IMG/VR virus record: IMGVR_UViG_3300043399_000877
Location: 62,001 to 126,000 of that record
DNA: 64,000 bases
Direction: 5' to 3' (one strand)
Shown here: one piece after another, positions 1 through 64,000 of the stretch
Layout of the letters: each line of letters opens with the position of its first letter
Position numbering within the stretch: the stretch's first letter is position 1
Notes under the pieces: model-generated
What the model was told of the DNA's origin: nothing
The model's input: only the letters and a program-made list of their open reading frames with translations
Databases searched by the model: none
Program-made: the position numbers and the translations under genes

Positions 1-2359
1 CTTCGATAGCATATGTTGCAGATTTGTCGGGATCTTCTTTTATTTTTTCTTCGCCTGCTGGTATCCTAACATCGAAATACTTTGCATATCTCATATAATT
101 GCGTGTATTTTTTGCTATAGCTGCTTCGCCCTTTTCAAATCTCTTACCCAGCACATGTATCGCATACCAGGTTGCCTCTTCTGAATCAGTTGCAAGTGCG
201 GCTTCGCCTTCGGGGAAACTGTGAGCATCATGATCGAACGTCTGCAAATAATATTTTGCAAGTCCAGCGTTGTCGGCAAAACGCATACGCATCTTTTTAA
301 AGTCATAACCGACATCAAAATACGCTGCACTCTCGGCGGCGTTCATTAGGTCACTTATTTTAGAATTTGGATCTTTTACCAGCTTATCTAGATTGTCTCG
401 AATTTCTTTCTTAACTGTTGGTGAAATACTTGCAAGTTTGGTAGCCCATTCTTTACTGCGCTTTATAAGTGCCATTTGCAATTTGGGTGATGCAAGTTCA
501 AGACTACCGTCTTCGTAGTCCCACACCCGCTGATTCTTGAGGTTCTTCTTAAACCAACGCTCGAATGCCACCCGGTCGTAAGACTTTCCGGGACCGATTT
601 GTTTTGGTAAAACTGGAGCATTTTCAGAGCGGTTGCGTTCGCTGTTGTATATTTTTTCAATTGGAACAATGTACTTCCCGGAAAAGAACACAGCCTGGTG
701 TGGTTCGTTGCTGTGTATAACACCGGCGCCCCGACTATCGGTTGCGTACTCGTACCCGAGTATTCGCATAATGCGATTCCATTCAACTGTTTTTTTAGGT
801 GCAGGCTTGCTGCGTCCTTTTTGCCATTCAGTGATCATGTTTTGTACTGGGTCTGCTGATTCTTTTATCTCAATTCCCATTGCTGCGGCTTTTGATATAA
901 ATTGTTCAACATCATCGGCTGAAACATTATCAGCTGGAAATGCTGCGTCAAGCTCAGCGTATGTTATAACTCCGGTTTGTTTGCCTTTTTTAAGTAACTC
1001 GTTCTTTTTGTCGACACCGGGTGCCGCCGGAGCGGCGGGGGTGTTGCCCAACGGTTCAAACTCAGTCTCCGGTGGTTCTGGTGCTGTTGGGGTGTTAGGT
1101 GCGTAATCCGGATTAGCTTTATAAAAGATCGCAAACGGTCGTTTTAACACGGTGCCATTTTCTTTATTTTTAAGAACAACACCATCCTTCTCGATACCGA
1201 TAACAGTAAAAAGTTTCTTGCCTTTTGGGCTGGTCGCGTTGGCATCATCACCGATTTTAAATTTTAATCCGGTTGTGTCTTTGACGTCGTTTCCGTAATC
1301 TTTGTTGGGATCATACAACTCAACATCTCCGTATGTTAAATCGAAGACCTCAGGGCCGTTATCCATGTCAATTTCTAAAGAACCCGATGATTTATATGCA
1401 TAAGAAACCGTTCCGGTTTTTTTATAATATTCATGACCGGGTTTTGTCACTATAACTTTATCACCATGGTGTATTAACTCCGTTTTTGGTAGGTTTTTTG
1501 GAGGCGCAGTCTTTTTCAGGTATTTGAGCGGTACCTCGATGTAATTGCTTTTAGGAGAACCAACCAAAGCCACTGATGCATGTGGCTGATCCATGTTATA
1601 GTCGTTGCCGTCAAAATGCATGCTCACAACCTTAGCCACAACTTTATCCGGTGCTTGGCTGTTGGACCAAGGTTTACTGTAATCCGTAAAAGCTGGGTTT
1701 ATTTCAACAAAATCACCCTTGCCAAAGTCGACCTTTATATCGCCCATTTTTTTCTTCTTGGCTAATTCCGCACCCATTACGCGAGTCACGTTCCACAACT
1801 TTGATATGTCAGGCCCGGCCTTGTCTTCTTCAAAACTAAATGCATTACTTAATGCTTCTTTTTCGATACGACTATATTCTTCTGGATCAAAGCCCTGTGA
1901 CGTCATATACTGACGCAATTTAGCCATATCGCGTTTGAACTGTTGTTCGGTATATCTTGCAATATCCAGTCCTGCATTGGCGTTACGCGGTGTAAACACC
2001 CATACGAACGGTAAGTCGCCCATGTATTCAACTGCGCTCGCATTACCGGTATTTTTAATTACTCTGAGAACATGCGATAGCGGATAGCTATAAACACCCA
2101 GGGGTGTATCGTATCCGCTGCGTGGGTTTACACCGATCTTTTCTATACCAGTGTAACTCACATAAAGGTCTTCCACCGGTGGATATGTTCTACCACGACT
2201 GTCAGATGATCCGGCCAACCGTTCGTATTTTAATAATTCTTCAGCAGTGTTTTCCTGATACTTTTTTAATTCATCATAATCTGCGGACCTCTGATCTAAT
2301 CTTGGTTGGCCCTTCTCACTGCGGCGGCGCTCTACAATTCGGATATCACGATATTTCAT
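1..2359 (-). CDS. Large late/virion-type protein, 3'-truncated by the window edge; ART-like scaffold with inserted KOW/SH3-like domains and a sigma70 region 1.1 domain, plus C-terminal helical repeats
   Basis: Not in the ORF track because it has no stop in the window. ATG at 2359 overlaps the upstream TGA. Manual translation: MKYRDIRIVERRRSEKG...YVSYTGIEKIGVNPRSGYDTPLGVYSYPL...WNRIMRILGYEY...IHSNEPHQAVFFS, paralogous to 2356..4968. Bases 860-1009 encode KKNELLKKGKQTGVITYAELDAAFPADNVSADDVEQFISKAAAMGIEIKE. Confidence 0.85.
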   Translation of the reverse strand, partial: MKYRDIRIVERRRSEKGQPRLDQRSADYDELKKYQENTAEELLKYERLAGSSDSRGRTYPPVEDLYVSYTGIEKIGVNPRSGYDTPLGVYSYPLSHVLRVIKNTGNASAVEYMGDLPFVWVFTPRNANAGLDIARYTEQQFKRDMAKLRQYMTSQGFDPEEYSRIEKEALSNAFSFEEDKAGPDISKLWNVTRVMGAELAKKKKMGDIKVDFGKGDFVEINPAFTDYSKPWSNSQAPDKVVAKVVSMHFDGNDYNMDQPHASVALVGSPKSNYIEVPLKYLKKTAPPKNLPKTELIHHGDKVIVTKPGHEYYKKTGTVSYAYKSSGSLEIDMDNGPEVFDLTYGDVELYDPNKDYGNDVKDTTGLKFKIGDDANATSPKGKKLFTVIGIEKDGVVLKNKENGTVLKRPFAIFYKANPDYAPNTPTAPEPPETEFEPLGNTPAAPAAPGVDKKNELLKKGKQTGVITYAELDAAFPADNVSADDVEQFISKAAAMGIEIKESADPVQNMITEWQKGRSKPAPKKTVEWNRIMRILGYEYATDSRGAGVIHSNEPHQAVFFSGKYIVPIEKIYNSERNRSENAPVLPKQIGPGKSYDRVAFERWFKKNLKNQRVWDYEDGSLELASPKLQMALIKRSKEWATKLASISPTVKKEIRDNLDKLVKDPNSKISDLMNAAESAAYFDVGYDFKKMRMRFADNAGLAKYYLQTFDHDAHSFPEGEAALATDSEEATWYAIHVLGKRFEKGEAAIAKNTRNYMRYAKYFDVRIPAGEEKIKEDPDKSATYAIE

Positions 2360-4968
2360 TGTTTGTATTTACCCACGTAATGTTTTAAATCTTGTACTTC
2401 AACTTCAGAATGATCACCATACACCCCATATGAAACTATTGCAACTCCGGGTTTCGGGAAAGACGTTATATAACCGGTAAACTTTTCAAGGCTGGTGCCA
2501 TCTCCCCACCAATCTGTGCTGAATTCAACAATATCCCCTAACGAGAAATTCGAAGGTTTTTTGTATGTAGATGAATTAAATTCAAAAACTTCACTAGCCT
2601 TTACTTTCAATGTTTTATTATTGATTAAAAATATATATTCGTAGCTCTCTTCGATGCCTACCAACATACCGGTATCACCGTTTTTGTTTACTTTGTATTT
2701 TTCACCCAACTTGAAACCATACCGATTTGGTTTTATTGGAGCGATAAATTCCGGTGCAGTCTCATCAAGTTCACCACCACGGTGCATGTCATGAATTTGA
2801 ATACGTTTGTTGTTCTCGGGAGTATTAGCTATCATTACAAGTTTCTGTAAACCGCTCATAACTTCTGCATACATGTCTCCGGGTTTAAACTTGCTCAGGT
2901 CATCATATAACGGAAACTTTTTCCTATATCTACGAATGGCCGAGGACTTCAACGCCATAACATCTTCGGCCTCCGGCCAAGGGCGTTGAAGAACGTTGAT
3001 TGCGTAATCTGCCGCATTGTCAGGACTTAGTTGAATTTGTGGTTCGCCCTTGGGGAATGCTTCATGCAAGACGTTGGCTGCATAATTATATGCGGTTTCC
3101 GGGTCTTTACTGATAGCCTCCTCGCCAGCCGGCCAAGGTTTACGCAAAATACGAGAAGCATACCTGTATGCTCGCCATGAATCATCGGCTATGGCAGATT
3201 CGGCGGCCGGCCACGGCCCCTTCTTTATCTGCTCTATGTATTCCATGATATGTTTGGGGTTTTTCAAAAACGCTTCGTCGGACACTTGTATGTCTTTAGG
3301 GTCACCGGTGTAAGCACTTTCCAAATCACGTATAGCTCGGTTAATGTCATATTCATCTTCGCCGCTGTTTACTAACTTGGCCAAACGATTTGCCTTGGCC
3401 TTTACCACAAGGTAACCGTATTTGCTGCTGGCGCCGTCGATTATGGACAACCAAAGGTCGTTGTCTACCACCAACTTATTAATAAGTTTTTCTGATTGTA
3501 TCTTAACAGTATCCGAATACAGTCCATGTATTTGGTCGTAGTTCTTGTAATGCACTTTTAACCAACGTTCAAATGTTATCGGGTCGTATTTTCCGCTGTT
3601 TATTTGATCAGTTGTATAAGGTGGTCTCACTCTGATATTTCTCGCAGTATTGCGAATCTTGCCGATAGGGGTAAAATAGGCACCGGATAGGAATACAGCC
3701 TGTGTTTCTTCACTGGGATGGATTAGTCCGCTGTCATTACGATCTACGATGAAATCATACCCGGCGACTCTCATCAAACGGTTCCATTCGATAATACTGG
3801 TCTTGGCTCTGGTATTTAAGTTGCTTTCTTCGCGTATTATGGATTCTTTTGGAAATGTAAAATATGGGTCTGGTTCCGGTTCAAATTCTAAATCATCAAT
3901 AACATCAAAATCTACAATATTATCATCAGAGGCGTCGGGTTCTTTTTTTGGTTCAGCGGCCGGTGATTTTAGCACTTTTAAGTATTCTGGTGGCAAGTCC
4001 TTTACTTTCGTCGCTTTTCCAAATATACTGATGCTGAGTTCGAAGGTTTGCCCGACTTTGTTTACAACCTCGCCTTCAAATCCTTCAAACGGTCCCTTGA
4101 CAACCTCAACAGTGTCACCAATTTTAGGCATAGCCTCTATATTAAAAGAGGGTTTCGATTTTTCGGCAGGAACATAATCTACCGGAACGCTTGTTTTTTT
4201 TAAATCGTTCAACGGAAGGCCCTGTAATGGGTAACTGTTAAAATTACCAGATCCCGAATATATTTTTACATCAGCAGTGGTTTCAGTTTTGGTTACCACC
4301 ATCCCCACAGTGTCGCTCCAACCGGTGTACTCGGGTAATTCAACAAAGTCACCCAGTTTTATATTGGAGGGGCCGGAGATTTTCGAAGCGTTTTTAAAAC
4401 TTCCAAAGTCTTTGCCTAACACTCGAGTTGCATTCCAGAACATAGACGCATATATGGTTGAGCCACTGGTTTGTTTGGCTGATGACCAAGCTTCTTGTAT
4501 TTTCTGATCGATAAACTCTTCAGTCAATCCCTGTTTTGATAAGAAAGATCTGATCTTTTCCATATCCTCAAGAAGCTGTTCTTCCGTATAGGTCGCAAGT
4601 TCCAATCCGCGTTCGGGATTCTTAGGTGTAAACAACCAAATATACGGTTGCTTGCCCATATACGGAACGTCACTCGGGTCATTAGATGCCTTCATACGCT
4701 TCAAAGCATATTCAAGAGGATAGCAATAAACACCGATAGGAGTATTATACCCGCTCACTGGATTGATGCCAATTTTGTCTAATCCAGTATAGCTTATATA
4801 CAGGTCGCGCATATCTATACCTGAGTCAAGGGCCATACGTTCCAAATCTTTTACAGCGTTTTCACGAAACTGATCTAAATCATCACTGCTGGCCCTGTCT
4901 TTGTGAACTCTGGGTACACCTTTTTCGCTTCTGCGACGTTCTACAATTAATAAATCACGATATCTCAT
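2356..4968 (-). CDS. Large late/virion-type paralog; ART-like scaffold with an inserted NusG-CTD-like KOW domain, helical repeats and C-terminal KOW/SH3-like domains
   Basis: 887-aa ORF; probable start MRYRDLLIVE at 4968, just downstream of TGATAAATAC. Contains IGDTVEVVKGPFEGFEGEV...SISIFGKATKV and WPxxExxIxxDxxxAYxYA repeats. Confidence 0.85.
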   Translation of the reverse strand: MRYRDLLIVERRRSEKGVPRVHKDRASSDDLDQFRENAVKDLERMALDSGIDMRDLYISYTGLDKIGINPVSGYNTPIGVYCYPLEYALKRMKASNDPSDVPYMGKQPYIWLFTPKNPERGLELATYTEEQLLEDMEKIRSFLSKQGLTEEFIDQKIQEAWSSAKQTSGSTIYASMFWNATRVLGKDFGSFKNASKISGPSNIKLGDFVELPEYTGWSDTVGMVVTKTETTADVKIYSGSGNFNSYPLQGLPLNDLKKTSVPVDYVPAEKSKPSFNIEAMPKIGDTVEVVKGPFEGFEGEVVNKVGQTFELSISIFGKATKVKDLPPEYLKVLKSPAAEPKKEPDASDDNIVDFDVIDDLEFEPEPDPYFTFPKESIIREESNLNTRAKTSIIEWNRLMRVAGYDFIVDRNDSGLIHPSEETQAVFLSGAYFTPIGKIRNTARNIRVRPPYTTDQINSGKYDPITFERWLKVHYKNYDQIHGLYSDTVKIQSEKLINKLVVDNDLWLSIIDGASSKYGYLVVKAKANRLAKLVNSGEDEYDINRAIRDLESAYTGDPKDIQVSDEAFLKNPKHIMEYIEQIKKGPWPAAESAIADDSWRAYRYASRILRKPWPAGEEAISKDPETAYNYAANVLHEAFPKGEPQIQLSPDNAADYAINVLQRPWPEAEDVMALKSSAIRRYRKKFPLYDDLSKFKPGDMYAEVMSGLQKLVMIANTPENNKRIQIHDMHRGGELDETAPEFIAPIKPNRYGFKLGEKYKVNKNGDTGMLVGIEESYEYIFLINNKTLKVKASEVFEFNSSTYKKPSNFSLGDIVEFSTDWWGDGTSLEKFTGYITSFPKPGVAIVSYGVYGDHSEVEVQDLKHYVGKYKQ

Positions 4969-4990
4969 TATAGTTCCCAAATTAGTTAGT

Positions 4991-5000
4991 GTATTTATCA
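4991..5000 (-). promoter_or_regulatory. Putative late promoter (TGATAAATAC)
   Basis: T4 late-like ATAAATA about 25 nt upstream of the ATG. The same motif precedes 5361..7697, the GIY-YIG gene, 51400..52170, the tRNA-Arg/endonuclease unit and the 63803 gene. Confidence 0.65.
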
Positions 5001-5065
5001 ACACAGGCTTGACAAGCACCTTTGTTGACGTTAGTATATGCTAGACCCCGCTGTTGGTATATCAT

Positions 5066-5371
5066 ATGCATAGAAGCTATATCGGAACATTTCGTTACGA
5101 CCCAAACAACTTATGGAAGAAGATGAGTTTGACCTCTCGCGAGGACGTCTTCAGTCGGCTATCTGATGTACAGCAGCGTTGGTTGGAAAACAATGCGCCA
5201 GACTGGAAGTTTTGGCATGACGAATTCCGACGACTGCATTACCATATCTACTCCGAAACTCCGATATCAGACAGTCGTTTGACTATGGCTGGAATGATAT
5301 TCTATCAGGAAATTCCCAGCCATCCGCCGTTGGGTGAAGAAGCATTGTGGGTTGATGTTTTTAAGAGTTAA
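5066..5371 (+). CDS. Hypothetical small early protein
   Basis: Own TTGACA-N17-TAGTAT promoter at 5009-5037; lies between two minus-strand genes. Confidence 0.6.
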   Translation: MHRSYIGTFRYDPNNLWKKMSLTSREDVFSRLSDVQQRWLENNAPDWKFWHDEFRRLHYHIYSETPISDSRLTMAGMIFYQEIPSHPPLGEEALWVDVFKS

Positions 5372-7697
5372 ATGGTTCAACAGTAAAAGCGTCATCGCCA
5401 TATTCGTCAACTGCATCCTGGTAATCCTGTTGCGTTAACGCTTGTCCGAAGTTCAATCCTGTCAGTCCCGGTTCATCAACAATATATTGGTATTGTTTTA
5501 GTACATTGTAAAACAATGGGTCCAAATTTTTAATCCTAGTCGCCCAACTGGGGTTTTTCTGTATGAGTTTTTGTTGAATATTAGTGGGTGCTACTATTGA
5601 TTTTCTGTCATACTTTGCCGGATTCGGATTTGTTTTGAGAATGTAATCTAGCAGATCTGCGGGCTTGAATTTTTCAGGATCGGCTTCCAGTTCGCGGCTG
5701 TAAGCATCGGCATTGCGTATTTTTTCAACTACAGTGAATGCGGCCTTGCTGAAGAATACCGCCTGAGTGGGTTCATTTTCGTGTATGGTTCCGCTATCGA
5801 AATCAACGGCGTAATCATATTTTAGCACATTTCTCATTAACCAGTTCCATGCAACTGGTGTTCTGGAATTTAACTCGAGGTGACGTGCAGCAAACATTCT
5901 GGTGACATTCCATATTTGGCTGGAGAAAGTTTCTTCATATGCTTGTCCGGCATATTGTTCTACTCTAAAATGAAAATCTTTCTCGTCCATGTAATCGCCG
6001 TTTACGAAGAATTTTTCCATCTTCCAAACGTCGAGTTCATAGTCATCTTTGGTATAATAGTTGGAGCCCAACCACATTGCCTTATCTGGATTGTTGGCTT
6101 TTAACACCCATATAAACGGACTCATGCCGGCAAACGGCACAGCCGCGGCGGTCTTGTAGTCATACATATTTTTGTATATTTCTTTGGTCAACGGGTATGT
6201 ATAAATCCCAATAGGAGTGTCAAACTGACTTCTGGGATTAATTCCTATTTTGTCAACTTTTGTATAACTTATGTAGTAGAATTCGTCTTGGTTTACATAC
6301 TTTTCCAGACTGTCCAGCGCATATGACCTAGGATTCTTGTCAGGATTTCTTCTCGCTTCCGGGACAGATTTGGTCGTGTTTTCAGACAATCCAAAATGTC
6401 GTTGATATTCCTTCCAGATATACGGACTCTGTTTTATAGCTGCTTCACCTGCAGGCCACGGTTGTTTCAAAATCTTTTGGGCATACATCATGGCGGGCCA
6501 ACTGTCTTTTGCTATTGCTGGTTCACCCTTTTTAAATCTTTGCTGATTTAGTGAATGAAATGCATATAGATAAGCACTCATGCCATCTTTTGCTATAATG
6601 TCTTCCAAGTGCGGCGCTGGGCCTTTGTAGAATCGGGATGCTAGATCCTGCGCTGCTCTTGCTTCCCTAACTTCGTTGGAGTACAAAGAAACTTTTGGTT
6701 GACTTTTTATAAATGCTGTGTCAAATTCGTCTCGTTTTTTCTCATCTGACATTAAAATAGTTTTTACATCTGAACCGAGATGCTCCCCGGCTTTACGGTA
6801 ATAATACACTAACTCTTTTCCGTCGAGTTTCCAGAGTAAGAAAACAAAGTTGGCTTCAAGTGCCATTTCTTGACGATCTGTGGGGCCTGGGTCGTTGTAA
6901 TAGCCGTCTTCGTCGTCACCGGTTGGATCGCGTTCGGCATAATCTACTACTTCACCCAAAACTTCAAGCATGTTGTTTTGATTTTTGTCAAACAGCTTGG
7001 CAGTTACCGGATTTTGCTCCATAAAATATCGTGCGTCTTCAACTCCCAGTGGCTGGTCTTGAGAGTCCATAAATTGTCCGCTATCAAAATGGAACTGATA
7101 TTTTTGTTTGCGCTTTTTGTCGTGCCAGATATAAAGTGGACCGTATTTTGTATAATAATTATACATGTTTTTCTTTTCATCGGAGGCCGCCGTACACCAT
7201 TTGGTTCCGCTACCCAATGCACAACTGGCTTCACGAGTCTTGGGAACGGTAAGAATTCCCAGCGGACCGTTGTAAAGCACTTCCGCATCTTTAACTCCGG
7301 CGGCATCTGTATCAGCTGCACCAAGATCGGTATTGCTCAATTTGGCTGCAACATCAGCCAACGATCGCCAATTGTATTGATTTATATCACTATTGATGTT
7401 AAGGCGCTTGTGTTGTCCTTTGGTTTTAACGAATGTTTCGAGATCTGCCCGTAGTTTGTAGATGTCTTCGTATTTGAGCCCGTTCTTTATATATTGACGA
7501 ATTATCCAGACCACATACTGCTTGTTGGCAGTTGGGTCAGCTTCTTCTGCCGCCTGTAGCACTGCCTCCACCGGATCAGCACCCCGACTTTTTAAATATG
7601 CATCGGTCTTTGCCCGGTCAGCAATCGCATTGCTGAAGTTTGCAAGTGTTTTTGATCTGTCATATTCTAGGATTGTTTTGATTTCTTTATATCTCAT
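5361..7697 (-). CDS. Large late/virion-type paralog: N-terminal SCxLGxGTxWC domain, helical repeats, and an uninterrupted ART-like scaffold
   Basis: 788-aa ORF; probable start MRYKEIKTILE at 7697, after TGATAAATA (7718-7726). Contains YISYTKVDKIGINPRSQFDTPIGIYTYPL...KYDYAVDFDSGTIHENEPTQAVFFS. Confidence 0.85.
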   Translation of the reverse strand: MRYKEIKTILEYDRSKTLANFSNAIADRAKTDAYLKSRGADPVEAVLQAAEEADPTANKQYVVWIIRQYIKNGLKYEDIYKLRADLETFVKTKGQHKRLNINSDINQYNWRSLADVAAKLSNTDLGAADTDAAGVKDAEVLYNGPLGILTVPKTREASCALGSGTKWCTAASDEKKNMYNYYTKYGPLYIWHDKKRKQKYQFHFDSGQFMDSQDQPLGVEDARYFMEQNPVTAKLFDKNQNNMLEVLGEVVDYAERDPTGDDEDGYYNDPGPTDRQEMALEANFVFLLWKLDGKELVYYYRKAGEHLGSDVKTILMSDEKKRDEFDTAFIKSQPKVSLYSNEVREARAAQDLASRFYKGPAPHLEDIIAKDGMSAYLYAFHSLNQQRFKKGEPAIAKDSWPAMMYAQKILKQPWPAGEAAIKQSPYIWKEYQRHFGLSENTTKSVPEARRNPDKNPRSYALDSLEKYVNQDEFYYISYTKVDKIGINPRSQFDTPIGIYTYPLTKEIYKNMYDYKTAAAVPFAGMSPFIWVLKANNPDKAMWLGSNYYTKDDYELDVWKMEKFFVNGDYMDEKDFHFRVEQYAGQAYEETFSSQIWNVTRMFAARHLELNSRTPVAWNWLMRNVLKYDYAVDFDSGTIHENEPTQAVFFSKAAFTVVEKIRNADAYSRELEADPEKFKPADLLDYILKTNPNPAKYDRKSIVAPTNIQQKLIQKNPSWATRIKNLDPLFYNVLKQYQYIVDEPGLTGLNFGQALTQQDYQDAVDEYGDDAFTVEPFNS

Positions 7698-7777
7698 ACT
7701 AACTAAGTCCTTTGGTATATTTATCAACAGACTGTTGACATGCTGGACAGCTGACTATATAGTATGCGGGAATAGGG

Positions 7778-10469
7778 GTGAACATGTCTAAGTTTCAATT
7801 TGACAATGTAACGAAAACAACCAACATGGGCAGTCTAGGATTCAGATATGCCTTAACCGGTTGGTGTCTTAGAGATGAATACTTGGAGAAGATAAACATT
7901 CTTCGCGAGGTATTCGGTGAACCCAATCGTCGTCATCAGTTCGGTGGCATACAAAGATACGGACTCTGGTTGAGGGGCGGAAACGACCAGTTGGCGCGGT
8001 GGTTTGTGGGTCCGCGTAAATGGACTTCGCCACCGGGTAAAAATCGAGACCTCTACACTTTTGCATTTCGTTCAGAACGAGACAGACTACTGGCGAGCAT
8101 GATGATATGAAACGTCCTCAAACTGAAATCAGACCCATGGTGCGTATCGGCGCCGTAGACGCTGGCACTCGGTTTGCGAGCTATGTTTATAACGGTCGCA
8201 CCGGTGAAGCCCGAAAGGAGATCATGGCATCACTTACTGAAGCACAACGGGCTTGGCTTAAAGTTCGTCCCTGGGAGGCCCGTGTGGTTTCAGGAAATGG
8301 TACCAATGCGGTAATTTATGCTCGTATGGGGAAATACGGAAACTTTGAACGTGAAGAACTGATAGCACGGATATTGTTTAATGGATAAACGAATCGGATC
8401 CGGTCCCAGGCCGGTAACCACAATCTGGGTCACGAATTACTCGCTAATGCCGTGTCTGGATGTCTTGAGTCATTATATGACACAGAGCGAGCATGAGTTT
8501 ATAAGAAAAAGACCGAACCGTGTGATTCAGTCTGAAAGAACTTTGGTGCGGATTGACGAAACGAGTGGTGTGCAACACCAATACTTTTTGTATGATATCT
8601 GGATGGACCTGACACAACACGAAATCACCCTGGTTGCCCTAAAGTTTGGGTGGCGGGTTCCGTCATGACAAAACTGCTATTAGCACAACCAATAGCAGTT
8701 GAACAAGTATCGCTCCAGCAGCAATTAGGTTGGCTCGATCATAATCATTCATCGGATATTTACTGATGACTCTCGAAGTTGTACCTTTATCCGAACGTTT
8801 AGCATTGTGTGCGAAATGATATACGAATACAAAAACTGCCAGTATATGAATGGTCGGGTAAATCGGAAACGAATTAGAGACTTCTATGACCCCGCTGTTG
8901 AGTTTACAAGTCACAGCTATCATCCGATCTGGGGTAAAGAGTCTAAACATTTCATAATAATTAACTTTGCCAGCGAGTATCATCAACAAATATTCGAGCT
9001 AGAGTTTGGCAGAGCTGATCTAACCGAACTTGACGCTATTCCGGATATGGAGGCAGTAGGTAACTATGGATAAAGACCCCGCTGTTAGTTGTAAATTCTC
9101 TCGTGAAACATTTCATATACGCGATGGACTAACTCTACCGCAAATGAACTATCTACGCAAATACATCAATCGCGGATTGGTGCATGTTGAATATTCGTTT
9201 GGCAGATCCAGAGGTAGAAACATTTACAGTGCTGACCGAGTATACATAGTAAGTGTAGACCCCGCTGTTGGGGAAGTTGTTTTAACTGCAATACGACTTT
9301 TGTTGAGTGAGAACCTATTATGAAAGACCCCGCTGCTGACTGGAGGGAGAGTGTAATCGTTCCAAAAAGGCGTCGTATTATGTTTAGGTTGAAGGCGCCA
9401 TTTAACCGATTTCAAACCGACTTCGTACATCAGCGTATGAAACGTCTTGATTATGATCAGCATCCCCTGGCATCTGGTGGTTATGTTCTGGCATTTTGGC
9501 GGCCGCTTTCAGATCAGGAATTAACCACTCTCATGCTTTTACTGGCTGATACGATAACAGACATACTATATCCGGAAAATGCGAATGAGCCCGAAAACCC
9601 TTAAAGTAGCATATCGTACCAATACAGTATTGCCGATGCTTCTTAGCGGGCCTGCCCTCCGTGACTGGGTCATAGATACTGCAAAACCGGAACAACTGAG
9701 ATTTTTGAATAGAACTGATTGGATCGTTATATACGATTATACTGATCGATCAGCATACTTGCTTATTGATGTATTTTCCGAAAAACAAGCCACACTGGCA
9801 AATATATATTTCGGTTAAAACGCAGATAGCTGTTGACTTCACTACTGTTAGAGCATACTGTTAAGGTGTCGCTGAGCAGGGGCAGAAGATGTATCATTAT
9901 GGAACCATTCATCCCTTGCCAAAAGGGATAACCGTAAACCAGAGATTTATCTGTGTTAAGGCCTATAAACGGCTATGGATACAGGATGTGATCTCCGGTT
10001 ATTTGATTTACACCTATCCGGATTTTTTGAGACCCACGGACCGGACTCTCATGACCGAATTGGCTCGGAGGGCGAGTCTTCGCGGTCATTTGGATATTGC
10101 TGACATAATGGTATTCGAAGCCAAAACTCCACGCGCCCCGGGGTATCGTAAAAGACCCCCCGAGCACGAACCAGATTGGGAGCCATTACCATGAGAGTGA
10201 TAAAACTGGATCATCGATATACTATGTCCAAATACGGATTTACTCACGCAATCGAATGGACCAATATAACGAAATTGCGGCCCAATTCCAAGCCCTATAA
10301 AGACTTTTTTCGAATATCAGATATATGTCGATCTCAATTCGGTGAGAGTTGGTATCGATATCTTGGGACTGACGGTCGCTGGAGTGCCCAACGTGAAAAC
10401 GGTCGATCATTTGCCCGCATATACTTCAAAAGCGAGCGGATGATAACAATGGTTCAACTCTTGCTCTAA
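7778..10469 (+). CDS. Run of nine small (80-110 aa) hypothetical genes, most apparently from one divergent paralog family (7778-8110, 8107-8388, 8381-8668, 8807-9073, 9066-9323, 9320-9604, 9585-9818, 9889-10194, 10191-10469)
   Basis: Overlapping start/stop junctions; promoters at 7735 and 9833. Most share a C-terminal F-x-S-E-x(2-3)-T-hydrophobic-helix motif. Confidence 0.7.
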
Positions 10470-10525
10470 TCCTGCTTGACACGGGCGGCCGTGTATAGTA
10501 GTCAGGGGGCAGGAGGACAGGCAGC

Positions 10526-11000
10526 ATGGGCTATCAGCTAACAGACGAGCAGACGCGACGTGTCGCCGAGGGTGTGTTCAAATCCCTTTATTGGGATGAG
10601 TTCACCGGTGATCGTGATCGTTCTCCCTATGAGCCCTATACGGTTGAGGAATGCCGTGCGGGGGCCGAAGAACGACTCGACTGGATTCATAGCCATTGCA
10701 AGGATGGGTTCGGCGAACTGGAATCGTTCGCCAACTTTTTCTATGCTGCTGCTGACTATGATCGGGTAACCGATATGTGCAATGAAATGCTGAAACAAAA
10801 CTGGAAATGGGGATAACATGACCGAGCTCGTTGTTGAAAAAGTATCGCAAGTCGATCTTGAACCCACCTGGGAAGAAATCGAGATCCATGCTCACGATGA
10901 GGCGGTTTGGCAATCTCTGGAGTTCGACAGTCATTCCGACTGGGTTAACTTTTGCTGCATGATCGAAAACAACATGCGCCGCGAACGCGGCCTGATTTAA
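10526..11000 (+). CDS. Two small acidic hypothetical proteins (10526-10816, 10818-11000)
   Basis: Promoter at 10476; AGGAGG SD. Confidence 0.7.
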
Positions 11001-11067
11001 CCGAAAGACTGTTTGACAATGCTGACGCCAGCACATATAACTGGTGGACAAGACGAGGAGCAACGTC

Positions 11068-11802
11068 ATGAAAGCTGAATTTCACGGCCGGCTAATCATC
11101 GCGGGCGGTAATGCAAAAACCATCAAAGGTGATGGGCAAGGCTATCTTACGGCCATCATGTATCTGCGCCCGTGGCGCAACACGATCGACGGTGAGAGCC
11201 GCAATGTCTGCGCCAACGCCGAACTGGCTCAGTGCCATGTGGGCTGTTTGAACACCGCCGGTCGCGGCAAACAGAATAATGTCCAGAACTGGCGCATGGG
11301 CAAGACCGAACGTTTCTGGAAGGACCGCGACGGGTTTATGGCTGACCTCATTAACGACCTTCGAGTGTTCCAGAACAAGTGTCGGAAACTGGGTCTGCAA
11401 CCGTGCGTGAGGCTGAACGGCACCAGCGATATTCGCTGGGAGCTCATCCGTTTCAACGGACTGACGGTGTTTGAGCATTATCCGGACATTCAGTTTTACG
11501 ACTACACCAAGATCGCGAACCGTAAGACTGACTCAATCCCCAACTACGATCTCACGTTCAGTTATAGCGGCGCGAGTTCGGCATACCTTCGACAGGTGGA
11601 GATTGCGCGGGCGCGTGGTATGAACATCGCTGTGGTGTTCCGCAATCGCAAACAGATCCCCACCGAGTTTCTGGGACTGCCGGTTGTGGACGGTGACCGT
11701 GACGACCTGCGGTTTCTGGATCCCAAACAATCGGTCGTGGCACTGTATGCCAAAGGTCGTGCCAAACAAGATCAAACTGGATTCGTGGTGGACGTCAAAT
11801 GA
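11068..11802 (+). CDS. Phage Gp88-like protein (Cys-rich, radical-SAM-like fold)
   Basis: Motifs VCANA..CHVGCLNTAGRG, VRLNGTSDIRWE, FYDYTK, DGDRDDLRFLD and LYAKGRAK; promoter and SD present. Confidence 0.7.
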   Translation: MKAEFHGRLIIAGGNAKTIKGDGQGYLTAIMYLRPWRNTIDGESRNVCANAELAQCHVGCLNTAGRGKQNNVQNWRMGKTERFWKDRDGFMADLINDLRVFQNKCRKLGLQPCVRLNGTSDIRWELIRFNGLTVFEHYPDIQFYDYTKIANRKTDSIPNYDLTFSYSGASSAYLRQVEIARARGMNIAVVFRNRKQIPTEFLGLPVVDGDRDDLRFLDPKQSVVALYAKGRAKQDQTGFVVDVK

Positions 11803-13362
11803 GCGTAGAACCCTGCTGTCAGGACGAGAAAAACTGGATTCACATTCGGAGTCCGCAATGTTTCGAAACTGCGGAACACTTCGAACGAGATGTTCAGGAA
11901 GATGATTATCACTTCTACTTTTATCTCGAAATCCACTATTGCCGCGAGTGCGGCCGTGTCCTGCGACCGATGCGAGCGGAACTGTTCGAAACCGAGTATG
12001 TTGAGGACATCATCAGCACCGCAGAAGAACGCATGGCTGAGATCGAAAATCATCTAGACTGGGTGGACACCCATGTTCAGTCCATGCCGATTCCCGAGGG
12101 AAACCAGAAGTTGACCTACAATCTTCACAATCGGATTAACGAATTAAGTGAAACAATTCGTGACGAGTTAACCGACTTAGGTATTTTACGGGCTTGACAC
12201 TGTCCTGCACTTCTGCTAGACCGTGCTGGTAACAACGGAGAAGACAGATGGCAGCTTATGTGATCTATCACCGCGACACCACTCGGCTGGCACGGCGCGC
12301 CAACGGTGACGAATATTTTGCATCCGAGGCGGCAGCCAAGCGGCACCGCACTCGCTACCTGAATGACCAGGACTACCTGATCAGTGAGGCAGTCAACTTT
12401 CACGACAACATCGAACAGGTTGTGGCCCGGGTCAACATCCGGACCGGACAGACCTACATGGAGCCGGTCAATACTCCGAACTATATGAGCCCGGCTTCGG
12501 AAGCATATTGGCAAATGTGAGGACCGATGGGATATTATACCGATTACACTGTTGAAGCCCGTGGCTTCAAAAAACAAGACGAAGCCGAATTTTTCGCCTT
12601 CAAACTGGTGCAGAAAGGCGTTGTCAACAGTTCCACGCGGTTTCATTATGGCCAACTGGGTTCAGATTTTTCGGCTCAGTTCGAAGTTCACGAAACCAAA
12701 TGGTATGACTACGCGGATGACCTCCGGACTGCCAGCCTCTGGTTCCCGCACATCACGATCGATGTCGAAGGGTCCGGAGAGGAGAACGGCGATCAATGGC
12801 GCCACCGTTTCAGAAACGGTGAACACGAGCGGGTCGAGGCGGTCATCAGCTTTCCGGACTTTAAGGTGATCCGGTGAGCGACTATCGTGTAAGAAAATTC
12901 CAATACGACGAACCGGACGGGTTTTGCCGTATGGTTTGGGTTCGCTGGGGCAGGACCCAGGAAGAGGCTGATCGTATTGTGCGAGAGGACACCGGAGCAG
13001 ACCCCGAGTGGACTGTCCAGGTTGATGAGTATCGTGGTCCATACTGGCAGCACCGAACCGGGCTTGATGAGTTCGATCTCAAAAAATTTAGTTCGGTAGT
13101 TTAACAAAAAAACCAAAATAGTTGTTGACGGCAAGAACGTTAGATGCTATAAACAACTGGTAAACAACGCAAAACAGGAAAGCAAATGCAAGGTTACAAG
13201 ATCGTTTTTGAAAACACGGCTGGCGCGGCTGTCGACGAGCTGGACTTCGGAAACATCCGCAAGGCCCGCGAAGTTTTTGAAGCCCTGGTGCTGAAAGACT
13301 TTGCTCGGGCGATCCTGATGCAGGAGGACGGCACCACGCTGGACTCCAAGGTGCGGGCATAA
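11799..13362 (+). CDS. Five small hypothetical proteins (11799-12197, 12248-12520, 12527-12877, 12874-13104, 13186-13362)
   Basis: SDs and promoters at 12194 and 13125. The last gene (58 aa, MQGYKIVFE...) was found by manual translation. Confidence 0.7.
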
Positions 13363-13374
13363 CGCCCGCCATTT

Positions 13375-13451
13375 GGGGGATTAGCTCAATTGGTTAGAGC
13401 GCCGGACTCATAATCCGTAGGTTGCTGGTTCAAGTCCTGCATCCCCTACCA
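13375..13451 (+). tRNA. tRNA with CAT anticodon, probably Ile2 (lysidine type) rather than Met
   Basis: Cloverleaf: GGGGGAT/ATCCCCT acceptor stem, CT-CAT-AA loop, TTCAAGT T-loop, encoded CCA. The T arm resembles that of bacterial Ile2. Confidence 0.9.
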
Positions 13452-13455
13452 AAAT

Positions 13456-13538
13456 GGCCCCGTGGTGGAATGGTAGACACTGAAGACTTAAAATCTTCTG
13501 CCAATGGCGTGCCGGTTCGAGTCCGGCCGGGGCTACCA
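13456..13538 (+). tRNA. tRNA-Leu(TAA)
   Basis: GGCCCCG/CGGGGCT acceptor stem, CT-TAA-AA loop, long variable arm, encoded CCA. Confidence 0.93.
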
Positions 13539-13623
13539 TGTCTTTGACGATCACATCAGTCTTCGACGGAGGATCTTCAAAATAAAGTAAATATTGAAGC
13601 CCGTGGTGTGATCTTCTAAGACA
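13539..13623 (+). ncRNA. Candidate structured small RNA within the tRNA cluster
   Basis: TGTCTT/AAGACA and GATCACATCA/TGGTGTGATC closing helices, with an internal CTTCAA/TTGAAG hairpin. Confidence 0.4.
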
Positions 13624-13626
13624 TTC

Positions 13627-13656
13627 GGTTCCTTAGCTCAGCTGGATAGAGCAACT
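13627..13656 (+). pseudogene. 5' remnant of a tRNA (Arg-like)
   Basis: GGTTCCTTAGCTCAGCTGGATAGAGCAACT gives the 5' acceptor strand and D arm, then breaks off into GATAAATAC. Confidence 0.75.
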
Positions 13657-13674
13657 AGATAAATACTTTAAGAC

Positions 13675-13749
13675 GCCTCCGTGGTGAAAGGGATATCACA
13701 CGGGTCTTCTAAACCCAGGTTAGAGGTTCGAATCCTCTCGGGGGCGCCA
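13675..13749 (+). tRNA. tRNA-Arg(TCT)
   Basis: GCCTCCG/CGGGGGC acceptor stem, CT-TCT-AA loop, AGAGG-TTCGAAT-CCTCT T arm, encoded CCA. Confidence 0.9.
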
Positions 13750-13763
13750 ATTAAAGTATTAGT

Positions 13764-14564
13764 ATGAAAAAAGAAATATGTATTAAATGTGGTGGTCAGT
13801 TTTCGTTAAAAGGTGGAAACTTTTCTAGACATGTGAAATCCTGCAATGGCGTTAAAAAGGCCACTGTTCCAAAAGGAACCTGCGTCCATTGTTTTGAGGT
13901 TTTTGATTTAATTGATAAGCCCAAAGGTTGGATGGCAAACCATACCAGATGGTGTTCAAAAAATCCAAAACGAGAAGCGTATGTCGAAGCATTGATTTCG
14001 GGCAGCGGTAAAAACAATGTTACTCTCATGAACGAAAGCCGTAAACGGTCTGGCATCGTGAATCAATATGCAAAAGCAAAACTTTTAGGAAAACCGATAC
14101 CAGAAAACCCCGGAAAGGGAAAACCCGGGGTTCTTGGAAGAAGACATTCTGATAAAACTCGCGCCATCATTAGCCAAAAAGCCTTAGCTTCGAAACACCG
14201 ACGGTTAAAAAAGAATACTATATGGTATAATGGAGTTCTTTTGGATTCATCTTGGGAAGTCGAACTAGCCAAGAGACTGGACTACCTGGGTATCCGATGG
14301 ACTAGGCCCGATCCAATCCGGTGGACAGACGGAGACGAGGTCGAACACAACTACTTTCCGGACTTTTATTTGCCGGATTATGATTTATATCTAGATCCTA
14401 AAAACCCGCAAGCGATGAAAAGCCAACAGGAAAAACTGAAATACCTGTTGACGCAACACAAGAACGTCGTTATATTGCGAACATTAGGCGAGTGCAGGAG
14501 TTTTAGCCTGCAGGGACCGCCACCGTCATATCCCCACTTGTGCGTGGAAGGGGGTATGGTTTAA
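13764..14564 (+). CDS. Putative free-standing homing endonuclease (Zn fingers, NUMOD3-like motif, PD-(D/E)xK domain)
   Basis: CxxC...HxxxC motifs, GRRHSDKTRAIIS, and LDSSWE...YFPDFYL...YLDPK; AT-rich relative to neighbours. Confidence 0.75.
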   Translation: MKKEICIKCGGQFSLKGGNFSRHVKSCNGVKKATVPKGTCVHCFEVFDLIDKPKGWMANHTRWCSKNPKREAYVEALISGSGKNNVTLMNESRKRSGIVNQYAKAKLLGKPIPENPGKGKPGVLGRRHSDKTRAIISQKALASKHRRLKKNTIWYNGVLLDSSWEVELAKRLDYLGIRWTRPDPIRWTDGDEVEHNYFPDFYLPDYDLYLDPKNPQAMKSQQEKLKYLLTQHKNVVILRTLGECRSFSLQGPPPSYPHLCVEGGMV

Positions 14565-14634
14565 CAGAAACGCTCTGTGACTCCGACCTTTGCCAGTTAT
14601 AGGATGTCGCATAAAGGTTGAAACTTGGCTTAAT

Positions 14635-14666
14635 AAGAAGGTGGTATGGCAACATACCACCTTCTT
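14635..14666. terminator. Perfect 14-bp hairpin with GCAA loop
   Basis: AAGAAGGTGGTATG-GCAA-CATACCACCTTCTT. Confidence 0.75.
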
Positions 14667-14727
14667 CCTTGACTCGCATGTCTACGTCTGCTAAGATGAC
14701 AGAACAGACACAACCCAAGAGGACAGA

Positions 14728-15339
14728 ATGTCTAAGAAAAAGATGACCGGGCTGCACACTGGGACCATCGAACGTTGGATGAAACAGTTTGCTGGTGATC
14801 TGGATCTCGAGCCTCATTTTGAGAAGTTTCGGACGCTGTCCGAAACTCGTGCGCGACACGCTCGTGAAATCCATGCACTGGATACCGAATACTCACAAGG
14901 TGATATGACCAAACGCGAATACCGTGAACGCAAGAATCCGTTGGACTCGGTTATGAAGGGCATCAAGCCTCGTATGCGAAAACAATTTGACGTCATGGTC
15001 TCGCATATCCTGCTCAAAGGCATCGATTGCCGTTGCTATATTTGCGGTGACCGACTACAGGGTGACGAACCGCACAACCGTGATCATGTGTTTCCCAAAG
15101 TGATGGGCTTCGGCATCGGCGGAAATATGATGCCGGCCCATTATGAATGCAACCAGAACAAAGACAGCCGCTTCCCGTATGAATATGAAGTGGAATTGGC
15201 GGTTGCAGCATATGAGCATGCCGGGATGCCGTTTCATCCGCGTATGGGGCGGCGGAGTATTGCTGAATACGATCAGCGATACTGGGACATCATTCGTCGG
15301 CAAACCAGCTTCGAATACATTCATAGGATTGTGGAATAA
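14728..15339 (+). CDS. HNH-domain protein
   Basis: CYICG...RDHVFPKVMG...NMMPAHYECNQNK. Confidence 0.75.
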   Translation: MSKKKMTGLHTGTIERWMKQFAGDLDLEPHFEKFRTLSETRARHAREIHALDTEYSQGDMTKREYRERKNPLDSVMKGIKPRMRKQFDVMVSHILLKGIDCRCYICGDRLQGDEPHNRDHVFPKVMGFGIGGNMMPAHYECNQNKDSRFPYEYEVELAVAAYEHAGMPFHPRMGRRSIAEYDQRYWDIIRRQTSFEYIHRIVE

Positions 15340-15497
15340 TGGAAATTCTCATCGGACTGATCGTTGTGCTGGTATTGGTCGGTATCTTCGGATACATGAT
15401 CAAGATGGTTATCAATTTTTTCTGGCTGTTGATCAGCAGCCCCATGGTGTGGTTGATTCTGATTATCATTGCCTTGCTGATGTCACATTTTGTCTAA
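15339..15497 (+). CDS. Small two-helix membrane protein (52 aa)
   Basis: Manual translation: MEILIGLIVVLVLVGIFGYMIKMVINFFWLLISSPMVWLILIIIALLMSHFV. Confidence 0.6.
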   Translation: MEILIGLIVVLVLVGIFGYMIKMVINFFWLLISSPMVWLILIIIALLMSHFV

Positions 15498-15569
15498 GGC
15501 AACCAAAGAAAGCCGTTGACATTGTCAGTGACAGAGCGTATAAGAACAGGACACAAGATAGGAGACAAC

Positions 15570-16634
15570 ATGACGAAGATCCGTTTCAACCACGGTGAGT
15601 TTACGCATCGCGGCCAACATCTGAACCTTGCCGGTGTTGTGGCTACGATGACCAAGCCTTTCACTGTGGGCGTCAATGGGGCCTATGTGACTGTTGACGG
15701 CAGTCAGCTTCCGGGCTATCCGGAGCGCAACATTCGCATTCGCGTAAACGGCCGCGAAGATTATGAAGTTATCGAGGGCGTCGAGCCCGTGCGTGTGGGC
15801 GCTGCACCGGCGGCTGTAATGGCGTTCACTGCCGCAGAGCCCGTCGAACCGCCGCGTGTTGAGACCGATGACGAGATCATCGATCGTATGCGTCGTCGTT
15901 TCGAAGAGCTTACTGAAATGACCAAAGCTATCAAGCGCGGCGATGTGCGCGGACTGATCGTGTCGGGGCCGCCCGGCGTGGGCAAGTCGCACGGCATTGA
16001 AGAAGTCCTTGAGCGTTATGACGTCGTCGCTGCCCTGGGGCATCAGCCGCCCGTCTACGAGGTCGTCAAGGGTGCGACGAGTGCGTTGGGCCTCTACTGT
16101 AAGCTCTACGAGTTCAGCGCCCCGGACAACGTCGTGGTGTTCGATGACTGCGACAGCGTCTTGTTTGACGAAGTCGGTCTCAACATTCTCAAGGCGGCGC
16201 TGGACAGCAAGCGGACTCGCCGACTCAGCTGGAATACCGACAGCAACAAACTCCGGACCGAAGGCATTCCCAACAGCTTCGAGTTCCAGGGCTCGGTGAT
16301 CTTTGTTACCAACATCAAGTTCGACTCGGTGCGTAGCAACCGGCTTCGTGATCACTTGATGGCGCTCGAGTCGCGCTGCCACTACATTGACCTGACTATC
16401 GATACCACTCGCGAGAAGATGCTGCGTATCCGGCAAGTGGTGGGCGACGGCATGCTCAGTGACTACCGACTGTCGCAGGACACCAAGGACGCGATTGTCG
16501 AGTTCGTGGACACCAACAAGGATCGGCTGCGCGAGGTTAGCTTGCGGACCGTTTGCAAGGCTGCGGACTTGGCGCAGGCGTTCCCGAACAATTGGCAGAG
16601 CATGGCTGAGACCACGCTTATGCGGCGGGGGTGA
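15570..16634 (+). CDS. AAA+ ATPase
   Basis: Walker A GPPGVGKS, Walker B VVVFDD, sensor TN, ALESR; SD and promoter at 15516. Confidence 0.85.
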   Translation: MTKIRFNHGEFTHRGQHLNLAGVVATMTKPFTVGVNGAYVTVDGSQLPGYPERNIRIRVNGREDYEVIEGVEPVRVGAAPAAVMAFTAAEPVEPPRVETDDEIIDRMRRRFEELTEMTKAIKRGDVRGLIVSGPPGVGKSHGIEEVLERYDVVAALGHQPPVYEVVKGATSALGLYCKLYEFSAPDNVVVFDDCDSVLFDEVGLNILKAALDSKRTRRLSWNTDSNKLRTEGIPNSFEFQGSVIFVTNIKFDSVRSNRLRDHLMALESRCHYIDLTIDTTREKMLRIRQVVGDGMLSDYRLSQDTKDAIVEFVDTNKDRLREVSLRTVCKAADLAQAFPNNWQSMAETTLMRRG

Positions 16635-16692
16635 AAAAGTGTTTGACATGCCTGCCTTCTTCAACTATACCACAGACAAATAGGAGGCAGGC

Positions 16693-17922
16693 ATGAAGAC
16701 ATACTTAGTAGGTGGGGCTGTCAGAGACATGCTGATGGGCATGGACCCCAAAGATCGTGACTATGTGGTGGTGGGCGCATCGGCTGCACAGATGATTGCC
16801 GATGGTTTTGAGCGCGTGGGCGCAGAGTTTCCGGTGTTCCTGCATCCCGGAACCGGCGAGGAATATGCGCTGGCAAGAACCGAGCGCAAGACCGGTTCCG
16901 GCTACACGGGCTTCTCGACGGAGTTCGGTCCAGACGTGACGCTGGAGCAAGACCTGGCGCGGCGTGACCTGACCATCAACAGCATTGCCTATGACGTGTC
17001 CGGTTACGGCGGATATATCGATCCGTTCGGTGGCGAAGATGACATCCGGAATCGTATGCTGCGGCATACTTCGGATGCCTTCGCAGAAGATCCGGTTCGT
17101 GTGCTGCGGCTGGCGCGTTTTCGTGCCAGACTGGGGCCGACCTGGGTCATTGCACCCGAGACAGTTGAACTGATCTCCAAGATGGCCAAGAGCGGTGTGC
17201 TGACAGAGCTGACTGCTGAACGCGTCTGGAAGGAAATGAGCCGAGCGCTGATGGAACCGTATGCGCGTCTGTTCTTCGATACGCTGATGGAGACCGATTC
17301 GCTGCATGTGATCTTTCCGGAAGTGTATCGACTGAAGACTGCTCTGGAAGCGCGTCGTTGGCATCCGGAAGGTGACGCTTACGAGCATACCATGCTGGTG
17401 CTGTCGCAGGCTGTGGAGTTTGGATTCGATCTCGAGACTCGTATGGCTGCACTGGTTCACGATTTCGGCAAGGCAGCAACTCCGCGAGATCGGTTGCCCC
17501 GACATCACGGGCACGAGGTCACAGGTGTTCCGATTGTTGAAAACTTCTGCAAGCGGCTGCGGGTGCCCAGCACCATGCAGACCAGACTGCCGCGAGTGAC
17601 CAGATACCATATGCACATGCATCGTCTGGATGAGCTGAAATCGTCTACCGTTGTTGACATGTTCGAACGGATGGACGCCTTCCGGGATCTTCCGGTAGTC
17701 ACTCTGCTGTGGCAACTGGCTATCTGCGACGAGCGTGGCAGACTGGGTTCGGAGAATGCCGAGTTCGGACAGCTGTCCCAGATCCTTTACATGCAAGACG
17801 CAGCCCGTTCTGTTCGGTTTGTGGACGTGTTCCCTAGCGGTGAACCGGATCACACAAAAATCCGATCCGGTATGCACCGAGTCCGTGTGGCGGCTGTCCA
17901 AAATCAACGAAACTCCAAATAA
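16693..17922 (+). CDS. cca: Multifunctional CCA-adding tRNA nucleotidyltransferase with HD domain
   Basis: YLVGGAVRD, DRDYVV, EYALARTERK, DLARRDLTIN, EDPVRVLR, HPEGD..EH, LVHDFGK. Confidence 0.95.
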   Translation: MKTYLVGGAVRDMLMGMDPKDRDYVVVGASAAQMIADGFERVGAEFPVFLHPGTGEEYALARTERKTGSGYTGFSTEFGPDVTLEQDLARRDLTINSIAYDVSGYGGYIDPFGGEDDIRNRMLRHTSDAFAEDPVRVLRLARFRARLGPTWVIAPETVELISKMAKSGVLTELTAERVWKEMSRALMEPYARLFFDTLMETDSLHVIFPEVYRLKTALEARRWHPEGDAYEHTMLVLSQAVEFGFDLETRMAALVHDFGKAATPRDRLPRHHGHEVTGVPIVENFCKRLRVPSTMQTRLPRVTRYHMHMHRLDELKSSTVVDMFERMDAFRDLPVVTLLWQLAICDERGRLGSENAEFGQLSQILYMQDAARSVRFVDVFPSGEPDHTKIRSGMHRVRVAAVQNQRNSK

Positions 17923-17934
17923 GAGAACACCGGA

Positions 17935-20411
17935 ATGAAATGGAATTCTCCAATCCGTTCTGACATAACGGTTAAAAGAAAATACGCATGGATTCCAACA
18001 CGGATGGATGATGGCACCTTCTTGTGGTTCGAATACTACTACGAGCGTTGGGTGTTTCATCTGCTCCCAATGGATCGTAGTTTTTGGGAAGTGGCCGGCA
18101 GAACTGTCGACCACCCTAATGATCCCGGAACTGGTAGCAAAACGTCATAACCTCCAGCGTCAAAAAACATCTTGACGCTGGCTGACAGACAGCGTATAAG
18201 AGCTGGAGAACAACGGGAGACAAGGCTATGAGCTACGACATGCGACACGGCGGCCCTTACGACAGGGGCTCTGCTGACAGTTACTATCGGCGCAGCCCGG
18301 AACCGCACTACTACCGTGGCGGCGCGGGCAGGTGGGAAATGGTGCCTGAAGCCCAAATGACGGCGGCTGAAATCGAAGCCTACCTGGCCGGTTACCGTGA
18401 AAACGACGACTTCAAGGACTGGGGTCGTGATGAAGACTAACACGGTGTTCCGTATAATCAACCGAGAGACTGGGGAAGTCGATGTTTGCACTTCGGCGGC
18501 AGAGGTGGTGGAGCGGATGCTGGGTCGGCGGTATAAACAGTATATCGTGATCAAAAGTGAAGAAGACGAACACAGAGAGCGAATTCGTGACGTGCTGGTT
18601 CCGATAACCAGTCCAGACGTTCGATATCTTGAACTGCAACTGAACATTCTGTAAAGGAGAAGACTATGGGTCTTGACATGTATCTGAACGCCAGCCGTTT
18701 CCTCTGGGACCTGGGTGATGATCCGGATGTGAAACTGGCCGTTGATATCGGCGCCATGTTTCCGGAACTCAAGGGCAAGCGGGCTCGTGAGGTCAGCACC
18801 GAACTGTTCTACTGGCGCAAGGCCAACGCAATCCACAAATGGTTCGTGGATACCGTCCAGGAAGGGCGAGACGACTGCGGCTACTATCCGGTCGAGCTCG
18901 AGCAGTTGGCCACCTTGCGGGACCTTTGCCGGCTCGTGCTGGGGAACCCGGACAGCGCCAGTCGTCTGTTGCCCACGCAGGGCGGGTTCTTTTTTGGCGG
19001 GACCGACTACGACGAATATTATTTCCAGGATCTGGAACGAACCGTCCAGTTCTTGGATGAATTCCTTCCTGAATATACCGATGATGCGAGCAGCCCTTGG
19101 CGGCGCTGGCAAATAGAATATCACTCCAGCTGGTGACAATCATCGGTGGCGGGCTTGACACTGGCTGTTGAGCCCGCTATAAGCAGATGAACAACAGGAG
19201 ACGCAGATGGGAACTCGAAGCCTAACTCGATTCATGGAGGACGGCAAACCGATTGTTTGCCTTTACGGCCAGTATGATGGGTATATTACCGGTCACGGGC
19301 GTGAGCTTGCCAACGTCCTGCGTGACGGTCGTATGGTGAACGGCCTTCGCGGTGGCACGGAAAAAGTGTTTAACGGTGCCGGCTGTCTCGCTGCCCAGGT
19401 GACGGCAGCATTCAAAGACGGTCCCGGCGGATATTACCTTCACTCACCGGATTCGGAAGACGAGGAATACACCTACGACCTTGAGGTCCGTATGACACCG
19501 GGCCGTTTTGGTCCCGAGCCCCAGCCGGAGATCCAGGTGTCGGTCCGTTCTTACGGTGACCTCTTGTTTACCGGACCGCACAGTGAGTTCGTTCAATGGG
19601 CATTTTTGGAGGAGAGCGATGATGAAGAAGACACTGAAGAAAATCGGTGATGCCGTGTGGTGGGTGTTGACACTGGCCTACTACTCTGCTATGATGCTGG
19701 TGTGACATGCATCATTTGGTAAACTTGCTTGCAGAGGCAGGCGTGACGCGACCCGAGCATGTTCGCTCAATCGCGCAAGTGATCCTGATGTCACAAATGG
19801 ACCGCAGTCTGGTTGAAGCTGCTGAAGAAATCAGCAACGCCGCAGACGGCGATATCATCAAAATCTGGCAACAGGTTTTTGGAGGAAACTGATGAGCGAT
19901 ATCGATCCTAACAACGTCTATTCCGATGTGGAAATCACCCTGCGGCTTCCGCGTGTGATCACTGCACTCGACTATCACGAGTTTGGAGAAATCCAACGAA
20001 TGATTGAGGAGAAGCTGGGCGTCACGGGTGTTTACGTCACCGAAGTAGGATTCATGGCACCGGAGTATGTGGGCCTAATCCACGTGAATACCGAAAGCCA
20101 CAATCAGCTGGTGATGGAACTGGAACGGTATTACCAGGAACAGGAATAACGGGATGCGGACCTACTACTTCAATCAGTGGGGGCACCATGTCCCCACTGA
20201 GGTAGGTCATTATCGTATGATTCCGGAATGGATCGACGTCGACAACCAGATGTGGAGCGAGCCCTACCATTTGTATGGTGACTTGGATACCGGGATACCC
20301 GTAAACAGTCCGCAGCACTTTATGCATCTGAGATCGATAAAACTATTGACAGAGCTCTGCAATCTTGCTAGGGCTCAAGAGCAACAAAAGGAAACAGCCA
20401 TATGCGTTTGA
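17935..20411 (+). CDS. Eight small hypothetical early proteins (17935-18150, 18228-18440, 18430-18654, 18666-19136, 19207-19650, 19707-19892, 19892-20149, 20154-20411)
   Basis: SDs and promoters at 18172, 19155 and 19667. 18666 (MGLDMYL..YWRKANAIHKWF) and 19207 (MGTRSLT..QYDGY..GHG) resemble widespread phage hypothetical families. Confidence 0.7.
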
Positions 20412-22534
20412 ATACTGCGCCCGAAAATCCCGTCACGATGGGAGGCGTTACTCATGTCAAAGAGTTTGGCATTCGTAACAGCGCCAAAGCCTTCTCGATC
20501 CTGTCGAGCGGCCTCTATGCCAACAAAATCCGAGCAATCATTCGTGAACTCGGCTGCAACGCCCGTGACAGTCATGTGGATGCCGGCCGTGCCGATCTAC
20601 CGTTTGATGTTCACTTGCCTACCAGCTTGGGCCCTTACTTTGCCATCCGCGATTACGGGACCGGTCTCACGCACGACCAGGTGTGCAAAATCTACACCAC
20701 CTATTTCGAGAGCACCAAGACCGAAAGTGACGACTTTATCGGCGCGCTGGGCTTGGGCAGCAAAAGCCCGTTCAGTTACACCGACAACTTCACCGTGACC
20801 GCCATCCGTGACGGCATCAAGGGCATCTATTCGGCATTCATCAACGACACTGGTGTGCCCAGCGTGGCGCTGATGCTGCAAGAGCCCACGGATGAACCCA
20901 CTGGCGTTGAAGTTCGTTTCGCGGTTGAAAACCGGTATGATTTCCGCGAGTTCATTAACGAAGCGAGCGAAGTGTTCGTTCACTTCGCTGTCCAGCCGAA
21001 CTTCACCGGCGCAGAATGCAATGTGGCGGTCCACAGTTACGAAAACCGTGACATTATCCCGGGGGTCCATTCCCGCCTGCACGGTCGCAGCAATGTGGCG
21101 GTGATGGGCACTATCGAATATCCGATCGATTTGCCCAACTACTCGGGCCCGCTGAACGATTTGCAGCATATCGATCGCATGGGTCTCGAAATCCACTTTG
21201 CAATCGGCGAGATCGACTTTCAGGCAAGCCGTGAGGGTTTGCAATACACCAAAGAAACGGTGTCGGCTATCACTGCAAAATATCAGCAGGTGGCTGCGGT
21301 GCTGGATCGGTTACTGGCCGAACACCTTGCCCAGTTTACCAACGTATGGGAACAGCGCCGGGCGATTATCGAACGTAGCCGCAGCACGGTGTGGAGCAGC
21401 TCGATTAACCGCTGGCTGAAAACCAACTCGAATCCGCTGATTGACCGTAGCCATTATGGCAGCATCTACAGCCGAGACATTGAAATCACACCGCAGAAAT
21501 TGCGCGACGATTACAATATGGAAGTCCGCGGTTTCGTTTACGACACCTATCCGCGGCGTGCTCGCGATCACAATCCGGTCAACTACGACGGCAACATTGT
21601 GTTCCGTCCTGACTATCAGATGATGCTGGTGCCCAATCGCAAAAACGAAAAGATCCAGCAACGGTTGAAAAACCATATGAAGGAATCCGGCGGCGACGAG
21701 CGCAAGAACATCTTCTTGTTCACTCCCGCAGATCCGGAGAAGGAGATGGGTTTTGAACGGTTCCTGACCACGGTGCTGTTGGACCCGCCGGCTGACACGG
21801 TTGTCGAAGGTTCGGCTATTCCCAAGGTTGTGCGCCAGGCTCGCGCCAAGTCCGAACCCATCAACATCATGCAGCTTCGCATGGATCAGAATCGCCGGCA
21901 CCAGAGCTACACTTCGGCGATCAGCTGGCAACCGCTGGTGGTTCCGGACATTACCCAGCTGGATCAGAATCAAAAGTTCTACTACCTGAACCTCAAAGGG
22001 TTCGAGGCGTCCATGCAGAGCGGTGACTTGGTCGCTGCAAAGGAAGTCTACCACTATATGCTGAATACCGAATTGGCTGTGCTGAGTGGTGCGCGAGTGT
22101 TTGGCGTTCGCAAAGGCGACATCGAGGCTGTCCGGGCACAGGCGAACTGGATTCCGTTGGAGGACTTGATCAGCGAGACCATCAACGGACTCAGCACCGG
22201 TAAGTTCGTTACTGGCATCATAAAAAGCCTTGACAGCAATGCCCGGAGCGTATATACTCGGGACATTGCAGCCAAGATCGACATCAACAGCCCGTTCCGT
22301 AAGGCTGTTGAGAGTATGGACGTGAGTGAAAACTTCAATGTCTATTACTTGCAGAAACTGGCAAGCATGTTTAACCTCAAACTGGATCTGGAAAAGATGC
22401 AGGCTGATGCGACAAAAGTGATTCGGGAGGTAAACGAGCGTTATCCCCTTATTCGACACCTACGGTATGGCTTCGACGAGGCCGCTGTGGCGGAATACAT
22501 CAACATCGTCGACAACTCGAAGCAAGACATCTAA
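20402..22534 (+). CDS. rIIA: rIIA-like protein
   Basis: N-terminal GHKL ATPase (IRELGCNARDSH, IRDYGTGL, STKTES..IGALGLGSKSPFSY, ASREGLQY); immediately upstream of rIIB. Confidence 0.88.
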   Translation: MRLNTAPENPVTMGGVTHVKEFGIRNSAKAFSILSSGLYANKIRAIIRELGCNARDSHVDAGRADLPFDVHLPTSLGPYFAIRDYGTGLTHDQVCKIYTTYFESTKTESDDFIGALGLGSKSPFSYTDNFTVTAIRDGIKGIYSAFINDTGVPSVALMLQEPTDEPTGVEVRFAVENRYDFREFINEASEVFVHFAVQPNFTGAECNVAVHSYENRDIIPGVHSRLHGRSNVAVMGTIEYPIDLPNYSGPLNDLQHIDRMGLEIHFAIGEIDFQASREGLQYTKETVSAITAKYQQVAAVLDRLLAEHLAQFTNVWEQRRAIIERSRSTVWSSSINRWLKTNSNPLIDRSHYGSIYSRDIEITPQKLRDDYNMEVRGFVYDTYPRRARDHNPVNYDGNIVFRPDYQMMLVPNRKNEKIQQRLKNHMKESGGDERKNIFLFTPADPEKEMGFERFLTTVLLDPPADTVVEGSAIPKVVRQARAKSEPINIMQLRMDQNRRHQSYTSAISWQPLVVPDITQLDQNQKFYYLNLKGFEASMQSGDLVAAKEVYHYMLNTELAVLSGARVFGVRKGDIEAVRAQANWIPLEDLISETINGLSTGKFVTGIIKSLDSNARSVYTRDIAAKIDINSPFRKAVESMDVSENFNVYYLQKLASMFNLKLDLEKMQADATKVIREVNERYPLIRHLRYGFDEAAVAEYINIVDNSKQDI

Positions 22535-22546
22535 AAGGAGTTACCA

Positions 22547-23401
22547 ATGTCTTACCCATATCTGATCCAAGGATCAAACATCGTTGTCGTGATTGACAAC
22601 AAGAGCCACACGGTCACCAAGAGCCATATGGCTTACGAAAAGATCAAAGAAGCCATCCGCGTTGGTGACTGGGAAACCGTCCGCGGTATCGTCGATCCGG
22701 TCAAGACGGTGCTCAACTACGGTGCCGGTCATGTCAGCGTCCAGGGCGAGAAGGTGTTCTGGAAGGGCCAGCTGATGAACAACGGTCTCACCCGCCGTAT
22801 GCTGCAAATGTATGAAGAAGGCTTTCCGATCGAACCGCTGGTTCGCTTCATGGAAAACCTCATGCAGAACCCCAGCTTCCGTGCGGTGAACGAACTGTAT
22901 GGCTTCCTGGAAAAGAACAACCTTCCGATCACGCCGGATGGTCACTTCCTGGCTTACAAGAAGGTGCGTGACGACTATCTGGACGTCCATTCCGGAACCA
23001 CGCCCAACCGGTTGGCTGACACCTGGACTGTGGAAGAACTGGCGTCGATGCCGATCACTGCCGGTGCAAAGAACGAGGTTCAGATCTCGGTTGTGGACGG
23101 TGTGACGGTGGTGGAAATGCCGCGCAACGCGGTCAACGATGACCAGAACAACACCTGTTCCGAAGGCTTGCACTTCTGCTCGGAATACTACCTGAGCCAC
23201 TTCGGCGGTGCCCGGACTGTGATCCTCAAGATCAACCCGGCTGATGTCGTGAGCATCCCGACCGATTACAACAACAGCAAGGGCCGGACCTGCCGTTATG
23301 CTGTGGTAGGAGAGCTTGGCGTCAGCGCGGGGGATGCGTTTACCCAAGCGGTGCAAGCAGGCGCCAACACGGCTGCTGACACGCTCGCAGACAACGTCTA
23401 A
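22547..23401 (+). CDS. rIIB: rIIB-like protein
   Basis: FMENLMQNPS..ELYGFL..ITPDGHFLAYKKV..MPRNAV..CSEGLHF..PADVVSIPTDYNNSKGRTCRY. Confidence 0.9.
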   Translation: MSYPYLIQGSNIVVVIDNKSHTVTKSHMAYEKIKEAIRVGDWETVRGIVDPVKTVLNYGAGHVSVQGEKVFWKGQLMNNGLTRRMLQMYEEGFPIEPLVRFMENLMQNPSFRAVNELYGFLEKNNLPITPDGHFLAYKKVRDDYLDVHSGTTPNRLADTWTVEELASMPITAGAKNEVQISVVDGVTVVEMPRNAVNDDQNNTCSEGLHFCSEYYLSHFGGARTVILKINPADVVSIPTDYNNSKGRTCRYAVVGELGVSAGDAFTQAVQAGANTAADTLADNV

Positions 23402-23464
23402 GAGCACTTGACAAGGCTAGGTGCCCCTGCTATATGTGGGGGCACCAGCATGAGAGGACACGAG

Positions 23465-25572
23465 ATGCCAAAGATTGTTCACGAAGGCCTACTGGACGCA
23501 ACTTACGAAGACAGTGGTGCGGCTGTGATTGCCGAAATTGTTGACGACATCACTGGGCCGGAGTTTTTCCGATTCCAGAGCTGGGACACATCCAAACGGC
23601 ACGTTGGCATCAACCAGTTCATCGGACGCACGGTCCGAATCACCATCGAAACCCTTAACTAAGAGGACCACACAATGGAATTCAAATGGCTTATGATCTG
23701 CGTCGCAGTCAGCATCGTTGGCATTTCAGCCGGTGCGAGTGTTTCGGAATGGTCGCGACATCAGAGTGACGCCGAATGTCGTATCAATTACGCCAACACT
23801 GATCGCACCGCAGACGAAATCGAACAGATTTGCGGTTAACCGTATCCGTGATTGACACGGCTCTGGCAGTCTGTTAGTCATAGCATACAGAAACAGCAGG
23901 AGGCTACGATGGCCACGATTACTGTTCGACCCGGAAGTATCAATCCGGATGTCACGTTCGAGCGCACCTTCTATGGCGAGTCGGATGAGCGCCAGGTCCG
24001 GGAGATTGTCGAAACCTGGACTCGCATAACCGGACTGAACTTTGCTGCCATGCCCCGAGAGTGGAAAGTTATCGATGTTACTGGTGAAGAATACCTTTGG
24101 GTCAGCATTGTCCATCCGCTGGACAACCGGTCTGATGTGACCATGTTTTGGCTCCGTGAAACCAAGGAGAAATGAGATGAAAAATATCCTGGATCTGATG
24201 TCGACGGTCACCGAAGAAGTCGAAACTGCACATGAACTCCGGGTGCGTGTCAACGCTAACGGAACCTGGACTGCACGAGTCGTCGATTCGGCCAGCGGGC
24301 TGACGCTGCTGGACCGCGAGGGTGATCGTTATTTGGTTGCCAGCTCGGCGCTGGATGCTGGCGACGTTATCCGAGAACTCAACCAACTCTGTGCTTGACT
24401 GCACTGGCGGCAGATGCTAGACAGTATGGGCAACAAGGGAGGACACGATGGCACGGATGTTTAATGTATACGGTGTTCGTGACGGTGTCGAAACCTTTGT
24501 GGAAACTGTCAGCAATGCCGCCGAAGGCAAGGCCGCGCACCAGCGTATGAAACTGGCCGGTGTTTACGAATACATCCGGTGCCGCGACGTGCTGGGCGGG
24601 TTGCGCTTCGAGTATAATCTGGAAACTGGCCGCAAGACGGCATGAGAGGATACTGACCATGGAAGATGAAGGCCGAGTGATCGAAATCGTCGTTGCGCTT
24701 CGTGTTCGCGAAGATGCCGACGTGGCTGAGATTGTCAGCGAAATGGATTACAGCTTCGCCCACGCTGACATCATCGACACCGAAATCCGCGATATTATCA
24801 CTGAAATCTGAGGAGAGAAACATGACCAACCCCATCCAGCGTTACATCGATACCCCCAAACCCGGGCACCTTCCGCCGCAACCGAACCGTGATCTTGCTG
24901 TGACGCGCTTGGTTATGCGACTGCTCGGTCTGCGGTAATCGTCGTGCCGCGGCACATCATCCACGTGAACCGGCAGCATATTGCCATGAATGCGAAAGAC
25001 GGGGCTAACCGTCCCGTCTACACGATCAAAACCGGTTCACAGGTTCGCTATGCTCGCGAAGTGGAAATTGCAGGTCCTAGCCGTATGATATACGACGGGC
25101 GGCAATTGAGCTGCGGGGCGCGGGCTTGGATCGAAACCGACAGCGACATTCATCTCGTCGACGAGATGACATTTCAGGAAGCGAGGACGGTCGATGACCG
25201 ATGACGAAGTCCGAAACCTACCGTTAGGTGTCTACCGTTTGCACTGGAACAGTGGCGGCAGTTCGGTTGCCTCAGTGGGACAACTGCACGACGGAACCCG
25301 ATGGATTGCCCCGGCTAACTGGACAAGCCGGGAACCCCAAACCATGGGAACCATCGATTGGTGGGAACACATCAATCGCGTGGAACTGATCACAACTCAA
25401 TAAGGAAAATCCGATGAAAACTTTTGATGTCTACCTCAACGACGAACGAATCGATCGTGTGTTTTTCCGCTCTGATGACGTGGAGGAAGTCCGCGACTCG
25501 CTGATTCGGTGGGACAACTATGACCCCGCAATTGTGGTGAAACTGTTCGAACGAGACGCACAACCTGCTTGA
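23465..25572 (+). CDS. Cluster of about 10 small hypothetical genes (e.g. 23465-23662, 23909-24175, 24177-24398, 24448-24645, 24659-24811, 24944-25204, 25194-25403)
   Basis: SDs; promoters at 23408, 23852 and 24395; codon bias consistent with the plus strand. Confidence 0.65.
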
Positions 25573-25628
25573 CACGGGCGGCGGCGCCTGCTAGAAACTG
25601 ACTGTAACAGAAACAAAGGACGACGCAA

Positions 25629-26219
25629 ATGCCGAATTGGTGCTCCAACTCCCTCTATGTCACCGGCCCGACCCAGGTGATCAAAGACATGGCCGCTGCC
25701 GCCGAGAAGGGCGAGCTGCTGCAATTCGTATGTCCGGTTCCGCAGGAACTGACTGACACGGTGTCCGGCAGTTTCGGCGACACCGAAAAGCAGGCGGCGC
25801 TGGAAGCGAAACAATCCGCCAATGTGGAAAAATATGGCTACGCCACCTGGTATGACTTCTGCGTCAACGAGTGGGGCACCAAGTGGGACATCGGTGGCGA
25901 AGACTGTCATATGGAAGTCACTGATGTGGGTGACGGTTCCGGCAACAGCACCCTGAAGATCAGCTTCGACAGCGCCTGGGCCCCGCCGATTGCGGCCTAC
26001 GAGAAGATGGAGGGCCTGGGTCTTGAGGTTCGCGCCTTCTACTACGAACCCGGCATGGCGTTCTGCGGTCAGTTCTTCGAAGGCGAAGACGCTTACTGGA
26101 ACATCACCGGCAACAGTGACTGGGTTTCGGAAAACATCCCAGACGAAATCGACACTGAAATGAACATCAGCGAGTCGATGGCTGAATGGGAAACGGACGA
26201 AGAAACCGACGAAGCCTAA
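25629..26219 (+). CDS. DUF1281/YubB-like ferredoxin-fold protein
   Basis: MPNWCSN, WYDFCVNEWGTKWD, FDSAWAPP, YYEPGMAFCG. Confidence 0.75.
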   Translation: MPNWCSNSLYVTGPTQVIKDMAAAAEKGELLQFVCPVPQELTDTVSGSFGDTEKQAALEAKQSANVEKYGYATWYDFCVNEWGTKWDIGGEDCHMEVTDVGDGSGNSTLKISFDSAWAPPIAAYEKMEGLGLEVRAFYYEPGMAFCGQFFEGEDAYWNITGNSDWVSENIPDEIDTEMNISESMAEWETDEETDEA

Positions 26220-26430
26220 GGAATCTGCTTGACTCCTGGGTTGGCTGAGCATATATTGCACTGGTAACCCAGGAGGACAAGATGAAGATGCAGATCAAAC
26301 AATCGGACCTGAATCATCGCAATCCCGTCGCCCGTGCGATGGCCCGGGATGCAGCTCAATTCCGCTCTCGCGTCGTGCGGGATCGCACCAAATACTCCCG
26401 CAAGGCCAAACATAAAAAAGGAGAGTGGTG

Positions 26431-26948
26431 ATGAAGCAATACATCGACGTCGAAACTGGGATCGGTAAGTTCACTGTTGAACTCGTGATGGATGACGACA
26501 TGAACTTCCCCTATTCTATCTGGGATGACCAAGGCGCTGTGGTGGCTGACGGAACCATCAGTGTCGCTTTCGATAGCCTGCGCGATGTCGCAGAGGCGGC
26601 GGTAGGTCGCTATATCCGTGAACTGGATCTTGTGGACTGAAGGAGAACAAGATGGAAACCATGACTCGTGTTACGAGTGAGACTGACCTCGAAGGCATCC
26701 TGAAGGTGGCCCGGGAGTGGCTCGGAGATCGAGTGCAGAAAAATCTGCGCATCTTTGTCAAATCCGGCGACATCCGCCTGGAGATGCCGGATGCCGATCT
26801 CACGCAGGATACCTGGGACGGCACTCTGCTGATCCACTTCAATCGTGACTTTTCGGCAGCCGACCTCGTCAACTACATCGTAGGTGGCGTTCAGGTTGAC
26901 GAAATGAGTTTCATTGAACCGCGCACCCTGCGGCTTTGGTGGGACTAA
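26431..26948 (+). CDS. Two small hypothetical proteins (26431-26640, 26652-26948)
   Basis: AGGAG SDs. Confidence 0.65.
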
Positions 26949-27171
26949 CCGACAAAGCCGTTGACACGGCCAGGAAGACTTGCTAGACAAGGCAAGTAAA
27001 CAGAAACGCTAACGGTTCAACAGAGGATACGATGCCCCGACCTCGAGACTCGCCCTAGCCGGGCATGCCAGAGACGCCCTGGAATAATTAGATAAAATTT
27101 TAGATTGATGGAGGTCCTGGGTATGACCGCCGCTTAAAAACTGCCCAACCCTCGCAACAAGGAGCCAAATA

Positions 27172-27222
27172 TGGGAACCAGGTCAATGATCGGTGTCCGC
27201 AACACGGACGGAACCATCACCA
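27172..27222 (+). pseudogene. Truncated 5' copy of gene 27977..28432
   Basis: AAGGAG SD followed by MGTRSMIGVRNTDGTIT, versus MGTRGMIGIKNADGTID in the intact copy. Confidence 0.8.
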
Positions 27223-27888
27223 TTTGACTTTACCGCGACCCTGAATAAAATCCGGTCCCGGTTGATTAACGCTCCGTATGCACTGAACTCCGTTGTTCCA
27301 CCATTTTAGTTTGGAAACACCTTCCGAGTTCTTTTTTCGCCAGTCAGCATCTTGATTGATGCCTTTGTTTATACCTACAATTTCCCCAGTATTCCATCTT
27401 GGATCATTTGGTGATACTTTTATTTTTTCACCTGTTGATACTAGCTTTGCTGGTATTGAAGTAAATTCCGGATTGCGATTTTGTTTGCGTCCCTTTTGTG
27501 ATGGTGGAGATATTCCTAAAAGCAAATTTCGATCTCTTACTTTTTGTTTTGCTTCTTCATTCCATCCCCTATTTCCGTCACCACCGTCTGTTTGGTTTGT
27601 TAGGACGCCGGTCCCCAAATCCCGTCTACCATAAGTCGATATAAGTTCTATCTCAAGGCCAGTGGCTTGTTCACGAGTAAGGTTGTTGTGAACTATCTCG
27701 ATTAAAGGATCTTTTCCTTCTTCTAATAGTTTTCGAATTGCGTTGAGTTTGTGTTGGCCCGACTCGGGAATTGGATTTAGTTTTGCCTCTTTTAAGTGAG
27801 CAAATCGACGACGACCTTTACCCATTCCTACATAAAAGGGTTCTAGCGTGTCAGGGTTTCGATATAGGTATGTATAATAATTGTTCAT
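27217..27888 (-). mobile_element. GIY-YIG family homing endonuclease gene
   Basis: YYTYLYRNP..PFYVGMGKGRRRFAH..EIELISTYGR..LTNQTDGGDG and C-terminal KWWNNG motif. AT-rich, opposite strand to neighbours, with a GATAAATAC promoter just upstream. Confidence 0.85.
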
Positions 27889-27976
27889 ATTGTATTTATC
27901 GAACAATTATTTTTCGGATGGCTACTTGACAATAGGCGCTGGTTGCGCTATACACTAGGAAACAAAGGAGACACAC

Positions 27977-28432
27977 ATGGGAACGCGCGGAATGATTGGC
28001 ATCAAGAATGCCGATGGAACCATCGATGCGATTTATTGTCATTGGGACTCGTATCCGGAACACAATGGTCGTATCCTGAGCGAACACTACCAGGACGAAT
28101 CCAAAGTTCGTGAACTAATCGGTCTCGGCGACATCAGCTCGCTGCGTGAAGAGATCGGTGAACAGCATCCCTTCGACACCTACCACCTGAAAAAAGAAGA
28201 TATGGATCCCAGATGGGATCGCTGGACCGTAGCATACGGTCGTGACCGAGGCGAGACCGGCATTGAAGCCAAGAACTACCACAACGAAACCTTCTTTGTG
28301 GGCGGGGCTAAATCGTGCGGTGCCGAATACGCATACCTTTTCGATAATGGCGAGTGGGGCGTGGTTGGAATCGGAATCCCGCGCCGGCCCACGTTCAGCA
28401 AACTCGAAGCGGTTCTTCAAGACAGTGATTGA
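27977..28432 (+). CDS. Conserved phage hypothetical protein (MGTR...YCHWDSYP family)
   Basis: Promoter at 27926 and SD; distant paralog of 19207..19650. Confidence 0.8.
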   Translation: MGTRGMIGIKNADGTIDAIYCHWDSYPEHNGRILSEHYQDESKVRELIGLGDISSLREEIGEQHPFDTYHLKKEDMDPRWDRWTVAYGRDRGETGIEAKNYHNETFFVGGAKSCGAEYAYLFDNGEWGVVGIGIPRRPTFSKLEAVLQDSD

Positions 28433-28481
28433 CACGCCAGCCAGCCCGTGCTAGACGGGCTGACGAAACGGAGGGCAGCGA

Positions 28482-28844
28482 ATGTTCAAAAAAGCGATTG
28501 CACTGTCTCTGGCTGTGATGCTGGCAGCATGTGAAGTTCCGGAATCCCCGCGAGTGTGGGACGACTATCTGGATCCGTATATGAGTGCCCGTGGATACAC
28601 CATTGACGTGGATGGAAAAACCATTCTCAAGAATGGGTTTCCGGTGTGGGTGGACGAGCCGTGTTTCGGACGCGGGTGCCGTGGCAGTTATCCGATTGTC
28701 ACTCGTGAACTAGCCGAGGCGGTGCGTTTGGACCTTTTGGCTGCAATCGATGCTGCTCAAGACGAGTATGTTGCTGATATTTCCGAGGTTATCGGTCTCG
28801 AGCCGGTCGTGGATGAACCGGAAAAAACCGAGCAACTGCCTTGA
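28482..28844 (+). CDS. Putative lipoprotein
   Basis: Signal peptide with lipobox LAAC. Confidence 0.65.
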   Translation: MFKKAIALSLAVMLAACEVPESPRVWDDYLDPYMSARGYTIDVDGKTILKNGFPVWVDEPCFGRGCRGSYPIVTRELAEAVRLDLLAAIDAAQDEYVADISEVIGLEPVVDEPEKTEQLP

Positions 28845-28895
28845 CAGCCGTTCGCGTTGATGCTATAACCTACTGACAGACACAGGAGGAACGTC

Positions 28896-30838
28896 ATGGC
28901 ACGTGAGACTCGCAAGATTACCAACCGGATTTATGACGCTGTCGACGAAGGCACGCTCAGCTGGGAACAAGTGGCCAAAGGCGCTCTCAGCTACATGAGC
29001 GAATATGACATTGCCGAAATGGCGCATAACGAAGAATTCTTCCTTTACGAAGATGAACTCGAGGATGAAGATGATGAAGACGATTCCGATGACGATGATG
29101 ACGATCATCGTGGCACCCGTGGTGAAGTAAACGATATGGACGCCACTCGGCCGGGTTATTTCGCAATGTTCAGCACCGACGGCAACCGTCGTGTCCAGCA
29201 GATCCTTGACGACACGATCCGGATTGCGCCGGGCTTGACCGATGATGAAATTTGGCAATATTCCTACAGCCGACTGGAACTGCTGAGCCGTGAAGACGGT
29301 TTCGGAGAAGCAACTGACACCGAAGTGCGCGAGAACCTTTGGGGTGCGCTGATTGATGGCAGGCACTTCCAAAGCTGGAAATCGGTCAATTACTGGTTCT
29401 ATGTGGACTGGATCCTTGAACTTTCGAACAAAGACATCAAACGTGACCGTTTTCAGGAAACGGTCGATCTCAGGACGGTCAAGACTGATTTGGCGGTTGA
29501 CAGCGGCCGCTGAGTCAGCTATAAAAACAGGACAAGGCAACAGAGGAAGACACAATGGAAAAGTTTCCGCACGTTGAAGATCGGCAGATCCGTGACCTGC
29601 TGGAGTTTGGCTGGAACGGTGACGAAGACGAGATTTGTCAGGCGCTGACCAAAACTCGTCGCGCGTTCAACGAAGACGAACAGAACGAAATGATTCCCGG
29701 TCCGGTTATTGCCGCTCGCGAGTCAGCAATCGACGATGCCGAGGGCTGGTGGAACGAAGAAGGCGACGGGTTCCGCGCCGCCGAGTCGCTGCGCGATTAC
29801 TGGAAGGTGTGATATGCAGATGATCGAAATCAGCCGTGCAACCGAACAAGCGATCGTCAGCACCTGGGACAGTATCGCCTCGGACGCCTACGACCTCTGC
29901 GAAGGCGACAACAGCATCGCGATGGAAATGGTGTTGGACGCAAACCGAATGACGTTTGCCGGTTTTGAAGCCAGCGACCGGGAAATCCGGGCCCTGTGTC
30001 TGGAACACGGGTTCGGGTTGGTTTGTGATGTGCTGAGTCGAAGGATCCAGCTTCTTTAGGTTGACAGGGCCCCAGGGCCCTGCTATAACGCTCGCAAGAC
30101 AACCGGGAGACAGTGATGAACTCGACCATGGCGGCACTGGACTATCTGCTCTACTACGACGAAGATCAAGACATTGACGAATCGGGGATGACCGAGTTCA
30201 GTCCGGTTGAGGCTGCTCATGTGCGCGAGCTCGTAGAGCGCGGTCTCCTGAAATCCGGAGAAGTGTTCAGCCACAAGGGCTGGCACCACGTTCTGTATAA
30301 CGAAGACAGCCAGTGGTGGGGGTGCATGTGGGATGGTCCCACCGGTGATGAGCGCCGCTACGATTCCAGATACAATGAATGGGAACAGTGAGGTCCGGCA
30401 GATGCGACTTTCCGAGTTTATCGACCGACTGGAGTGGCTCAAAGCCGCACACGGTGATGTGGAGATCGGAGTGCTGGAGGGCATAACCATCTACGGCATC
30501 ATTCTGCAGACCCAACAACTGGGCAACGACGACACCACAGTGACCCACGTCAGTATCCTGAGTGATGACGATGTGGTGATTTACTGACAGGAACGAACTA
30601 ACTGTTGACAGAAGAGTCTGCCGACAGTATAAACACGACACGCAAGCGAGAGAAGAACACGATGTATTCCATCCTACGATACACCCAAACCACTGTTGAA
30701 ATCATCGAAGGGTTCGATGACAAGCAAGTGGCACTCGATTGGGCCAAGGCCAACTGTGGACTTGACCCGCGCTGGTCGTTGATCGAAACACCGAACGGTG
30801 TTCCGACAATCACCGTCCGTCCTGCCCCCAAGAACTGA
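28896..30838 (+). CDS. Six acidic small hypothetical proteins (28896-29513, 29555-29812, 29814-30059, 30113-30391, 30402-30587, 30662-30838)
   Basis: Individual promoters at 28841, 29497, 30061 and 30605; SDs. Confidence 0.7.
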
Positions 30839-30848
30839 AAGAGAGAAA

Positions 30849-31925
30849 ATGACCTTCTATATCAAGAACAACTCCAGCTACCGTGTTTCCGACAATCCGG
30901 GCGCCGAGGTTTACGATCATCTTCCGGTCGGAACCTACATCATCGACCAGGATCAGTTCGGTAACTTTTACCTGAATCTGATCGACGACTTCGTCCAGCC
31001 CGGCAAGATTTACGGCAACACCCTGCGTCATGCCGATCGAATCCTGCGGACGTTCATGGATCGCCCCAACAGCACCGGTGTGATGCTGGCTGGTGAGAAA
31101 GGTTCCGGCAAGAGCTTGCTGGCCAAGACGCTCAGCACCAACGCTCGCGAGCAGGGCGTGAGCACCATCGTGATCAACCGTCCCTGGTCGGGCGACAACT
31201 TCAACAAGCTGATGCAGGATATCCAGCAACCGGTCATCGTGCTGTTCGACGAGTTCGAGAAGGTCTACGGCGACGGCGACCAGGAAGCGATCCTTACCCT
31301 GTTCGACGGCATGTTCCCCACCAAGAAACTGTTCGTTCTGACCACCAACGACAAGTGGCGTATCGACCGTCACATGCGGAACCGTCCGGGTCGGATCTAC
31401 TACATGCTGGAATTCAAAGGCCTGGAACCGGACTTTATCCTGGAATACTGCCAAGAAAATCTGCGGAACAAGGACCACATCGACGGCGTGCTGAAGATCA
31501 GCACCCTGTTCAGCGAGTTCAACTTCGACATGCTCAAGGCCATGGTGGAAGAAATGAACCGCTACAACGAGACCGCGCAGGAAGTGATGGCCATGCTGAA
31601 CACCAAGCCGGAATACTCGGAATCGGTGGAATACGAATTGCAGATGACTGTTGACGGTGTTCCGGTTGAAGACGATGACCTGGGCGATCGTCGCTGGCGC
31701 GGTAATCCGATGGTGCAGCAGATCAACACCAGCTTCTATAAGGTCACTGGCAAGGATGACGATGGCGATGACAACGGTGACTGGGAGCCGGTGAACATGA
31801 CGCCCAAACACCTGAAGTCGGTGGACGGCAAGAGCGGTCGCTTTGTGTTCCAGAACGGCCGGGCTTGCATTGTGCTGACGCGCAAGCAACCGGAAGTCTA
31901 CAACTACAGCCAGATGGACTTCTAA
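30849..31925 (+). CDS. AAA+ ATPase
   Basis: GEKGSGKS, VLFDEFEK, LTTN, RNRPGR. Confidence 0.88.
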   Translation: MTFYIKNNSSYRVSDNPGAEVYDHLPVGTYIIDQDQFGNFYLNLIDDFVQPGKIYGNTLRHADRILRTFMDRPNSTGVMLAGEKGSGKSLLAKTLSTNAREQGVSTIVINRPWSGDNFNKLMQDIQQPVIVLFDEFEKVYGDGDQEAILTLFDGMFPTKKLFVLTTNDKWRIDRHMRNRPGRIYYMLEFKGLEPDFILEYCQENLRNKDHIDGVLKISTLFSEFNFDMLKAMVEEMNRYNETAQEVMAMLNTKPEYSESVEYELQMTVDGVPVEDDDLGDRRWRGNPMVQQINTSFYKVTGKDDDGDDNGDWEPVNMTPKHLKSVDGKSGRFVFQNGRACIVLTRKQPEVYNYSQMDF

Positions 31926-32003
31926 GAGTCCGACTCGGCTGTTGACAACCCGCCCGTGCCCGTGTTAAGTCACTGGCACGGGCTTTTAACGGGAGTAAAC
32001 ATC

Positions 32004-33169
32004 GTGGAAATCCAACCTATTCAGCTAACCCTGGGCCAGGCCCGTCTCTTTGCCCGGGCACCGGAGCCGCTGGACTACTGGCTGCCGGAACCGCTGGAAT
32101 CGGAACTGCGACAGTCGGGTGTGGAGGCTAGCCGCGTGGAATGGCCGGCCGGTCGTCTCAGTGAAACCGTTCTGTTCGAATACAACTTCAGCAGCGACGA
32201 AACCGCCACGGCCCGCATTTACAGCCTGGACGGCCGGGAATTTCTCCTAGCCGAAAAATATGGCGATCGCTCGGACTGGATCACCCGATTCCTGGATCCG
32301 GACACCTTCCGCGAGTTCGTTCAGGAAAGCGCACGTTTGGCCCTGGAGCAGAGTCTGGCCGACGTCGGCACGGAACCGGATACCGAAACGATCCCGCTGG
32401 GCGGCTATCAGCAGAACTTCAACGGTTATGTGGCTTTTAGCCGAACTCCGGAAGGTTCGGCTGTCCACCTGCTCAGCCCCAAATGGGGCAACTATCAGTG
32501 GATGTTCCGGGACCATCCGGCTCGTTATGAGGGTGAACCGGTGGAGTTCGTCCGCTGGGTGGATGATCGACCCAGCTGGCGGATCCGTGCTGACGAAGCT
32601 GACGTGGTGCTACGCTGGCAGGACGGCACGGAGCGCGCCGTAGCGGGCTGGAGAACTGCCTTCCTGCTGAGCCCCAGCCCCGGCACACACTCGCAGAACC
32701 CCAGCTGACCTGCTCGCAGACTGCCGGCAGTGAGACCGAAACACCTGTTGACACTGACGCTGCCGGCTGCTATATACAACGCAACAAGGAGAACACGAAT
32801 GCAAGAAGAGATTGTTTTGGTGCCGGCTGACGACCACAGCTATCGCGAGGCGACGGTTCGTATGCAATCGGTGGTGTGGAACGCGCAGACCCGCACCTAT
32901 TCGGAATACGCTGGCGATGACTATTTGGAACCGGGCGAAACCGTGGTCCAGCGAATGGTAGCAGACTGAGGGGATCGGACATGACTCGCAAGCAACTTTT
33001 GATTCAGGTTCTGGAGCAACTGGAAACCAGCATTCAGCTGATGGACGAACACCCGGAGCGCCCGGACGATTCGGACACCCTCTACGAACTGGTGGACATA
33101 GCCCGCGAACACGCAGAGTCTGAACTGAACCAGATCCTGTTCAGCGAACTCAGTTCGGTGCTGCGATGA
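32004..33169 (+). CDS. Three hypothetical proteins (32004-32708, 32799-32969, 32981-33169)
   Basis: Promoters at 31942 and 32748; SDs. Confidence 0.65.
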
Positions 33170-33558
33170 CAGCGCCCACGGATCGAGTGCTGCACCTCGC
33201 AGACGAACTGATCAGAATCAGCGTGACCGACTGGACCGTGGAGGAAGCCGAACGGTTCCTGGAAGCACTGAACCCCAGCATCCGGCGACACCTGCTGCTG
33301 AGAAAACTACGCGGAGTCGGCACCACCCTGGTGCTGGATCGCACGGCACCGGAGCGCAACAAGATCTCGGCCATCAAGGAGATTCGTGCGGCCACCGGCC
33401 TGGGATTGCGGGAAGCCAAGGATCTGGTGGAACTGGCCGAAGCCGCACTGAGCGGAGTGGACATTCAGAGCGAACTGCCGGAGCGTCGTCGCCTCAGTCA
33501 GGAACGATTGAGCGATCTCGGCGAACGCCTGCGCGGCACCGGTTGGAGGCTGGAATGA
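33166..33558 (+). CDS. Protein with ribosomal bL12 (L7/L12) C-terminal domain
   Basis: NKISAIKEIRAATGLGLREAKDLVE matches the bL12 CTD signature. Confidence 0.85.
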   Translation: MTAPTDRVLHLADELIRISVTDWTVEEAERFLEALNPSIRRHLLLRKLRGVGTTLVLDRTAPERNKISAIKEIRAATGLGLREAKDLVELAEAALSGVDIQSELPERRRLSQERLSDLGERLRGTGWRLE

Positions 33559-36500
33559 GCGAACTGGGCCAGTGGCAACCGATCAGCCGGGTGCGGGCTC
33601 GGGGCCGGGCCCAGTATGAACTACTGTTCATCGACAGACGGAATCAGATCTGCACCATGACCGTCACCGGCCGGGAACTCACCGAACTCAGCCCGGAGAT
33701 CGAACCGGTAGCTGCGCGACTGACCGAACCGGCACCGGCCGCGGTCCAGTGGCTGGGCACCGTGCTGTGGGATTATGTGCGGGGCCGGGTGGTGCGACAA
33801 GCCCGGCCGGCGGATCCGGTGGTGTGGGCTGACATCGGCTGCACCCCGGCGGGAGAACCCCGCATACGATACCGACCCCGAACCGGAGAACAAAAGTGAA
33901 GCACCCGCAGATCGCTATACCCATCACCGTCCAGGTGTCATCCAGCATATACCGGGAAGTGGCCGAAAGCATCCTGGAAGACCAACCCCTGGACCACGAA
34001 CTGTTGAACACCGACTGGGACACCATGTGTGACCGTCTGGCAGCCGGGGCAGAATTCCAGCGAACGGTTCAGGAACACATCCGGGATCGACTGAACACGG
34101 ACTGGCGCCCGGAGGTCTGGGATTTCATAGACGTGGGCGAGTTGGAACAGATCGCACTCAGTGACCGCATGACCGAAACCGCCTGGCTGACCGAAGCCAT
34201 CGCGTTGAGCGAACAGCACTGGGAGGCGGTGGAACACCAGCGCCGGCTCTTGCAGGAAGCCGAGGCCGAGGAACGAATCACCAGCCAGCGAGCGATAAAT
34301 CAGCATCTGGTGGAACAATTGCGCGCCCAAGGCTATGTGGTCTACGAGAAACCCCGGAGGCGAAAGAAACGATGAAGCGATTAAAAAAAATTGCCGAGAT
34401 TGAACCGCGCACGGCACCACCGGTATACCGAAGACGGCCGGGACAGAGTCCGCAACTGGTTCGGTGGTTGACTGAAACCGAACTGTCCGCCGCCCAACAA
34501 CGCATAGCAGAACGATATCGGGATCATCTGGTAGCACGTTTGCACCCGCGCTGGGCACTGGTGGAACTATACATAGACCCCGCTGTTGTTCCGGAATCGG
34601 AATGGACCATCATTAACATACTGTTCAAACAATGATCTACACTCCACCCATCCGAATCTATCGGAGAAATGATCCGATCTCCGAACCGCAACTCCAGCAA
34701 TTGCGGACCATTCTGGGCCGTCAGAGCCGGGCGGCGGGAGTGATTAGCCAAGAACAATACGGCAACGACTTACAGTATTGGGTGGTGATATTCAATTGGC
34801 ATCTCGTAGAGGAGTCACGTCAATTGATGGTTGAACAGATAATAGACCCCGCTGCTGGCCGACCTCAACGGCCGGTGGATCTCCAAAGTTGGATTCGTTC
34901 ATATATAAAATTTTGTGATAAGATTGGTGGGTCTACAACTGACGACGATTTTAGATCGATGATGGAGTCCGAGCGTCAACGCTGGAGCACGATTCTCAGT
35001 CGAGTAAAGAAATTTGAAAAAATAACGTCAGAGTCCATACTTTAAAGGAAAGCGGTCGGAATGCTATACACAACCAGTGAAAATCACCAATACAGACCGG
35101 GCGCGGGTCCGGTTCCCAAAAAATGGATAGAAACAGATCAGAGCCCGGAGGACGCCATACTGGACTATCTAGAACGTCGAGTAAGAGTCTGGGATGCAGA
35201 TCGTGCCGGTGACCGGACTGTGGACTTCCGGTTCGAGGACGGATCGGACTGGCGTCTACACTATGACTGGAGTGTAAATGATACCGGCTGGTATACTGAT
35301 GAGTCGGGTGAACAACCGTGGATAGTGGACGAATACCGTATAGAACGGATCAGTCCAGAACAGAGCCAGATCCGGGATCGAACACCCGGACGTGACTGGA
35401 TGTAACCGACGGTGACTGACCGGCGGGGAACCACTGACGGAGTATCGGAAAACCCCGGAAAGATCCGAAAACCATTGAAGGAGTATTTGACTATGCCTGT
35501 GGTTCGTCCGGTCTTCATTTCTGGCAGAAACCCACAGCGTCCGCTGGTGCGTAGGCTGTCCACCGGTCTGACCGGCAGATCCGGTGTGGCGTCCGTCACA
35601 CACCCGAGATGAATTTCGTATTTCAGCCTATTTATACTTGACATCCTGTGATGTTGGACAGCCTGTCTAGCAGCCCTAGAAAACTTTGTCTAACGGTGAA
35701 AAACCACTAGACATGCCGGCCTGGGTCGTGTATACGTGACGACATGACGTAACACACGGCAGAGGAGATACACCGTGGAACATGAAAAGGAAATTCGTGA
35801 GGCCATCCAGGCCATCGGCCGTGCGTGTGACCGTGCCGTGGAGAGCTTCGACCGTATGACTGCCGAAGGCGGCATGGCCGTGGCGCTGGAAGCGGCCGAA
35901 GATGTGTCGGCCATCGGCGTTCGGTATCAGCGCCTGCACGAGATCCTTCAGGCTCAGGCTGCTCGCTCGATCGAACGCATCCTGAACGAGCTGGGGATCC
36001 GGGACCAGCAGTCGGACCGGGAACTGGAGGCCGATGGGAATGTGGTGACCTTCCCGGGTCGGCTCAACTAAGACCCCGCTGCTGGGTATCTGACCGTATC
36101 GATCTCTAACCCCGCTGCTGGTGTTTTTGCTATTGACACTGGCGCGGGGGCCTGCTATAACAGTCGGGTAATGCAAGGGAGCAACTGACATGGACTATGA
36201 GACTGCGCGACGTGTATTCGGTTCGCTGGCTGGCGGAACGTTCGTGGGTATCGATACGCTCACCGATGTTAAGCTCACCGGTGGCCGGTCGAACCCGCAA
36301 CAGGGTCGCGTCCGTAAACGGATGACCGGTGCCCAGGTGATGGTGTTCAGCAACCTTCAGACCAATGCCTATGAGGCGATGGTGCGCCGCCGTCTGGCCG
36401 AAGAAGGACGTGATCCGGATTCGTTTGAATTGGGGCCCAGGGCCTGGGGCACTCGCGTCGCCGGCACGCCGTTCGTGGAGCACCGTGGCCAGTATTATCT

Positions 36501-36699
36501 GGAAACCATTTTCCTCCGAGCGGGATCGGTCCAGTATGAACTGGATGGTGAACCGATTGATCCCGAAGACATTCAGGGACTGCCCGAACGTCGCGAATCG
36601 GAGGCGGGTCAGGCCGGACTGGAACGTCGGGTGGTGATCCGGACTTTTGCGCTGGACTCGATCATCGGATTGCGAGCGCACGGGGTGCAATGGCCCTGA
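33555..36699 (+). CDS. Seven hypothetical proteins (33555-33899, 33896-34375, 34372-34635, 34632-35045, 35061-35405, 35775-36071, 36190-36699)
   Basis: Overlapping junctions, SDs and promoters. Confidence 0.65.
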
Positions 36700-36787
36700 A
36701 CCGGTTCTGGGTTCGGGACTGATTGAACTGACACTATAACTGGGGCTGGCAGGGTTGTCAAGCCCCAGTTAATCCATTTTCTGATAT

Positions 36788-36846
36788 AGGTCTTTTCACT
36801 CAGACCTCCGTGCCCTCCCCTCCCGGCGCTCCTAAGCCGGTCGTCC
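36788..36846 (-). ncRNA. Candidate small RNA, copy 1
   Basis: Minus-strand TTGACA(36880-36875)-N17-TAGACA promoter; two hairpins joined by GAGGGGAGGGCACGG; covaries with copy 2. Confidence 0.65.
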
Positions 36847-37066
36847 AGTCCTGTCTAGCATATGCTGTCGGGCGTGTCAATAGGAAAAAAGTCGGTTTTC
36901 TATAAAAAACCTCTTGCAATGCTGGCCGGCCTCCGCTATAAGGGTGGAGTGTTGAGGATGATGCGACAGACGGTGCTGCAAAATAAAACGCCGTAAACGC
37001 AAAAAAACACTTGACACTGTCCAAACCCCGCGTTATACATAACGCACCGCAACAAGGAGCAAGGCA

Positions 37067-37603
37067 ATGAGCGTTAACAATAACTTTTCGGTCGTCGGCG
37101 TGTCGCGTCAGTTCGGCAAACTGAAGATCCGTATGGCGAACGACCGTGCGTGGCGTGAGTTCATGCTGACCAAAGAGGGTCACGTGGATATCCAGCTGCT
37201 GGACCTCGGCACTGTGATGCCCAAGGAACGGGCGATCGAGCTGGCGATGGCTGCAACTGCCATCCAGGAGGACGGCTCGCTGGCGCCGGTGTTTGGCGAA
37301 GAAGCGCAGGAGGTGTTCCGCGCTTACTTGATCAGCAAGGGCATCATCGAGCGCCCGAAGCGCAAGCGCGGCCGCCCGGCGAAGGCTGCTGACGAGCCCG
37401 TGACGAGCGAGGCTGAGGCGCCCCAGCAGGAGCCCGTGGCTGAGCTGCCCGAGCAGGAGACGCCCGCTGAAGAGCCCGCAGCGCCGGCGCTGACCGTGGA
37501 CGACATGCCCAAACGCGACGAGAAAGGCCGGCTGCTGAGCCGTGCGGCGCGTGAGGCGCTGCTGGCGGAGCGGCTGGGGGTGACGGAGGGGGAGGTGGCG
37601 TAA
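37067..37603 (+). CDS. AT-hook DNA-binding protein with acidic/Pro-rich tail, paralog A
   Basis: PKRKRGRPAK; aligns with 37992..38426. Confidence 0.8.
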   Translation: MSVNNNFSVVGVSRQFGKLKIRMANDRAWREFMLTKEGHVDIQLLDLGTVMPKERAIELAMAATAIQEDGSLAPVFGEEAQEVFRAYLISKGIIERPKRKRGRPAKAADEPVTSEAEAPQQEPVAELPEQETPAEEPAAPALTVDDMPKRDEKGRLLSRAAREALLAERLGVTEGEVA

Positions 37604-37629
37604 GCCCCAACCCACCGACATAACACAAC

Positions 37630-37670
37630 AGGACAGCGGTGTCAAGCGCCGCTGTCCTTTTTCTTTCTGT
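37630..37670 (+). terminator. Rho-independent terminator
   Basis: AGGACAGCGG...CCGCTGTCCT followed by TTTTCTTT. Confidence 0.8.
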
Positions 37671-37678
37671 TCTTCAGT

Positions 37679-37737
37679 AGATCTTTTCAGGCAGACCTCC
37701 GTGCCCTCCCCTCCGGGTGCTAGTAAACCCGTCGTCC
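37679..37737 (-). ncRNA. Candidate small RNA, copy 2
   Basis: Minus-strand TTGACA(37771-37766)-N17-TAGACA promoter; same architecture as copy 1, with compensatory changes. Confidence 0.65.
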
Positions 37738-37991
37738 AGTTCTGTCTAGCAGATCGTCAGGGCCATGTCAATAACAAAAAGTTCGGTTTTTCTATAAAAA
37801 AGCTGTTGACTTGCTGGCCAGGGTTCAGTATAAGGACGGCATGGAAGCAACGAAACACGGACGACGCTGCAAAGCAACGCTGCACAAAATAAATGCGCTG
37901 GCAATGCAAACTGTCCTAAATTAGTTGTTGACATATTGAACCCCAGGTGCTATACAGACAGCACTGCAACACACAGAGAGAGGACTACAAG

Positions 37992-38426
37992 ATGACCAAG
38001 ATTTACAACGCCGCCGGTGTTTCCCGTGTCCGTGCTGACCAGCCGTTCAAGCTGCGTATGGCCACCGACATCGAATGGCGCCGGTTCGACCTGGCCCGCG
38101 GGCAGCACGTGGATGTGACGCTGGTCACGCTGCCCGAGTCGATGGACAAGATCCAGGCTGTCCAGTTCCTGCAGACGGCGCCGGAGTTTGTGGACAACGC
38201 CGAAGCGCAGGCCGTGTTCACTGCCTACTTGATGAGCAAGGGCGTGATCGAAAAGCCCAAGAAGAAGCGCGGCCGCCCGGCCAAGGCGAAGGTGGAGGAG
38301 GCTGCTGGCACCGAGGCGCCGGCTGCTGACGGGCTCGGCGACGAGCTGGTTGACGCTGCTGCCGAGACGCCGGCCGTGCAGGCGGTGGTGGAAGAGAACA
38401 CCGCCGAGTTCGAGCCCGAGCACTGA
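37992..38426 (+). CDS. AT-hook DNA-binding protein with acidic tail, paralog B
   Basis: PKKKRGRPAK; shares GVSR..K.RMA.D..WR.F.L...HVD...EAQ.VF.AYL.SKG.IE with paralog A. Confidence 0.8.
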   Translation: MTKIYNAAGVSRVRADQPFKLRMATDIEWRRFDLARGQHVDVTLVTLPESMDKIQAVQFLQTAPEFVDNAEAQAVFTAYLMSKGVIEKPKKKRGRPAKAKVEEAAGTEAPAADGLGDELVDAAAETPAVQAVVEENTAEFEPEH

Positions 38427-38551
38427 TGCAGGCAGGGGCGGCATTATAGTGCCGCCCCACCCACTTGTCAATAGCAAGAAAAAACTTTTTTGTTATTGAC
38501 AGTTGGGAACGGTTGCAGTATACAGATGGAACTGTAACACAGGAGCACACG

Positions 38552-41500
38552 ATGGCACAGGACGACGAAGTTAAGACGATCCACAACCGCCCGGCCGGCA
38601 ACTATAACGCTCGCTGGGATGCAATCGCCCGCAGCCGCGAGGCGCTGGATCAGCACGCCGACTTCTTCAGCGACCCCGAGCACCAGCGCCGCGTCGACGC
38701 CGTTCGCGCTGTCCTCGACGACTTCTTGCCGATCCGCAAGGAGCTCTACGTGAATCGGCGCGGGCTCAACACGAAGAAGCCGCGCACGGTGATCAAAGTG
38801 GAGTCGCCGCAGTTCCCCAACCACCTGCCGCGCAGCGAGCGTGAGGCTCGCTATCACAAGCCCCTGCGAGACCTGGGCGTTGAGATCAAGCTCAGCGTCA
38901 ACACCAACAGTTATTTGTATTCGATCGCATAAAAGTGCTTGACACTGGTGCCGGCGGCTGCTATGTTGCCGGCATACAGACAGAGGAGACAACGATGGCG
39001 ATGAAACAAAACAAGTTCACGACCCGCAAGTTCGACGGTGATAGCCAGGGATCCTGGGCTGTGTTCCGCAAGGCGGATGTGAAGGGCATCCGCGGCGTGG
39101 TGTTCTATGGGCAGGCCCGTCCGATTGTATGTGGGCTGACGAAGCGCGAGGCAGATTACTATCGCTCGCGCTGTGATGAAGGGCATTACCTCTAAAATAA
39201 GTGTTGACACGGGCCACGGCCCGTGTTACTACACTGACACAACGGCAAAACAAGGAGCAAATTACATGGACGAGCGTCAGAAGGCAGCGATGGAGTTCCT
39301 GGCCGAGGAACTCAGCCGCGAGCTGGAGTTCCAACAGTCAGACGAGTATCTGGGCGACGACATCGTGCCGTTGCTTCGCGAGATGCAGGAGCGCATCGAA
39401 CGCAACGACATTCCCACGCTGGCAGAGCTCGAGGCGTGGAGCCTGCGGGTGTATGATGTGACACGCGGCGACGCGATGTATGGCGACACTGACATGGCGG
39501 ACGGGCTCGTGGAGGGGCTGGCGGCGGCGCTGGAGTTGACTGAAGAAACTGCTTGACACTGACGCCCAGTCCTGCTATTGATGTGGGACTGGGCAACACA
39601 GGAGGCTGGCATGCGCTACTATCGAGTGAGAGCAGAGCACGTTCGGCAGCTGGCAATCGGGCTGGCTGCTGAGCAGATGGAGGAGATCCCGGGCGTGATC
39701 CTCATGGCGGCCGGGGCGGATGAGGTGTTCGATCGTCAGGCAATCTGGGTGCTGGCAAGCGAGCTGGCGCTGGGCAATCAGCTTCAGGACATCGTGTGGC
39801 GCTATAACGGCGGCAACTGGTGCGAGGTGGCTGAGATCGACGAGGAGACTGCTGAAGGCTTTTGTTGAAAAAAGTGGTTGACACTGGCTCTGGCTGATGC
39901 TATAACTGGAGCATGGAAACAACGGAGGCGACGATGACGCTGACAAGGGAACAGGTTGTGGCGCTGGTGACCCGGACCGATGCGGTGGCGATGCATGCCA
40001 TCGGCCGTGCGCTGGTGCACTTGTTGAACCGTCAGACGCGCGAGGAGAGCCGCGATAATGTGACGCGCAACCTCAACGACGTGGGCTTCACGCCCGCCGA
40101 TGCGCGCATGGGTTGCATCCACGCCAAATGCTACATCAAGCGCGGCGAGCTCGAGGAATGGCAGGTTCGCTACTGGCAGCGGCCCAACGCCAAAGGCGTA
40201 CCGCGTATCGCCAAGTATTGGCGACAGCTGGCCGAGGAAGCGGCGCGGAAAGCGGTTGCAAGGGCGGCCGCTTGATGCTATACTGGTCGGGCAACACGAG
40301 GAGACACCGATGGAACTAGATATCGCCGAGATCGTCGCCGCCCTGCAAGCTCACCTCCAGACGGCCACTGTGGTCAACGGCTGGCGCTATCCGGTCGAGC
40401 AGGTCATCTGCGCGGACGGCGCCCGCTTCAGCGTCCAGGCCAGCCGGTATACCTACTGCCAGCCGCGCAACGATGTCGGGCCCTGGACGCACGTCGAGGT
40501 GATGACCATCACCGATGGGGTCACGCCCAGCTGCTGGACTCACGACGCCGGGGACAATCTGGCCGGCTATGTGCCGATCGAAGCCGTTGCGAAAGAAATT
40601 TGGCTTCGTGGAAAAAAGCTCTTGACTGGCACTGACATTCCTGCTATCACGTGTGAGTAGGCAACAAGGAGCAACGACGATGAAAGTGACGCGCAAAAAT
40701 CCGTTCACCGGCCAGATGCTGACCCGTGAGATCCCCGTGACCGAGGAGCAACTGATGGCCTGGCAGGATGGGGAGCTGATCCAGAATGCCATGCCCAACA
40801 TCAGCGCGGAAGACCGCGAGTTCATCAAGAGCGGCATCACGGCCGAGCAATGGGAAGAAATGTTCGGCTGACGGCAAAATAACGGTTGACTCCCGGAAGG
40901 GAGTCAGCTATACCACTGACATGGAAAACAGGAGAGCAAGATGTTCGGATACAAGAAAGTCGGAACGGTCAAGACCTTCGAAGCCACGGTGCGGGCCGGG
41001 ATGGCGCTCACCAAAGTGACTGTCAATGCCGACAGCACCTATGCGGCGCGCAAGCAATTGGAGGGCATCTACGGTGCCAACAACGTCAAGAGTGTTCGCC
41101 AACTCTGAAGAAAGTGGTTGACTCCCGGAAGGGAGTCAGCTATACCACTGACATGGAAGCAAGGAGCAACGAGATGGACACTGGTTGGAGACTGGCCACC
41201 AAGGAAGAGATCCGGGAGATGCAGGATCTCCCTGGCGCGCCGCATGTGACTTTCGGCTGCACCTGCTGCGGCATGGTGAACTGGACTGCCAAGAACCTCG
41301 CGCTGAACAGCGACGGTCGCTACACCGGAGCTCGCAACATCTTCGTGAGCGACTGGACTCGCGGCGAGTGTGAGTGCCCCAGCACCCACCTGCGGGCCGT
41401 GGTGCGGGAAAAAGAATCCGTCCTGGCCTAAGAAAGTGGTTGACTCCCGGAAGGGAGTCAGCTATAACACTGACATGGAAGCAAGGAGCAACGAGATGAC

Positions 41501-43306
41501 CGACACTGTGAACCCGGAACTGAAGCCCGTCACCGAGATCCGTGACGAGATGCTGGCCGCGGCGCGTGATGCCGCCAACCGCAAGTTCGCCGAGATCGGC
41601 GGCGACCGCTACGCCTGCGGCTTTGCGTGGGTGACTGTTTACCCCAAACACAAGGGCAACACGCGGGCGGGCCGCGCCGAGCGCGAGACGCTGCGGGCGA
41701 TGGGCTTTGAGCTGGACTACACCGGCAAGGCGTTCCAGCTCTGGAACCCCAGCAACCACTCCTGTCAGAACGTGGACACCAAGGAGGCCGGCGCACAGGC
41801 TGCGGCTTCGGTGCTGCGCCGCTACGGGATCGAGGCCTGGGCGGGGTCGCGACTGGACTGAAAATAACTGTTGACACGGGCTCCATGCAGTGCTATAAGT
41901 GCTGCATGGAAACAACGGAGGCACGGATGCGCGCTTACGATCCCCGAGACGGTTACTTTACCTACAACCCCCAGACCCGGACCTTCAGCGCCGATGCCAG
42001 CGACCTCGCCTGGCCCGCGGGTTCGGCCTGCTATGAGTTCCAGCTCAAGAGCGAGCTCACCGGCACGTTCGTCAACATGGAGCGCATCGATCCCACGCGG
42101 AATGCCGAGGGCGAGATCCTGTGGTTCAACTACCGCAGCCGGTGCATCACCAGCGAAGATCCCACAGTGGATCTCCATCAGACCTATTATGCGAGGGTGT
42201 TCAACGACTGAAGAAAGTGGTTGACATCCAGGTCGGCATCCGCTAGGGTGCCGACATACAACGAGGAGCAGACGGATGGACGAGTTCATGACAGAGTTGG
42301 TGCCGGTTGCTGAGTGGGAATGGTGGTTGTGGCGCGTGACCTATAGGAGCGAATTCGGCGACAGTCAATCGTTTTTTGTGGTCAGCACCGAAGATCATCT
42401 GGACCTCGAAGTCGAGGACCGTTGGCCCAGCGATTGGTTCACCGAATACACATACGAGAAGATGTCGCGCTGTGGCGCTCCCCGGCAGCTCTGGTGTGCT
42501 GCTCGCAAGTGCCGGTATCCGGAATACGCCTGGGACGCTGGTGCCCGCGAGGCCGCTCGTCTCGGCTTCCAGATCACCGACCCGCAGCCGGAGATTTATG
42601 CCGAACTGGCATAAAAAACTGTTGACAGCTGGCAGACGGTCAGCTATACACATGACATGGAAGCAAAGAGGAGCAACAAGATGCGACCAGTGATTATGAA
42701 AGCCGGCACCTACTACATCGGTGACCTGTGCTATGTGCTGCACGACAGCTGGGATGAAGTTTGCAGCCTGATTATTCAGGGGCAGGCGGTGCTGGAGGGC
42801 CACTTCACCCTCAAAGACGGCCGCGAGTTCGCCATGTTCAACACCGCCTACGGCGATGGCACCTACACCGACAACCTGGGCGGGCGCTATCCGGTGGACG
42901 CCGGCAACATCGGCTGCATCTTGCTGGAGTCGGTGGACCGCTCGGATCAGGACGACGTCACGTTGGGCGTGACGCACACCTTCGATGCGGACTTTGTCTG
43001 CGACACCGACGGGCGCACCATCGAGTTCGGCAGTATCCGGATCCCAACCGCAGACGACGAGGACGACTGGGAAGATGACGACCTTTACGACGACTGGGAA
43101 GAAGATTTGTTCGACGAGCCCTGATTCTGCTTGACACTGTTGCCGGCAACTGTTATGTTGCCGGCACACAGGGAGGACGTGATGGACGAACAAGACGACT
43201 ACTTTTCCGAGACTACCGAAGGTCGCTGGACTGCCGGTTGGTGGATCGTGCCCAGTGTGATCCTGGGGGTAGTGATGCTGGTCGGACTCGGCTGGTGGAT
43301 AGCGTA
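38552..43306 (+). CDS. Fourteen monocistronic small hypothetical genes (38552-38932, 38995-39195, 39266-39556, 39611-39868, 39934-40275, 40309-40660, 40680-40871, 40941-41108, 41174-41431, 41496-41861, 41927-42211, 42276-42614, 42681-43124, ~43181-43306)
   Basis: Each is preceded by its own -35/-10 promoter and SD. Confidence 0.75.
40884..41498 (+). repeat. Three near-identical promoter/RBS cassettes (40884-40926, 41108-41176, 41430-41498)
   Basis: GGTTGACTCCCGGAAGGGAGTCAGCTATA(C/A)CACTGACATGGAA; copies 2 and 3 match at 68 of 69 nt. Confidence 0.95.
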
Positions 43307-43395
43307 AGCGACTTTCCGCTTACTCACCCAACTAACTGTTGACATACAGGCTGAGGCTGCTATAAGTAACATACAACGACAAAAGGAGAAAACCA

Positions 43396-44016
43396 ATGAA
43401 GATGCGAACCATCCTCGGCGGTGTTGCTTCCTCAGCCGTGATTGGTGCTATGGCAGTGATTTACATAACGGCGGGCGAAGAGGCATACGCCGCCATAGAC
43501 CCAACAGAACTGATGATCCCGAGCCCGACTTATGATAGCGAGCGAATGATCGCCCTAGAGCCCGAGCTCACCAGTTCTGTTGCAACAATCCGACCGAGGC
43601 CGCGACCCGTAGGACTGGAGCGTCTGCCAGAATCGGCGAACAACCAGGACGAACAATACTGCCTAGCGCAGAACATCTATTTCGAAGCACGAGGCGAGGG
43701 CAGAATTGGCCAGGAGGCCGTTGCATGGGTCACGCTCAATCGCGTAATGGACCCGCGCTGGCCGGACACGATCTGCCGGGTCGTGTGGCAGGATAACCAG
43801 TTTAGCTGGACACACGACGGGCGGGGCGACACGCCGCGCGCCGGTGACATGTGGGATCAGGCCCGGGCGATTGCTGCACGAGTGACCGCCGAATACAATC
43901 CGGATCTCGATCCCACCGAAGGCAGTGTAATGTTTCACGCTGACTATGTCAACCCCGAATGGGAAGACAACTTCGTTCGGGTAGTGCAGATTGATGCTCA
44001 CATTTTTTACAGATAG
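43396..44016 (+). CDS. SleB/Hydrolase_2 family cell wall hydrolase with N-terminal membrane anchor
   Basis: CLAQNIYFEARGE..VAWVTLNRV..WPDTICRVVWQ..QFSW..FHADYVNPEW..HIFY. Confidence 0.9.
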   Translation: MKMRTILGGVASSAVIGAMAVIYITAGEEAYAAIDPTELMIPSPTYDSERMIALEPELTSSVATIRPRPRPVGLERLPESANNQDEQYCLAQNIYFEARGEGRIGQEAVAWVTLNRVMDPRWPDTICRVVWQDNQFSWTHDGRGDTPRAGDMWDQARAIAARVTAEYNPDLDPTEGSVMFHADYVNPEWEDNFVRVVQIDAHIFYR

Positions 44017-44072
44017 TGATTGACACACACCTCCCGTCTTGTTATACGATACTGGCAAGACGGGAGATACAC

Positions 44073-45089
44073 AATGCGGCGCGAAACGATCCAGAATTTG
44101 TTGATTGCTGCCATCGAAGACGACGACGTCGAGACGGCCGAAGAGTGGCAGGCCATGCTGGACCTGATGGACGCGAACGGTTGGCTGGTGATAGAAGTTT
44201 GAAATAACTGTTGACACGGGCAGGACTGTCTGCTATAACACTGGCAACAAGGAGCAAACGATATGAAATACGCGATGATTTTGGCCACCCTGCTGCTGTC
44301 GGCTTGCGCGGACACTCCGCGACTCACCAGCCCGGCGGAGGCGCTGGCTGACCGTGCAGCACACGATGCCTACCTGGCCGGCAAGTATGATCCCGAACTC
44401 GTGGCTGACTGCGCCTACTATGATCTGGAGGAATGCTGATGAACATCGCACAAATGGTCCGTGACTTCAGCATCGCCATTCTGGCCATGCTGGTGGTGAT
44501 GTTGCTGCTGTGGGCCCGCTGGTACCCGGCGGAATACGGCCGCTGGCTGCAACAGATCGACACTGCCCGGTTCGAGATGCTGGACTGCGACTGCACCGAA
44601 CCGCTGGAGTAAGACCCCGCTGTTGGGTGTGGCACGGACCGACTGTTGGTGCCCCGCCCGCAAAGATCACGACGGCAGGCTGCGACAACGAAATAGAGCT
44701 TGACGCTGTGACACGGGACTGCTATAACACTGGCAACAGACACGGACACCACCGGACACTGACGGTGGACCGGAGCGGGCCGACACGGAGGACAGGACGT
44801 GAACCAGACAACTGAACAGAAAGATACGGCAGAGGCCGAGGCGGCGCAATACCGCTGGTTGACGGTGAGCGGAATACTCCGCACCGGCGGCGACTGGGTC
44901 ACTATCTTCGAGCAGCGGACTGACCGCCCGCTGACCCCGGAGGAAGTGACGGCTGCCCGAGGTGAACTGCGGCCGCTGCTGGAATCCGTCAGCGAAAGTT
45001 TTCGAGACGATCGGCAGGCGACGCTGACCTTCGACAGTGTTCGAGTTCATGTGCAGAGCTGGGCTGCGATCCGTATCGAATTGAGATAA
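44073..45089 (+). CDS. Small hypothetical genes including a small lipoprotein (LLLSAC) and 44799-45089
   Basis: Promoters at 44020, 44211 and 44700; SDs. Confidence 0.6.
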
Positions 45090-45473
45090 CATACCGGGAA
45101 CCGATCCCGATACAGAACCTCCGTCACTGCGGGTTTGCTCCCCCCGGGCGACGGAGTGTCGGTGCTGGTGGTGTGTTGCGTTGATTGTGTTGGGTGCGTT
45201 TGCTCCCGCGCCCCGCGCTGTCCGCCGCCACCAGCACCCATTTTTTTCAGTGCCAGCCGCGCCGTCTCCAGTCGCCACCGCCGCCGTCTCCAGTCGCGCC
45301 ATCAAACGCCACCAGTCATTCAACGCCATAGCACACAACATGCACACCAATACGGCAGTTTGTCAAGTAACGATTTGTTACAAAGCACGTTTCAAACTGT
45401 AACATTTTGTTACTTGACGTGCGCTGCACAGACTGCTATAAACAGCTTGTAAGCAACGCAGAGGAGCAACTGC

Positions 45474-45677
45474 ATGTATAACAGTTTTTACGTTGTTGTG
45501 CGTAACGCTGCAAACAAGCGCAGCGTTGTAGGGCAGGACTGTGGAACGCTTGAGTATGCAACGCTGATGGCGGTAGCAGAGCGCAAGCGCACGGGGCGTG
45601 AGGTGTGGGTGCGCGAATACGAGCAAGAGGGCGTGTTTGGCAAGCGCAAGCTGCTGAGGGAACATGCAGTAGCATAA
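45474..45677 (+). CDS. Small proline-free protein in the TC/CC-free island
   Basis: Promoter at 45414; GAGGAG SD. Confidence 0.75.
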   Translation: MYNSFYVVVRNAANKRSVVGQDCGTLEYATLMAVAERKRTGREVWVREYEQEGVFGKRKLLREHAVA

Positions 45678-45772
45678 CACAGAAAAAACGGCAATGCAAG
45701 CGCATTTTGTGCTTGCATTGTGCTGCGCATAGTGCTATAAACAGTTTGTAAGCAACGCAGAGGAGCAACGCA

Positions 45773-46060
45773 ATGCAATACGCTACTGTTTACAAACACA
45801 AAAACAACGCAATTTACAACGTAAACGCTGTTGTAAAATACAAATACGACGAGAGCGACGTGCTGCGTGTGCTTGTGCGCAAAGAGCGTGTGTATGTTGT
45901 GTGCTGCGGGGAGCTGGGGGAAATTACAAGCAAGTGTGCAAACTTGCTGCGCGTGTTTGCAAAAGTGCTTGCTGCACTTGGGCTGCACAACTGCAAACAG
46001 TTGCATACGGGCAACTACGGGACAAAAGACGGGGGAACGTTTGTAGTTTTTGCACGTTAA
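45773..46060 (+). CDS. Small proline-free protein in the TC/CC-free island
   Basis: TTGCAT-N17-TATAAA promoter; GAGGAG SD. Confidence 0.75.
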   Translation: MQYATVYKHKNNAIYNVNAVVKYKYDESDVLRVLVRKERVYVVCCGELGEITSKCANLLRVFAKVLAALGLHNCKQLHTGNYGTKDGGTFVVFAR

Positions 46061-46148
46061 AAAAAATGCAGTGCAAGTGCATTTTGTGCTTGCACTGCGT
46101 CGCATAAACTGCTATACACGACTTGTAAGCAAATAGAGGAGCAACTAA

Positions 46149-46352
46149 ATGCTTAACATGCGTAAACGTATTGCTGCTGCACATGCGCGCTATGCGCAAA
46201 AACAAGAGCAAAGCGCACAATTGCGCGCTGCAATTGCAACAGGGGGCAGCTATGCGCTGTGGCGTGCTGCAATTGCAGAGGAGGACGCTGCAAAGCAACG
46301 GCTGCAACGGCTGTATGCTGAGGCAGGCTATGCTGACGCGGTTGTAGACTAA
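46149..46352 (+). CDS. Small proline-free helical protein in the TC/CC-free island
   Basis: TTGCAC-N17-TATACA promoter; GAGGAG SD. Confidence 0.75.
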   Translation: MLNMRKRIAAAHARYAQKQEQSAQLRAAIATGGSYALWRAAIAEEDAAKQRLQRLYAEAGYADAVVD

Positions 46353-46457
46353 CACAAAAACAAATGCAGTGCAAGCGCATTTTGTGCTTGCACTGTGTTG
46401 TGCAGTGTGCTATAAGTAAGTGACCGGGGGCAGACCCCGCTGCCCAGGAGAGACCGG

Positions 46458-46838
46458 ATGACCAGAATTCGCCGCACCAGCCACACCAACGGTGGCACAC
46501 GACACACAACCACCCTCACCAGCACGGGCAGGCTGACGCAGAGCACCAGCCAGCGCACCGGCACCGGGCGCATCACACACACTGTGGACAACGAAGGTCG
46601 CAGCTATACAACCCGCACAACCCGTTTCGCTGACGGCAGTTGGGAACGGGAACGCCTGGGTGCGAAGACCCCGGTGCAGAACGGGCGCAGAAACACCCGG
46701 GGTCTCCAGGGTGTGTCCCGGGACTGGACTGCGCCGGAGCGGACGGGTGGGCCCAGCGACACAGCCTTGCAGGTGCTGGGTTGGATTGGCATCGTATTTG
46801 TGGTGCTGTGGGTGCTGGGACTGCTGCTGGGTGCTTAG
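46458..46838 (+). CDS. Thr/Arg-rich protein with a C-terminal transmembrane helix
   Basis: Promoter at 46388; AGGAG SD; hydrophobic C-terminus. Confidence 0.65.
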   Translation: MTRIRRTSHTNGGTRHTTTLTSTGRLTQSTSQRTGTGRITHTVDNEGRSYTTRTTRFADGSWERERLGAKTPVQNGRRNTRGLQGVSRDWTAPERTGGPSDTALQVLGWIGIVFVVLWVLGLLLGA

Positions 46839-46905
46839 GGAAAGACCCCGGTGCTGCCCACCAGTGAGAGAAGAACAGGACAGAACAGACACGGCAGATA
46901 GGCGG

Positions 46906-46932
46906 AGGGGGCGCACTGACAGTGCGCCCCCT
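46906..46932. terminator. GC-rich hairpin between convergent genes
   Basis: AGGGGGCGCACTG-A-CAGTGCGCCCCCT. Confidence 0.7.
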
Positions 46933-46939
46933 GGTGTTG

Positions 46940-47248
46940 TTACGCGGGTTGTTGCACGTCCCCGGGCCAATCCTCCGTATACAGCACACCGCCGATCGTC
47001 ACCGTGGCAGTGTCCTCGAACAGCACCTCGTACAAGTCCTCGTCCGCGCCCTCGCCGTAAATTTCCCTGTGCCGCTCCGCCACAAGCGCCCGCAGCTCGG
47101 GGTTGCTGAGCAGTATGTCGAGGAACGCTGTGTGTGCGTACCACTGCATCTCGCTCACCGTGCCGTCCTCCACGGGCCGGGCGAGTTGCTGCCACAGCTC
47201 GTTGCGCCGGATGAAGTTCAGCAAGTCTCTGTATGTAACAATCTGCAT
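46940..47248 (-). CDS. Acidic hypothetical protein
   Basis: GGGAG SD; downstream of 47264..47512. Confidence 0.7.
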   Translation of the reverse strand: MQIVTYRDLLNFIRRNELWQQLARPVEDGTVSEMQWYAHTAFLDILLSNPELRALVAERHREIYGEGADEDLYEVLFEDTATVTIGGVLYTEDWPGDVQQPA

Positions 47249-47263
47249 GTCTGCTCCCGTGTG

Positions 47264-47512
47264 TTAGCGATTTGCTTGCAGTGCTGCCTGCAGGTGCTCT
47301 TGCATGGTTGCACTGTCCTCGTCGTTCAGTGCTGCCATGTATAGCCTGTCATAGCCGCGACGCTCGTACTCCGCCGCGTTGTCGGTCAGCAAGCTGTCTG
47401 CGTCCAGCGCCTGCAACAAGTTTTCAGCCAGCGCCGCCGCCAGCTGGTGCGCTTGCAATAGCGCCTGCGCAGCGCGCACGATTGCACTGTGGTGGTCATT
47501 TGTGGTCTGCAT
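47264..47512 (-). CDS. Small proline-free helical protein
   Basis: AGGAG SD; two tandem minus-strand promoters (-35 near 47599 and 47699). Confidence 0.75.
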   Translation of the reverse strand: MQTTNDHHSAIVRAAQALLQAHQLAAALAENLLQALDADSLLTDNAAEYERRGYDRLYMAALNDEDSATMQEHLQAALQANR

Positions 47513-48136
47513 GTTTGCTCCTGCAGTTGTTACGTTACACGCACAACACGCACTAGCTACTTACACAACACTTATAGCACACAGCACTAGCTAATGCAAG
47601 TAACAAATTGTTACAGTGTGTTACAACTGCTACTAGCTACTGCGTTACTGCTTACTTGCTACAGTTACGTTTATAGCACAGCGCGCACACGGGCGTCAAG
47701 CAAAAAATGCGCGACTTTATTGCGTTGTTGTGTGTGCTGGCGCAATTTTATTACTGTTGCATGCGTGCAACGTGCGTGCGTTTTTTTATTTTTTTGCTTG
47801 ACAGGCTGGGGTGGCGTGTATATAATAACAAATTTTTTTCTGCGACGCGTTGCGACGAGCCAAATCCTTTTTCGCAAATCTTTTTCTTCTTCTTTCTTCT
47901 TCTTTTTTAAAACCGTTAAAACCCCCAAGTACCCTGGGGGAAACCCGTACCCTGAATCCCTAAGTACTTGTATAAAAAAAATTGCGCGAGCTGATCAGCG
48001 CAGCGCAGGAGCCCCCGGGGGCTCCGAAACCACCGGGCCAGATCTGTAAGTACTTGCTAAAAAATTTTCGCCGTCAGAATTTTTTATCCTGCAGAAGCCC
48101 GTTGACAAACCCCCGCCCATAGTGTATACAGCTGGC

Positions 48137-48919
48137 ATGAGTAGGTTACAAACACATCACAGTTGGAACATTCGTGTACGGGCGTCAGCGCCCATCGGCA
48201 CCGGCTGGGCAGTTTTCCGGATGCTCAACAGTCTACGAGACCGTGGATTCACCTGGGAACATCAACCGTTGAACTCCAGCACTCGTGTCATAGTACGACA
48301 CCGTGCCGGCAGTGCCGGCACCTTGCTGCGTCTCAGTGTTCCCGACAGCATCGCACAGTACATCACCATAGAGGACTCACCCACATGCACACTTGGCTAG
48401 TAAGAATCACCGGTGCACCGGTCAGCCGCAGTCAGGGTTGGCAGGTGCGAGCCAGTTTCCGTCAGGCTGGATTTACCATCCGTGAACATTTCGATGATCG
48501 TTTGGGCATGAGTCCGGCACGATGGTTCTGGGCCGATCACAGTAACGAAAGTGCCATCACACTCTGGTTGCTCCAGAGATTACCAGTGTTGGAGGGCACG
48601 GTGCTGGACCCACGTCAAACGGTTAGCCTGGAGGAGATCGAACTTGGATAAACTGTATCGATCGATTTCGGTATCCCCCCAGGAACGTCTGGCACTGCGT
48701 GAACTGTTCAGTCGTTTGGGTCTGGATCCTATATTCACCACGGCCAGTGGCCGTACTGTGGTGCTGGCTAGCGAACGTCAGTTTACGTACATCAGCCTCG
48801 GGCTCAGTACTGTACGGGTTCACGATCTCGATGCTTATGAACAGTCTCGGCTAGACTATTATCTGGCACGGGCTGCGCGTCGTGAGTCCTGGCGGGCTTT
48901 GTATAATGTACAGCTATAA
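48137..48919 (+). CDS. Three small hypothetical proteins of the same divergent family as 7778-10469
   Basis: Promoter at 48102; motifs SAGTLLRLS, NESAITLWLL and SERQFTYISL. Confidence 0.6.
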
Positions 48920-48974
48920 TTTCTAAAAATCTTTTCTACCGCACCGCTTCGCGGCTTCGGGGCCCGTTGCCCCG

Positions 48975-50384
48975 TCAGCCGGTTCCGAGATTGTTTAGGA
49001 ACTGTCGCAGTCTGCTGCCGTCTACTTCAGCTGCGGGGGCCGCCTGCGGTTTTGCACTGTTGGTGGGACCGCTGTTGTTGCCGGTGCGTCGTAGGTTGTT
49101 CATAACCTGGCTGGGAGTCTGATCGGACTCGGCTTCGCTTCCCTGTTCGGCATCGGTGATCCTCAGTGTGTCCACGTCAAATTCCAGATCGATCTTGCTG
49201 CCCACACCCGAACTCGAACGTGTTTTCATCAGCTGTATCTGATATCTGCCGCGTTCTCGCATCGCACGACTGGTAAAGATACCGATCACGTTGTCGGCTG
49301 TCTGGATCTTACTCAAACCACCCGAGATATGACTGTGGTCAAACTCGATCTCTTCCACCGCTGATCGGTTCAGCTGGCTGGCTGTAACAGTAATAGTATT
49401 GAGTTCCATTGCAAGGTCTCTCAATTCTTCACTCACATACTTGTCTTTGACGAACAGGTTCTCGGCGCTGACCTTCACACGCATGGGCATCATAAGATCC
49501 AGATAATCTATCAGCAGTACGTCGATTTTTCTGCCTGTCTTGATCTCGTATTCTTTTACATAGCTGCGTAGGTCATTCGCGTTCTTGCCCGATGGCATGT
49601 ATTTGACCTGGAAGCTACCCGAGTTGCGTCCGATCATTCGAACCTTGAGTTCTACGTCGTCGATGTTCTTAAAAATGTCACGCGTCGTAATTCCGGTAAC
49701 CATACTGTCAATACGCATACTCACTAGGTTTTCACTAAGTTCGAATGTCAGGTACAGTACGTTCAAACCCATCAGCGCCCAGTTGACTCCGAGGTTTGCT
49801 AGGAACAGGCTCTTGCCGGCACCGCTACCGCCGGCAAATATGTTGAGTTCGCCGCGGTTAAATCCGCCAAACAGTCGACTGTCCAGTGCCTGCCAGCCGG
49901 TGCTTACCTGCCCGTTGCGGCTCTTGATGGCTTCTAGACGCTCACGAGGGTTGGCAAAGTAGTCGGTGCCCAGGTCCTTTTGTAGGCCTATCTGCACAGC
50001 ACGTTTAACCAGATCTTCAACCGGACCGTATTCACCCTTCTCCAACAGGTCAGCACTTTTCAAGATTGCTGCTTCCAGTGCTTTGTGTCTCGCAAAGGTC
50101 TCAAACTCGTCCATCAGCCAATCGTAGTGCGCATCCACCATGTCTCCGGGATGCCGTAGATCCACGTGAGCGGCTGCGTTGACCATTTCAAACGTGGGCA
50201 TTGTGTTATACTGATTTACATACTTGAGAATGAATTCGGCTGCGGGCTGTAGGCGGCGCTCAAAGCTGTGAGGGTCGAACACACTCTGACAGCGCACAAA
50301 TGTCTGTGCATCAGTCAGCATAATCTCCAGATAGACCTTCTGGATATCATATCCGTAATCGACGTTTTGTTTTGCCTTGCTCAT
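48975..50384 (-). CDS. DnaB-like replicative helicase (T4 gp41-like)
   Basis: GGSGAGKS, LIDYLDLM, TASQLNRS, QLMKTRSS. Confidence 0.92.
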   Translation of the reverse strand: MSKAKQNVDYGYDIQKVYLEIMLTDAQTFVRCQSVFDPHSFERRLQPAAEFILKYVNQYNTMPTFEMVNAAAHVDLRHPGDMVDAHYDWLMDEFETFARHKALEAAILKSADLLEKGEYGPVEDLVKRAVQIGLQKDLGTDYFANPRERLEAIKSRNGQVSTGWQALDSRLFGGFNRGELNIFAGGSGAGKSLFLANLGVNWALMGLNVLYLTFELSENLVSMRIDSMVTGITTRDIFKNIDDVELKVRMIGRNSGSFQVKYMPSGKNANDLRSYVKEYEIKTGRKIDVLLIDYLDLMMPMRVKVSAENLFVKDKYVSEELRDLAMELNTITVTASQLNRSAVEEIEFDHSHISGGLSKIQTADNVIGIFTSRAMRERGRYQIQLMKTRSSSGVGSKIDLEFDVDTLRITDAEQGSEAESDQTPSQVMNNLRRTGNNSGPTNSAKPQAAPAAEVDGSRLRQFLNNLGTG

Positions 50385-51364
50385 CTTTCGTACCACCGTT
50401 TCATTCTTAATCTTATTTTTAATGCCGAACTCTCGGCAGCCTGTAATATTGAATACAGTGTATATAGTCGGCCGTATCTTTTAACAGCATCTCCTGGATC
50501 TTTTATGTCCGGGTCCCAATCCGGCATGCTAACCATCCAGCCCTGGTCTATTGCTGGTTCGATTAGTTTCTGTCCCGCGGGATCACGGTCCGGTACCACT
50601 ATCACAGTTTTTCTATACTGATTTATCAACAATGCCTGCTGCTCACTAAACTCACTACCTAAAAATGCACTGGCGCCGATCGGCAGTGCGTCTATGGGTC
50701 CTTCGGTAAGGATCATGTATTCTCTGTCATCCGATTGGCGATCCAAATTAAAAACATAGCCGGGCTGCTGTTCTGAAAGATACTTTGGTGTACCCGTGTC
50801 CGTGTGTCGTGAAGTCCAACCCACGGTTTGTCCGCGATACTTGAAAGGTATTATCAGTCGATCGCGATATGCAACGCTGTTGTTCCAGTAAAAATCTCCA
50901 TCTTCAAAATACAGAGAACGAGCTTGCATGTAGCGCAGGACACGCTCAAGGTGTTGATTTACCGGACCGGAGTAGGTGTTTAAATGCACCGTATTTTCCG
51001 GAAGTGGCATACTAACAAAGTTTGGAAGTTCTATCGATCGTTGTTTTACTACAACGCCTTCGTTTAACTTCATAACATTCAATGCTAGCTGAGTTATTTC
51101 AGAATCCGGAACCGACAACCATCCCAACAACTTTTTAAACTTGGGCGCGAGCTGACGGCCCGGTTGCCAGCTTGCCTTAAACCCACAATTAAAGCAATGA
51201 TAGGTTACAATATCGCCGTTTTCTAAGACGCCACCGCGCTGGCGCTTGTCGGGATTCTGTCCGTTATGCTGGCAACAGACAGCGTTGAAGCTAACCCACC
51301 CGCTGGGCGTAGTTTTCCTCTTAACGGGCAAATGTTTTATCAACAGCTCAGATACTATGCTCAT
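50381..51364 (-). CDS. DNA primase (Zn ribbon + TOPRIM)
   Basis: CC..YHCFNCG, RLIIPF, LTEGPIDA, VPDRDPAG, KDPGD. Confidence 0.9.
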   Translation of the reverse strand: MSIVSELLIKHLPVKRKTTPSGWVSFNAVCCQHNGQNPDKRQRGGVLENGDIVTYHCFNCGFKASWQPGRQLAPKFKKLLGWLSVPDSEITQLALNVMKLNEGVVVKQRSIELPNFVSMPLPENTVHLNTYSGPVNQHLERVLRYMQARSLYFEDGDFYWNNSVAYRDRLIIPFKYRGQTVGWTSRHTDTGTPKYLSEQQPGYVFNLDRQSDDREYMILTEGPIDALPIGASAFLGSEFSEQQALLINQYRKTVIVVPDRDPAGQKLIEPAIDQGWMVSMPDWDPDIKDPGDAVKRYGRLYTLYSILQAAESSALKIRLRMKRWYER

Positions 51365-51399
51365 AGTTTAATATAGCATAATTCTATGAAAAAGTCAAA

Positions 51400-52170
51400 T
51401 TAGTTTCGTATTACAACTCGTCTTATCAAATTTTCAGGATCAGTACTTGTTCTGATTCTTAAGTTTTGATAAACGCCGTTGAAGTTTACACACACCGGCG
51501 CAGTGTCCGATGGTGATACTGCGACTGTTGCCACAGTAAACCAGTTGAGACCTATAGAACTTTCTAAGGTTGCTTCTATAACCACATCGCCGGAGTATCC
51601 GTTGTTGTACACCACCGCAGTATAACTTCCGCCGGGATTGGTGTTTAATGCTGATGTGGCATTCACAGTAGCATACCAGTTTTGATTTATTTTGTAAAAG
51701 TTATCAAACACTAGATTTTCTTTAGTGTCCGGGTAACTCTGACCGTCTACATAAATAATTCCAGAGCTAGTAAAATCAGTATTTGTATATGTAATATTTC
51801 TTTTTCCAGTATTGTCTAAGATATATACATTATACTTTAAATATTGTTGTGGAATATCAAGGAGATCAGTATCTGTAATAGTAACTGTAAAATTGCCCAA
51901 GGTAGCACGGGTGGAGCCGTCGTCAATAACTTCACAGGGTTTTTCAATAATACGCCGTTGCTGATCATCAAATGCAACAAAATACGGAGTTCCGGTTATT
52001 GGAACAGCCTTTTGATCAGCGTTAAGCAATCTAAAATATATCAAATTGTCAATTCCACGAGTTATGCGAATATTTCTTTGAAACACGGGTCTATACTCCA
52101 CTCCGAGACCGGCATGGTTGGAAATAATGTCAACTTGATTTTTTACTAAATATCTAGGTGTTAATTGCAT
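51400..52170 (-). CDS. Hypothetical beta-rich late protein
   Basis: 256-aa ORF with TATAAATA just upstream. Confidence 0.7.
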   Translation of the reverse strand: MQLTPRYLVKNQVDIISNHAGLGVEYRPVFQRNIRITRGIDNLIYFRLLNADQKAVPITGTPYFVAFDDQQRRIIEKPCEVIDDGSTRATLGNFTVTITDTDLLDIPQQYLKYNVYILDNTGKRNITYTNTDFTSSGIIYVDGQSYPDTKENLVFDNFYKINQNWYATVNATSALNTNPGGSYTAVVYNNGYSGDVVIEATLESSIGLNWFTVATVAVSPSDTAPVCVNFNGVYQNLRIRTSTDPENLIRRVVIRN

Positions 52171-52200
52171 GCCATACTCTTTTAAGTATTTATATAGAAA

Positions 52201-52572
52201 ATGTTATTGAAGGATATAGAAGAAAACTTTCCATTTATAAGCGTAGTAGCTTACGGTGGTAACGAATATGTTGGTATAATAAGTAACCAGGATCAGTATG
52301 TTACCTGTATGTATGTCTACGAGATTTTGAAATCACAAGAACACAAACAGTTATTATTAAGTTTAGGAAATATATGGTGGTGGGAATCAAATAGAATGAT
52401 TCCCATTAATATTTTTTTAAGGAAAGAAATAGAACCACTAAAGTATGCGTTAATGAGTATGAACAGTAAAGATGTGCGCATATGTATAGGGCCAACTGTA
52501 AACTTAAACAATCTTGCGCTCAAGCGAATCAAAAAAAAAAGTGTACAGTTGGTAATAAAAAAGAATGACTAA
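52201..52572 (+). CDS. Hypothetical protein
   Basis: 123-aa ORF filling the gap; WWWESNRMIPINIFL motif. Confidence 0.7.
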   Translation: MLLKDIEENFPFISVVAYGGNEYVGIISNQDQYVTCMYVYEILKSQEHKQLLLSLGNIWWWESNRMIPINIFLRKEIEPLKYALMSMNSKDVRICIGPTVNLNNLALKRIKKKSVQLVIKKND

Positions 52573-53126
52573 CCAGCGTACGATTCACAAATAAGATTCA
52601 TATGAACTATAACAGCGTGTGCATAAGATATGGCATGCGACTTTTTAAAATAATAATCGTCACCCACAGGTTTAACCCATATCTCTCTCATAACAGTGTC
52701 CCAGTCTTTCCCAATTAGGTGACGTTTTGCCGGACGTATCATAGCCAAAACTGCTGCAAGTTGCTCTACACTTTTGGGACGCATCTGCTTTAATATATCG
52801 CTGTGTCCATTTATGTGAAAAACCTGATCCACAAATTCAGCATGTTCCAATAACTCCCATATCGGTTCACGTTCCACTAATTCTTGCAAATGCTGATTAT
52901 CTTTTACATCGCGGTATATGCTTACGTTGAGGCAGTCCACTTTAAAATAACCCAGTTGCTCAGCATCTTTGTAATTTATATTAGACAGATTGGTTATGGG
53001 ATTATACGGAATTTCTGAAAAGTAAACCCCGGTCAAGTGGGGTTTACCGTTTTCCAATGCGGCTGTGCGATGTTTAAGTAAGTTTAATAATCTTGATCTG
53101 TCCGGAAAGTCAATATCAATGTCCAT
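52569..53126 (-). CDS. Miniature DNA polymerase III alpha (DnaE)-like protein
   Basis: DIDIDF, HLTGVY, YFKVDCLN, LAMIRP and FKKSHAISYA motifs in DnaE order within only 185 aa. Confidence 0.8.
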   Translation of the reverse strand: MDIDIDFPDRSRLLNLLKHRTAALENGKPHLTGVYFSEIPYNPITNLSNINYKDAEQLGYFKVDCLNVSIYRDVKDNQHLQELVEREPIWELLEHAEFVDQVFHINGHSDILKQMRPKSVEQLAAVLAMIRPAKRHLIGKDWDTVMREIWVKPVGDDYYFKKSHAISYAHAVIVHMNLICESYAG

Positions 53127-53878
53127 TATAGACCTGCCTGTTTTACTACCTGTTTTACCAGTTCCATGTCCGCTGGGTGTTTTTTAAACTTTATACTCCA
53201 CTTTTGCGGATCCATTACCTTGTACACCATAGTCAATTGCTCGTCACTCAATTGCTGTAACATGTTTTTTCCGGTCTCGCAGTTTAGTATAAGCCATGGA
53301 CTTATTTTCCCATCGCGAATATGCCATACTGCTCGATTATGATTTACATATCTAAAATAATGATTCCAAACACTGCCGTTCTCCTCCGCCCACTCAGTCA
53401 TGGTTGTAATAGAACGTTCTAATGCTGTCTCTAAATCTTCTTTAAAAATAAGTTCAAGAACATATCGCTCATAAAGATCATCATTACTCCACTTGTCAAT
53501 CTTTTCACCACTCCTTACAATCCAGTCAATGTACTTGTCAGGATACAGTGGCCTAACATTGCTCATAAAACTTCCGAATTTAACAAATGCATTGTAAAAT
53601 TGGCTTTTGCAAAATTCGTCATACGTCTTGATTCCGCGATAGTTTGCACTGAGTTGATAAAATCTCACAAAAGTTTGATAGCCAAATTGTACACGCTTTT
53701 CATTCTTTTGCAAGTGTCTGCGCTTTTGTTCACATATGTGAACTTGCAACGTGTTTTCTTTTGCAAAACTTTTGCTGCAATATTCACAAGTAAACGGCAA
53801 TTTTTTTACCTTAGCTGAGGACTGGGTTGTGGATTTCTTCGAGTTGTTTAAGTTCTTCTTTTGTAAGTATTCCAGCAA
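53126..53878 (-). CDS. Hypothetical protein with N-terminal Zn finger (start uncertain)
   Basis: FTCEYCSKSFAKENTLQVHIC. Confidence 0.7.
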   Translation of the reverse strand: MLEYLQKKNLNNSKKSTTQSSAKVKKLPFTCEYCSKSFAKENTLQVHICEQKRRHLQKNEKRVQFGYQTFVRFYQLSANYRGIKTYDEFCKSQFYNAFVKFGSFMSNVRPLYPDKYIDWIVRSGEKIDKWSNDDLYERYVLELIFKEDLETALERSITTMTEWAEENGSVWNHYFRYVNHNRAVWHIRDGKISPWLILNCETGKNMLQQLSDEQLTMVYKVMDPQKWSIKFKKHPADMELVKQVVKQAGL

Positions 53879-54281
53879 GTAACTCTACCTCATCTCGTTT
53901 CATATTTGGATAAATGCCTTCCAAAAACTTGACAGTCTTACTGGCTGCCCGTTTGGTACCAATCCACTCGTGCCGTTCTTTTTTGCCAGTGTTGCCGCAC
54001 ATACACAACAATAGCCATTGTAACTTGGGATGCTTTGACCCCAAAACTGCCCAATTCTTATTGTAGTATTCGTTAGTTTTAATTACCGCAAGCGCAACGT
54101 CATCAACTGAATATTTTGAGTATTTGCTATCCGCCAAAGCACTCATGTATCTATTTAAATTCCACATGTCGGCTTTGATTTCTTTTTGGCCTTCTTCTCC
54201 AGCCACGTCCCACAAATCTCGCATGCCCAGGTCCAGAGCTGGGATCATCTCTTTGAATAAGTCTATATGTTTATTTGCCAT
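53811..54281 (-). CDS. Clamp-loader small subunit-like protein (T4 gp62-like)
   Basis: LNRYMS..NEYYN..HPKLQWLLL..HEWI..FLEGIYP..LTKEELKQL pattern; replication context. Confidence 0.5.
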   Translation of the reverse strand: MANKHIDLFKEMIPALDLGMRDLWDVAGEEGQKEIKADMWNLNRYMSALADSKYSKYSVDDVALAVIKTNEYYNKNWAVLGSKHPKLQWLLLCMCGNTGKKERHEWIGTKRAASKTVKFLEGIYPNMKRDEVELLAGILTKEELKQLEEIHNPVLS

Positions 54282-54918
54282 TTTTACTCTTTGTTTGAAT
54301 GTTAACCGTGGAGTCACTTATGTATATATTATTAGTTATATTGGTTATTTTGTCACGAGTCTTACGACCCGGTGTCAAATGATCGCCATGTGTCACCGAC
54401 TTGACCGCGTGGCAATGCTTACATAAAGTCTGTAAATTGTTTGGGTCGTTATGGGTATAATCACCATCTATGTGATCTACCTCTAAAAACTGTTTTGGTT
54501 TCCAACCAGCTGCCCCCAATCCAACAGCATCAATCATTTCTTGAGTTGGTAATACAGTATTACACTTAAATCCAAGCCGTCCATCAATATTTTCACAATA
54601 ATCTTTACGATATTTAAGATACGGGTGTATACTGTTTTTGTACTCAATAACTGAATCAAATCCATGTCGCAGAGCAGTAAGATGTCCTGCAGACTTAACT
54701 CCATGTTTCTTGGCAGTATTTTCGTTATGATGATAATTACAGCAAAAGTTGTCAAAAGCATCCGGATACATTTCTTTAATCCAATTTGATCGACGGTATC
54801 TTGGGTACCTTGGGTGATCTTTTGCTAGGATGTTTGCTGCGAGATTTGTGCATCCGGGGACGCTACATTGTGGCCGCGTTTTTTCAATAAAATCAAAACT
54901 CATTACTTTCATAATCAA
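54271..54918 (-). CDS. HNH endonuclease
   Basis: LEVDHIDGDYTHNDPNNLQTLCKHCHAVKS. Confidence 0.85.
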   Translation of the reverse strand: MIMKVMSFDFIEKTRPQCSVPGCTNLAANILAKDHPRYPRYRRSNWIKEMYPDAFDNFCCNYHHNENTAKKHGVKSAGHLTALRHGFDSVIEYKNSIHPYLKYRKDYCENIDGRLGFKCNTVLPTQEMIDAVGLGAAGWKPKQFLEVDHIDGDYTHNDPNNLQTLCKHCHAVKSVTHGDHLTPGRKTRDKITNITNNIYISDSTVNIQTKSKNGK

Positions 54919-55445
54919 CTCTTTCCACTCATTTTTTCATCATTTCCAGATGGTTTACACATGCTTATCATTTCAGCTTCTATTTCGGGTGCCCATGACT
55001 TTGGACTAGGCTTATACATCATATACCAGTGTTCTCTATTAGGATCTTTGTTATACATTTTTCTAGCTATTACACTGTCAATTTGACTTGTTATCTTTGA
55101 TGGATTTTCTGAATCTGTGTAATATGAACAAGGATTTCCTTCATTTAAAAAAATAGATTTATGGTTTGCTCTTCTTTCAGATATGGTTCCTTGACCAATA
55201 TAAAACAATTCGGATGTTTTAAGATCGTCGTTAGAATAAAAAATAAAATAGGTTCCAGTCTTTCCAGTTATTCCTGGGTATTGATTTTTTTCATCTAATA
55301 AAAACTTCCTTAACGGACTCCAATCGAATTGAATCAGATTTGCCACCTCATCATCAATACTCTCGAGTTTTCTTTTATATTCTTGCTTTTTACGTTCGCC
55401 AACAGTTATTATTGCATGTTGCATAACTTCGTGGTAAGTTGCCAT
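54915..55445 (-). CDS. GIY-YIG-like protein
   Basis: GTYFIF...FYIGQG..RRANH...IEAEMI...N. Confidence 0.6.
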   Translation of the reverse strand: MATYHEVMQHAIITVGERKKQEYKRKLESIDDEVANLIQFDWSPLRKFLLDEKNQYPGITGKTGTYFIFYSNDDLKTSELFYIGQGTISERRANHKSIFLNEGNPCSYYTDSENPSKITSQIDSVIARKMYNKDPNREHWYMMYKPSPKSWAPEIEAEMISMCKPSGNDEKMSGKS

Positions 55446-55455
55446 TTAAACCCTC

Positions 55456-55962
55456 TTACAGTAGTTTACCAAAGTCTATTGTCTCCAACTGTCTGCTTAT
55501 ATCTTTAACAAAGAAAGCACACTGTGGGTTGTCGCCGTCTCGTATTGGAACACTCAGTAACTGTCCCGATTTCATTTTAGGAAAATACCATTTTACGTCG
55601 TTATAAAAATTAACTATTTCTATACGCTCAAAACCAGCAGTATAGCTGGTTAAAGGATTAAACAAGAACGCTTCAAATCCCCGATCATTCACGCTAGTTA
55701 ATGGTATTACTTCTAAGTCGCTGCCGGCTTCTTTACATCCGACGGCTATGCACCAATCTAATGGCATGGTTACTTCTCTCCCGCCTATATTCATGACAAT
55801 AGCAGGGCTATTAAAGCTCTCCAAAAATATCAGCGGTATAAAGAAAAAGTCCGGATTCTGTGGATCCGTGTTATCTAAAACTGAAAATCTAATAACATCT
55901 TCCATCTGATCCGGAATGTTGTTTAGTATAAAAGAACGATTGTCAAGTGTTAATATCCTCAT
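55456..55962 (-). CDS. Hypothetical protein
   Basis: 168-aa ORF translationally coupled to the helicase. Confidence 0.75.
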   Translation of the reverse strand: MRILTLDNRSFILNNIPDQMEDVIRFSVLDNTDPQNPDFFFIPLIFLESFNSPAIVMNIGGREVTMPLDWCIAVGCKEAGSDLEVIPLTSVNDRGFEAFLFNPLTSYTAGFERIEIVNFYNDVKWYFPKMKSGQLLSVPIRDGDNPQCAFFVKDISRQLETIDFGKLL

Positions 55963-57425
55963 TTTTTATTTTTCCAATCAACCTTTTCGATAGAAAAAGG
56001 ATAACTTGCGTCTGAATAAAACTTTTTCCTTTGTGTTAAATGTCGTTTTGCATATTTGCATGTACTAGTTATATCCCATATTTGAACAAAATCTTTATCA
56101 TTTGCTTTACGAATACCACGGCCAATACTTTGTATAACTCTAACAAAACTTTTTCCCGGTTCAAGCAAAACAACATTAAAGATTCTAGGTATGTTAATAC
56201 CCACTGCTGCAACACCGTATGTTGCAACGATTACTTTGTTTGTCGCCTCATTAATATCATTGTAGGCTTCTTTTCTGTCTTTTTCCTTCACTGCCCCGCG
56301 TACAAATGTTGAATCAGGTATTAGGCTGTTTAACAACTCTCCTGACGGAATTCTGTCTACAAGTACTAATGTATTTCCAGTAACTCTAACACGATTTACA
56401 AGAGTTGCAAGAAATTTTAACCGTTCCTCGTTTGTAACAAGATACTTTAATTCTTCTTGATAGTTTGTAAAGACTGGCTCATCATTTAGCTGTACTATGT
56501 TAACGTGACACTGACTAAGGATGCCTTTGTCCTGTAGTTCTTTTGCAGTCACTTGTCCAACCACAGGACCAAGGCTTGCTAATATTCCTTGAAACTCGTG
56601 GTCAGCTTTGGGGATAGTTCCGGTTAATCCCCAGCGGATAGGTGCATTGTTGAGATTTTTTGTGAGTATACTACGTAATACATCGGCTTTGGCCTGATGT
56701 ACTTCGTCAACTATAACTGTCTTTACGCCCTCTAAAAATTCTGCAAGTGTTAGAACGCTGTCTCCTGCTGCGCCTTTTTTGTCTAAGATATTAAGGCTTT
56801 GCCAAGTACAGATGGTATGAGTTTTGCCGAGCTCTTTTCGATCGCCGTAGTAAACACCAACATCTAATCCGCAGTTGCGATAATCATCTTCGGTTTGTGT
56901 TATAAGACTCTTATTTGGTACAATCACTAATGTCCTACCAAAATCTTCACATATTTTGCTGAGTGTAGCTGTTGTGATGGTTTTTCCAGCCCCAGTGCTC
57001 ACCTCCTGCAAGCTCTGCGGATTCTCTAAGAATCGATTGATTACCTCAACTTGGTCATCACGTAGCCGTATAGGTTGACCTTCAAAGCGATGACCTTTGG
57101 GCCAAGTTTTGTCGCCCCAAAAATCTTCAGCAATGGGCGCAAACTTTATCTCAAAAGGAATCCTACGATCATCTATCTCATCTACAGTGACGTCGTTGTC
57201 TTCTAATATCTGTAGTATCTTATCTAGGTGATTTAGATATCCGGACCCACCAATTCCAAAAAATGCTTGAGTGCCATCCCACCGCCCAAGTTTGTATTGT
57301 GGCATGTGGCGAGCATACGGAAGTTCAAACTTGAGAGCATTTACTATTTTTCTTCTAGTATCTACCGGAAGTCCTTCAAATTTTATATTAACTTCGTCTA
57401 AAATTACTAGCTTACATAATGACAT
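55959..57425 (-). CDS. uvsW: SF2 DNA helicase (UvsW-like)
   Basis: STGAGKT, VDEVH, GLTGT, VGINIP, QSIGRGIR. Confidence 0.85.
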   Translation of the reverse strand: MSLCKLVILDEVNIKFEGLPVDTRRKIVNALKFELPYARHMPQYKLGRWDGTQAFFGIGGSGYLNHLDKILQILEDNDVTVDEIDDRRIPFEIKFAPIAEDFWGDKTWPKGHRFEGQPIRLRDDQVEVINRFLENPQSLQEVSTGAGKTITTATLSKICEDFGRTLVIVPNKSLITQTEDDYRNCGLDVGVYYGDRKELGKTHTICTWQSLNILDKKGAAGDSVLTLAEFLEGVKTVIVDEVHQAKADVLRSILTKNLNNAPIRWGLTGTIPKADHEFQGILASLGPVVGQVTAKELQDKGILSQCHVNIVQLNDEPVFTNYQEELKYLVTNEERLKFLATLVNRVRVTGNTLVLVDRIPSGELLNSLIPDSTFVRGAVKEKDRKEAYNDINEATNKVIVATYGVAAVGINIPRIFNVVLLEPGKSFVRVIQSIGRGIRKANDKDFVQIWDITSTCKYAKRHLTQRKKFYSDASYPFSIEKVDWKNKK

Positions 57426-58689
57426 TCACTGAATCTTTCTTGTACAATTTACTTATACTCGATATATAAGTGTCCTGATACAATACTAGATCGCAGTTGT
57501 TTTTAATAAACTCTTTAACCATAGTGTTTGAATTATCAGAAGTCAAACTTATACTCGTAATAGGTTTCCAGTTCCCAGTAACCAACAGTTTGGGAAGTCT
57601 GGATTTTTTAATATATACTACTTTTGTTTTTTCGTCAACCCAGTTGTTTAAGCTGTGCTCTTTGACATAATCGTTGACAGTATACGAATTAGGCACAGTG
57701 TCTACCCTAAATAGAACACTCTGTTCTAAAGAAGGATAATATTTTGCAAACTCAGTGTGTATTTTTCTGAGCTCGTCAAGAGAGTCCTCGTCACTCTTTG
57801 TATCATTTATAAGAACTAATATCGGGTTGCGCTGTAGCTCAACCAATGAAGATACTATTTTTTCTATAGAAACTGACGGATCTACCAATACTTCAGGATC
57901 GGTTCTTAGCGCCACTTTCTCAACTAGAGTATGTCCGGGTATTTCATAATCGAAGTATTCTAACCCGTATCTTATAGATCGATCACGATACAGTAGCCGG
58001 GTTTTGTAATTCACTTCACCCAACTCGCTCAACAGTTGTTGTTGGGCCGGCATGGGAATATTTTTTATTTGATCTTTAAATATACCCGGAACGTGCATCT
58101 CGGGATTCTTTTTTATTTCCTGTATGCGCTCGTATGCATCGATGAGATCCGGGTCTATATCAAATTCTTTTTTCCCAAAAACATCAATTATACGTTCTAC
58201 TATATTTTCAGTAAATCTTATAAAATGTTCGTGACTTCCTTTTTCGTGATAGTAATTTCCTTCACGAGAATTGTTTGACACGATCTCAGTTATTTTTGAT
58301 ATAGTTTTTTTGTTAAATGGAAATCTGATTTTAATCCATGTTTTGTGCATATACATGGATGCTATTCGACTTTCAATTTTAAATTCCGACCTATCAACGA
58401 TAGAAATATATCGACTTCTATCAATAGATCGCAATGGCAAAGAAATGTTCTCTAATATTTGATCAAGATCAAATATTCCATTTTTAACAAATGTATCTCG
58501 GTATTTGTCGATTTTATCTTTGGCAAGATAATACTGCTTATCAGTAAGCGGTACGCGACGTTTTAGCTGACGTGACATACTCAACAATATTTGATCATCC
58601 GGCAACTTAATTGCAAAATCAATTCCGGAATATGTTTTATCTGAGATACTGTGAATACAGTCCTCTATTGAAGTAATCTTGTGTTGCAT
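57412..58689 (-). CDS. Hypothetical protein
   Basis: 425-aa ORF coupled to the helicase. Confidence 0.75.
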   Translation of the reverse strand: MQHKITSIEDCIHSISDKTYSGIDFAIKLPDDQILLSMSRQLKRRVPLTDKQYYLAKDKIDKYRDTFVKNGIFDLDQILENISLPLRSIDRSRYISIVDRSEFKIESRIASMYMHKTWIKIRFPFNKKTISKITEIVSNNSREGNYYHEKGSHEHFIRFTENIVERIIDVFGKKEFDIDPDLIDAYERIQEIKKNPEMHVPGIFKDQIKNIPMPAQQQLLSELGEVNYKTRLLYRDRSIRYGLEYFDYEIPGHTLVEKVALRTDPEVLVDPSVSIEKIVSSLVELQRNPILVLINDTKSDEDSLDELRKIHTEFAKYYPSLEQSVLFRVDTVPNSYTVNDYVKEHSLNNWVDEKTKVVYIKKSRLPKLLVTGNWKPITSISLTSDNSNTMVKEFIKNNCDLVLYQDTYISSISKLYKKDSVNVIM

Positions 58690-58706
58690 ATGTCTACACT
58701 AACATG

Positions 58707-59537
58707 TTATATATAATTTGTCAATATTTTTAAAGGCATACCCATTTTTATCTCAGGTATAGTATATTCACTGGATAAAAATTGCTTAAACCATTCAGTC
58801 CTGTCCGGGGTTTCGGGATTTAGTATATTTTCAAAATCTTTATTACCAACAGGAGATGCAAAACTATCAGGTCCACAAAAAACCGGAACACCAGCGATTG
58901 CAGCATGTGGTCCCGCAGACCCGCTCCAGCTTATTACGCTGGCACATTTTTTAAAACTTATGTCAAAATCGTCGTATGTTTTTGGAATTTTTAAAGGAAT
59001 AGAATATTCTACATTTTTTAAATTTGCCTGTTTAATTACGCACCTTGGATGTTGCCGAACTATAATTTTTTTATCTGTGTGTTTTCTTATGATATCAACG
59101 CAATCGTTAATCCATACGTCTTGTTTTGGCATACCTTTCCAAAAATTGCTTTTGTCGTGTTGTCCGCAAATTAATATATGATCTCCCGAAGATTTCCATT
59201 TAGAAAGCTTTAATCCATAGGAATCAGTCTTTCTTATTTCATATATCAAATTATCTGGTTTTAAACCGTTTAGACCAATTTTCCATGTAACACCTCGCTT
59301 TACTGCGCCAACTTCTAAAATAATAACGTTTTTGTTTTGATTTCTAAAATGTTCCCAAACGCGAAGGTTATCATACATTCTTCCGTGCCAAATGTTGCTC
59401 CAAATAACTGCAACATCGGCATCATAGCTGTCGTCAACTACTTGATACCCAGCATTTGTTAAACTGTATTCAAAAGCTCTAAAAACTGGAAGGCTGTTTA
59501 ACGCCCCATATTTTTTAAATAAACTTACTTTTTCCAA
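58707..59537 (-). CDS. Capsule-biosynthesis-like / GT-B-like protein
   Basis: ILICGQ..D, VRQHP, SWSGSAGPHAAIAGVPVF; paralogous to 60322..61239. Confidence 0.6.
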   Translation of the reverse strand: MEKVSLFKKYGALNSLPVFRAFEYSLTNAGYQVVDDSYDADVAVIWSNIWHGRMYDNLRVWEHFRNQNKNVIILEVGAVKRGVTWKIGLNGLKPDNLIYEIRKTDSYGLKLSKWKSSGDHILICGQHDKSNFWKGMPKQDVWINDCVDIIRKHTDKKIIVRQHPRCVIKQANLKNVEYSIPLKIPKTYDDFDISFKKCASVISWSGSAGPHAAIAGVPVFCGPDSFASPVGNKDFENILNPETPDRTEWFKQFLSSEYTIPEIKMGMPLKILTNYI

Positions 59538-60325
59538 TAACTTTCGGTTCTTTCAACTACTAAGTCGGTCGGCTTACTCATTCCCAAGGTTTTTCTTTCA
59601 CCTTTTAAATGGTCTAAATATGCTCCCCATTCAGTATTAATAAGCGGGTGTCCTTCTCCATTTATTATTCCGGCACTCCAGCTTAGAGTTGCAGGATTTA
59701 TTTGTTTTCTAACTTCCTCAAAAACAAAGCTATCATGCCATTCATCCATCTTAAATATTCCGTTTTCAGCATCATCATACACACGCTTAAATGCTTTTAA
59801 GAACTTTTGAGTACCTTTGTTTTTTAGTGCCATGCTATAAAGTCCGCATTCTGGCCACTTATTGCCCCTTCCCAGATATCCTATATCTACAGTATCAGGA
59901 ATCAATCGCTCGATATCATCTATTGTGATCGGGCTGTGACAAAAGGTATCACCATCCATCCATATTAAAACGTCAGCGTCTGAATTTTTTGCGCAGTCAA
60001 AAATGCTGTACACTTTATGAGAAAATCTAACAGCGTCCCATTTAAATTTTTTGTGGTGGTCCCGGGGGCGCCGTTCTGGCCACGGACATATTCCGTTTGC
60101 TTTGGGGACATCTTTCCATTTATTTTTAAATCTTGTTAAATCTTTTACATCGCCTATGTTTCGTATAACAACATTTTCACTGTGTGAGATTGGCGTGCAG
60201 TCTTCTGCGTACACAAACAACGTCACACTTTTGGGCCAATTTTGAGAAAAACTATCAATCATTCTTTGACCATAGGTTGACAGTCCTGCTTGATTAAACG
60301 TTGTTACAACTGCAAATTTTCTCAT
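59525..60325 (-). CDS. Glycosyltransferase-like (GT-A) protein
   Basis: DAVRFSHKV, WMDGD (DxD), ECG, WHDSFVF, DHLKG. Confidence 0.7.
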   Translation of the reverse strand: MRKFAVVTTFNQAGLSTYGQRMIDSFSQNWPKSVTLFVYAEDCTPISHSENVVIRNIGDVKDLTRFKNKWKDVPKANGICPWPERRPRDHHKKFKWDAVRFSHKVYSIFDCAKNSDADVLIWMDGDTFCHSPITIDDIERLIPDTVDIGYLGRGNKWPECGLYSMALKNKGTQKFLKAFKRVYDDAENGIFKMDEWHDSFVFEEVRKQINPATLSWSAGIINGEGHPLINTEWGAYLDHLKGERKTLGMSKPTDLVVERTESYWKK

Positions 60326-61239
60326 ATATATTTCCTTATTATTCTCCAAGCTTCACCATCAGATAAATCTTTAAAATTGTAATGCGACATGGCAAGCCGC
60401 TCAACCCATTCTTGACGATCTGGCATATGCGGGTCTGCTATCATACTTAGATCTCTATTTCCAACTGCAAATGCTTGACTGTTTTCTGGAATTGGGTCGG
60501 TTATAAACACCGGGACCCCCAATAATGCACTCACTGCACCCGGGCTGCTGTTATATGTGACAGTCGCCCAGGCATCGCGAAGATCGTCAACAATATTTGC
60601 ATTTTTACTTATGTAAACCTTTTTGTGTATTTTTTTATCAATTACAAGATAATTTTTTGCAGCTCTATCTCCCGGATGCGGGCGAACTATAATGGGAAGT
60701 TTACTTACTGCTCGGATTTGTTGAATTGTAGAATTCAACCAATCCATTACATTCTTACCCTTCATGCTCCATCCGCCGTTTCTTTGAAGGCATACCAATA
60801 TATGTGTACCTTCGGTTCTCCATGGATATATGTCAAAGTTTAATGTACGTTTTATGTCACGCCAGCGTGATGGTTCTACTTCGGCTGTAAAATAATTTCC
60901 TGTTGTAGGGAAAATACCATTTAAACTGTATCTTAAATAGTTGAATTTTACTTCAGGATCTGCAAATTGAAATATGTTGCTATCTATGACTAAAATTTGA
61001 TTTCCAGTTTCAAATTGTTTCTCTATTACAGTTTTTCTAAATTTAAGATGCGTAGAGTGATTGTGCTCGTGCGCCCACCCTTGTATTACCGCAAGCCGAC
61101 TTTCTTTCCATTCAGGTTTGAATACTTCTTCGCTTGTTTCAGTAAAAACACCATTGTGAAAACGGTGTAACACTTCAGTTTTTTGTAAATTTTTATTTGT
61201 TGCTGGAATGCCAGCAAAGTACACACGAACGTCACTCAT
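60322..61239 (-). CDS. Capsule-biosynthesis-like / GT-B-like protein
   Basis: ILVCLQ, IVRPHP, VTYNSSPGAVSALLGVPVF. Confidence 0.6.
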   Translation of the reverse strand: MSDVRVYFAGIPATNKNLQKTEVLHRFHNGVFTETSEEVFKPEWKESRLAVIQGWAHEHNHSTHLKFRKTVIEKQFETGNQILVIDSNIFQFADPEVKFNYLRYSLNGIFPTTGNYFTAEVEPSRWRDIKRTLNFDIYPWRTEGTHILVCLQRNGGWSMKGKNVMDWLNSTIQQIRAVSKLPIIVRPHPGDRAAKNYLVIDKKIHKKVYISKNANIVDDLRDAWATVTYNSSPGAVSALLGVPVFITDPIPENSQAFAVGNRDLSMIADPHMPDRQEWVERLAMSHYNFKDLSDGEAWRIIRKYI

Positions 61240-62956
61240 TTTCGTTTAATATTCTCCAAGCAGTACCATTTAACATTTCGGATGGACTAAACTGTGCGTA
61301 ACTTAAATGTGCAGCGAAGGCAATCATTTCATCCTTTGTGGGAATGTTTAGATTTTCAATTTCACTTATATTTTTGTTACACAGCATTTGTGCTGCATTT
61401 GGACCGAGGGCGATTGCCGGTTTACCAAAAAGCAGTGCTTCGGTTGCCGCTATGCTGTTAAATGTAACAACACAGTGAACATCGCTGGCTAATGCTTTAA
61501 ATATAGAACTATTGGTAACACGTTCATTCCTTGTTGGTTTTAATCTTACTTCAATAGGACGATCAGTGTATTTTTTTATTTCCTCAATAACGTTTGCAGT
61601 CCAAGTTTCTGGATCAGGTTGGTCCCATAACATCATAACCTTTTCAGAAGGGGGACAAATAAGAATTTTTCTTCCCGGCGTAAAGTTCTTAAAAGAATAT
61701 TTTAGCATAGCCAACCTATCGGTTGGGCGCTGTACTATTGGTCCGAGGTTTTGTAACGCATTTTTGGTAATTCTATGCCATAATTTTATTTTTTTATTTC
61801 CAAAATATCCGGTATCTATTGCATAGAATTCTCTACCAGTTTCCCAGCAATGCTTTATTGCCCGACGACTTCCACCGCCGAGACCGCGAATTACAAGAGT
61901 TTTATCTGAAAACTCTTCTTCTTCCCAGGAAGAAATTATACCGTTGCCACCAGCAACAAATTTTTCAAGAATAGGATCATAAGACAGATTCTTCTTATCA
62001 AGATCAACTTCGCTGGTGTCAATAGCTGCCACTTTGTTAAAAGTAATATTATCAAATTCTTTTAGTATAGAATCTTTTGTGACCCCATAGTATCTTCCCG
62101 TGGGGTCTACAAAATGTTTTGTGAGATTTTTAATTAACTTTTTTTTTTGATCCGACATTGGGATGTCGTCTACGTTAACGGATTTAATCTTTTCCAAATA
62201 AAGATCAGCATTTAGCCTTTCTACTTCTTTTTGCAAATATTGATATGCAACTTTGTACCAGTCAGTATTATATTCACAGTCTTGATATTCTTTAAACCAG
62301 GGACCGCCTTCGGTGTAATGTATTACTTTTGGCTTTCCGTTATCTGGTTCCTTATACCAATTAACCAGCCAATTCCATTCATGACTTACTGCACCAATCT
62401 CTGCATCTGTTAGCCATGTAAACCGATGAAAAAATGCTCCGGTTTTTTCCGGATCATTAACAAGAGCTTTTGTTAGGACTCGATTACTCGGATGCTCGCA
62501 ATTTATAAGCATCATACTAGACCAGTTTTTTCTAGGGTACTGCGTTTGTTTTTGCCCATCCATTTTTATACCTTCTGCGGGTGTATAATCGTGTTGAGCA
62601 CACATGATAGCATACTTGTCGTCTTTTAAATCAAACAACTTTGCAACATCTTCTACAAAAAGAAAGTCGCAATCTATAAACAAAGCCCAGCCCTTATATT
62701 CCACTAATTCAGGTATAAGATATCGTGTATACGTAAATTCTGTAGCCGCAAGTTTATCAATATCTCGCCAATACAGGCCCGCCTGCCTTAACTCATGCTG
62801 TTTTATTGGAATTATTTCAACTGGTACTGAAGCATGATCCAAGATGCTTTGTTTAGCAACTTGGTATGCAATGTCTTCTCTACTATCCCAACCAATAAAT
62901 ATTTTTAATGGCTTAGTCTCTTCGTTCAATGTCTTCCTCCACGCACTGTTCACCAT
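61232..62956 (-). CDS. Two-domain glycosyltransferase (GT-A N-terminal domain + capsule-biosynthesis-like C-terminal domain)
   Basis: IFIGWDSRE, TEFTYTRY, FIDCDFL, PRKNWSS, HYTEGGPWF; C-terminal VTFNSIAATEALLFGKP. Confidence 0.8.
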   Translation of the reverse strand: MVNSAWRKTLNEETKPLKIFIGWDSREDIAYQVAKQSILDHASVPVEIIPIKQHELRQAGLYWRDIDKLAATEFTYTRYLIPELVEYKGWALFIDCDFLFVEDVAKLFDLKDDKYAIMCAQHDYTPAEGIKMDGQKQTQYPRKNWSSMMLINCEHPSNRVLTKALVNDPEKTGAFFHRFTWLTDAEIGAVSHEWNWLVNWYKEPDNGKPKVIHYTEGGPWFKEYQDCEYNTDWYKVAYQYLQKEVERLNADLYLEKIKSVNVDDIPMSDQKKKLIKNLTKHFVDPTGRYYGVTKDSILKEFDNITFNKVAAIDTSEVDLDKKNLSYDPILEKFVAGGNGIISSWEEEEFSDKTLVIRGLGGGSRRAIKHCWETGREFYAIDTGYFGNKKIKLWHRITKNALQNLGPIVQRPTDRLAMLKYSFKNFTPGRKILICPPSEKVMMLWDQPDPETWTANVIEEIKKYTDRPIEVRLKPTRNERVTNSSIFKALASDVHCVVTFNSIAATEALLFGKPAIALGPNAAQMLCNKNISEIENLNIPTKDEMIAFAAHLSYAQFSPSEMLNGTAWRILNENE

Positions 62957-63677
62957 ACTGTACTTCTAAAATATGACACGGAACATCTAGCGGGTTCGAT
63001 GTATGATGCCAGGTTCCTACTGGTATTACAAAAGTATCAGTTTCTGATAAGGTTACTGTATTTTTTACCCCATCCCATTCTGTATTTATAGAACATGAAC
63101 CTTTTAAAACAAACCAATGTTCACTTCTCTTAAAATGCCGTTGATCGCTAAGACTTTTTCCTGGCGTAATGACCAGCTCTTTAACTTTCATTCCGGGTTT
63201 TTCATCTAAAACTCGATACCAGCCCCACTGGCGCACAGTTTTTGGATTTTTCCAATCTTCAAGTATCCAGCTTGACGAGTTCTTTTTATCATCTCCGCCC
63301 ACACCCCATGCAAATTCCACCCAGGGAGAGTGCTTATATATAAATTCTGGACAGTTATCTGGTATACGATCACCACCGTTTGCAAATACCACGCGAGTAT
63401 CTGGGAACTTTTGCAAGCACTTGTATATTGCAAAATTCGCACTTCCGTCGTCGTCGTTAAAGTCGATAACTTCGTCAACAACTCCCAACTCTGCAATTAT
63501 AGCTGCTCTTTCATGCCATGGCATGAAAGGACGACCCTTCTTTCTAGTTAACCAAGCGTCGCTGTTAACACCAACAACGAGGTAATTTCCCAAAGCTTTT
63601 GCAGCTTTGAAGTATGCAATGTGTCCACTGTGAAGTGGATCAAATCCACCGGTAACAAGAACTACGTTTTTGGCCAT
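62913..63677 (-). CDS. Cytidylyltransferase-family nucleotidyltransferase fused to a mannose-6-P-isomerase-type cupin
   Basis: TGGFDPLHSGH, GVNSD, FANGGDR; RQWGWY..LSDQRH..RSEHW..EVQYG..EEDIER. Confidence 0.88.
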   Translation of the reverse strand: MAKNVVLVTGGFDPLHSGHIAYFKAAKALGNYLVVGVNSDAWLTRKKGRPFMPWHERAAIIAELGVVDEVIDFNDDDGSANFAIYKCLQKFPDTRVVFANGGDRIPDNCPEFIYKHSPWVEFAWGVGGDDKKNSSSWILEDWKNPKTVRQWGWYRVLDEKPGMKVKELVITPGKSLSDQRHFKRSEHWFVLKGSCSINTEWDGVKNTVTLSETDTFVIPVGTWHHTSNPLDVPCHILEVQYGEQCVEEDIERRD

Positions 63678-63802
63678 TTAAATTTTTCCTTTATAGGTTT
63701 AATGTAATTATTTAGATCTGTTTTGTAGATTTAAAAAAGCGGCTGTTCCTAATTATACAACATTTTTTGCTCCTATGCAATCTTTATTTGATAAATATTT
63801 TT

Positions 63803-64000
63803 ATGAAAAGAATAGCCGTAATTTGCGCATACCCTAAACACAACCCCGGAATGTATAGTGTGGATCTGGGTTTGGGTAGCATCGTTAATACTTTAGAAAA
63901 AGTTAAAGTTACAAGATTTAACATACAAGATAATTATTCTATAAAATCTGATTTATACAAATTAAAATACAATTTGTTATATGATGCGGCTCAATTAGAA
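63803..64000 (+). CDS. Partial CDS, possibly a polysaccharide-modifying enzyme
   Basis: MKRIAVICAYPKHNPGMYSVDLG..., open to the window end; GATAAATA at 63790-63797. Confidence 0.55.
   Translation, partial: MKRIAVICAYPKHNPGMYSVDLGLGSIVNTLEKVKVTRFNIQDNYSIKSDLYKLKYNLLYDAAQLE

What the first reader, a model, noticed from the sequence alone, without database searches (positions are those of the whole stretch)
10476..46420. Cassette-like early region: about one promoter per gene, with upstream stop codons built into the -35 box
Seen: more than 50 TTGAC-N17-TATA-type promoters in about 40 kb, becoming one per gene from 38.5 kb. In at least five cases the TGA inside TTGAC is the stop codon of the preceding gene (12194, 24395, 28429, 28841, 39553). 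Established: repeated early-promoter stem-loop cassettes (PeSLs) mediate modular gene shuffling in T4-type phages. Inference: the promoters double as recombination joints for a swappable effector array and as an RNAP sink.
Basis: partly seen in the sequence, partly recalled or inferred. Interest (0 to 1): 0.6.

Follow-up and report, generated by a model that had tools for sequence, protein, structure and literature searches.

The report
Promoter-per-gene early array of jumbo phage
A 38-kb stretch of an uncultured 382-kb phage carries about 55 near-consensus bacterial promoters in front of some 80 small same-direction genes, and related phages indicate that these promoter units are also the places where genes are gained, lost and reordered.

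Summary
Exact TTGAC-N18-TATA occurs 39 times in the window against 0.38 expected. A weight matrix finds 54 sites on the + strand between 10.4 and 48.2 kb and 3-6 on the - strand. From 38.5 kb there is one promoter per gene. Six upstream genes (not five) end on the TGA inside TTGAC, but this follows from tight packing: 6 of the 11 ORFs that reach the box stop there, against 1/3 expected.

The region is the presumed early, host-RNA-polymerase-read block of a 381,886-bp phage related to PA5oct and Atu_ph07. It contains rIIA, rIIB, a tRNA nucleotidyltransferase, ATPases, three tRNAs and mostly ORFans. It is a GC3-rich island (0.6-0.85, against 0.25-0.40 elsewhere), and relatives share this contrast.

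The recombination-joint idea is supported indirectly:
- Shared island genes are reordered between relatives, while the flanking replication genes stay collinear.
- A 90%-identical pair of relatives differs by gene-sized indels bounded by promoter cassettes.
- In this window, 69-nt cassettes that are 99% identical flank unrelated genes, and other cassettes are mosaics.

It is not a true PeSL, because terminators are absent. The RNA-polymerase-sink idea and promoter activity remain untested. Verdict: a new variant of a known kind.

The parts
10476..48130 (+). GC-rich, promoter-dense early-gene island: about 82 co-directional genes and 54 matrix-scored promoter cassettes. The + strand block as a whole starts at promoter 7735.
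7735..10469 (+). Left, lower-GC part of the + strand block: one promoter at 7735, then about 10 small overlapping ORFs without promoters of their own.
10476..10504 (+). Promoter cassette, 25.4 bits; ATG at 10526.
11013..11041 (+). Promoter cassette, 24.6 bits; ATG at 11068 (GP88-family gene).
12194..12222 (+). Promoter cassette; the TGA of TTGAC is the stop of gene 11799-12197.
13125..13153 (+). Promoter cassette in front of gene 13186-13362 and the tRNA trio.
13375..13749 (+). tRNA(CAT), tRNA-Leu(TAA) and tRNA-Arg(TCT). The same trio lies in the islands of three relatives.
14448..14476 (+). Promoter cassette inside the 3' part of endonuclease-like ORF 13764-14564; next gene at 14728 (HNH).
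15516..15544 (+). Promoter cassette; ATG at 15570 (AAA-type ATPase, phrog_1250, shared with relatives).
16643..16671 (+). Promoter cassette with a 12-bp stem. The 5' arm lies in the spacer and the 3' arm covers the AGGAGG of gene 16693-17922 (tRNA nucleotidyltransferase).
18172..18200 (+). Promoter cassette; ATG at 18228.
19155..19183 (+). Promoter cassette; ATG at 19207.
19667..19695 (+). Promoter cassette; start at 19743.
20346..20374 (+). Promoter cassette inside the end of gene 20154-20411; ATG at 20402 (rIIA).
20402..23401 (+). rIIA (20402-22534) and rIIB (22547-23401) homologues, which are classical T4 early genes. Promoter 22230-22258 lies inside rIIA.
23408..23436 (+). Promoter cassette with a strong stem bracketing the -10 (z -6.3).
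23852..23880 (+). Promoter cassette; ATG at 23909.
24395..24423 (+). Promoter cassette; the TGA of TTGAC is the stop of gene 24177-24398.
25569..25597 (+). Promoter cassette; the TGA of TTGAC is the stop of gene 25414-25572.
26229..26257 (+). Promoter cassette; stem whose 3' arm covers the AGGAGG of gene 26282-26431 (z -6.1).
26961..26989 (+). Orphan promoter cassette; the next + strand gene is 987 nt away. A - strand homing-endonuclease-like ORF (27217-27906) lies in between.
27926..27954 (+). Promoter cassette; ATG at 27977.
28429..28457 (+). Promoter cassette; the TGA of TTGAC is the stop of gene 27977-28432.
28841..28869 (+). Promoter cassette; the TGA of TTGAC is the stop of gene 28482-28844.
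29497..29525 (+). Promoter cassette overlapping the end of gene 28896-29513.
30061..30089 (+). Promoter cassette with a palindromic spacer (z -2.1).
30605..30633 (+). Promoter cassette; ATG at 30662.
32748..32776 (+). Promoter cassette, the only one for about 7 genes (32799-35405).
35708..35736 (+). Weaker cassette (TAGACA as the -35); start at 35775.
36133..36161 (+). Promoter cassette; ATG at 36190.
36787..38570 (+). Tandem duplication of about 0.9 kb. Each unit holds a 113-nt element, a pair of promoters (36914 + 37011; 37806 + 37928) and an AT-hook paralogue (37067-37603; 37992-38426).
37630..37658 (+). One of only three clear intrinsic terminators in the island. The others are 46906-46932 and 47758-47780.
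38496..46416 (+). One-promoter-per-gene stretch. Cassettes start at 38496, 38939, 39204, 39553 (stop in TTGAC), 39878, 40256, 40622, 40886, 41118, 41440, 41871, 42221, 42622, 43131, 43339 (spacing variant), 44020, 44211, 44700, 45414, 45713, 46090 and 46388. Each spans 29 nt.
40876..41498 (+). Three near-identical cassettes (40876-40944, 41108-41176, 41430-41498; the last two are 99% identical over 69 nt, from stop codon to ATG). They flank the unrelated genes 40941-41108 and 41174-41431.
45406..46416 (+). Cassette family with mosaic halves: 45713 and 46388 share the 5' half (0.91) but not the 3' half (0.21); 45414 and 45713 share the 3' half (0.96).
44020..44048 (+). Promoter cassette; 14-bp stem whose 3' arm covers the Shine-Dalgarno sequence of gene 44074-44202 (z -6.1).
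47798..48130 (+). The last two cassettes (47798, 48102), at the right edge of the island, with no close ORF.

Best explanation
This is the host-takeover (early) gene block of an uncultured 382-kb phage of the PA5oct/Atu_ph07 lineage. It is built from about 55 compact promoter-leader cassettes. Each cassette is roughly 60 nt: the stop codon of the upstream gene sits in or next to an A-rich tract, followed by TTGACA, a 17-bp spacer ending in TGC, TATA(A/C)N, a conserved CA about 7 nt on (inferred start site), a purine-rich leader of about 12 nt, AGGAG and ATG.

The host RNA polymerase with its main sigma factor is inferred to fire all cassettes at once on entry, and almost nothing terminates between them. 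In three cassettes a stem pairs the spacer with the downstream ribosome-binding site. Only RNA started at the gene's own promoter would then be translatable, as for T4 gene e.

The block is written in GC3-rich codons, unlike the AT-rich rest of the genome. It also carries tRNAs with anticodons CAT, TAA (Leu) and TCT (Arg); UUA, AGA and AUA (readable by a CAT tRNA only if its C34 is modified) are the three checked codons most depleted in the island and common elsewhere. I infer that early genes are tuned to the host's own tRNA pool, while the early promoters also start the tRNA supply that the later genes need.

Because the cassettes are direct repeats sharing 30-70 nt, the phage's homologous recombination uses them as crossover points. 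Single promoter-plus-gene units are therefore deleted, inserted and moved with their orientation kept.

Shown: the motif statistics, the anatomy, the codon split, the reordering, and the cassette-bounded indels in relatives. Inferred: promoter activity, timing, the codon rationale, and that the same recombination operates in this genome.
For: Motif: 39 exact matches against 0.38 expected. There are 54 + strand sites against 3-6 on the - strand, and 54 of the 56 + strand sites in the genome lie in the island. The motif is invariant at TTG, T-12 and A-11, with G-14 in 41/54 and A at the presumed +1 in 34/54. In 46/54 cassettes the -10 ends 21-47 nt before a start codon that has a Shine-Dalgarno sequence.

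Early character: rIIA and rIIB. The cultured relative PA5oct depends on host RNA polymerase, uses TTGAC/TATAAT promoters, and has a 39-kb one-direction array of small early genes.

Codons: GC3 is 0.61-0.87 in the island and 0.25-0.40 elsewhere. Per 1000 codons, island against rest: TTA 0.8 / 18.1, ATA 3.1 / 30.2, AGA 2.9 / 14.5. The tRNA trio sits behind promoter 13125 and is conserved in the islands of G001, G002 and G003. Orthologues in five relatives keep the GC3 split, 0.49-0.62 against 0.24-0.34. Sites of the same promoter type lie just upstream of the 24-tRNA cluster.

Recombination: island order is scrambled (tau -1.0 to +0.21) with orientation kept, while 8/8 flanking genes are collinear. 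L101/L102 indels A, C and D are bounded by cassettes with chimeric survivors, and one spacer has been copied between two cassettes of L101. A 69-nt, 99% identical cassette pair flanks unrelated genes. Similarity of the 5' and 3' cassette halves is uncorrelated (r = 0.11), with clear mosaics. Cassettes are more alike within a genome than between genomes.

Hairpins: 16/54 cassettes have z < -2. The T4 precedent is in PMC3014915.
Against: - There are no transcript data, so promoter use and timing are inferred from sequence and from relatives only.
- The -10 lacks the normally critical T at -7 (9/54), so an E. coli-type sigma-70 might read these sites poorly.
- Intergenic DNA here is almost entirely promoter. 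Any viable gene-sized rearrangement must therefore break in a promoter whatever the mechanism, which weakens the breakpoint argument.
- The clean indels come from one pair of relatives, not from this genome.
- Overall cassette homogenisation in this window is weak (0.30-0.35 within, against 0.22-0.39 between) and is concentrated at 38.9-46.4 kb.
- The codon rationale rests on an unknown host.
- PA5oct, the cultured relative, has neither the GC rise nor the promoter density.
Confidence: 0.62

Rival explanations
1. This is an ordinary early region. The promoters are only promoters. Cassette similarity reflects shared functional constraint plus a few local tandem duplications, and rearrangements hit promoters merely because nothing else lies between genes. 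No recombination role is needed.
For: Intergenic spacers of about 60 nt are filled by the promoter and leader. Mean pairwise identity of the unconstrained positions is only 0.32. One true tandem duplication exists at 36787-38570. The stop-in-box cases fit chance under compaction.
Against: Identical 15-nt spacers and leaders (99% over 69 nt) sit in front of unrelated genes. Mosaic cassettes exist, with r = 0.11 between the two halves. In L101/L102 the short alleles carry exactly one chimeric cassette, and a spacer has been copied between cassettes 760 nt apart. Order is scrambled with orientation always kept, next to a perfectly collinear flank of similar divergence.
Confidence: 0.25
2. The island is foreign DNA recently taken from a GC-rich donor (the host or another phage). 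That would explain its composition and its separate promoter style.
For: GC is 49-60% against 31-47% elsewhere. Most genes are ORFans. Three homing-type endonucleases lie inside it.
Against: Relatives whose helicases are only 63-79% identical have the same island at the same place beside the helicase. They share 9-10 of its genes, and the GC3 excess holds in the orthologues themselves. The same promoter type also occurs at the tRNA clusters elsewhere in the genome. The contrast is therefore old and maintained, not a recent import.
Confidence: 0.05
3. The dense strong promoters act mainly as a sink that titrates host RNA polymerase away from host genes, and the small ORFs are secondary.
For: There are 54 near-consensus -35 boxes with A-tracts in 38 kb. 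Several cassettes have no nearby ORF: 26961, 36914, 37806, 44700, 47798 and 48102.
Against: 46/54 cassettes are placed 21-47 nt before a start codon with a strong Shine-Dalgarno sequence. The ORFs show a clear coding signature, and 9-10 are conserved in relatives. One genome copy offers about 55 sites, few compared with the polymerase pool (general knowledge, not tested).
Confidence: 0.05
4. The repeated units are sites for a dedicated site-specific recombinase, like an integron cassette array, rather than substrates of general homologous recombination.
For: The layout is cassette-like, with one short repeat per gene. Palindromes occur in about 30% of units.
Against: No integrase or recombinase domain was found among the 45 proteins of the island and its flanks scanned against Pfam, 30 of them also against PHROGs. 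The conserved core is exactly a -35 / extended -10 promoter at a fixed distance from Shine-Dalgarno and ATG. The palindromes differ in sequence and position between units. Crossovers in L101/L102 fall in different parts of the cassette.
Confidence: 0.03

Closest known systems
PeSL cassettes (promoter-early stem-loops) of the hyperplastic regions of T4-type phages (Arbiol et al. 2010, PMC2839356; Comeau et al. 2014, PMC4122927)
   Same: Both are short repeated units with an AT-rich tract, a strong sigma-70-type early promoter and a Shine-Dalgarno sequence, placed between ORFans. In both, indels between close relatives have breakpoints in the units, chimeric units are left behind, and orientation is kept.
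   Different: No terminator stem-loop precedes the promoter, and only three clear terminators occur in 38 kb. Where stems exist they lie inside the spacer or bracket the -10. Density is far higher (54 in 38 kb), in a single block. The phage lineage is different (PA5oct/Atu_ph07-related jumbo phage). The block has its own codon dialect. Mini-circles were not tested.
Early ORFan array in the 39-kb terminal repeat of Pseudomonas phage PA5oct (Lood et al. 2020, PMC7318152; NC_071039 1-39080)
   Same: PA5oct is a related phage (helicase 53% identical). It has a block of about 39 kb holding about 105 small, one-direction, mostly unknown genes that are highly transcribed early. It depends on host RNA polymerase and uses TTGAC/TATAAT promoters.
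   Different: PA5oct genes are mostly operonic, with only 5 pattern-level promoters in the repeat and 32 predicted genome-wide. There is no GC or GC3 rise. No protein of the window's island has a tblastn match in the PA5oct repeat. Whether the window's island is a terminal repeat is unknown.
Host-takeover module of Bacillus phage SPO1 (Stewart et al. 1998; summarised in PMC6873191)
   Same: Both are clusters of small early genes with strong host-type promoters and strong ribosome-binding sites that serve host shut-off.
   Different: The SPO1 module is 12.4 kb with 26 genes in about a dozen operons. It belongs to a Gram-positive host and an unrelated phage. No cassette shuffling has been described, and there is no sequence homology.
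Hairpin-masked translation starts of T4 genes e, soc, 49 and I-TevI (review PMC3014915)
   Same: In cassettes 16643, 26229 and 44020 the 5' arm of a strong stem lies upstream of the inferred start site, and the 3' arm covers the Shine-Dalgarno sequence. Read-through RNA would be masked and promoter-proximal RNA open.
   Different: In T4 the internal promoter is a late one and the device delays expression. Here both promoters are of the same early type, so the stem would insulate a gene from upstream read-through rather than time it. This applies to 3 of 54 cassettes only and is untested.
Caulobacter RpoD promoter consensus TTGaCgS / GCtANAWC (quoted in PMC8144410)
   Same: The commonest -10 region here, GCTATAAC, fits GCtANAWC, including the lack of T at the last position. 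The -35 is TTGAC.
   Different: Only about a third of the sites end in C, and many read TATACA or TAGACA. The host is unknown. Relatives of this phage use ordinary TATACT or TATAAT.

Membership tests
PeSL (T4-type promoter-early stem-loop cassette) | Strong sigma-70-like early promoter (-35, -10) with an AT-rich upstream tract and a Shine-Dalgarno sequence | tested here: met
   Consensus over 54 sites. A+T is 0.64 in the 9 nt just upstream of the -35 region against 0.45 for the island. AGGAG lies before 46 starts. This is sequence-level only; activity was not measured.
PeSL (T4-type promoter-early stem-loop cassette) | Adjacent stem-loop upstream of the promoter that terminates transcription | tested here: not met
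   Stops lie 7-22 nt before the -35, leaving no room. Terminator-like sites number 25 and 28 against 18.5 and 16.2 in shuffles, mostly weak or on the - strand. Only 37630, 46906 and 47758 are convincing. Stems occur in 16/54 units, but inside the promoter.
PeSL (T4-type promoter-early stem-loop cassette) | Located between non-essential ORFans in a hyperplastic region | tested here: met
   Most of the 45 scanned proteins have no functional label. Gene content and order differ among relatives.
PeSL (T4-type promoter-early stem-loop cassette) | Indels and replacements between close relatives have their breakpoints in the units | tested here: inconclusive
   Met in the related pair L101/L102 (indels A, C and D). 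It could not be tested for this genome, because no close relative was accessible. Internal footprints are consistent.
PeSL (T4-type promoter-early stem-loop cassette) | Mini-circles formed by recombination between neighbouring units | not testable with these tools
   This needs inverse PCR or reads.
Canonical sigma-70 (E. coli-type) promoter | TTGACA, 17 +/- 1 bp spacer, TATAAT with A at -11 and T at -7 | tested here: not met
   The -35, the spacing, T-12 and A-11 are invariant or nearly so, but -7 is A19 C15 G11 T9. A scan requiring T at -7 is at chance level. A TGn extended -10 is present (T-15 in 31/54, G-14 in 41/54), which may compensate (inference).
Integron-type gene cassette array | Integrase gene, attC sites after each promoterless gene, one common promoter | tested here: not met
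   No integrase domain was found in the scanned proteins. The repeats are promoters in front of genes, not sites behind them.
T4-type rII early genes | Homology to the RIIA and RIIB families | tested here: met
   20402-22534 matches phrog_612 RIIA at E 2.8e-121 over its full length. 22547-23401 matches phrog_609 RIIB at E 2.4e-70.

The most novel reading that the evidence does not exclude
A clade of uncultured jumbo phages keeps a separate 'host-dialect' compartment. Its early genes use GC3-rich, host-like codons, and each sits behind its own minimal promoter-leader cassette. The same compartment delivers the three tRNAs (CAT, Leu-TAA, Arg-TCT) that unlock the AT-rich remainder of the genome. 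The cassettes, many with the -10 held in the loop of a palindrome, are at once promoters, translational insulators and homology patches, so the compartment evolves one gene at a time. This would be a codon-gated temporal programme coupled to a self-shuffling gene array, and it has not been described for any phage group.
Probability: 0.3. Interest if true: 0.75.

Novelty: new variant of a known kind. Interest (0 to 1): 0.55.

Why it matters
If the cassettes fire and recombine as inferred, promoter-mediated modular shuffling is not a T4 peculiarity. It would be a recurrent way for large phages to turn over their host-takeover and counter-defence genes, here in a very clean form: no terminators, about one promoter per gene, and 54 units in one block.

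The conserved split in codon usage, with the matching early tRNA trio, makes a long-standing idea directly testable in one genome: that early genes are tuned to the host's tRNA pool and late genes to the phage's own tRNAs.

The array is also a ready catalogue of about 80 small early proteins for screens of host shut-off and anti-defence functions, and a set of about 55 natural promoter variants with an unusual -10.

Tried and rejected
The real spacing is one base longer.
- The E. coli-type promoter scan is at chance level because of the -7 position.
- Stop codon in the -35 as a design feature: rejected. Six of 11 is compatible with 1/3.
- Paralogy as the reason for identical cassettes: rejected. 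Only one paralogue pair exists among 85 proteins.
- Terminator stem-loops between genes: not found.
- Hairpins as a general property: promoter windows are on average no more stable than coding windows of the island (-12.5 against -13.1 kcal/mol). Only a subset of 16/54 stands out against shuffles.
- Recent foreign origin of the island: rejected by the relatives.
- Close relatives of this genome: none in phage records, IMG/VR or JGI metagenomes by megablast, peptide patterns or an exact 27-nt cassette.
- The PA5oct block around the ATPase homologue, and the PA5oct terminal repeat, as direct equivalents: neither is GC-rich, promoter-dense or homologous.
I did not try to get it another way, and read laying was not used.
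- Stop-codon recoding, prompted by a tRNA with anticodon CTA: standard-code ORFs already cover 0.84-0.98 of every genome section, so there is no sign of it. No code other than table 11 was used for any translation.

Full report
**What the window is.** The window is bases 62001-126000 of a 381,886-bp IMG/VR virus record rated complete. Its DnaB-type helicase (48975-50396, - strand) is 53% identical to that of Pseudomonas phage PA5oct, 51% to Agrobacterium phage Atu_ph07 and 48% to Sinorhizobium phage Phosso. Hundreds of uncultured relatives exist at 63-79%. This is therefore a jumbo phage of that lineage. Genome GC runs mostly between 31 and 47%, but window positions of roughly 8-48 kb form an island of 49-60% GC. 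The island is also the only sizeable + strand block in the first 200 kb.

**The observation.**
- Exact TTGAC-N18-TATA occurs 39 times in the window, 34 of them on the + strand, against 0.38 +/- 0.62 in shuffles.
- A weight matrix seeded on the 33 exact matches in the region and refined four times gives 54 + strand sites between 10476 and 48130, and 3-6 on the - strand. There is a clear gap between real sites (15.6 bits or more) and background. The matrix is self-trained, so the exact count is the independent figure.
- Genome-wide, 54 of 56 + strand sites lie here. The 22 - strand sites are scattered, several just upstream of the two large tRNA clusters.
- From 38496 to 46838 there are 22 promoters for 23 genes.

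**Stop codons in the -35.** Only 11 upstream ORFs reach the -35 at all. Any of them in the right frame must stop at TGA, and 6 of 11 against an expected third is unremarkable (p about 0.12). More regular is that 32 stops lie 2-22 nt upstream of the -35, often as TGA or TAA opening the A-tract. The intergenic DNA is simply filled by the promoter.

**Anatomy of a cassette.**
- An A-rich tract comes first (A+T 0.64 in the 9 nt just upstream of the -35 region, against 0.45 for the island).
- TTGACA follows: TTG is invariant (one exception at the second T), and A and C are each present in 49/54.
- The 17-bp spacer ends in T(31) G(41) C(36).
- Then TATA: T-12 and A-11 are invariant.
- Position -8 is A or C. 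Position -7 has no preference (A19 C15 G11 T9).
- A conserved CA lies 6-7 nt on, with A in 34/54. I take this as the start site.
- The leader is almost free of T, and is followed by AGGAG and ATG.
- In 46 of 54 cassettes the -10 ends 21-47 nt before a start codon.

The missing T at -7 explains why the standard scan sees nothing (11 against 7.0 expected; 16 against 14.6). The commonest form, GCTATAAC, fits the Caulobacter RpoD consensus GCtANAWC quoted in PMC8144410. A TGn extended -10 is also present. Which sigma factor reads these sites is unknown because the host is unknown. Relatives of the phage use ordinary TATACT or TATAAT.

**Genes.** My own gene model (codon log-odds plus ribosome-binding site) gives about 82 + strand genes between 10.5 and 46.9 kb. 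Labelled genes:
- rIIA (20402-22534) and rIIB (22547-23401)
- a tRNA nucleotidyltransferase, 16693-17922
- two AAA-type ATPases, 15570-16634 and 30849-31925
- a GP88-family protein
- a cell-wall hydrolase, 43396-44016
- an L7/L12 C-terminal-domain protein, 33187-33558
- two AT-hook paralogues
- three homing-type endonucleases: 13764-14564, 14728-15339, and 27217-27906 on the - strand
- three tRNAs at 13375-13749

The rest are ORFans or 'unknown function' families. Only one paralogue pair exists among 85 proteins.

**Codon dialect.**
- GC3 is 0.61-0.87 in island genes and 0.25-0.40 elsewhere.
- CTG makes up 54% of Leu codons in the island and 11% outside.
- Per 1000 codons, island against rest: TTA 0.8 / 18.1, ATA 3.1 / 30.2, AGA 2.9 / 14.5.
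- The tRNAs in the island read UUA (anticodon TAA) and AGA (TCT). The third has anticodon CAT, which means Met, or Ile-AUA if lysidine-modified; I could not tell which.
- The same trio, in varying order, sits in the islands of relatives G001, G002 and G003.
- Orthologous island genes in five relatives keep the GC3 excess, 0.49-0.62 against 0.24-0.34 in the flanking genes. The split is therefore old and maintained, not a recent import.
- The genome carries 42 tRNAs in all.

That early and late phage genes can differ in codon bias is known in general (PMC5683454). The size of the split here, and the matching early tRNAs, are what stand out. The rationale is inference: early genes are translated with host tRNAs, and later genes with phage tRNAs.

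**Relatives.** Five relatives (G001-G005) have the same arrangement: a GC-raised block dense in TTGAC-N17/18-TATA, on the same side of the helicase. For example, G004 has 28 sites in 15 kb. Nine to ten island genes are shared at 30-61% identity, all on the + strand. Their order relative to the window is scrambled, with Kendall tau of +0.21, -1.0, -0.47, -0.05 and +0.20. As a control, the eight shared genes of the adjoining replication module (26-76% identity) are in identical order in all five relatives.

**Direct breakpoint evidence.** Among all fetched loci, one pair is close enough: L101/L102 at 90% nt identity. Their ATPase is 54-55% identical to the window's.
- L102 carries +569 nt between cassettes 8587 and 9156, and +356 nt between cassettes 13965 and 14321. 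In each case L101 has a single cassette. Its upstream flank matches the first L102 cassette and its downstream flank matches the second.
- A third indel (+822 nt, two ORFs) leaves L101 with a cassette whose upstream part matches L102 cassette 13053 and whose spacer and leader match 13407.
- A fourth difference is a tRNA-Pro/Ala pair present only in L102.
- The spacer of L101 cassette 4675 equals that of L101 cassette 5439 and neither L102 partner. This indicates copying between cassettes.

This is the pattern described for PeSLs (PMC2839356). It comes from one pair of relatives.

**Footprints in the window itself.**
- Cassettes 41108-41176 and 41430-41498 are 99% identical over 69 nt, exactly from stop codon to ATG. 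They flank the unrelated gene 41174-41431. A third copy, at 40876, shares the 41-nt core.
- This pair lies 7.5 SD above the mean pairwise identity of unconstrained positions (0.32 +/- 0.09).
- Cassette halves recombine. Pair 45713/46388 scores 0.91 for the 5' halves and 0.21 for the 3' halves. Pair 45414/45713 scores 0.55 and 0.96. Pair 13125/45414, 32 kb apart, scores 0.27 and 0.75. Over all pairs the two halves correlate at only r = 0.11.
- Cassettes are more alike within a genome than between genomes. This is strong in L102 and G001 and weak in the window.

**Hairpins.** Sixteen of 54 cassettes fold far better than shuffles (z < -2). On average, though, promoter windows are no more stable than GC-rich coding windows. 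The stems lie in the spacer, sometimes including the -35 (30061, 39204, 40886, 41118, 41440). Alternatively they bracket the -10 (16643, 23408, 26229, 28429, 38939, 39553, 41871, 42221, 43131, 44020). In 16643, 26229 and 44020 the 3' arm covers the Shine-Dalgarno sequence while the 5' arm is upstream of the inferred start. This is the logic of T4 genes e, soc, 49 and I-TevI (PMC3014915). For the others I have no tested explanation.

**Comparison with known systems.**
- The nearest concept is the PeSL of T4-type phages. Promoter, AT tract, ORFan context and cassette-bounded indels match. The terminator stem-loop does not: only three clear terminators occur in the island.
- The nearest cultured analogue is PA5oct. 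It depends on host RNA polymerase, has 32 predicted TTGAC/TATAAT promoters, and has a 39,080-bp terminal repeat with about 105 small one-direction genes that are highly transcribed early. That repeat is neither GC-rich nor promoter-dense, and no island protein has a match in it. Nor is the PA5oct block around the ATPase homologue GC-rich or promoter-dense.
- SPO1's host-takeover module is a functional analogue.

**Limits.** There are no transcript data. No close relative of this genome was reachable. The host is unknown. Because intergenic DNA is almost all promoter, breakpoints at promoters are partly forced by selection. The stronger arguments are the exact one-cassette versus two-cassette structure, the mosaics and the copied spacer.

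**Verdict.** This is a new variant of a known kind: promoter-cassette-mediated modular shuffling, here without terminators, at extreme density, in another phage lineage, and coupled to a conserved codon split. The RNA-polymerase-sink idea and the 'built-in stop' idea add nothing that the data require.

Noticed in passing
window 2-2359 (- strand), continuing to genome 61345 (L113:6346-9360): A 1004-aa phage protein carries a sigma-70 region 1.1 domain (Pfam PF03979, E 8e-12, above the curated cut-off) at residues 453-503 and nothing else recognisable. It lies just left of the early island. It could act on host RNA polymerase.
   Followed up: partly
window 2356-5019 (- strand): An 887-aa protein has a KOW motif just under the Pfam cut-off (21.7 against 22.3 bits) and a weak PHROG 'transcription antiterminator' match (E 2.8e-7). 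It has no tblastn match in 50,697 phage records.
   Followed up: partly
window 36787-36899 and 37678-37790: A duplicated 113-nt element (81% identical) holds a - strand promoter of the same type (matrix hits at 36880 and 37771). It faces away from the + strand promoters 36914 and 37806. It is a candidate small or antisense RNA with no ORF.
   Followed up: partly
window 38443-38471 (- strand): A perfect TTGACA-N17-TATAAT sits on the - strand, back to back with + promoter 38496 and pointing antisense into gene 37992-38426. Similar - strand sites lie at 36733-36761 and 42342-42368.
   Followed up: no
window 13375-13749; L093 6843-7094; L094 16940-17187; L096 16545-16863: The tRNA trio CAT / Leu-TAA / Arg-TCT is conserved in the early islands of this phage and three relatives, but in three different orders. 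PA5oct also lists Met(CAT), Leu(TAA) and Arg(TCT) together.
   Followed up: partly
genome 17688-17762 (- strand, outside the window); L094 5197-5272: A tRNA with anticodon CTA (amber-reading; ARAGORN calls it Pyl) is present in this genome and in relative G003. Standard-code ORFs cover 0.84-0.98 of every genome section, so there is no sign of recoding.
   Followed up: partly
window 33187-33558: A 123-aa early protein contains part of the ribosomal L7/L12 C-terminal domain (PF00542, E 2.8e-10), the part of L12 that recruits translation factors. It may interfere with translation.
   Followed up: no
window 13764-14564 (+), 14728-15339 (+), 27217-27906 (-): Three homing-type endonuclease genes lie inside the island, in locally lower-GC DNA. 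The third is the only clear - strand gene of the block and follows the orphan promoter 26961.
   Followed up: partly
L101 3589; L102 7481, 13407, 14321; window 40886, 41118, 41440: One spacer type, in which TTGACT pairs with AGTCA(A/G) just before the -10 (giving a -35-like hexamer on the opposite strand), recurs in genomes whose shared proteins are only about 55% identical. This suggests the palindrome itself is selected.
   Followed up: no
L105, L106, L108, L110, L111 (more distant relatives): These lineages carry the ATPase homologue in a uniformly AT-rich context (33-38% GC), with only 2-4 pattern-level promoters per 16-21 kb. Their close pairs (88-92% nt) are collinear with at most one indel of about 180 nt. 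This is a natural contrast to the promoter-dense arrays, but it rests on one motif pattern.
   Followed up: partly

Follow-up and report, generated by a model that had tools for sequence, protein, structure and literature searches.

A predicted nuclease cassette within a phage tRNA-Arg(UCU) gene carries a divergent, intact tRNA-Arg(UCU)

Why should a phage tRNA cluster hold a broken tRNA gene, a complete tRNA gene and a nuclease-like open reading frame (ORF) in immediate succession? We examined this question in a 64,000-nt window (bases 62001–126000) of the 381,886-bp IMG/VR jumbo-phage record IMGVR_UViG_3300043399_000877, whose genome carries 42 tRNA genes, including duplicates and odd genes. 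All elements of interest lie on the + strand. A preliminary description had noted a tRNA 5' half ending at a late-promoter motif, a complete and divergent tRNA-Arg(TCT), and an endonuclease gene 14 nt further on, and had proposed a mobile unit of promoter, immune tRNA allele and nuclease that cuts the resident tRNA gene. Our analysis confirmed each of these elements at its position and found the arrangement to be more complete than described.

The region begins with tRNA-Met(cat) (13375–13451) and tRNA-Leu(taa) (13456–13538), both called by ARAGORN and by Rfam (68.8 and 56.7 bits), followed by an 88-nt structured spacer (13539–13626; MFE −30.9 kcal/mol, z −3.9 against shuffles) that is not part of the cassette. 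The tRNA fragment at 13627–13656 shows a 7-nt acceptor strand, TA, a perfect 4-bp D stem and a GGATA D loop, runs three bases into the anticodon stem and then diverges. Its exact first 27 nt occur in 73 IMG/VR contigs and begin a tRNA-Arg(TCT) in every full-length case, two contigs ending before the tRNA is complete. The fragment is therefore a real stub of a tRNA-Arg(UCU) gene, the same isoacceptor as its intact neighbor. One IMG/VR contig (L081; such handles denote individual contigs or loci below) has the same order of Met, Leu(taa) and Arg(tct) with an intact Arg.

The preliminary description missed the other end of the broken gene. A search allowing G-U pairs located its last 16 nt (T-stem 3' strand, acceptor 3' strand, discriminator G73 and CCA) at 14507–14522, inside the end of the nuclease ORF. 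The acceptor 3' strand pairs with the acceptor 5' strand of the stub, and an intact natural allele in contig L023 matches both remnants exactly, all 30 nt of the stub included. The resident gene is thus split by an insert of ∼850 nt. The 3' remnant is also present in L093, the only close relative; because divergence along this region is patchy, the apparent conservation of the stub between the window and L093 supports no inference about selection on the stub.

At the left end of the insert lies GATAAATA (13658–13665), a 7-of-8 match to TATAAATA, which appears to be the T4-type late-promoter consensus; ATAAATAC lies at 13659–13666. In this genome, 12 of 25 TATAAATA copies fall in the roughly 6% of DNA that is intergenic and lie 0–56 nt upstream of ORF starts, suggesting that the phage probably uses such promoters. 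The motif is further degraded in L093, which has GATAACTA, and compared with L149, which has nearly the same stub, the window has lost about 15–20 nt between the anticodon stem and the motif. It is best seen as a decaying cassette promoter, and read-through from the upstream tRNAs may now drive expression.

The complete tRNA-Arg(tct) at 13675–13749 was called by ARAGORN, scores 57 bits against the 29-bit Rfam threshold and adopts a cloverleaf MFE fold. It is only about 60% identical to the stub-type gene: its T4-like D arm and its acceptor differ, while its anticodon loop and T loop are the same. Its two differences from the L093 copy both keep base pairing. An exact search for this tRNA in IMG/VR found none. 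AGA is the commonest Arg codon in the phage (29%), and the genome keeps a second tRNA-Arg(UCU) at genome positions 359085–359160, with a canonical D arm and a different loop and D loop.

The ORF, which starts 14 nt later (13764–14564, 266 aa), encodes a protein with zinc knuckles at aa 6–27 and 40–64, a NUMOD3-like motif at about aa 125–141 and a PD-(D/E)xK-like domain at aa 151–245. It is followed by an HNH ORF (14728–15339). Contrary to what the preliminary naming as a NUMOD3/PD-(D/E)xK endonuclease might suggest, the window protein itself gives no Pfam hit, NUMOD3 (PF07460) included, at E up to 1, although it matches PHROG endonuclease and resolvase families. A word-index search found more than 1000 relatives, almost all unnamed, a few of which carry NUMOD3. 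In an alignment of 34 relatives, a C-x2-C...H-x3-C knuckle (C40, C43, H60, C64) and E165, D200, D211 and K213 are invariant and a NUMOD3-like G-x-x-H-[ST]-x-x-T motif is kept; 12 of the 34 hit Pfam NUMOD3, the best at 3e-6.

The AlphaFold2 model (pLDDT 83.7) gave top structural matches for aa 151–257 that are nearly all PD-(D/E)xK nucleases: TnsA (Z 7.9), Bax1 (7.2), VRR-NUC (6.9), Vsr (6.7), the homing endonuclease I-Bth0305I (6.0), Hjc (4.7) and I-Ssp6803I (4.2). Because Z scores below 8 can reflect a common arrangement only, and Foldseek on the whole model gave only weak rows (E at best 0.01), the predicted fold rests on these matches and the conserved motif together; a PDB sequence-profile search gave nothing meaningful. 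The gene is single-copy in the genome and under purifying selection (dN/dS 0.22 against L093). GC content falls to 39–45% across the ORF against about 55% in the flanks, pointing to a foreign origin. The normal family C-terminus ends at residue 249, but in this lineage a deletion removed the stop codon and most of the T arm, so that the last 17 codons read through the tRNA remnant.

We next asked whether this architecture recurs. In the contexts of three independent homologues (89%, 56% and 50% identity), the gene lies 14–19 nt after a tRNA-Arg(TCT) that is itself preceded by a truncated tRNA stub and a TATAAATA-type motif. A profile scan of IMG/VR gave 80 loci, of which 57 were non-redundant. 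Among these, 45 have a tRNA-Arg(UCU) gene or a look-alike directly upstream, 36 have an exact TATAAATA within 300 nt upstream of the nuclease ORF (at this same left-end position in the loci inspected), 32 have a D-arm-like stub outside any called tRNA, and 13 have an acceptor-complementary strand at the ORF end. Roughly 3–4 of those 13 could be chance matches, but eight loci (L094, L102, L106, L124, L127, L137, L149, and L177) show a full T arm, a matching acceptor strand and CCA, and a few others keep partial remnants. About a fifth of family members show no tRNA-Arg link.

The junctions are the same everywhere: the stub ends after anticodon-loop positions 33–35, and on the other side the nuclease stop codon lies in or next to the variable loop. 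Positions 34–43 or thereabouts, that is, the anticodon and the 3' strand of the anticodon stem, are therefore missing, indicating a replacement rather than a clean intron-like insertion. The anticodon loop is the hot spot. In L145, the tRNA-Arg(UCU) upstream of a nuclease homologue carries a group I intron at loop position 34/35 (Rfam 74 bits), and in L146 a 50-nt insert sits at the same place.

Comparison of loci indicates that the unit is mobile. In the pairs L137/L135, L102/L094, L102/L099, L160/L162, and L127/L137, blastn similarity is confined to the stretch from the stub start to the CCA of the 3' half, whereas flanks of 1–2.5 kb are unrelated. In L137/L135, identity per 30 nt rises from background to 80–97% at the stub start and falls again at the CCA, with the insert more alike than the tRNA halves, as homing into different alleles with short co-conversion tracts would give. 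The neighboring tRNAs differ between loci, and for the window, nucleotide similarity to the other loci also stops inside the ORF.

Relatives of the L137 lineage, found through a flanking gene, mostly lack the nuclease, and where they have a tRNA-Arg(UCU) it is an intact gene, mostly of the canonical D-arm type. None of the 73 loci with the intact stub-type allele holds a nuclease homologue, and the T4-like spare type occurs in 18 nuclease-bearing loci but in 0 of 151 nuclease-free loci. Spare type also clusters on the nuclease tree (25 changes against 32.2 in shuffles, as low in 0 of 200). In most loci the stub has the canonical TAGCTCA...GGATAGAGC D arm and the spare a T4-like one, whereas in the clade L151/L156/L160/L164/L172 the stub is T4-like and the spare is canonical with a CTTCTAC loop. 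This fits a target-versus-immune-allele logic, but it is a qualitative, manual reading, as the stub register in an automated identity comparison was unreliable.

No empty-site relative of this particular phage was found, which we regard as a sampling limit rather than evidence against the homing interpretation. Megablast against cultured phages gave only a tRNA hit, the nuclease as a single query in IMG/VR gave nothing, and relatives of a flanking gene were too distant (39% identity or less) and not syntenic. Searches for the spacer–stub junction in IMG/VR and for two downstream patterns in JGI metagenomes were blank, and comparing the flanks of filled loci with the 73 loci carrying intact alleles returned only generic tRNA matches. 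Look-ups of flanking proteins returned only nuclease-bearing copies, and all three assemblies of the phage carry the gene, so it may be fixed and no longer moving here.

Taken together, these observations support, with fairly high confidence, the interpretation of the locus as a free-standing homing-endonuclease cassette that lives inside tRNA-Arg(UCU) genes of large phages, and they strengthen the structural claims of the preliminary description. We infer, in the absence of enzymatic data, that during co-infection the nuclease cuts an uninterrupted tRNA-Arg(UCU) gene of another phage in or near the anticodon arm, and that the break is repaired from the cassette-bearing genome, with the tRNA halves and neighboring DNA serving as homology, which copies the cassette in and deletes the target site. 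The spare tRNA would keep AGA decoding, so that insertion costs the phage little, and must itself escape cleavage. Cleavage, target position, immunity and timing of expression all remain inferences. The spare has the same anticodon loop as the presumed target, so specificity would have to lie in the stems or the D arm, where we found no clean discriminating base, and the second tRNA-Arg(UCU) of the genome must be resistant if the enzyme is active. In this phage the copy is old: both junctions carry secondary deletions, the promoter motif is imperfect and the normal stop codon is lost, yet the nuclease ORF and the spare tRNA are still conserved.

Other explanations are less likely. The cassette may have arrived by homing while the nuclease is now kept for another job, such as excluding competing phages' markers, remodeling or amplifying the tRNA cluster as T6 SegB does (PMC13096335), or acting on RNA together with the adjacent tRNA. 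The presence of the gene in all three assemblies, the low dN/dS despite eroded junctions and a weakened promoter, and the family members that are not next to tRNA-Arg are in keeping with this view, but it does not explain why the spare is always the same isoacceptor as the broken gene or why homology between unrelated phages ends at the tRNA ends, and it is compatible with homing rather than an alternative to it. We consider it unlikely as the main explanation.

Two further readings are very improbable. If the insert were an intron-like element whose flanking halves are spliced into a working tRNA, the spare would be incidental; both halves do persist with matching acceptor strands in several lineages, a true group I intron sits at the same position in L145, and ARAGORN in intron mode can join the halves of L124 across the nuclease. 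However, no group I match (RF00028) appears in 13000–15000 even at E up to 10, nor in L124 at the gathering threshold, the anticodon and the 3' strand of its stem are missing in every split locus inspected, most of the T arm is also absent in the window, and the tRNA and the ORF almost fill the insert, leaving no room for a ribozyme core. Accidental decay of a tandem duplicate tRNA-Arg, with an unrelated nuclease gene landing nearby, would fit the fluidity of phage tRNA clusters and the badly degraded stubs seen elsewhere, but the 3' remnant lies downstream of the nuclease rather than beside the stub, the same junctions recur in many unrelated contigs, and stub, spare and nuclease move together.

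A broader possibility, which we advance only tentatively, is that this large, unnamed family of phage nucleases acts as a natural home-and-rescue gene drive aimed at one tRNA isoacceptor, with each clade cutting one sequence type of tRNA-Arg(UCU) gene and carrying another as the rescue, the roles being reversed in one clade. Such a contest over cleavage sites may have driven the spare tRNAs into unusual shapes, including D-armless tRNA-Arg look-alikes that standard tRNA finders miss, and may have favored a group I intron at the same site.

Homing endonuclease genes normally avoid harming their host by hiding in self-splicing introns or inteins or by sitting between genes. Here the element appears to break an RNA gene outright and to pay for this with a working, differently sequenced copy, which would be a third solution; we found no description of a homing cassette that splits a tRNA gene and brings a substitute in the open-access literature searched. 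It would also explain why phage tRNA clusters hold pseudo-tRNA stubs and duplicate isoacceptors, how tRNA genes move between unrelated phages and why odd tRNA-Arg variants exist, and it names a family of more than 1000 currently hypothetical proteins and predicts a compact nuclease specific for a tRNA gene.

The nearest described case is T4 SegB, a free-standing nuclease in the T-even tRNA cluster next to tRNA-Arg, with a predicted late promoter, which recognizes tRNA-gene sequence and is inherited preferentially together with neighboring tRNA genes (PMC2330249; PMC2988022). SegB, which the preliminary description had invoked, is a fair analogy but not a relative. It is a GIY-YIG enzyme, whereas the window protein has a PD-(D/E)xK-like domain and no GIY-YIG hit in Pfam or PHROG; it recognizes the T-psi-C motif common to many tRNAs without isotype preference (PMC2330249; PMC13096335), a 2026 study having found it near tRNAs of all isotypes (PMC13096335), whereas the present family is tied to tRNA-Arg(UCU); and it sits between genes, whereas this cassette sits inside the gene and brings a substitute.

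I-Ssp6803I, encoded in the group I intron of cyanobacterial tRNA-fMet, has the restriction-endonuclease-like fold and a target in the anticodon region of a tRNA gene (cited in PMC3984707), but it is intron-encoded, so that gene function is restored by splicing rather than by a spare gene, and it is a small protein without zinc knuckles or NUMOD3 and without detectable sequence similarity to the window protein. The layout of L145, with the nuclease homologue just downstream of the intron-bearing tRNA-Arg(UCU), matches the published collaborative-homing arrangement (PMC3984707), whereas the window has no intron and the interrupted gene is abandoned and replaced.

Aeromonas phage phiWae14 has a full-length homologue annotated as hypothetical. 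Tequatrovirus ORF ELT1_157 and its relatives in T4-like coliphages share the zinc-knuckle and NUMOD3-like module (47% identity over 100 aa) and lie between tRNA-Asn and tRNA-Arg(UCU), with the 3' end overlapping the tRNA-Arg start, but the C-terminal nuclease domain is of the DUF559/RAP type and we saw no stub and no split gene there. Finally, the inferred logic of a nuclease that destroys a needed gene while its element carries a cleavage-resistant working copy resembles what appears to be the logic of synthetic cleave-and-rescue and home-and-rescue gene drives, which appear to have been devised independently.

The tRNA-Met plus tRNA-Leu(taa) pair at window 13375-13538 is present twice in the genome, the second pair lying at genome 19781-19944 (minus strand), with 82% identity over 158 nt. 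The 88-nt spacer between tRNA-Leu(taa) and the stub (window 13539-13626) folds into a long stem with two inner hairpins (MFE -30.9, z -3.9), and an inverted-repeat-bounded spacer also follows the paralogous tRNA-Leu(taa) near genome 19.5-19.8 kb; the 88-nt spacer may be a small stable RNA of the tRNA cluster. At genome 17688-17762 (minus strand), 11837-11910, and 19599-19674, all outside the window, the phage also encodes a tRNA with anticodon CTA, which would read amber, and two tRNA-like genes with irregular anticodon loops.

Immediately after the cassette (window 14635-15339) come a 14-bp hairpin (14635-14666), a sigma-70-like TTGACT-17-TAAGAT (14669-14697), and a 203-aa HNH endonuclease ORF (14728-15339). 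The ORF may be a second selfish nuclease, and it is also present in L093, the only close relative. An ORF with PolyA_pol, RNA-binding, and HD domains, like a CCA-adding tRNA nucleotidyltransferase, lies close to the tRNA genes at about window 16729-17922 (coordinates converted from locus L182).

Many cassettes carry tRNA-Arg look-alikes in place of a cloverleaf spare, as in the nuclease-bearing locus L140 (about 2405-2487) and also in loci L124, L129, L118, L107, and L166. These look-alikes have an acceptor stem, a CTTCTAA or CTTCTAC anticodon arm, and a T arm, but no normal D arm, and they have an extra segment after the anticodon arm; ARAGORN does not call them.

Two related loci have insertions at the same anticodon-loop position of a tRNA-Arg(UCU) gene. 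In L145 (2150-2426), a phage tRNA-Arg(UCU) gene has a 203-nt group I intron in the anticodon loop (Rfam RF00028, 74 bits), and the nuclease homologue lies about 75 nt downstream. In L146 (2334-2459), the insert is only 50 nt long, too short for a group I intron, and TATAAATA and the nuclease follow the tRNA.

The hypothetical protein ELT1_157 of a Tequatrovirus, Escherichia phage ELT1 (locus L180, 2492-3157), shares the zinc-knuckle and NUMOD3 module but has a DUF559/RAP-type nuclease domain. It lies between tRNA-Asn and tRNA-Arg(UCU), about where the T4 review places segB, and it overlaps the tRNA-Arg start.

What the first reader, a model, noticed from the sequence alone, without database searches (positions are those of the whole stretch)
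27160..28432. GIY-YIG insertion leaves a dead 5' stub and supplies a new promoter plus recoded gene start
Seen: SD + MGTRSMIGVRNTDGTIT, then an inverted AT-rich GIY-YIG gene, then a fresh promoter, SD and the full gene MGTRGMIGIKNADGTIDAIY. This is the same logic as the tRNA-Arg case at 13.6 kb. Inference: a recurring 'disrupt and restore' homing strategy in which the element carries a divergent, cleavage-resistant replacement of its target's 5' end, with no intron or intein.
Basis: partly seen in the sequence, partly recalled or inferred. Interest (0 to 1): 0.6.

Follow-up and report, generated by a model that had tools for sequence, protein, structure and literature searches.

The report
Homing nuclease cassette replaces gene's start
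A selfish nuclease gene in a giant phage has inserted at codon 16 of a conserved gene and keeps that gene working by bringing its own promoter, ribosome site and first 16 codons, leaving the old start as a dead stub; stubs at the same codon occur in five phage lineages.

Summary
The window belongs to a 382-kb phage genome. It holds an 18-codon stub ORF (27171-27227), a 223-aa GIY-YIG nuclease gene on the other strand (27217-27888), a phage-type promoter (27926-27954), a ribosome site, and an intact 151-aa gene (27977-28432).

A nuclease-free relative (L004) is decisive. Its intact gene starts with exactly the stub's 48 bases, and its left flank differs from the window at 4 of 459 bases. The window therefore carries an 806-base insert (27219-28024) plus a converted tract up to base 90 of the gene.

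Nine lineages carry this nuclease clade, always head-to-head with a homolog of the same gene. Five have a stub of 15-16 codons that resembles the alleles of nuclease-free relatives. A second near-isogenic pair (L010 and P0006) differs only at residues 5, 6, 10, 12 and 25.

Restored genes that have a stub always carry Gly5 and a non-Gly residue 25. About 92% of homologs carry Ser5 and Gly25.

Cleavage, its position and resistance are untested. The closest known case is the replacement of gene 3' ends by endonuclease ORFs in fungal mitochondria. I found no phage 5'-end case in the papers searched, so I rate this a new variant of a known kind.

The parts
26961..26989 (+). Native promoter of the target gene (TTGACA-N15-GCTAGACA); it now drives only the leader and the stub.
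   Evidence: It is one of 24 matches to TTGACA-N15-GCTA in the window, against 0.11 expected. It sits at the same place in the nuclease-free relatives L004-L007.
26990..27170 (+). Native 5' leader of about 180 nt, with ribosome site AAGGAG at 27159-27164. It contains a hairpin at 27110-27131.
   Evidence: It is conserved in L004-L008. In L006 two hairpin pairs are changed on both sides, seen by eye in the alignment. No Rfam family matches.
27171..27227 (+). Stub ORF of 18 codons plus stop. Its first 16 codons (27171-27218) are the native start of the target gene.
   Evidence: All 48 bases are identical to the start of the intact gene in L004, and the 459-base left flank has 4 mismatches. The peptide is MGTRSMIGVRNTDGTI followed by TI*.
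27219..28024 (.). Insert of 806 bases relative to the nuclease-free allele: nuclease gene, spacer, promoter, ribosome site and codons 1-16. The same 9 bases, GGAACCATC, end both the stub and the new codon 16, so the boundary can slide by up to 9 bases.
   Evidence: Alignment with L004-L007. The insert is 776/806 identical to the one in L008.
27217..27888 (-). GIY-YIG homing endonuclease gene, 223 aa. Its stop codon overlaps stub codon 16 by 2 bases.
   Evidence: Pfam PF22945, E 4e-9, 37 bits; phrog_314 'homing endonuclease'. Residues Y19, R27, H31, E79 and N98 are invariant in 24 homologs. The N-terminal domain matches PDB 9u75, a GIY-YIG protein, at E 6e-11.
27893..27900 (-). GATAAATA motif four bases upstream of the nuclease ATG; a candidate late-type promoter.
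   Evidence: NATAAATA-N2-8-ATG precedes 20 ORFs of the genome. The motif is strand-biased: GATAAATA occurs 4 times on one strand and 30 on the other. It is kept upstream of the nuclease ATG in L008, L010, L012, L015, L095 and L117. Its function is inferred.
27926..27954 (+). Element-borne promoter TTGACA-N15-GCTATACA, 22 bases upstream of the new ATG, so the 180-nt native leader is missing.
   Evidence: It matches the phage's own promoter motif. It is conserved in L008 and similar in L010, L012, L015, L097 and L117. It is absent in L095, where the two ATGs are only about 31 bases apart.
27965..27970 (+). Element-borne ribosome-binding site AAGGAG.
   Evidence: Read directly from the sequence. 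From about -17 to -1 the region is homologous to the native ribosome-site region.
27977..28432 (+). Intact target gene, 151 aa, of the phrog_1987 family (function unknown). Codons 1-16 (27977-28024) come from the element. Bases 49-90 (28025-28066) are a converted tract. The rest is L004-like.
   Evidence: phrog_1987, E 3e-35. Against L004 there are 10 mismatches in bases 49-90 and 4 in the following 410 bases. The AlphaFold2 model has mean pLDDT 95.

Best explanation
This is a free-standing GIY-YIG homing-endonuclease cassette. Its mobile unit is the nuclease gene (antisense to the target), a phage-type promoter, a ribosome site and codons 1-16 of the target gene.

The cassette sits between codons 16 and 17 of a conserved phage gene of unknown function (phrog_1987). 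The insertion cuts off the native promoter, the 180-nt leader, the ribosome site and the first 16 codons. These survive as an 18-codon stub. The cassette's own start signals and 16 codons, fused in frame to codon 17, keep the gene whole. No intron or intein is involved.

Inferred steps, none of them shown:
- In a mixed infection the nuclease cuts nuclease-free (Ser5/Gly25) alleles near codons 16-30.
- The break is repaired from the cassette-bearing genome. The stub plus leader serve as the left homology arm and the gene body as the right arm. This would explain why each recipient keeps its own 5' end as a stub and gains a short converted tract on the right.
- The restored copy escapes cutting because it differs in sequence (Gly5, non-Gly25 and neighbouring bases).
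- The native promoter now transcribes the stub and runs antisense into the nuclease gene. The nuclease may be made late, from its GATAAATA motif.
For: Shown:
- The nuclease-free relative L004 has an intact gene whose first 48 bases equal the stub. The left flank has 4 mismatches in 459 bases. To the right of the site there are 10 mismatches in bases 49-90 and then 4 in 410.
- L005, L006, L007 and four further contigs that carry P0001 also go from the 98-aa gene through a 222-base spacer to the 151-aa gene, with no nuclease.
- Nine lineages with this nuclease clade (53-97% identity) all have it head-to-head with a phrog_1987 homolog. More distant GIY-YIG relatives (47% identity or less) do not.
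- A stub of 15-16 codons ends at the homologous codon in the window, L008, L009, L010/L011 and L095. The nuclease stop codon lies at or within 6 bases of the junction in four of these five.
- Stubs resemble the alleles of nuclease-free relatives. The window's equals L004. L008's equals the L007 allele at 47 of 48 bases. L010's stub peptide equals the P0006 N-terminus, and the rest of the L010 protein is identical to P0006 except at residues 5, 6, 10, 12 and 25.
- The nuclease keeps the GIY-YIG catalytic residues in all 24 homologs.
- The new promoter fits the phage's own motif.
- Every restored gene that has a stub carries Gly5, and every stub carries Ser5. Among 120 homologs, 111 have Ser5/Gly25 and 8 have Gly5 with Ser or Asn at 25. 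Residues 5 and 25 change together in 6 of 6 independent supported pairs.
Against: - No cleavage, cut site or homing event has been observed. Resistance of the restored allele is only inferred.
- Two nuclease-bearing lineages (L012-14 and L117-119) have no stub and keep Ser5/Gly25. Two more (L015 and L097) have only a fragment of the promoter's -35 element next to the nuclease's 3' end. The coding stub is therefore not universal in the clade.
- Gly5/Ser25 alleles also exist without the nuclease (L005, L006, L112, L115, L116). The 'replacement' start is thus an ordinary allele too.
- The window and L008 elements are 96% identical while their flanks are about 93% identical. That pair alone does not prove separate invasions.
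- In L010 an extra 152-aa ORF lies between the stub and the nuclease. In L095 there is no promoter between the nuclease and the gene.
- The genomic context of P0006 could not be fetched.
Confidence: 0.75

Rival explanations
1. The nuclease is an ordinary intergenic free-standing homing endonuclease. The stub is a by-product of a single illegitimate recombination and has since been inherited vertically. The new start is merely flanking donor DNA carried along, not part of a reproducible unit.
For: L012-14 and L117-119 carry the nuclease between genes with no stub. The 'recoded' start is a natural allele in the nuclease-free L005 and L006. The window and L008 could share their insertion by descent, since the element is 96% identical and the flanks about 93%.
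Against: Stubs end at the same codon in five lineages whose target proteins are only about 35-67% identical to the window's. Stubs also resemble the living alleles of nuclease-free relatives, including amino-acid differences (NTDG in the window and L004; NENG in L008 and L007). The L010 stub peptide equals the P0006 N-terminus while the two proteins differ at only five N-terminal residues. A dead stub inherited from a single old event should drift, not match living alleles.
Confidence: 0.15
2. The direction is the reverse. The stub-bearing arrangement is ancestral, and the nuclease-free genomes such as L004 arose by deleting the cassette.
For: The direct repeats (ribosome site to codon 16, with 9 identical bases at the ends) could support such a deletion. 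The nuclease-free Gly5/Ser25 alleles L005 and L006 switch from native-type to element-type sequence close to the ATG, at different points (-5 and +6), which is what such deletions would produce.
Against: L004 differs from the window at 10 positions in bases 49-90, just right of the site. A deletion between the repeats would have kept the window's version there. Ser5/Gly25 is the state of 111 of 120 homologs and of 15 further nuclease-free loci, so it is the ancestral form. Deletion may explain L005 and L006, but not L004 or L007.
Confidence: 0.05
3. The stub is not dead. It encodes a functional leader peptide or acts as a regulatory or decoy site, and is kept by selection.
For: The stub keeps its promoter, its structured leader, its ribosome site and an open frame in five lineages.
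Against: The tails after codon 16 are unrelated in sequence and length (TI*, TT*, SIFSFA*, P*). Four nuclease-bearing lineages have no coding stub. The stub sequences simply equal the local native alleles.
Confidence: 0.05

Closest known systems
Mobile endonuclease ORFs (mORFs) of fungal mitochondria that carry a foreign gene C-terminus: Allomyces macrogynus atp6; Glomus sp. atp6, atp9, cox2, nad3; Rhizopus atp9; Mortierella cox2 (PMC3630166)
   Same: An endonuclease ORF (GIY-YIG or LAGLIDADG) inserts inside a conserved protein gene and brings a divergent copy of the gene end it displaces. The native end is left as a nearby duplicate. That native piece matches the endonuclease-free sister taxon, while the inserted piece is more divergent. 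No intron or intein is needed.
   Different: In mitochondria the 3' end (C-terminus) is replaced, and the ORF is often in frame and co-transcribed with the gene. Here the 5' end is replaced, which also requires a ribosome site and, in most lineages, a promoter. The nuclease is antisense. The host is a giant phage. The displaced part includes a 180-nt leader.
Intronless homing by free-standing seg (GIY-YIG) and mob (HNH) endonucleases of T4-like phages, such as SegF/gene 56, SegG/gene 32 and MobE/nrdB (review PMC2988022)
   Same: A free-standing phage GIY-YIG gene lies next to the gene it is thought to cut, flanking markers are co-converted, and self-protection comes from sequence polymorphism rather than from interrupting the site.
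   Different: The T4 elements sit between genes and leave no duplicated gene fragment. The review contains no occurrence of words beginning 'duplicat'. Here the insertion point is inside the coding sequence.
Genes split by endonuclease insertion: Aeh1 nrdA/mobE, T4 gene 60-39/mobA, phage 25 gene 43 (PMC2988022)
   Same: A phage homing endonuclease inserts into a coding region, and the host gene keeps its function without splicing.
   Different: In those cases both halves are kept and assemble as two polypeptides. Here the short N-terminal piece is discarded and replaced by a copy that the element carries.
Intron- or intein-encoded homing endonucleases and collaborative homing, such as F-CphI with the psbA intron (PMC6083498; mentioned in PMC10448857)
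   Same: They target a conserved coding sequence, and the gene is restored after insertion.
   Different: Restoration there is by RNA or protein splicing. Here no Rfam intron family was found across 26900-28050, and the gene is contiguous from its new ATG.

Membership tests
GIY-YIG homing endonuclease (free-standing) | An N-terminal GIY-YIG catalytic domain with the conserved Tyr/Tyr, Arg, His, Glu and Asn residues | tested here: met
   Pfam PF22945 scores 37 bits against a cut-off of 27. Y19, R27, H31, E79 and N98 are invariant, and Y7 and Y9 nearly so, in 24 homologs. The profile matches PDB 9u75, a GIY-YIG protein, at E 6e-11.
GIY-YIG homing endonuclease (free-standing) | A separate DNA-binding region C-terminal to the catalytic domain | tested here: inconclusive
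   Residues from about 120 to 223 are conserved across the clade (PPSQKGRKQNR, LKWWNNG, GRGKVKW). No Pfam domain was assigned to them. More distant relatives carry NUMOD3, PF07460.
GIY-YIG homing endonuclease (free-standing) | Presence/absence polymorphism at a fixed site between close relatives | tested here: met
   The window against L004, and L008 against L007-like alleles, with the same junction in both.
GIY-YIG homing endonuclease (free-standing) | Site-specific cutting of the endonuclease-free allele, followed by copying of the gene into it | not testable with these tools
   This needs enzyme assays or phage crosses.
End-replacing mobile endonuclease element (mitochondrial mORF type) | A duplicated gene end: an inserted copy fused in frame to the gene core, and a displaced native copy nearby | tested here: met
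   New codons 1-16 are in frame with codon 17 onward, and the native codons 1-16 lie 806 bases upstream. The replaced end is the 5' end, not the 3' end.
End-replacing mobile endonuclease element (mitochondrial mORF type) | The native copy matches the endonuclease-free sister, and the inserted copy is more divergent | tested here: met
   The stub is 48/48 identical to L004. The new start differs from L004 at about 14 of its first 48 bases, and matches the L005/L006-type allele instead.
End-replacing mobile endonuclease element (mitochondrial mORF type) | Only the hybrid gene is expressed; the displaced end is silent or useless | not testable with these tools
   No RNA data were available. The stub keeps a promoter and a ribosome site, so it is probably transcribed and translated into an 18-residue peptide. 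This is inferred.
Group I intron or intein with a homing endonuclease | A self-splicing RNA fold or intein blocks flanking the endonuclease | tested here: not met
   No Rfam family matches on 26900-28050 at E of 1 or less. The nuclease is on the opposite strand. The gene is a contiguous ORF from its own ATG.

The most novel reading that the evidence does not exclude
This would be a distinct class of phage homing element, a 'start-carrying' cassette that can live inside a coding sequence because it brings the gene's expression signals and first codons.

Its spread would have repeatedly rewritten the first 30 codons of a widespread phage gene. On this reading, the tightly coupled Ser5->Gly and Gly25->Ser/Asn changes, which flank the insertion point and arose at least 6-10 times, are the immunity signature left by the nuclease. 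The nuclease-free Gly5/Ser25 alleles (L005, L006, L112, L115, L116) would then be footprints of cassettes that have since been lost.
Probability: 0.35. Interest if true: 0.75.

Novelty: new variant of a known kind. Interest (0 to 1): 0.62.

Why it matters
Homing endonucleases are usually said to enter coding sequences only inside introns or inteins, or else to sit between genes or split a gene in two. This case shows a fourth route in phages: replacing the gene's start together with its promoter and ribosome site. It mirrors the 3'-end replacement known from fungal mitochondria.

- It gives a clean natural test bed. There are near-isogenic pairs with and without the element, and two candidate immunity codons on either side of the insertion point.
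- It shows how a selfish element can rewire regulation of a host gene, since a 180-nt structured leader is bypassed.
- It is a practical warning for annotation. Short 'orphan' ORFs next to nuclease genes may be displaced gene starts, and mosaic N-termini in phage protein families may record past nuclease traffic.

Tried and rejected
- GenBank phages: no DNA relative of the locus. No nuclease of this clade was found; the best full-length hit is 30% identical and is not next to the target gene.
- Single-protein scans of IMG/VR with the target gene and with the 266-aa ORF found nothing close. The P0006 scan found only distant homologs, all nuclease-free and all Ser5/Gly25.
- The generic sigma-70 scan did not flag the new promoter, because it requires a T at the last position of the -10 hexamer. 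A motif derived from the phage's own promoters was used instead.
- Function of the target protein: no Pfam family. There is no PDB match by sequence, by Foldseek (best E 0.08) or by VIA-align (best Z 4.1, weak likeness to anticodon-binding domains). The function stays unknown.
- A contact between residues 5 and 25 could not be measured, because model coordinates are not exposed. Only the hairpin register is known (strands 5-10 and 16-21).
- A genome-wide scan for other duplicated gene starts or ends within 3 kb found only this case, tandem paralogs and internal repeats. A first, slower script timed out.
- The tree-based test linking nuclease presence to Gly5 had too few independent pairs to be informative.
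- The genome search could not reach the records behind L005, L006 or L010, so the 13.6-kb tRNA site could not be compared with relatives.
Full report
**What is in the window**

The window is bases 62001-126000 of a 381,886-base virus record, a giant phage. Searches show the following between 26949 and 28432.
- A native promoter, TTGACA-N15-GCTAGACA, at 26961-26989.
- A leader of about 180 nt.
- A ribosome site at 27159-27164.
- A short ORF from ATG 27171 to 27227, reading MGTRSMIGVRNTDGTITI*.
- A 223-aa ORF on the minus strand, 27888 down to 27217. Its stop codon overlaps codon 16 of the short ORF by two bases.
- A second promoter, TTGACA-N15-GCTATACA, at 27926-27954, and a ribosome site at 27965-27970.
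- A 151-aa gene at 27977-28432, beginning MGTRGMIGIKNADGTIDAIY.

**Identity of the two genes**

The minus-strand ORF is a GIY-YIG nuclease.
- It matches Pfam PF22945 at 37 bits against a cut-off of 27, and phrog_314 'homing endonuclease'.
- A profile of its relatives matches a solved GIY-YIG protein, 9u75, at E 6e-11.
- Y19, R27, H31, E79 and N98 are invariant in 24 homologs.

The 151-aa gene belongs to phrog_1987, a family of unknown function found in cyanophages and many large phages. Its AlphaFold2 model is confident (pLDDT 95). The model has no convincing match among solved structures.

**The decisive comparison**

A word search found close homologs of the 151-aa protein, and their contigs were fetched. 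In L004 (95% protein identity), L005 (83%), L006 (79%) and L007 (70%), the upstream 98-aa gene is followed by a 222-base spacer and then the 151-aa gene. The gene tables of four more contigs carrying P0001 show the same order. None has a nuclease or a stub.

Alignment shows that window 26760-27218 equals L004 1-459 with 4 mismatches, all more than 287 bases upstream of the ATG. The 48 stub bases are therefore exactly the first 16 codons of L004's intact gene.

To the right of codon 16, the window's gene differs from L004 at 10 positions in bases 49-90. In the next 410 bases it differs at only 4.

The window is thus an L004-like genome with three changes:
- an 806-base insert at 27219-28024;
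- the same 9 bases, GGAACCATC, at the end of both the stub and the new codon 16;
- a converted tract of about 42 bases to the right of the insert.

The new first 16 codons are not invented. They match the allele found in the nuclease-free L005 and L006.

**Recurrence across phages**

Homologs of the nuclease were collected and their contexts fetched from assemblies, IMG/VR and metagenomes. Nine lineages carry a nuclease 53-97% identical to the window's. In all nine it lies head-to-head with a phrog_1987 homolog. GIY-YIG relatives at 47% identity or below have no such neighbour.

| Lineage | Nuclease identity to window | What lies beside the nuclease's 3' end |
|---|---|---|
| Window | 100% | Stub MGTRSMIGVRNTDGTI, then TI* |
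| L008 | 97% | Stub MGTRSMIGVRNENGTI, then TI*; junction bases identical to the window's |
| L009 | 73% | Stub MATRSTIAIQNSDGTV, then TT* |
| L010/L011 | 71% | Stub MGTRSGIGIKNADGTV, then SIFSFA*; an extra 152-aa ORF lies between stub and nuclease |
| L095 | 65% | Stub MSTHSFVGVQVGDVI, then P* |
| L012-14 | 70% | No stub |
| L117-119 | 67% | No stub |
| L015-17 and L096 | 59% | Only a fragment of the promoter's -35 element |
| L097 | 53% | Only a fragment of the promoter's -35 element |

In the five stub-bearing lineages the coding stub ends at the homologous codon.

The stubs resemble living alleles.
- The window's stub equals L004.
- L008's matches the L007 allele at 47 of 48 bases, including the NENG-for-NTDG amino-acid difference.
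- L010's stub peptide equals the N-terminus of P0006. The L010 protein is 96.7% identical to P0006, and all five differences fall at residues 5, 6, 10, 12 and 25.

This is a second near-isogenic pair with the same pattern, although the genomic context of P0006 could not be fetched. A dead fragment from one ancient event would not keep matching living alleles. The arrangement therefore seems to be re-created each time the element enters a new genome, or the stubs keep recombining with living alleles.

**A signature in the restored gene**

Among the 120 best homologs, 111 begin xTRS...HWDGY and 8 begin xTRG...HWD(S/N)Y. Fifteen further nuclease-free IMG/VR loci are all Ser5/Gly25.

Every stub has Ser5. 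Every restored gene that lies behind a coding stub or a promoter fragment has Gly5, with Ser, Asn or Cys at position 25 wherever the sequence reaches that residue. The two stub-less nuclease-bearing lineages keep Ser5/Gly25. They carry other changes in the same motif: HND in L012, and SQY in place of AIY in L117.

A tree was built without the first 32 alignment columns. On it, each of the two residues changes at least 10 times, and in 6 of 6 independent supported pairs they change together (p 0.03).

The two codons (bases 13-15 and 73-75) flank the insertion point at base 48. There are two readings:
- both lie in the tract that the element carries and converts;
- one gives resistance and the other compensates in the protein. 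The model places residue 5 at the start of a hairpin (strands 5-10 and 16-21), opposite residue 21 and near residue 25.

Gly5/Ser25 alleles without a nuclease exist in L005, L006, L112, L115 and L116. They may be resistant alleles, sources of the element's start, or footprints left after the cassette was lost. L005 switches from native-type to element-type sequence at about -5 and L006 at about +6 relative to the ATG. Loss by recombination between the two repeats would produce exactly this. This is inference.

**How it most likely works**

- Shown: the anatomy, the insertion relative to nuclease-free relatives, the fixed junction, the converted tract, the conserved catalytic residues, and the fit of the promoter to the phage's own motif (24 copies in the window against 0.11 expected).
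- Inferred: the nuclease cuts Ser5/Gly25 alleles near the insertion point, and the break is repaired from a cassette-bearing genome. The stub and leader act as the left homology arm and the gene body as the right arm. This reproduces a stub made of the recipient's own sequence.
- Inferred: the restored copy is immune through sequence differences, as in the intronless homing of T4 seg genes (PMC2988022).
- Inferred: the native promoter now makes a transcript that covers the stub and runs antisense through the nuclease gene.
- Inferred: the nuclease ATG is preceded by GATAAATA-N4. That motif precedes about 20 ORFs of this genome, is strand-biased, and resembles the late promoter consensus of T4 as I recall it.

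The promoter is not essential to the design. In L095 the two ATGs are only about 31 bases apart, with a ribosome site and no promoter between them. There the gene must be read through from upstream.

**Rivals**

- One accidental duplication inherited vertically. This is unlikely, because the stubs resemble the alleles of nuclease-free relatives and there are two near-isogenic pairs.
- L004 arising by deletion of the cassette. This is contradicted by the 10 differences in bases 49-90, and by Ser5/Gly25 being the family-wide state.
- A functional stub peptide. The tails after codon 16 are unrelated, and four nuclease-bearing lineages have no coding stub.
- An assembly artefact. The same junction is seen in independent assemblies (L008, and L010 with L011).

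**Comparison with what is known**

The nearest known case is in fungal mitochondria. There, mobile endonuclease ORFs insert into atp6, atp9, cox2 or nad3 and bring a foreign C-terminal piece. The native C-terminus stays downstream and matches the sister species (Allomyces macrogynus and Glomus sp., PMC3630166).

The present case mirrors that at the 5' end. It therefore also has to supply translation signals and usually transcription signals, and it occurs in a phage.

In T4-like phages, free-standing endonucleases either sit between genes or split a gene into two working halves (PMC2988022). That review contains no occurrence of words beginning 'duplicat'. Further full-text searches turned up no phage example of 5'-end replacement. 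The library does not hold all journals, so an earlier report cannot be excluded.

I rate this a new variant of a known kind.

**Limits**

- No enzyme or RNA data exist.
A fragment resembling a tRNA 5' half lies at about 13626-13655. A complete tRNA-Arg(TCT) lies at 13675-13749, followed by a 266-aa endonuclease-like ORF that is not GIY-YIG. No relatives were found for comparison.
- A scan of the whole genome found no other protein gene with a displaced start or end.

Noticed in passing
window 12194-44235 (24 sites, e.g. 26961, 27926, 28429, 28841): The motif TTGACA-N15-GCTA occurs 24 times against 0.11 expected. Of these, 22 are on the + strand, typically just ahead of a small gene. This looks like the phage's own early promoter, with an extended -10 element, placed in front of many of the small genes in this cluster.
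   Followed up: partly
window 26990-27170, hairpin at 27110-27131: The target gene has a 180-nt leader conserved in L004-L008. Its hairpin GGAGGTC...GACCGCC becomes GGAGGAG...CTCCGCC in L006, two pairs changed on both sides (seen by eye). No Rfam family matches. The cassette bypasses this leader, so the restored gene may escape whatever the leader controls.
   Followed up: partly
window 13375-14564: tRNA-Met, tRNA-Leu and tRNA-Arg(TCT) lie together. Between Leu and Arg, at about 13626-13655, is a fragment resembling a tRNA 5' half (GGTTCCTTAGCTCAGCTGGATAGAGCAAC). Directly after tRNA-Arg comes a 266-aa ORF that matches phrog 'endonuclease' and 'Holliday junction resolvase' families. It has no Pfam hit and is not GIY-YIG. 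No relatives were found to test it.
   Followed up: partly
window 14728-15339: A 203-aa ORF with a weak HNH match (19.6 bits, below the cut-off) lies just downstream of the 266-aa endonuclease-like ORF. It may be a second mobile nuclease at the tRNA cluster.
   Followed up: no
whole genome (G000); in the window, 27893-27900 on the minus strand: NATAAATA followed by 2-8 bases and an ATG precedes 20 ORFs of 60 aa or more. The motif is strongly strand-biased (GATAAATA 4 against 30). It suggests a T4-late-like promoter giving very short or no leaders, and the nuclease gene uses it.
   Followed up: partly
L010 3323-3781 (minus strand); the same in L011: In this lineage an AT-rich 152-aa ORF of unknown function lies between the stub and the nuclease's 3' end, on the target's strand. 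Its only hit is a faint phrog_3253 match. It may be cargo or a second insertion at the same junction.
   Followed up: partly
window 27900-27925 and the matching place in L008, L010, L012, L015, L117: Between the nuclease ATG and the -35 element of the new promoter, each of these lineages appears to have a short inverted repeat of differing sequence, followed by a conserved GGAT/GGGA stretch (for example ATCGAA...TTCGGATGG, CCCAGG...CATTGGGA, CCTATGCCATTAGGATGG). This was seen by eye only. Its role is unknown; it could stop antisense read-through or act as an operator.
   Followed up: no
window 27977-28432 (protein): The phrog_1987 protein folds with very high confidence (pLDDT 95). Its best solved-structure matches are only Z about 4 (anticodon-binding-like domains) and Foldseek E 0.08. 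This is a widespread phage protein with no recognised fold or function. Its invariant residues include T3, R4, Y20, H22, D24 and an R89-D90-R91 triplet.
   Followed up: partly
genome 61345-67019 (window 1-5019, minus strand): Two large tandem paralogs (887 aa and 1004 aa) share their N-termini (MRYRDLLIVERRRSEKG and MKYRDIRIVERRRSEKG). The duplication scan picked them up. They are not a stub case.
   Followed up: partly
window 25000-31000 compared with genome 64-67 kb and 183-185 kb: GC content is uneven. The cluster of small genes around the finding is about 0.50-0.60 GC, while two other sampled regions are 0.34-0.49. The nuclease gene's 0.41 GC is low for its neighbourhood but similar to those two regions.
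   Followed up: no

What the first reader, a model, noticed from the sequence alone, without database searches (positions are those of the whole stretch)
36733..38471. Antisense promoters hidden in the terminator hairpins of three consecutive genes
Seen: minus-strand promoters TTGACA(36761-36756)-N17-TATAGT, TTGACA(37645-37640)-N17-TATGTC and TTGACA(38471-38466)-N17-TATAAT. Each overlaps the hairpin just downstream of 36190..36699, 37067..37603 and 37992..38426 and fires back into that gene, with no credible minus-strand CDS. Inference: built-in antisense or convergent-transcription control of possibly toxic genes, including the two AT-hook proteins.
Basis: partly seen in the sequence, partly recalled or inferred. 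Interest (0 to 1): 0.6.

Follow-up and report, generated by a model that had tools for sequence, protein, structure and literature searches.

The report
Conserved antisense promoters behind phage early genes
Three promoter-like sites facing backwards into three neighbouring early genes of a giant phage are real and kept in nine related phage genomes. They belong to a larger five-promoter antisense system that also appears to make a small conserved RNA, but no transcription data could be obtained.

Summary
The motifs are at the stated coordinates. The window is bases 62001-126000 of a 382-kb jumbo-phage record. Window 10-48 kb is an early-gene block with about 50 sense sigma70-type promoters and only 6 antisense ones, five of them within 36761-38471.

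All three sites recur in nine syntenic phage genomes: -35 TTGACA 27/27, 17-bp spacer 26/27, A-11 27/27, T-12 26/27, T-7 21/27. The middle of the -10 and the hairpin stems drift. The predicted start always lies 5-27 nt past the stop codon.

Each precedes a conserved unit of about 110 nt: a covarying 5' hairpin, an invariant 20-nt box and a second hairpin. There are 24 such units in the nine genomes.

Site 3 is a box-less copy of the same promoter type. Its hairpin lacks a U-tract, so it is not a canonical terminator.

Most likely these promoters drive antisense and convergent transcription against the three genes, as lambda pO-OOP does for cII. The only runs holding relatives were wastewater assemblies that are probably DNA, so activity is inferred. 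Toxicity of the genes is unsupported.

The parts
36190..36699 (+). Gene A (169 aa, no known family). Target of antisense site 1. Own promoter: -35 at 36133-36138, -10 at 36156-36161.
   Evidence: ORF, RBS and promoter. Orthologue of 169 aa in 7 of 8 related loci. No family hit.
36737..36771 (+). HP1: hairpin after gene A (11-bp stem, -23.6 kcal/mol as plus RNA, weak T-tract). Its loop holds the -35 of site 1.
   Evidence: Orthologous hairpins in 8 relatives come in two stem versions.
36733..36761 (-). Predicted start about 36726, 27 nt past the stop codon.
   Evidence: PWM 12.6. In nine genomes: -35 9/9, T-12 and A-11 9/9, T-7 8/9.
36730..36845 (-). Predicted non-coding 'box RNA' unit 1. It comprises SL1 36840-36823, the invariant box 36819-36800 (minus sense GGGAGGGCACGGAGGTCTGA), SL2 36807-36788, an A-rich linker and HP1.
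   Evidence: Its ends are predicted, not measured.
36852..36880 (-). P(-)1: TTGACA-N17-TAGACA with TG extension and a T/A-rich upstream tract. Predicted start about 36845.
   Evidence: PWM 22.7, equal to the median of true sense promoters. Conserved in 9/9 genomes.
36914..37039 (+). Tandem sense promoters of AT-hook gene 1. P1 is TTGCAA 36914-36919 / TATAAG 36937-36942, back-to-back with P(-)1. P2 is TTGACA 37011-37016 / TATACA 37034-37039.
   Evidence: PWM 22.4 for P1; P2 is in the training set.
37067..37603 (+). AT-hook protein 1 (178 aa; KRKRGRPAKA at residues 98-109). Target of site 2.
   Evidence: Pfam AT_hook 18.7 bits against a cutoff of 17.4. 59 relatives without annotation.
37630..37658 (+). 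HP2: canonical intrinsic terminator of AT-hook gene 1 (13 pairs, followed by TTTTTCTTTCT). Its loop holds the -35 of site 2.
   Evidence: Four different stem versions in nine genomes, always with TTGACA.
37617..37645 (-). Predicted start about 37610, 7 nt past the stop codon.
   Evidence: PWM 15.2. In nine genomes: -35 9/9; TA at N17 in 8/9 and at N18 in 1/9; TGn in 7 of 9 by reading the rows.
37620..37736 (-). Predicted 'box RNA' unit 2. It comprises SL1 37731-37714, the box 37710-37691, SL2 37698-37679, a linker and HP2.
37743..37771 (-). P(-)2: TTGACA-N17-TAGACA with TG extension. Predicted start about 37736.
   Evidence: PWM 22.7. Conserved in 9/9 genomes.
37806..37956 (+). Tandem sense promoters of AT-hook gene 2. 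P1 is TTGACT 37806-37811 / TATAAG 37829-37834. P2 is TTGACA 37928-37933 / TATACA 37951-37956.
   Evidence: PWM 27.7 for P1; P2 is in the training set.
37992..38426 (+). AT-hook protein 2 (144 aa; 38% identical paralogue of protein 1). Target of site 3.
   Evidence: Pfam AT_hook 16.8 bits, just under the cutoff.
38435..38458 (.). HP3: GGGGCGGCA / TGCCGCCCC stem-loop with the -10 of site 3 in its loop. No U-tract on either strand.
   Evidence: Two to three compensatory pairs between lineages.
38443..38471 (-). Predicted start about 38436, 10 nt past the stop codon. Same TTGCTATTGACA word as the gene A promoter. Back-to-back with the sense promoter at 38496-38524.
   Evidence: (I1, D20). In nine genomes: -35 9/9, A-11 and T-7 9/9, T-12 8/9.

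Best explanation
The three sites are real, selected sigma70-type promoters on the strand opposite an early-gene block of a jumbo phage. They are part of a five-promoter minus-strand system spanning 1.75 kb.

Two strong minus promoters (36880, 37771) stand back-to-back with the sense promoters of the two AT-hook genes. Each most likely makes a non-coding RNA of about 110 nt: a 5' hairpin, an invariant purine-rich 20-nt box and a second hairpin. That RNA runs into the hairpin that also terminates the upstream sense gene.

Polymerase can therefore start again 7-27 nt beyond the stop codon and transcribe antisense to gene A and to AT-hook gene 1. Site 3 is a box-less copy of the same promoter type and fires straight into AT-hook gene 2.

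The expected effect is convergent transcription (polymerase collisions) plus complementary RNA. This would lower or shut off expression of these three early genes and block read-through between cassettes, much as lambda pO-OOP does for cII.

Shown: the sequences, their statistics, their conservation and the covariation. Inferred: that the promoters fire, where the RNAs end, and what they do.
For: - Strand bias shows that the PWM finds functional promoters: 53 sense against 6 antisense hits in the block, and 113 sense against 4 antisense in 276 kb of related loci, with all 4 antisense hits in the syntenic spot.
- The three sites recur in nine syntenic genomes whose AT-hook 1 proteins are 56-93% identical to the window's. 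The -35 is TTGACA in 27/27, the spacer is 17 bp in 26/27, A-11 is kept in 27/27, T-12 in 26/27 and T-7 in 21/27. The middle of the -10 varies (majority fraction 0.48-0.74). For sites 1 and 2 the other columns are also less conserved (0.65-0.68); around site 3 the whole region is well conserved (0.79). The predicted start is always 5-27 nt after the stop codon.
- Hairpin stems were replaced (four versions at site 2) while TTGACA stayed, at a varying place within the hairpin but at a fixed distance from the TA of the -10.
- The word TT[GC][CT]TATTGACA occurs five times in the 382-kb genome, all here: 36127(+), 36886(-), 37777(-), 38477(-), 38490(+). This ties site 3 and the two P(-) promoters to promoters that drive real genes.
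- In relative L208 the P(-)-type promoter drives an inserted 89-aa minus-strand ORF with AGGAG-N6-ATG, so minus promoters at this locus do serve gene expression.
- There are 24 box units in the nine genomes. Each has a minus promoter, and the box core starts at +23 to +31 from the predicted start.
- SL1 is paired in 97.7% of cells, with 2 pairs showing compensatory change and 11 G.U cells that would be A.C on the plus strand. Slid controls reach at most 53%. SL2 is paired in 93% and 80% of cells in the two clades.
- The non-coding unit is about 85% identical between the two window copies, while the adjacent paralogous proteins are only 38% identical.
Against: - There is no expression evidence. 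The only runs holding related sequence are wastewater assemblies kept as contigs. They are probably DNA and carry no strand or end information.
- On the phage's own PWM the three sites are weak (10.6-15.2, against a median of 22.1 for sense promoters). Some orthologues score below 8.
- The -10 of site 2 lacks T-7 in 5 of 9 genomes.
- The nine genomes form only about 4-5 lineages, so the counts are not independent.
- As minus-sense RNA, HP1 and HP2 have poor U-tracts, so the 3' end of the box RNA is uncertain.
- With only the first 9 copies the consensus fold was weak, and the individual folds showed no consistent strand bias.
- No terminator for the antisense RNAs was found.
- The host is unknown, so use of host sigma70 polymerase is inferred from the motif alone.
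Confidence: 0.55

Rival explanations
1. The minus-strand promoters are leftovers of cassette shuffling. In this phage group, promoter-plus-stem-loop modules (PeSL-like) recombine and can land inverted. On this reading they may or may not fire, but they have no regulatory role for the neighbouring genes.
For: The block is built from repeated promoter and stem-loop cassettes. Site 3 is an inverted copy of the gene A promoter type (I1). L208 shows a minus-strand gene cassette inserted at exactly this place. PeSL-mediated shuffling is documented in T4-type phages (PMC2839356, PMC4122927).
Against: A neutral remnant should decay. Instead the -35 is kept in 27/27 cases and the key -10 positions are kept while stems and spacers diverge. 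Antisense promoter hits are otherwise almost absent from 276 kb of related early regions. The position relative to the stop codon is fixed.
Confidence: 0.2
2. The conserved TTGACA in and next to the hairpins, and the inverted repeat TGTCAATAGCAA-N12-TTGTTATTGACA in the third intergenic region, are binding sites for a protein or a motif read in RNA. Candidates are a phage regulator or sigma region 4 acting as a roadblock. On this reading they are not start sites.
For: The -35 is far better conserved than the -10 hexamer at sites 1 and 2. The 12-nt arms in the third intergenic region are conserved around a variable 12-nt centre in the three genomes aligned. The PWM scores are low.
Against: TTGACA sits at different places in the hairpin (loop, loop plus arm), which argues against loop-specific RNA recognition. 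The 17-bp distance to TA is kept in 26/27 cases, and T-7 and the TG extension are frequent, as expected for a promoter. The same word precedes real genes.
Confidence: 0.12
3. The region is a replication origin or similar DNA-level element. The repeated 20-bp boxes would act as iterons and the A/T tracts as an unwinding element. The flanking promoters would provide transcriptional activation, and the AT-hook proteins would be the DNA binders.
For: There are direct repeats of an invariant 20-bp box in one orientation, 2-4 per locus. There are conserved A/T-rich tracts between divergent promoters. The adjacent genes encode AT-hook DNA-binding motifs.
Against: The boxes are 111 to about 900 bp apart, not in a tight phased array. 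Each box sits at a fixed +23 to +31 from a promoter, and the hairpin upstream of it shows G.U-tolerant covariation typical of RNA. There is no skew change at 37 kb.
Confidence: 0.05
4. Chance matches in a GC-rich region.
For: Sites 1 and 3 score within the range of the best hits in shuffled sequence on the phage-specific PWM.
Against: Clustering, the perfect consensus at site 3, and conservation in nine genomes.
Confidence: 0.03

Closest known systems
Lambda pO-oop-tO (OOP antisense RNA against cII)
   Same: A constitutive sigma70 promoter lies downstream of a phage early gene and points back into it. The RNA overlaps the 3' end of the target (52 nt of cII) and suppresses a dose-sensitive early protein (PMC5869508).
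   Different: OOP is one short RNA with its own terminator. Here three consecutive genes each have such a promoter. The promoter is embedded in the target's own hairpin, no antisense terminator is seen, and two extra promoters make a separate conserved non-coding unit. There is no sequence similarity, and activity is untested.
PeSL cassettes (promoter-early stem-loop) of T4-type phages
   Same: Strong sigma70-like early promoters with an A/T-rich upstream tract and an adjacent G-rich/C-rich stem-loop flank small ORFan genes in a plastic region (PMC2839356, PMC4122927). The third intergenic region here reads as such a module: the 38435-38458 stem-loop, an A/T tract, then the 38496 promoter.
   Different: PeSLs are described as sense-strand terminator/promoter units and recombination sites. 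Here the stem-loop often overlaps the promoter core, with the -10 or -35 in the loop, and mirrored promoters use the other strand. This is a different phage group (a 382-kb jumbo phage), and recombination was not tested.
Engineered terminator/antisense-promoter pairs at gene 3' ends (Brophy and Voigt 2016)
   Same: An antisense promoter placed just after a terminator represses the gene through collisions plus antisense RNA, most strongly when the sense promoter is weak (PMC4731013).
   Different: Those are synthetic constructs in E. coli, with the promoter beside the terminator rather than inside it. Here the arrangement is natural and conserved.
[quoted passage not shown]
   Same: Cis-antisense transcripts that are conserved between diverged phages and proposed to time gene expression (PMC5563952).
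   Different: Those were found by RNA-seq and lie mostly within structural genes. Promoters in hairpins were not described. Here the evidence is sequence only, and the targets are early genes.

Membership tests
Sigma70-type promoter | -35 TTGACA-like and -10 TATAAT-like hexamers 16-18 bp apart | tested here: met
   12/12, 11/12 and 10/12 matches, each with a 17-bp spacer.
Sigma70-type promoter | Fit to the promoters this phage actually uses in front of its genes | tested here: inconclusive
   PWM scores of 12.6, 15.2 and 10.6 against a median of 22.1 for sense promoters. P(-)1 and P(-)2 score 22.7.
Sigma70-type promoter | Purifying selection on -35 and on -12, -11 and -7 | tested here: met
   Nine genomes: -35 27/27, A-11 27/27, T-12 26/27, T-7 21/27. 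The middle of the -10 is variable.
Sigma70-type promoter | A transcript 5' end about 7 nt downstream of the -10 | not testable with these tools
   Only assembled contigs of probable DNA libraries hold the locus.
Intrinsic (rho-independent) terminator | GC-rich stem-loop directly followed by a U-tract on the sense strand | tested here: met
   HP2 is canonical, with 13 pairs followed by TTTTTCTTTCT. HP1 passes the looser scan but was not listed by the tool's terminator scan; its tail is weak (ATCCATTTT). HP3 does not qualify: there is no U-tract on either strand.
Cis-antisense RNA regulator (lambda OOP type) | Promoter downstream of the target, pointing into its 3' end | tested here: met
   Predicted starts are 27, 7 and 10 nt after the stop codons, and 5-27 nt in the relatives.
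Cis-antisense RNA regulator (lambda OOP type) | A defined antisense RNA that lowers target expression | not testable with these tools
   No RNA data. No minus-sense terminator was found inside the three genes.
PeSL cassette | Sigma70-like early promoter, A/T-rich upstream tract and adjacent stable stem-loop, repeated between ORFans | tested here: met
   About 50 such promoters in the block. Stems of 9 bp or more occur in 20% of promoter cores against 4% of random windows.
PeSL cassette | Occurs in T4-type myoviruses and mediates recombination and mini-circles | not tested
   The phage's taxonomy was not determined. The indel of a gene cassette in L208 is compatible with this but is not a test.
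Structured small RNA (the 'box RNA' unit) | Own promoter, conserved sequence and covarying helices | tested here: met
   24 of 24 units have a promoter. SL1 is 97.7% paired, with compensatory and G.U changes. SL2 is 80-93% paired. There is no Rfam match.
AT-hook protein | RGRP core flanked by basic residues | tested here: met
   KRKRGRPAKA scores 18.7 bits, above the 17.4 cutoff. KKKRGRPAKA scores 16.8 bits, just below it.

The most novel reading that the evidence does not exclude
A clade of freshwater and wastewater jumbo phages carries a mirrored transcription grammar on the antisense strand of part of its early region. It would consist of a new family of promoter-coupled small RNAs (an invariant GGGAGGGCACGGAGGUCUGA box at +23 to +31, in 24 copies) and re-start promoters built into the terminators of the sense genes. 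Together these would form a hard-wired switch that shuts off or insulates particular early genes, the AT-hook DNA binders among them.
Probability: 0.3. Interest if true: 0.7.

Novelty: new variant of a known kind. Interest (0 to 1): 0.55.

Why it matters
Antisense control of phage early genes is known from a few model phages, such as lambda OOP and P22 sar. How giant phages time and insulate their many small early genes is largely unknown.

Here a compact arrangement is conserved across nine genomes. Antisense promoters are embedded in the hairpins that end the sense genes, and they are coupled to a repeated small non-coding unit with an invariant box.

If the promoters are active, this would be a natural version of the terminator/antisense-promoter device that synthetic biologists built to tune genes. 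It would also define a new phage small-RNA family with clear, testable 5' ends.

The case also shows that promoters and hairpins overlap systematically in this phage group, which matters for annotating such genomes.

Tried and rejected
- **RNA evidence.** One run search found only three wastewater libraries labelled RNA-Seq. They are kept as contigs and flagged as probably DNA. Laying them on 5,501 bases, under the 6,000 limit, showed 90-99% relatives but no strand, start or end information. One contig starts at 36945, which coincides with the end of the 36787-36943 repeat, so it is an assembly break and not a start site.
- **Rfam.** At gathering threshold only three tRNAs matched. In E-value mode on 36650-38560 there were only sub-threshold chance hits.
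- **The phages collection.** No DNA match.
- **Box pattern in viral contigs.** The 23-mer found nothing. The 17-mer found five unrelated coding hits.
- **Box 17-mer in bacterial genomes.** 120 or more scattered hits; none extends to the 20-mer or has the promoter, so these are chance.
- **Box as a phage-polymerase promoter.** Only two copies exist in the 382 kb, so this is rejected.
- **Box as a sigma54 or ECF-sigma promoter.** Rejected by eye: there is no GC at -12 and no GGAAC at the required spacing. This rests on my own knowledge of the consensus sequences.
- **Small ORF after the SD-like GGAGGT of the box.** A start codon follows in 6-7 of the first 9 copies, but the peptides (2 to over 22 aa) are not conserved, so this is rejected as a gene.
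- **Consensus fold of the first 9 copies.** It was weak, and per-copy folds showed no strand bias. Only the 22-copy alignment gave clear covariation for SL1.
- **Protein function of gene A and the AT-hook proteins.** Pfam, PHROGs, PADLOC, PDB sequences and the ESM Atlas gave nothing beyond AT_hook. Structure prediction was not run.
- **Distant relative L002 (33% identity).** It has a bidirectional terminator but no properly spaced minus promoter.
Full report
**Context.** The window is bases 62001-126000 of a 381,886-bp IMG/VR virus record, that is, a jumbo phage. Window 10-48 kb has 50-60% GC against 37-43% in the flanks. It is packed with small plus-strand genes, and almost every one has its own promoter.

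From 46 of these promoters I derived the phage's own consensus: an A-rich tract, TTGACAc, 13 nt, cTGcTATAa, 6 nt, then gcA at the start site. The -10 is therefore an extended one. The -7 position is not conserved, and CTAGAC is a common variant.

A position weight matrix (PWM) built from them gives true promoters a leave-one-out median score of 22.1. In shuffles of the 39-kb block, the best score has a median of 10.4 and a 95th percentile of 14.9.

The matrix finds functional sites, as the strand bias shows. There are 53 sense against 6 antisense hits above 10 in the block. In 276 kb of 78 related loci there are 113 sense against 4 antisense hits above 14.

**The observation.** Each overlaps a hairpin that begins 9-38 nt after a stop codon.
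- HP1 (36737-36771) and HP2 (37630-37658) hold the -35 in their loops.
- HP3 (38435-38458) holds the -10 in its loop.

On the phage-specific matrix the sites score 12.6, 15.2 and 10.6, so each is marginal alone. Site 3, however, is one of only two perfect TTGACA-N17-TATAAT matches in the whole genome. The six antisense hits in the block are these three, two more at 36880 and 37771, and one at 42368. The long minus ORFs here are the codon-aligned antisense frames of GC-rich sense genes and have no start signals.

The strongest minus-strand promoters are at 36880 and 37771: TTGACA, 14 nt, TG, CTAGACAG, with a T/A-rich upstream tract. Each scores 22.7. Each stands back-to-back with the first of two tandem sense promoters of an AT-hook gene. 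Each lies in a repeat of about 160 nt (36788-36945 and 37679-37840) that is about 85% identical, although the adjacent paralogous proteins are only 38% identical.

The word TT[GC][CT]TATTGACA occurs five times in the 382 kb, all here: the gene A promoter, these two promoters, site 3, and the sense promoter next to site 3. Site 3 is therefore a member of the same promoter sub-family, not a special case.

**Relatives.** A profile scan of metagenome contigs found 77 loci encoding the N-terminal domain of the AT-hook proteins. A protein search then gave a graded series of relatives, from 95% down to 47% identity. Eight syntenic loci with usable DNA were studied: L003, L004, L205, L206, L207, L208, L209 and L210. 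Their AT-hook 1 proteins are 56-93% identical to the window's.

In all nine genomes all three sites are present.
- The -35 is TTGACA in 27/27 cases.
- The spacer is 17 bp in 26/27.
- A-11 is kept in 27/27, T-12 in 26/27 and T-7 in 21/27.
- The three middle bases of the -10 vary freely.
- The predicted start lies 5-27 nt after the stop codon.

The hairpin stems have been replaced or compensated: four versions at site 2, two at site 1 and two at site 3. TTGACA nevertheless stays, at different places within the hairpin but at a fixed distance from the TA of the -10. This is the pattern expected of a promoter under selection, not of a loop read as RNA. Of 84 sense-strand terminator-like hairpins in the block and the 78 loci, only the six orthologues of HP1 and HP2 contain TGTCAA.

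**The non-coding unit.** The nine genomes hold 24 units. Each has a minus-sense promoter followed, at +23 to +31 from the predicted start, by the core GGGCACGGAGGTCTG of an invariant 20-nt box. The box occurs only twice in the window's genome and nowhere else in the loci fetched.

On a 22-copy alignment, a 5' hairpin (SL1) is paired in 97.7% of cells. Two of its pairs show compensatory change, and 11 cells are G.U, which would be A.C mismatches on the plus strand. Slid controls reach at most 53%. The 3' half of the box pairs with a downstream segment (SL2) in 93% and 80% of cells in the two clades.

The unit ends at HP1 or HP2. As minus-sense RNA these hairpins are stable (-20 kcal/mol) but have only a moderate or poor U-tract. 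Some transcripts probably read on into the upstream gene.

There is no conserved ORF and no Rfam match. In relative L208 an 89-aa minus-strand gene with a good ribosome-binding site has been inserted between a P(-)-type promoter and the box unit. Minus-strand promoters at this place are therefore used for expression.

**Hairpins and promoters in general.** Stems of 9 bp or more overlap 20% of the 50 sense promoter cores, against 4% of random 60-nt windows. Often the -10 lies in the loop, as at 23408, 28429, 41871, 42221, 43131 and 44020. It recalls the promoter-early stem-loop (PeSL) cassettes of T4-type phages (PMC2839356, PMC4122927). HP3 has no U-tract on either strand and is better described as such a stem-loop than as a terminator. 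HP2 is a canonical terminator, and HP1 a weaker one.

**Mechanism.** The best-supported reading is a mirrored minus-strand programme. Site 3 gives antisense RNA to AT-hook gene 2. P(-)2 gives box RNA 2, and site 2 gives antisense RNA to AT-hook gene 1. P(-)1 gives box RNA 1, and site 1 gives antisense RNA to gene A.

Convergent transcription and complementary RNA would lower or shut off these early genes and stop read-through. This is what lambda pO-OOP does for cII (PMC5869508), and what engineered terminator/antisense-promoter pairs do in E. coli (PMC4731013). The role of the invariant box is open. It is purine-rich, partly single-stranded in the predicted fold, and contains an SD-like GGAGGU.

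All of this is inference from sequence. The only sequencing runs that hold relatives are wastewater assemblies, probably of DNA, without strand or end information.

**The genes.** Gene A and the two AT-hook paralogues have no known family apart from the AT-hook motif itself. Nothing supports, or excludes, toxicity. One testable idea is that the AT-hook proteins bind the conserved A/T tracts between the divergent promoters and so regulate themselves.

**Verdict.** This is a new variant of a known kind: cis-antisense promoters at gene 3' ends, and promoter/stem-loop cassettes. Its conservation is unusually clear, and it comes with an accompanying small-RNA candidate.

Noticed in passing
window 10000-48500: An early-type block with about 50 plus-strand promoters, roughly one per small gene. 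They are of the extended -10 type (TGcTATAa), have no conserved -7 T, and CTAGAC is a common variant. GC is 50-60% against 37-43% in the rest of the 382-kb phage.
   Followed up: yes
window 12194, 22230, 23408, 28429, 39553, 41871, 42221, 43131, 44020 and others: Sense promoters whose -10 lies in the loop of an 8-12-bp hairpin. Others have the hairpin in the spacer (30061, 39204, 40886, 41118, 41440) or around the -35 (16643, 19155). Stems of 9 bp or more occur in 20% of promoter cores against 4% of random windows. Their purpose is unknown.
   Followed up: partly
window 42334-42368 (minus): A sixth antisense promoter-like site, TTGACT-N17-TATAGG with an A-rich upstream tract (PWM 21.7). It lies inside gene 42276..42614, and its predicted start would give an RNA across that gene's start codon and promoter.
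   Followed up: partly
window 5045, 8889, 9076, 9259, 9327, 34577, 34846, 36073, 36109, 44614 (plus): A strand-specific motif, (T)A(A/T)G-ACCCCGCTG(C/T)T, often at or just after a stop codon. It occurs ten times on the plus strand of the window and once elsewhere in the genome, on the minus strand. L003 and L004 each hold three sense copies; the other 76 related loci hold none. Function unknown.
   Followed up: partly
window 36800-36819 and 37691-37710: An invariant 20-nt box (minus sense GGGAGGGCACGGAGGTCTGA). It occurs only twice in the 382-kb genome but 24 times in nine related genomes, always at +23 to +31 from a minus-strand promoter.
   Followed up: yes
L208 2715-3035 (minus): A close relative (AT-hook 1 93% identical) carries an extra 89-aa minus-strand gene with its own promoter and ribosome-binding site, inserted into the second intergenic region. 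It has no family match.
   Followed up: partly
window 40876-41498: Three copies, 75-99% identical, of a 69-nt promoter plus 5' UTR (TTGACTCCCGGAAGGGAGTCAGCTATAC...) stand in front of three tandem small genes. A fourth, 70% copy lies at 42612.
   Followed up: no
window 13375-13749: Three phage tRNA genes: Met-CAT, Leu-TAA and Arg-TCT.
   Followed up: no
window 47699 (minus) and 47798 (plus): A divergent promoter pair at the right edge of the early block. It includes the genome's only other perfect TTGACA-N17-TATAAT, and the gene orientation switches here.
   Followed up: no
window 36881-36913 and 37772-37805: Conserved A/T-rich tracts (AAAAAGTCGGTTTTCTATAAAAAA) lie between the back-to-back promoters upstream of the two AT-hook genes. 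They are possible binding sites for those proteins.
   Followed up: no
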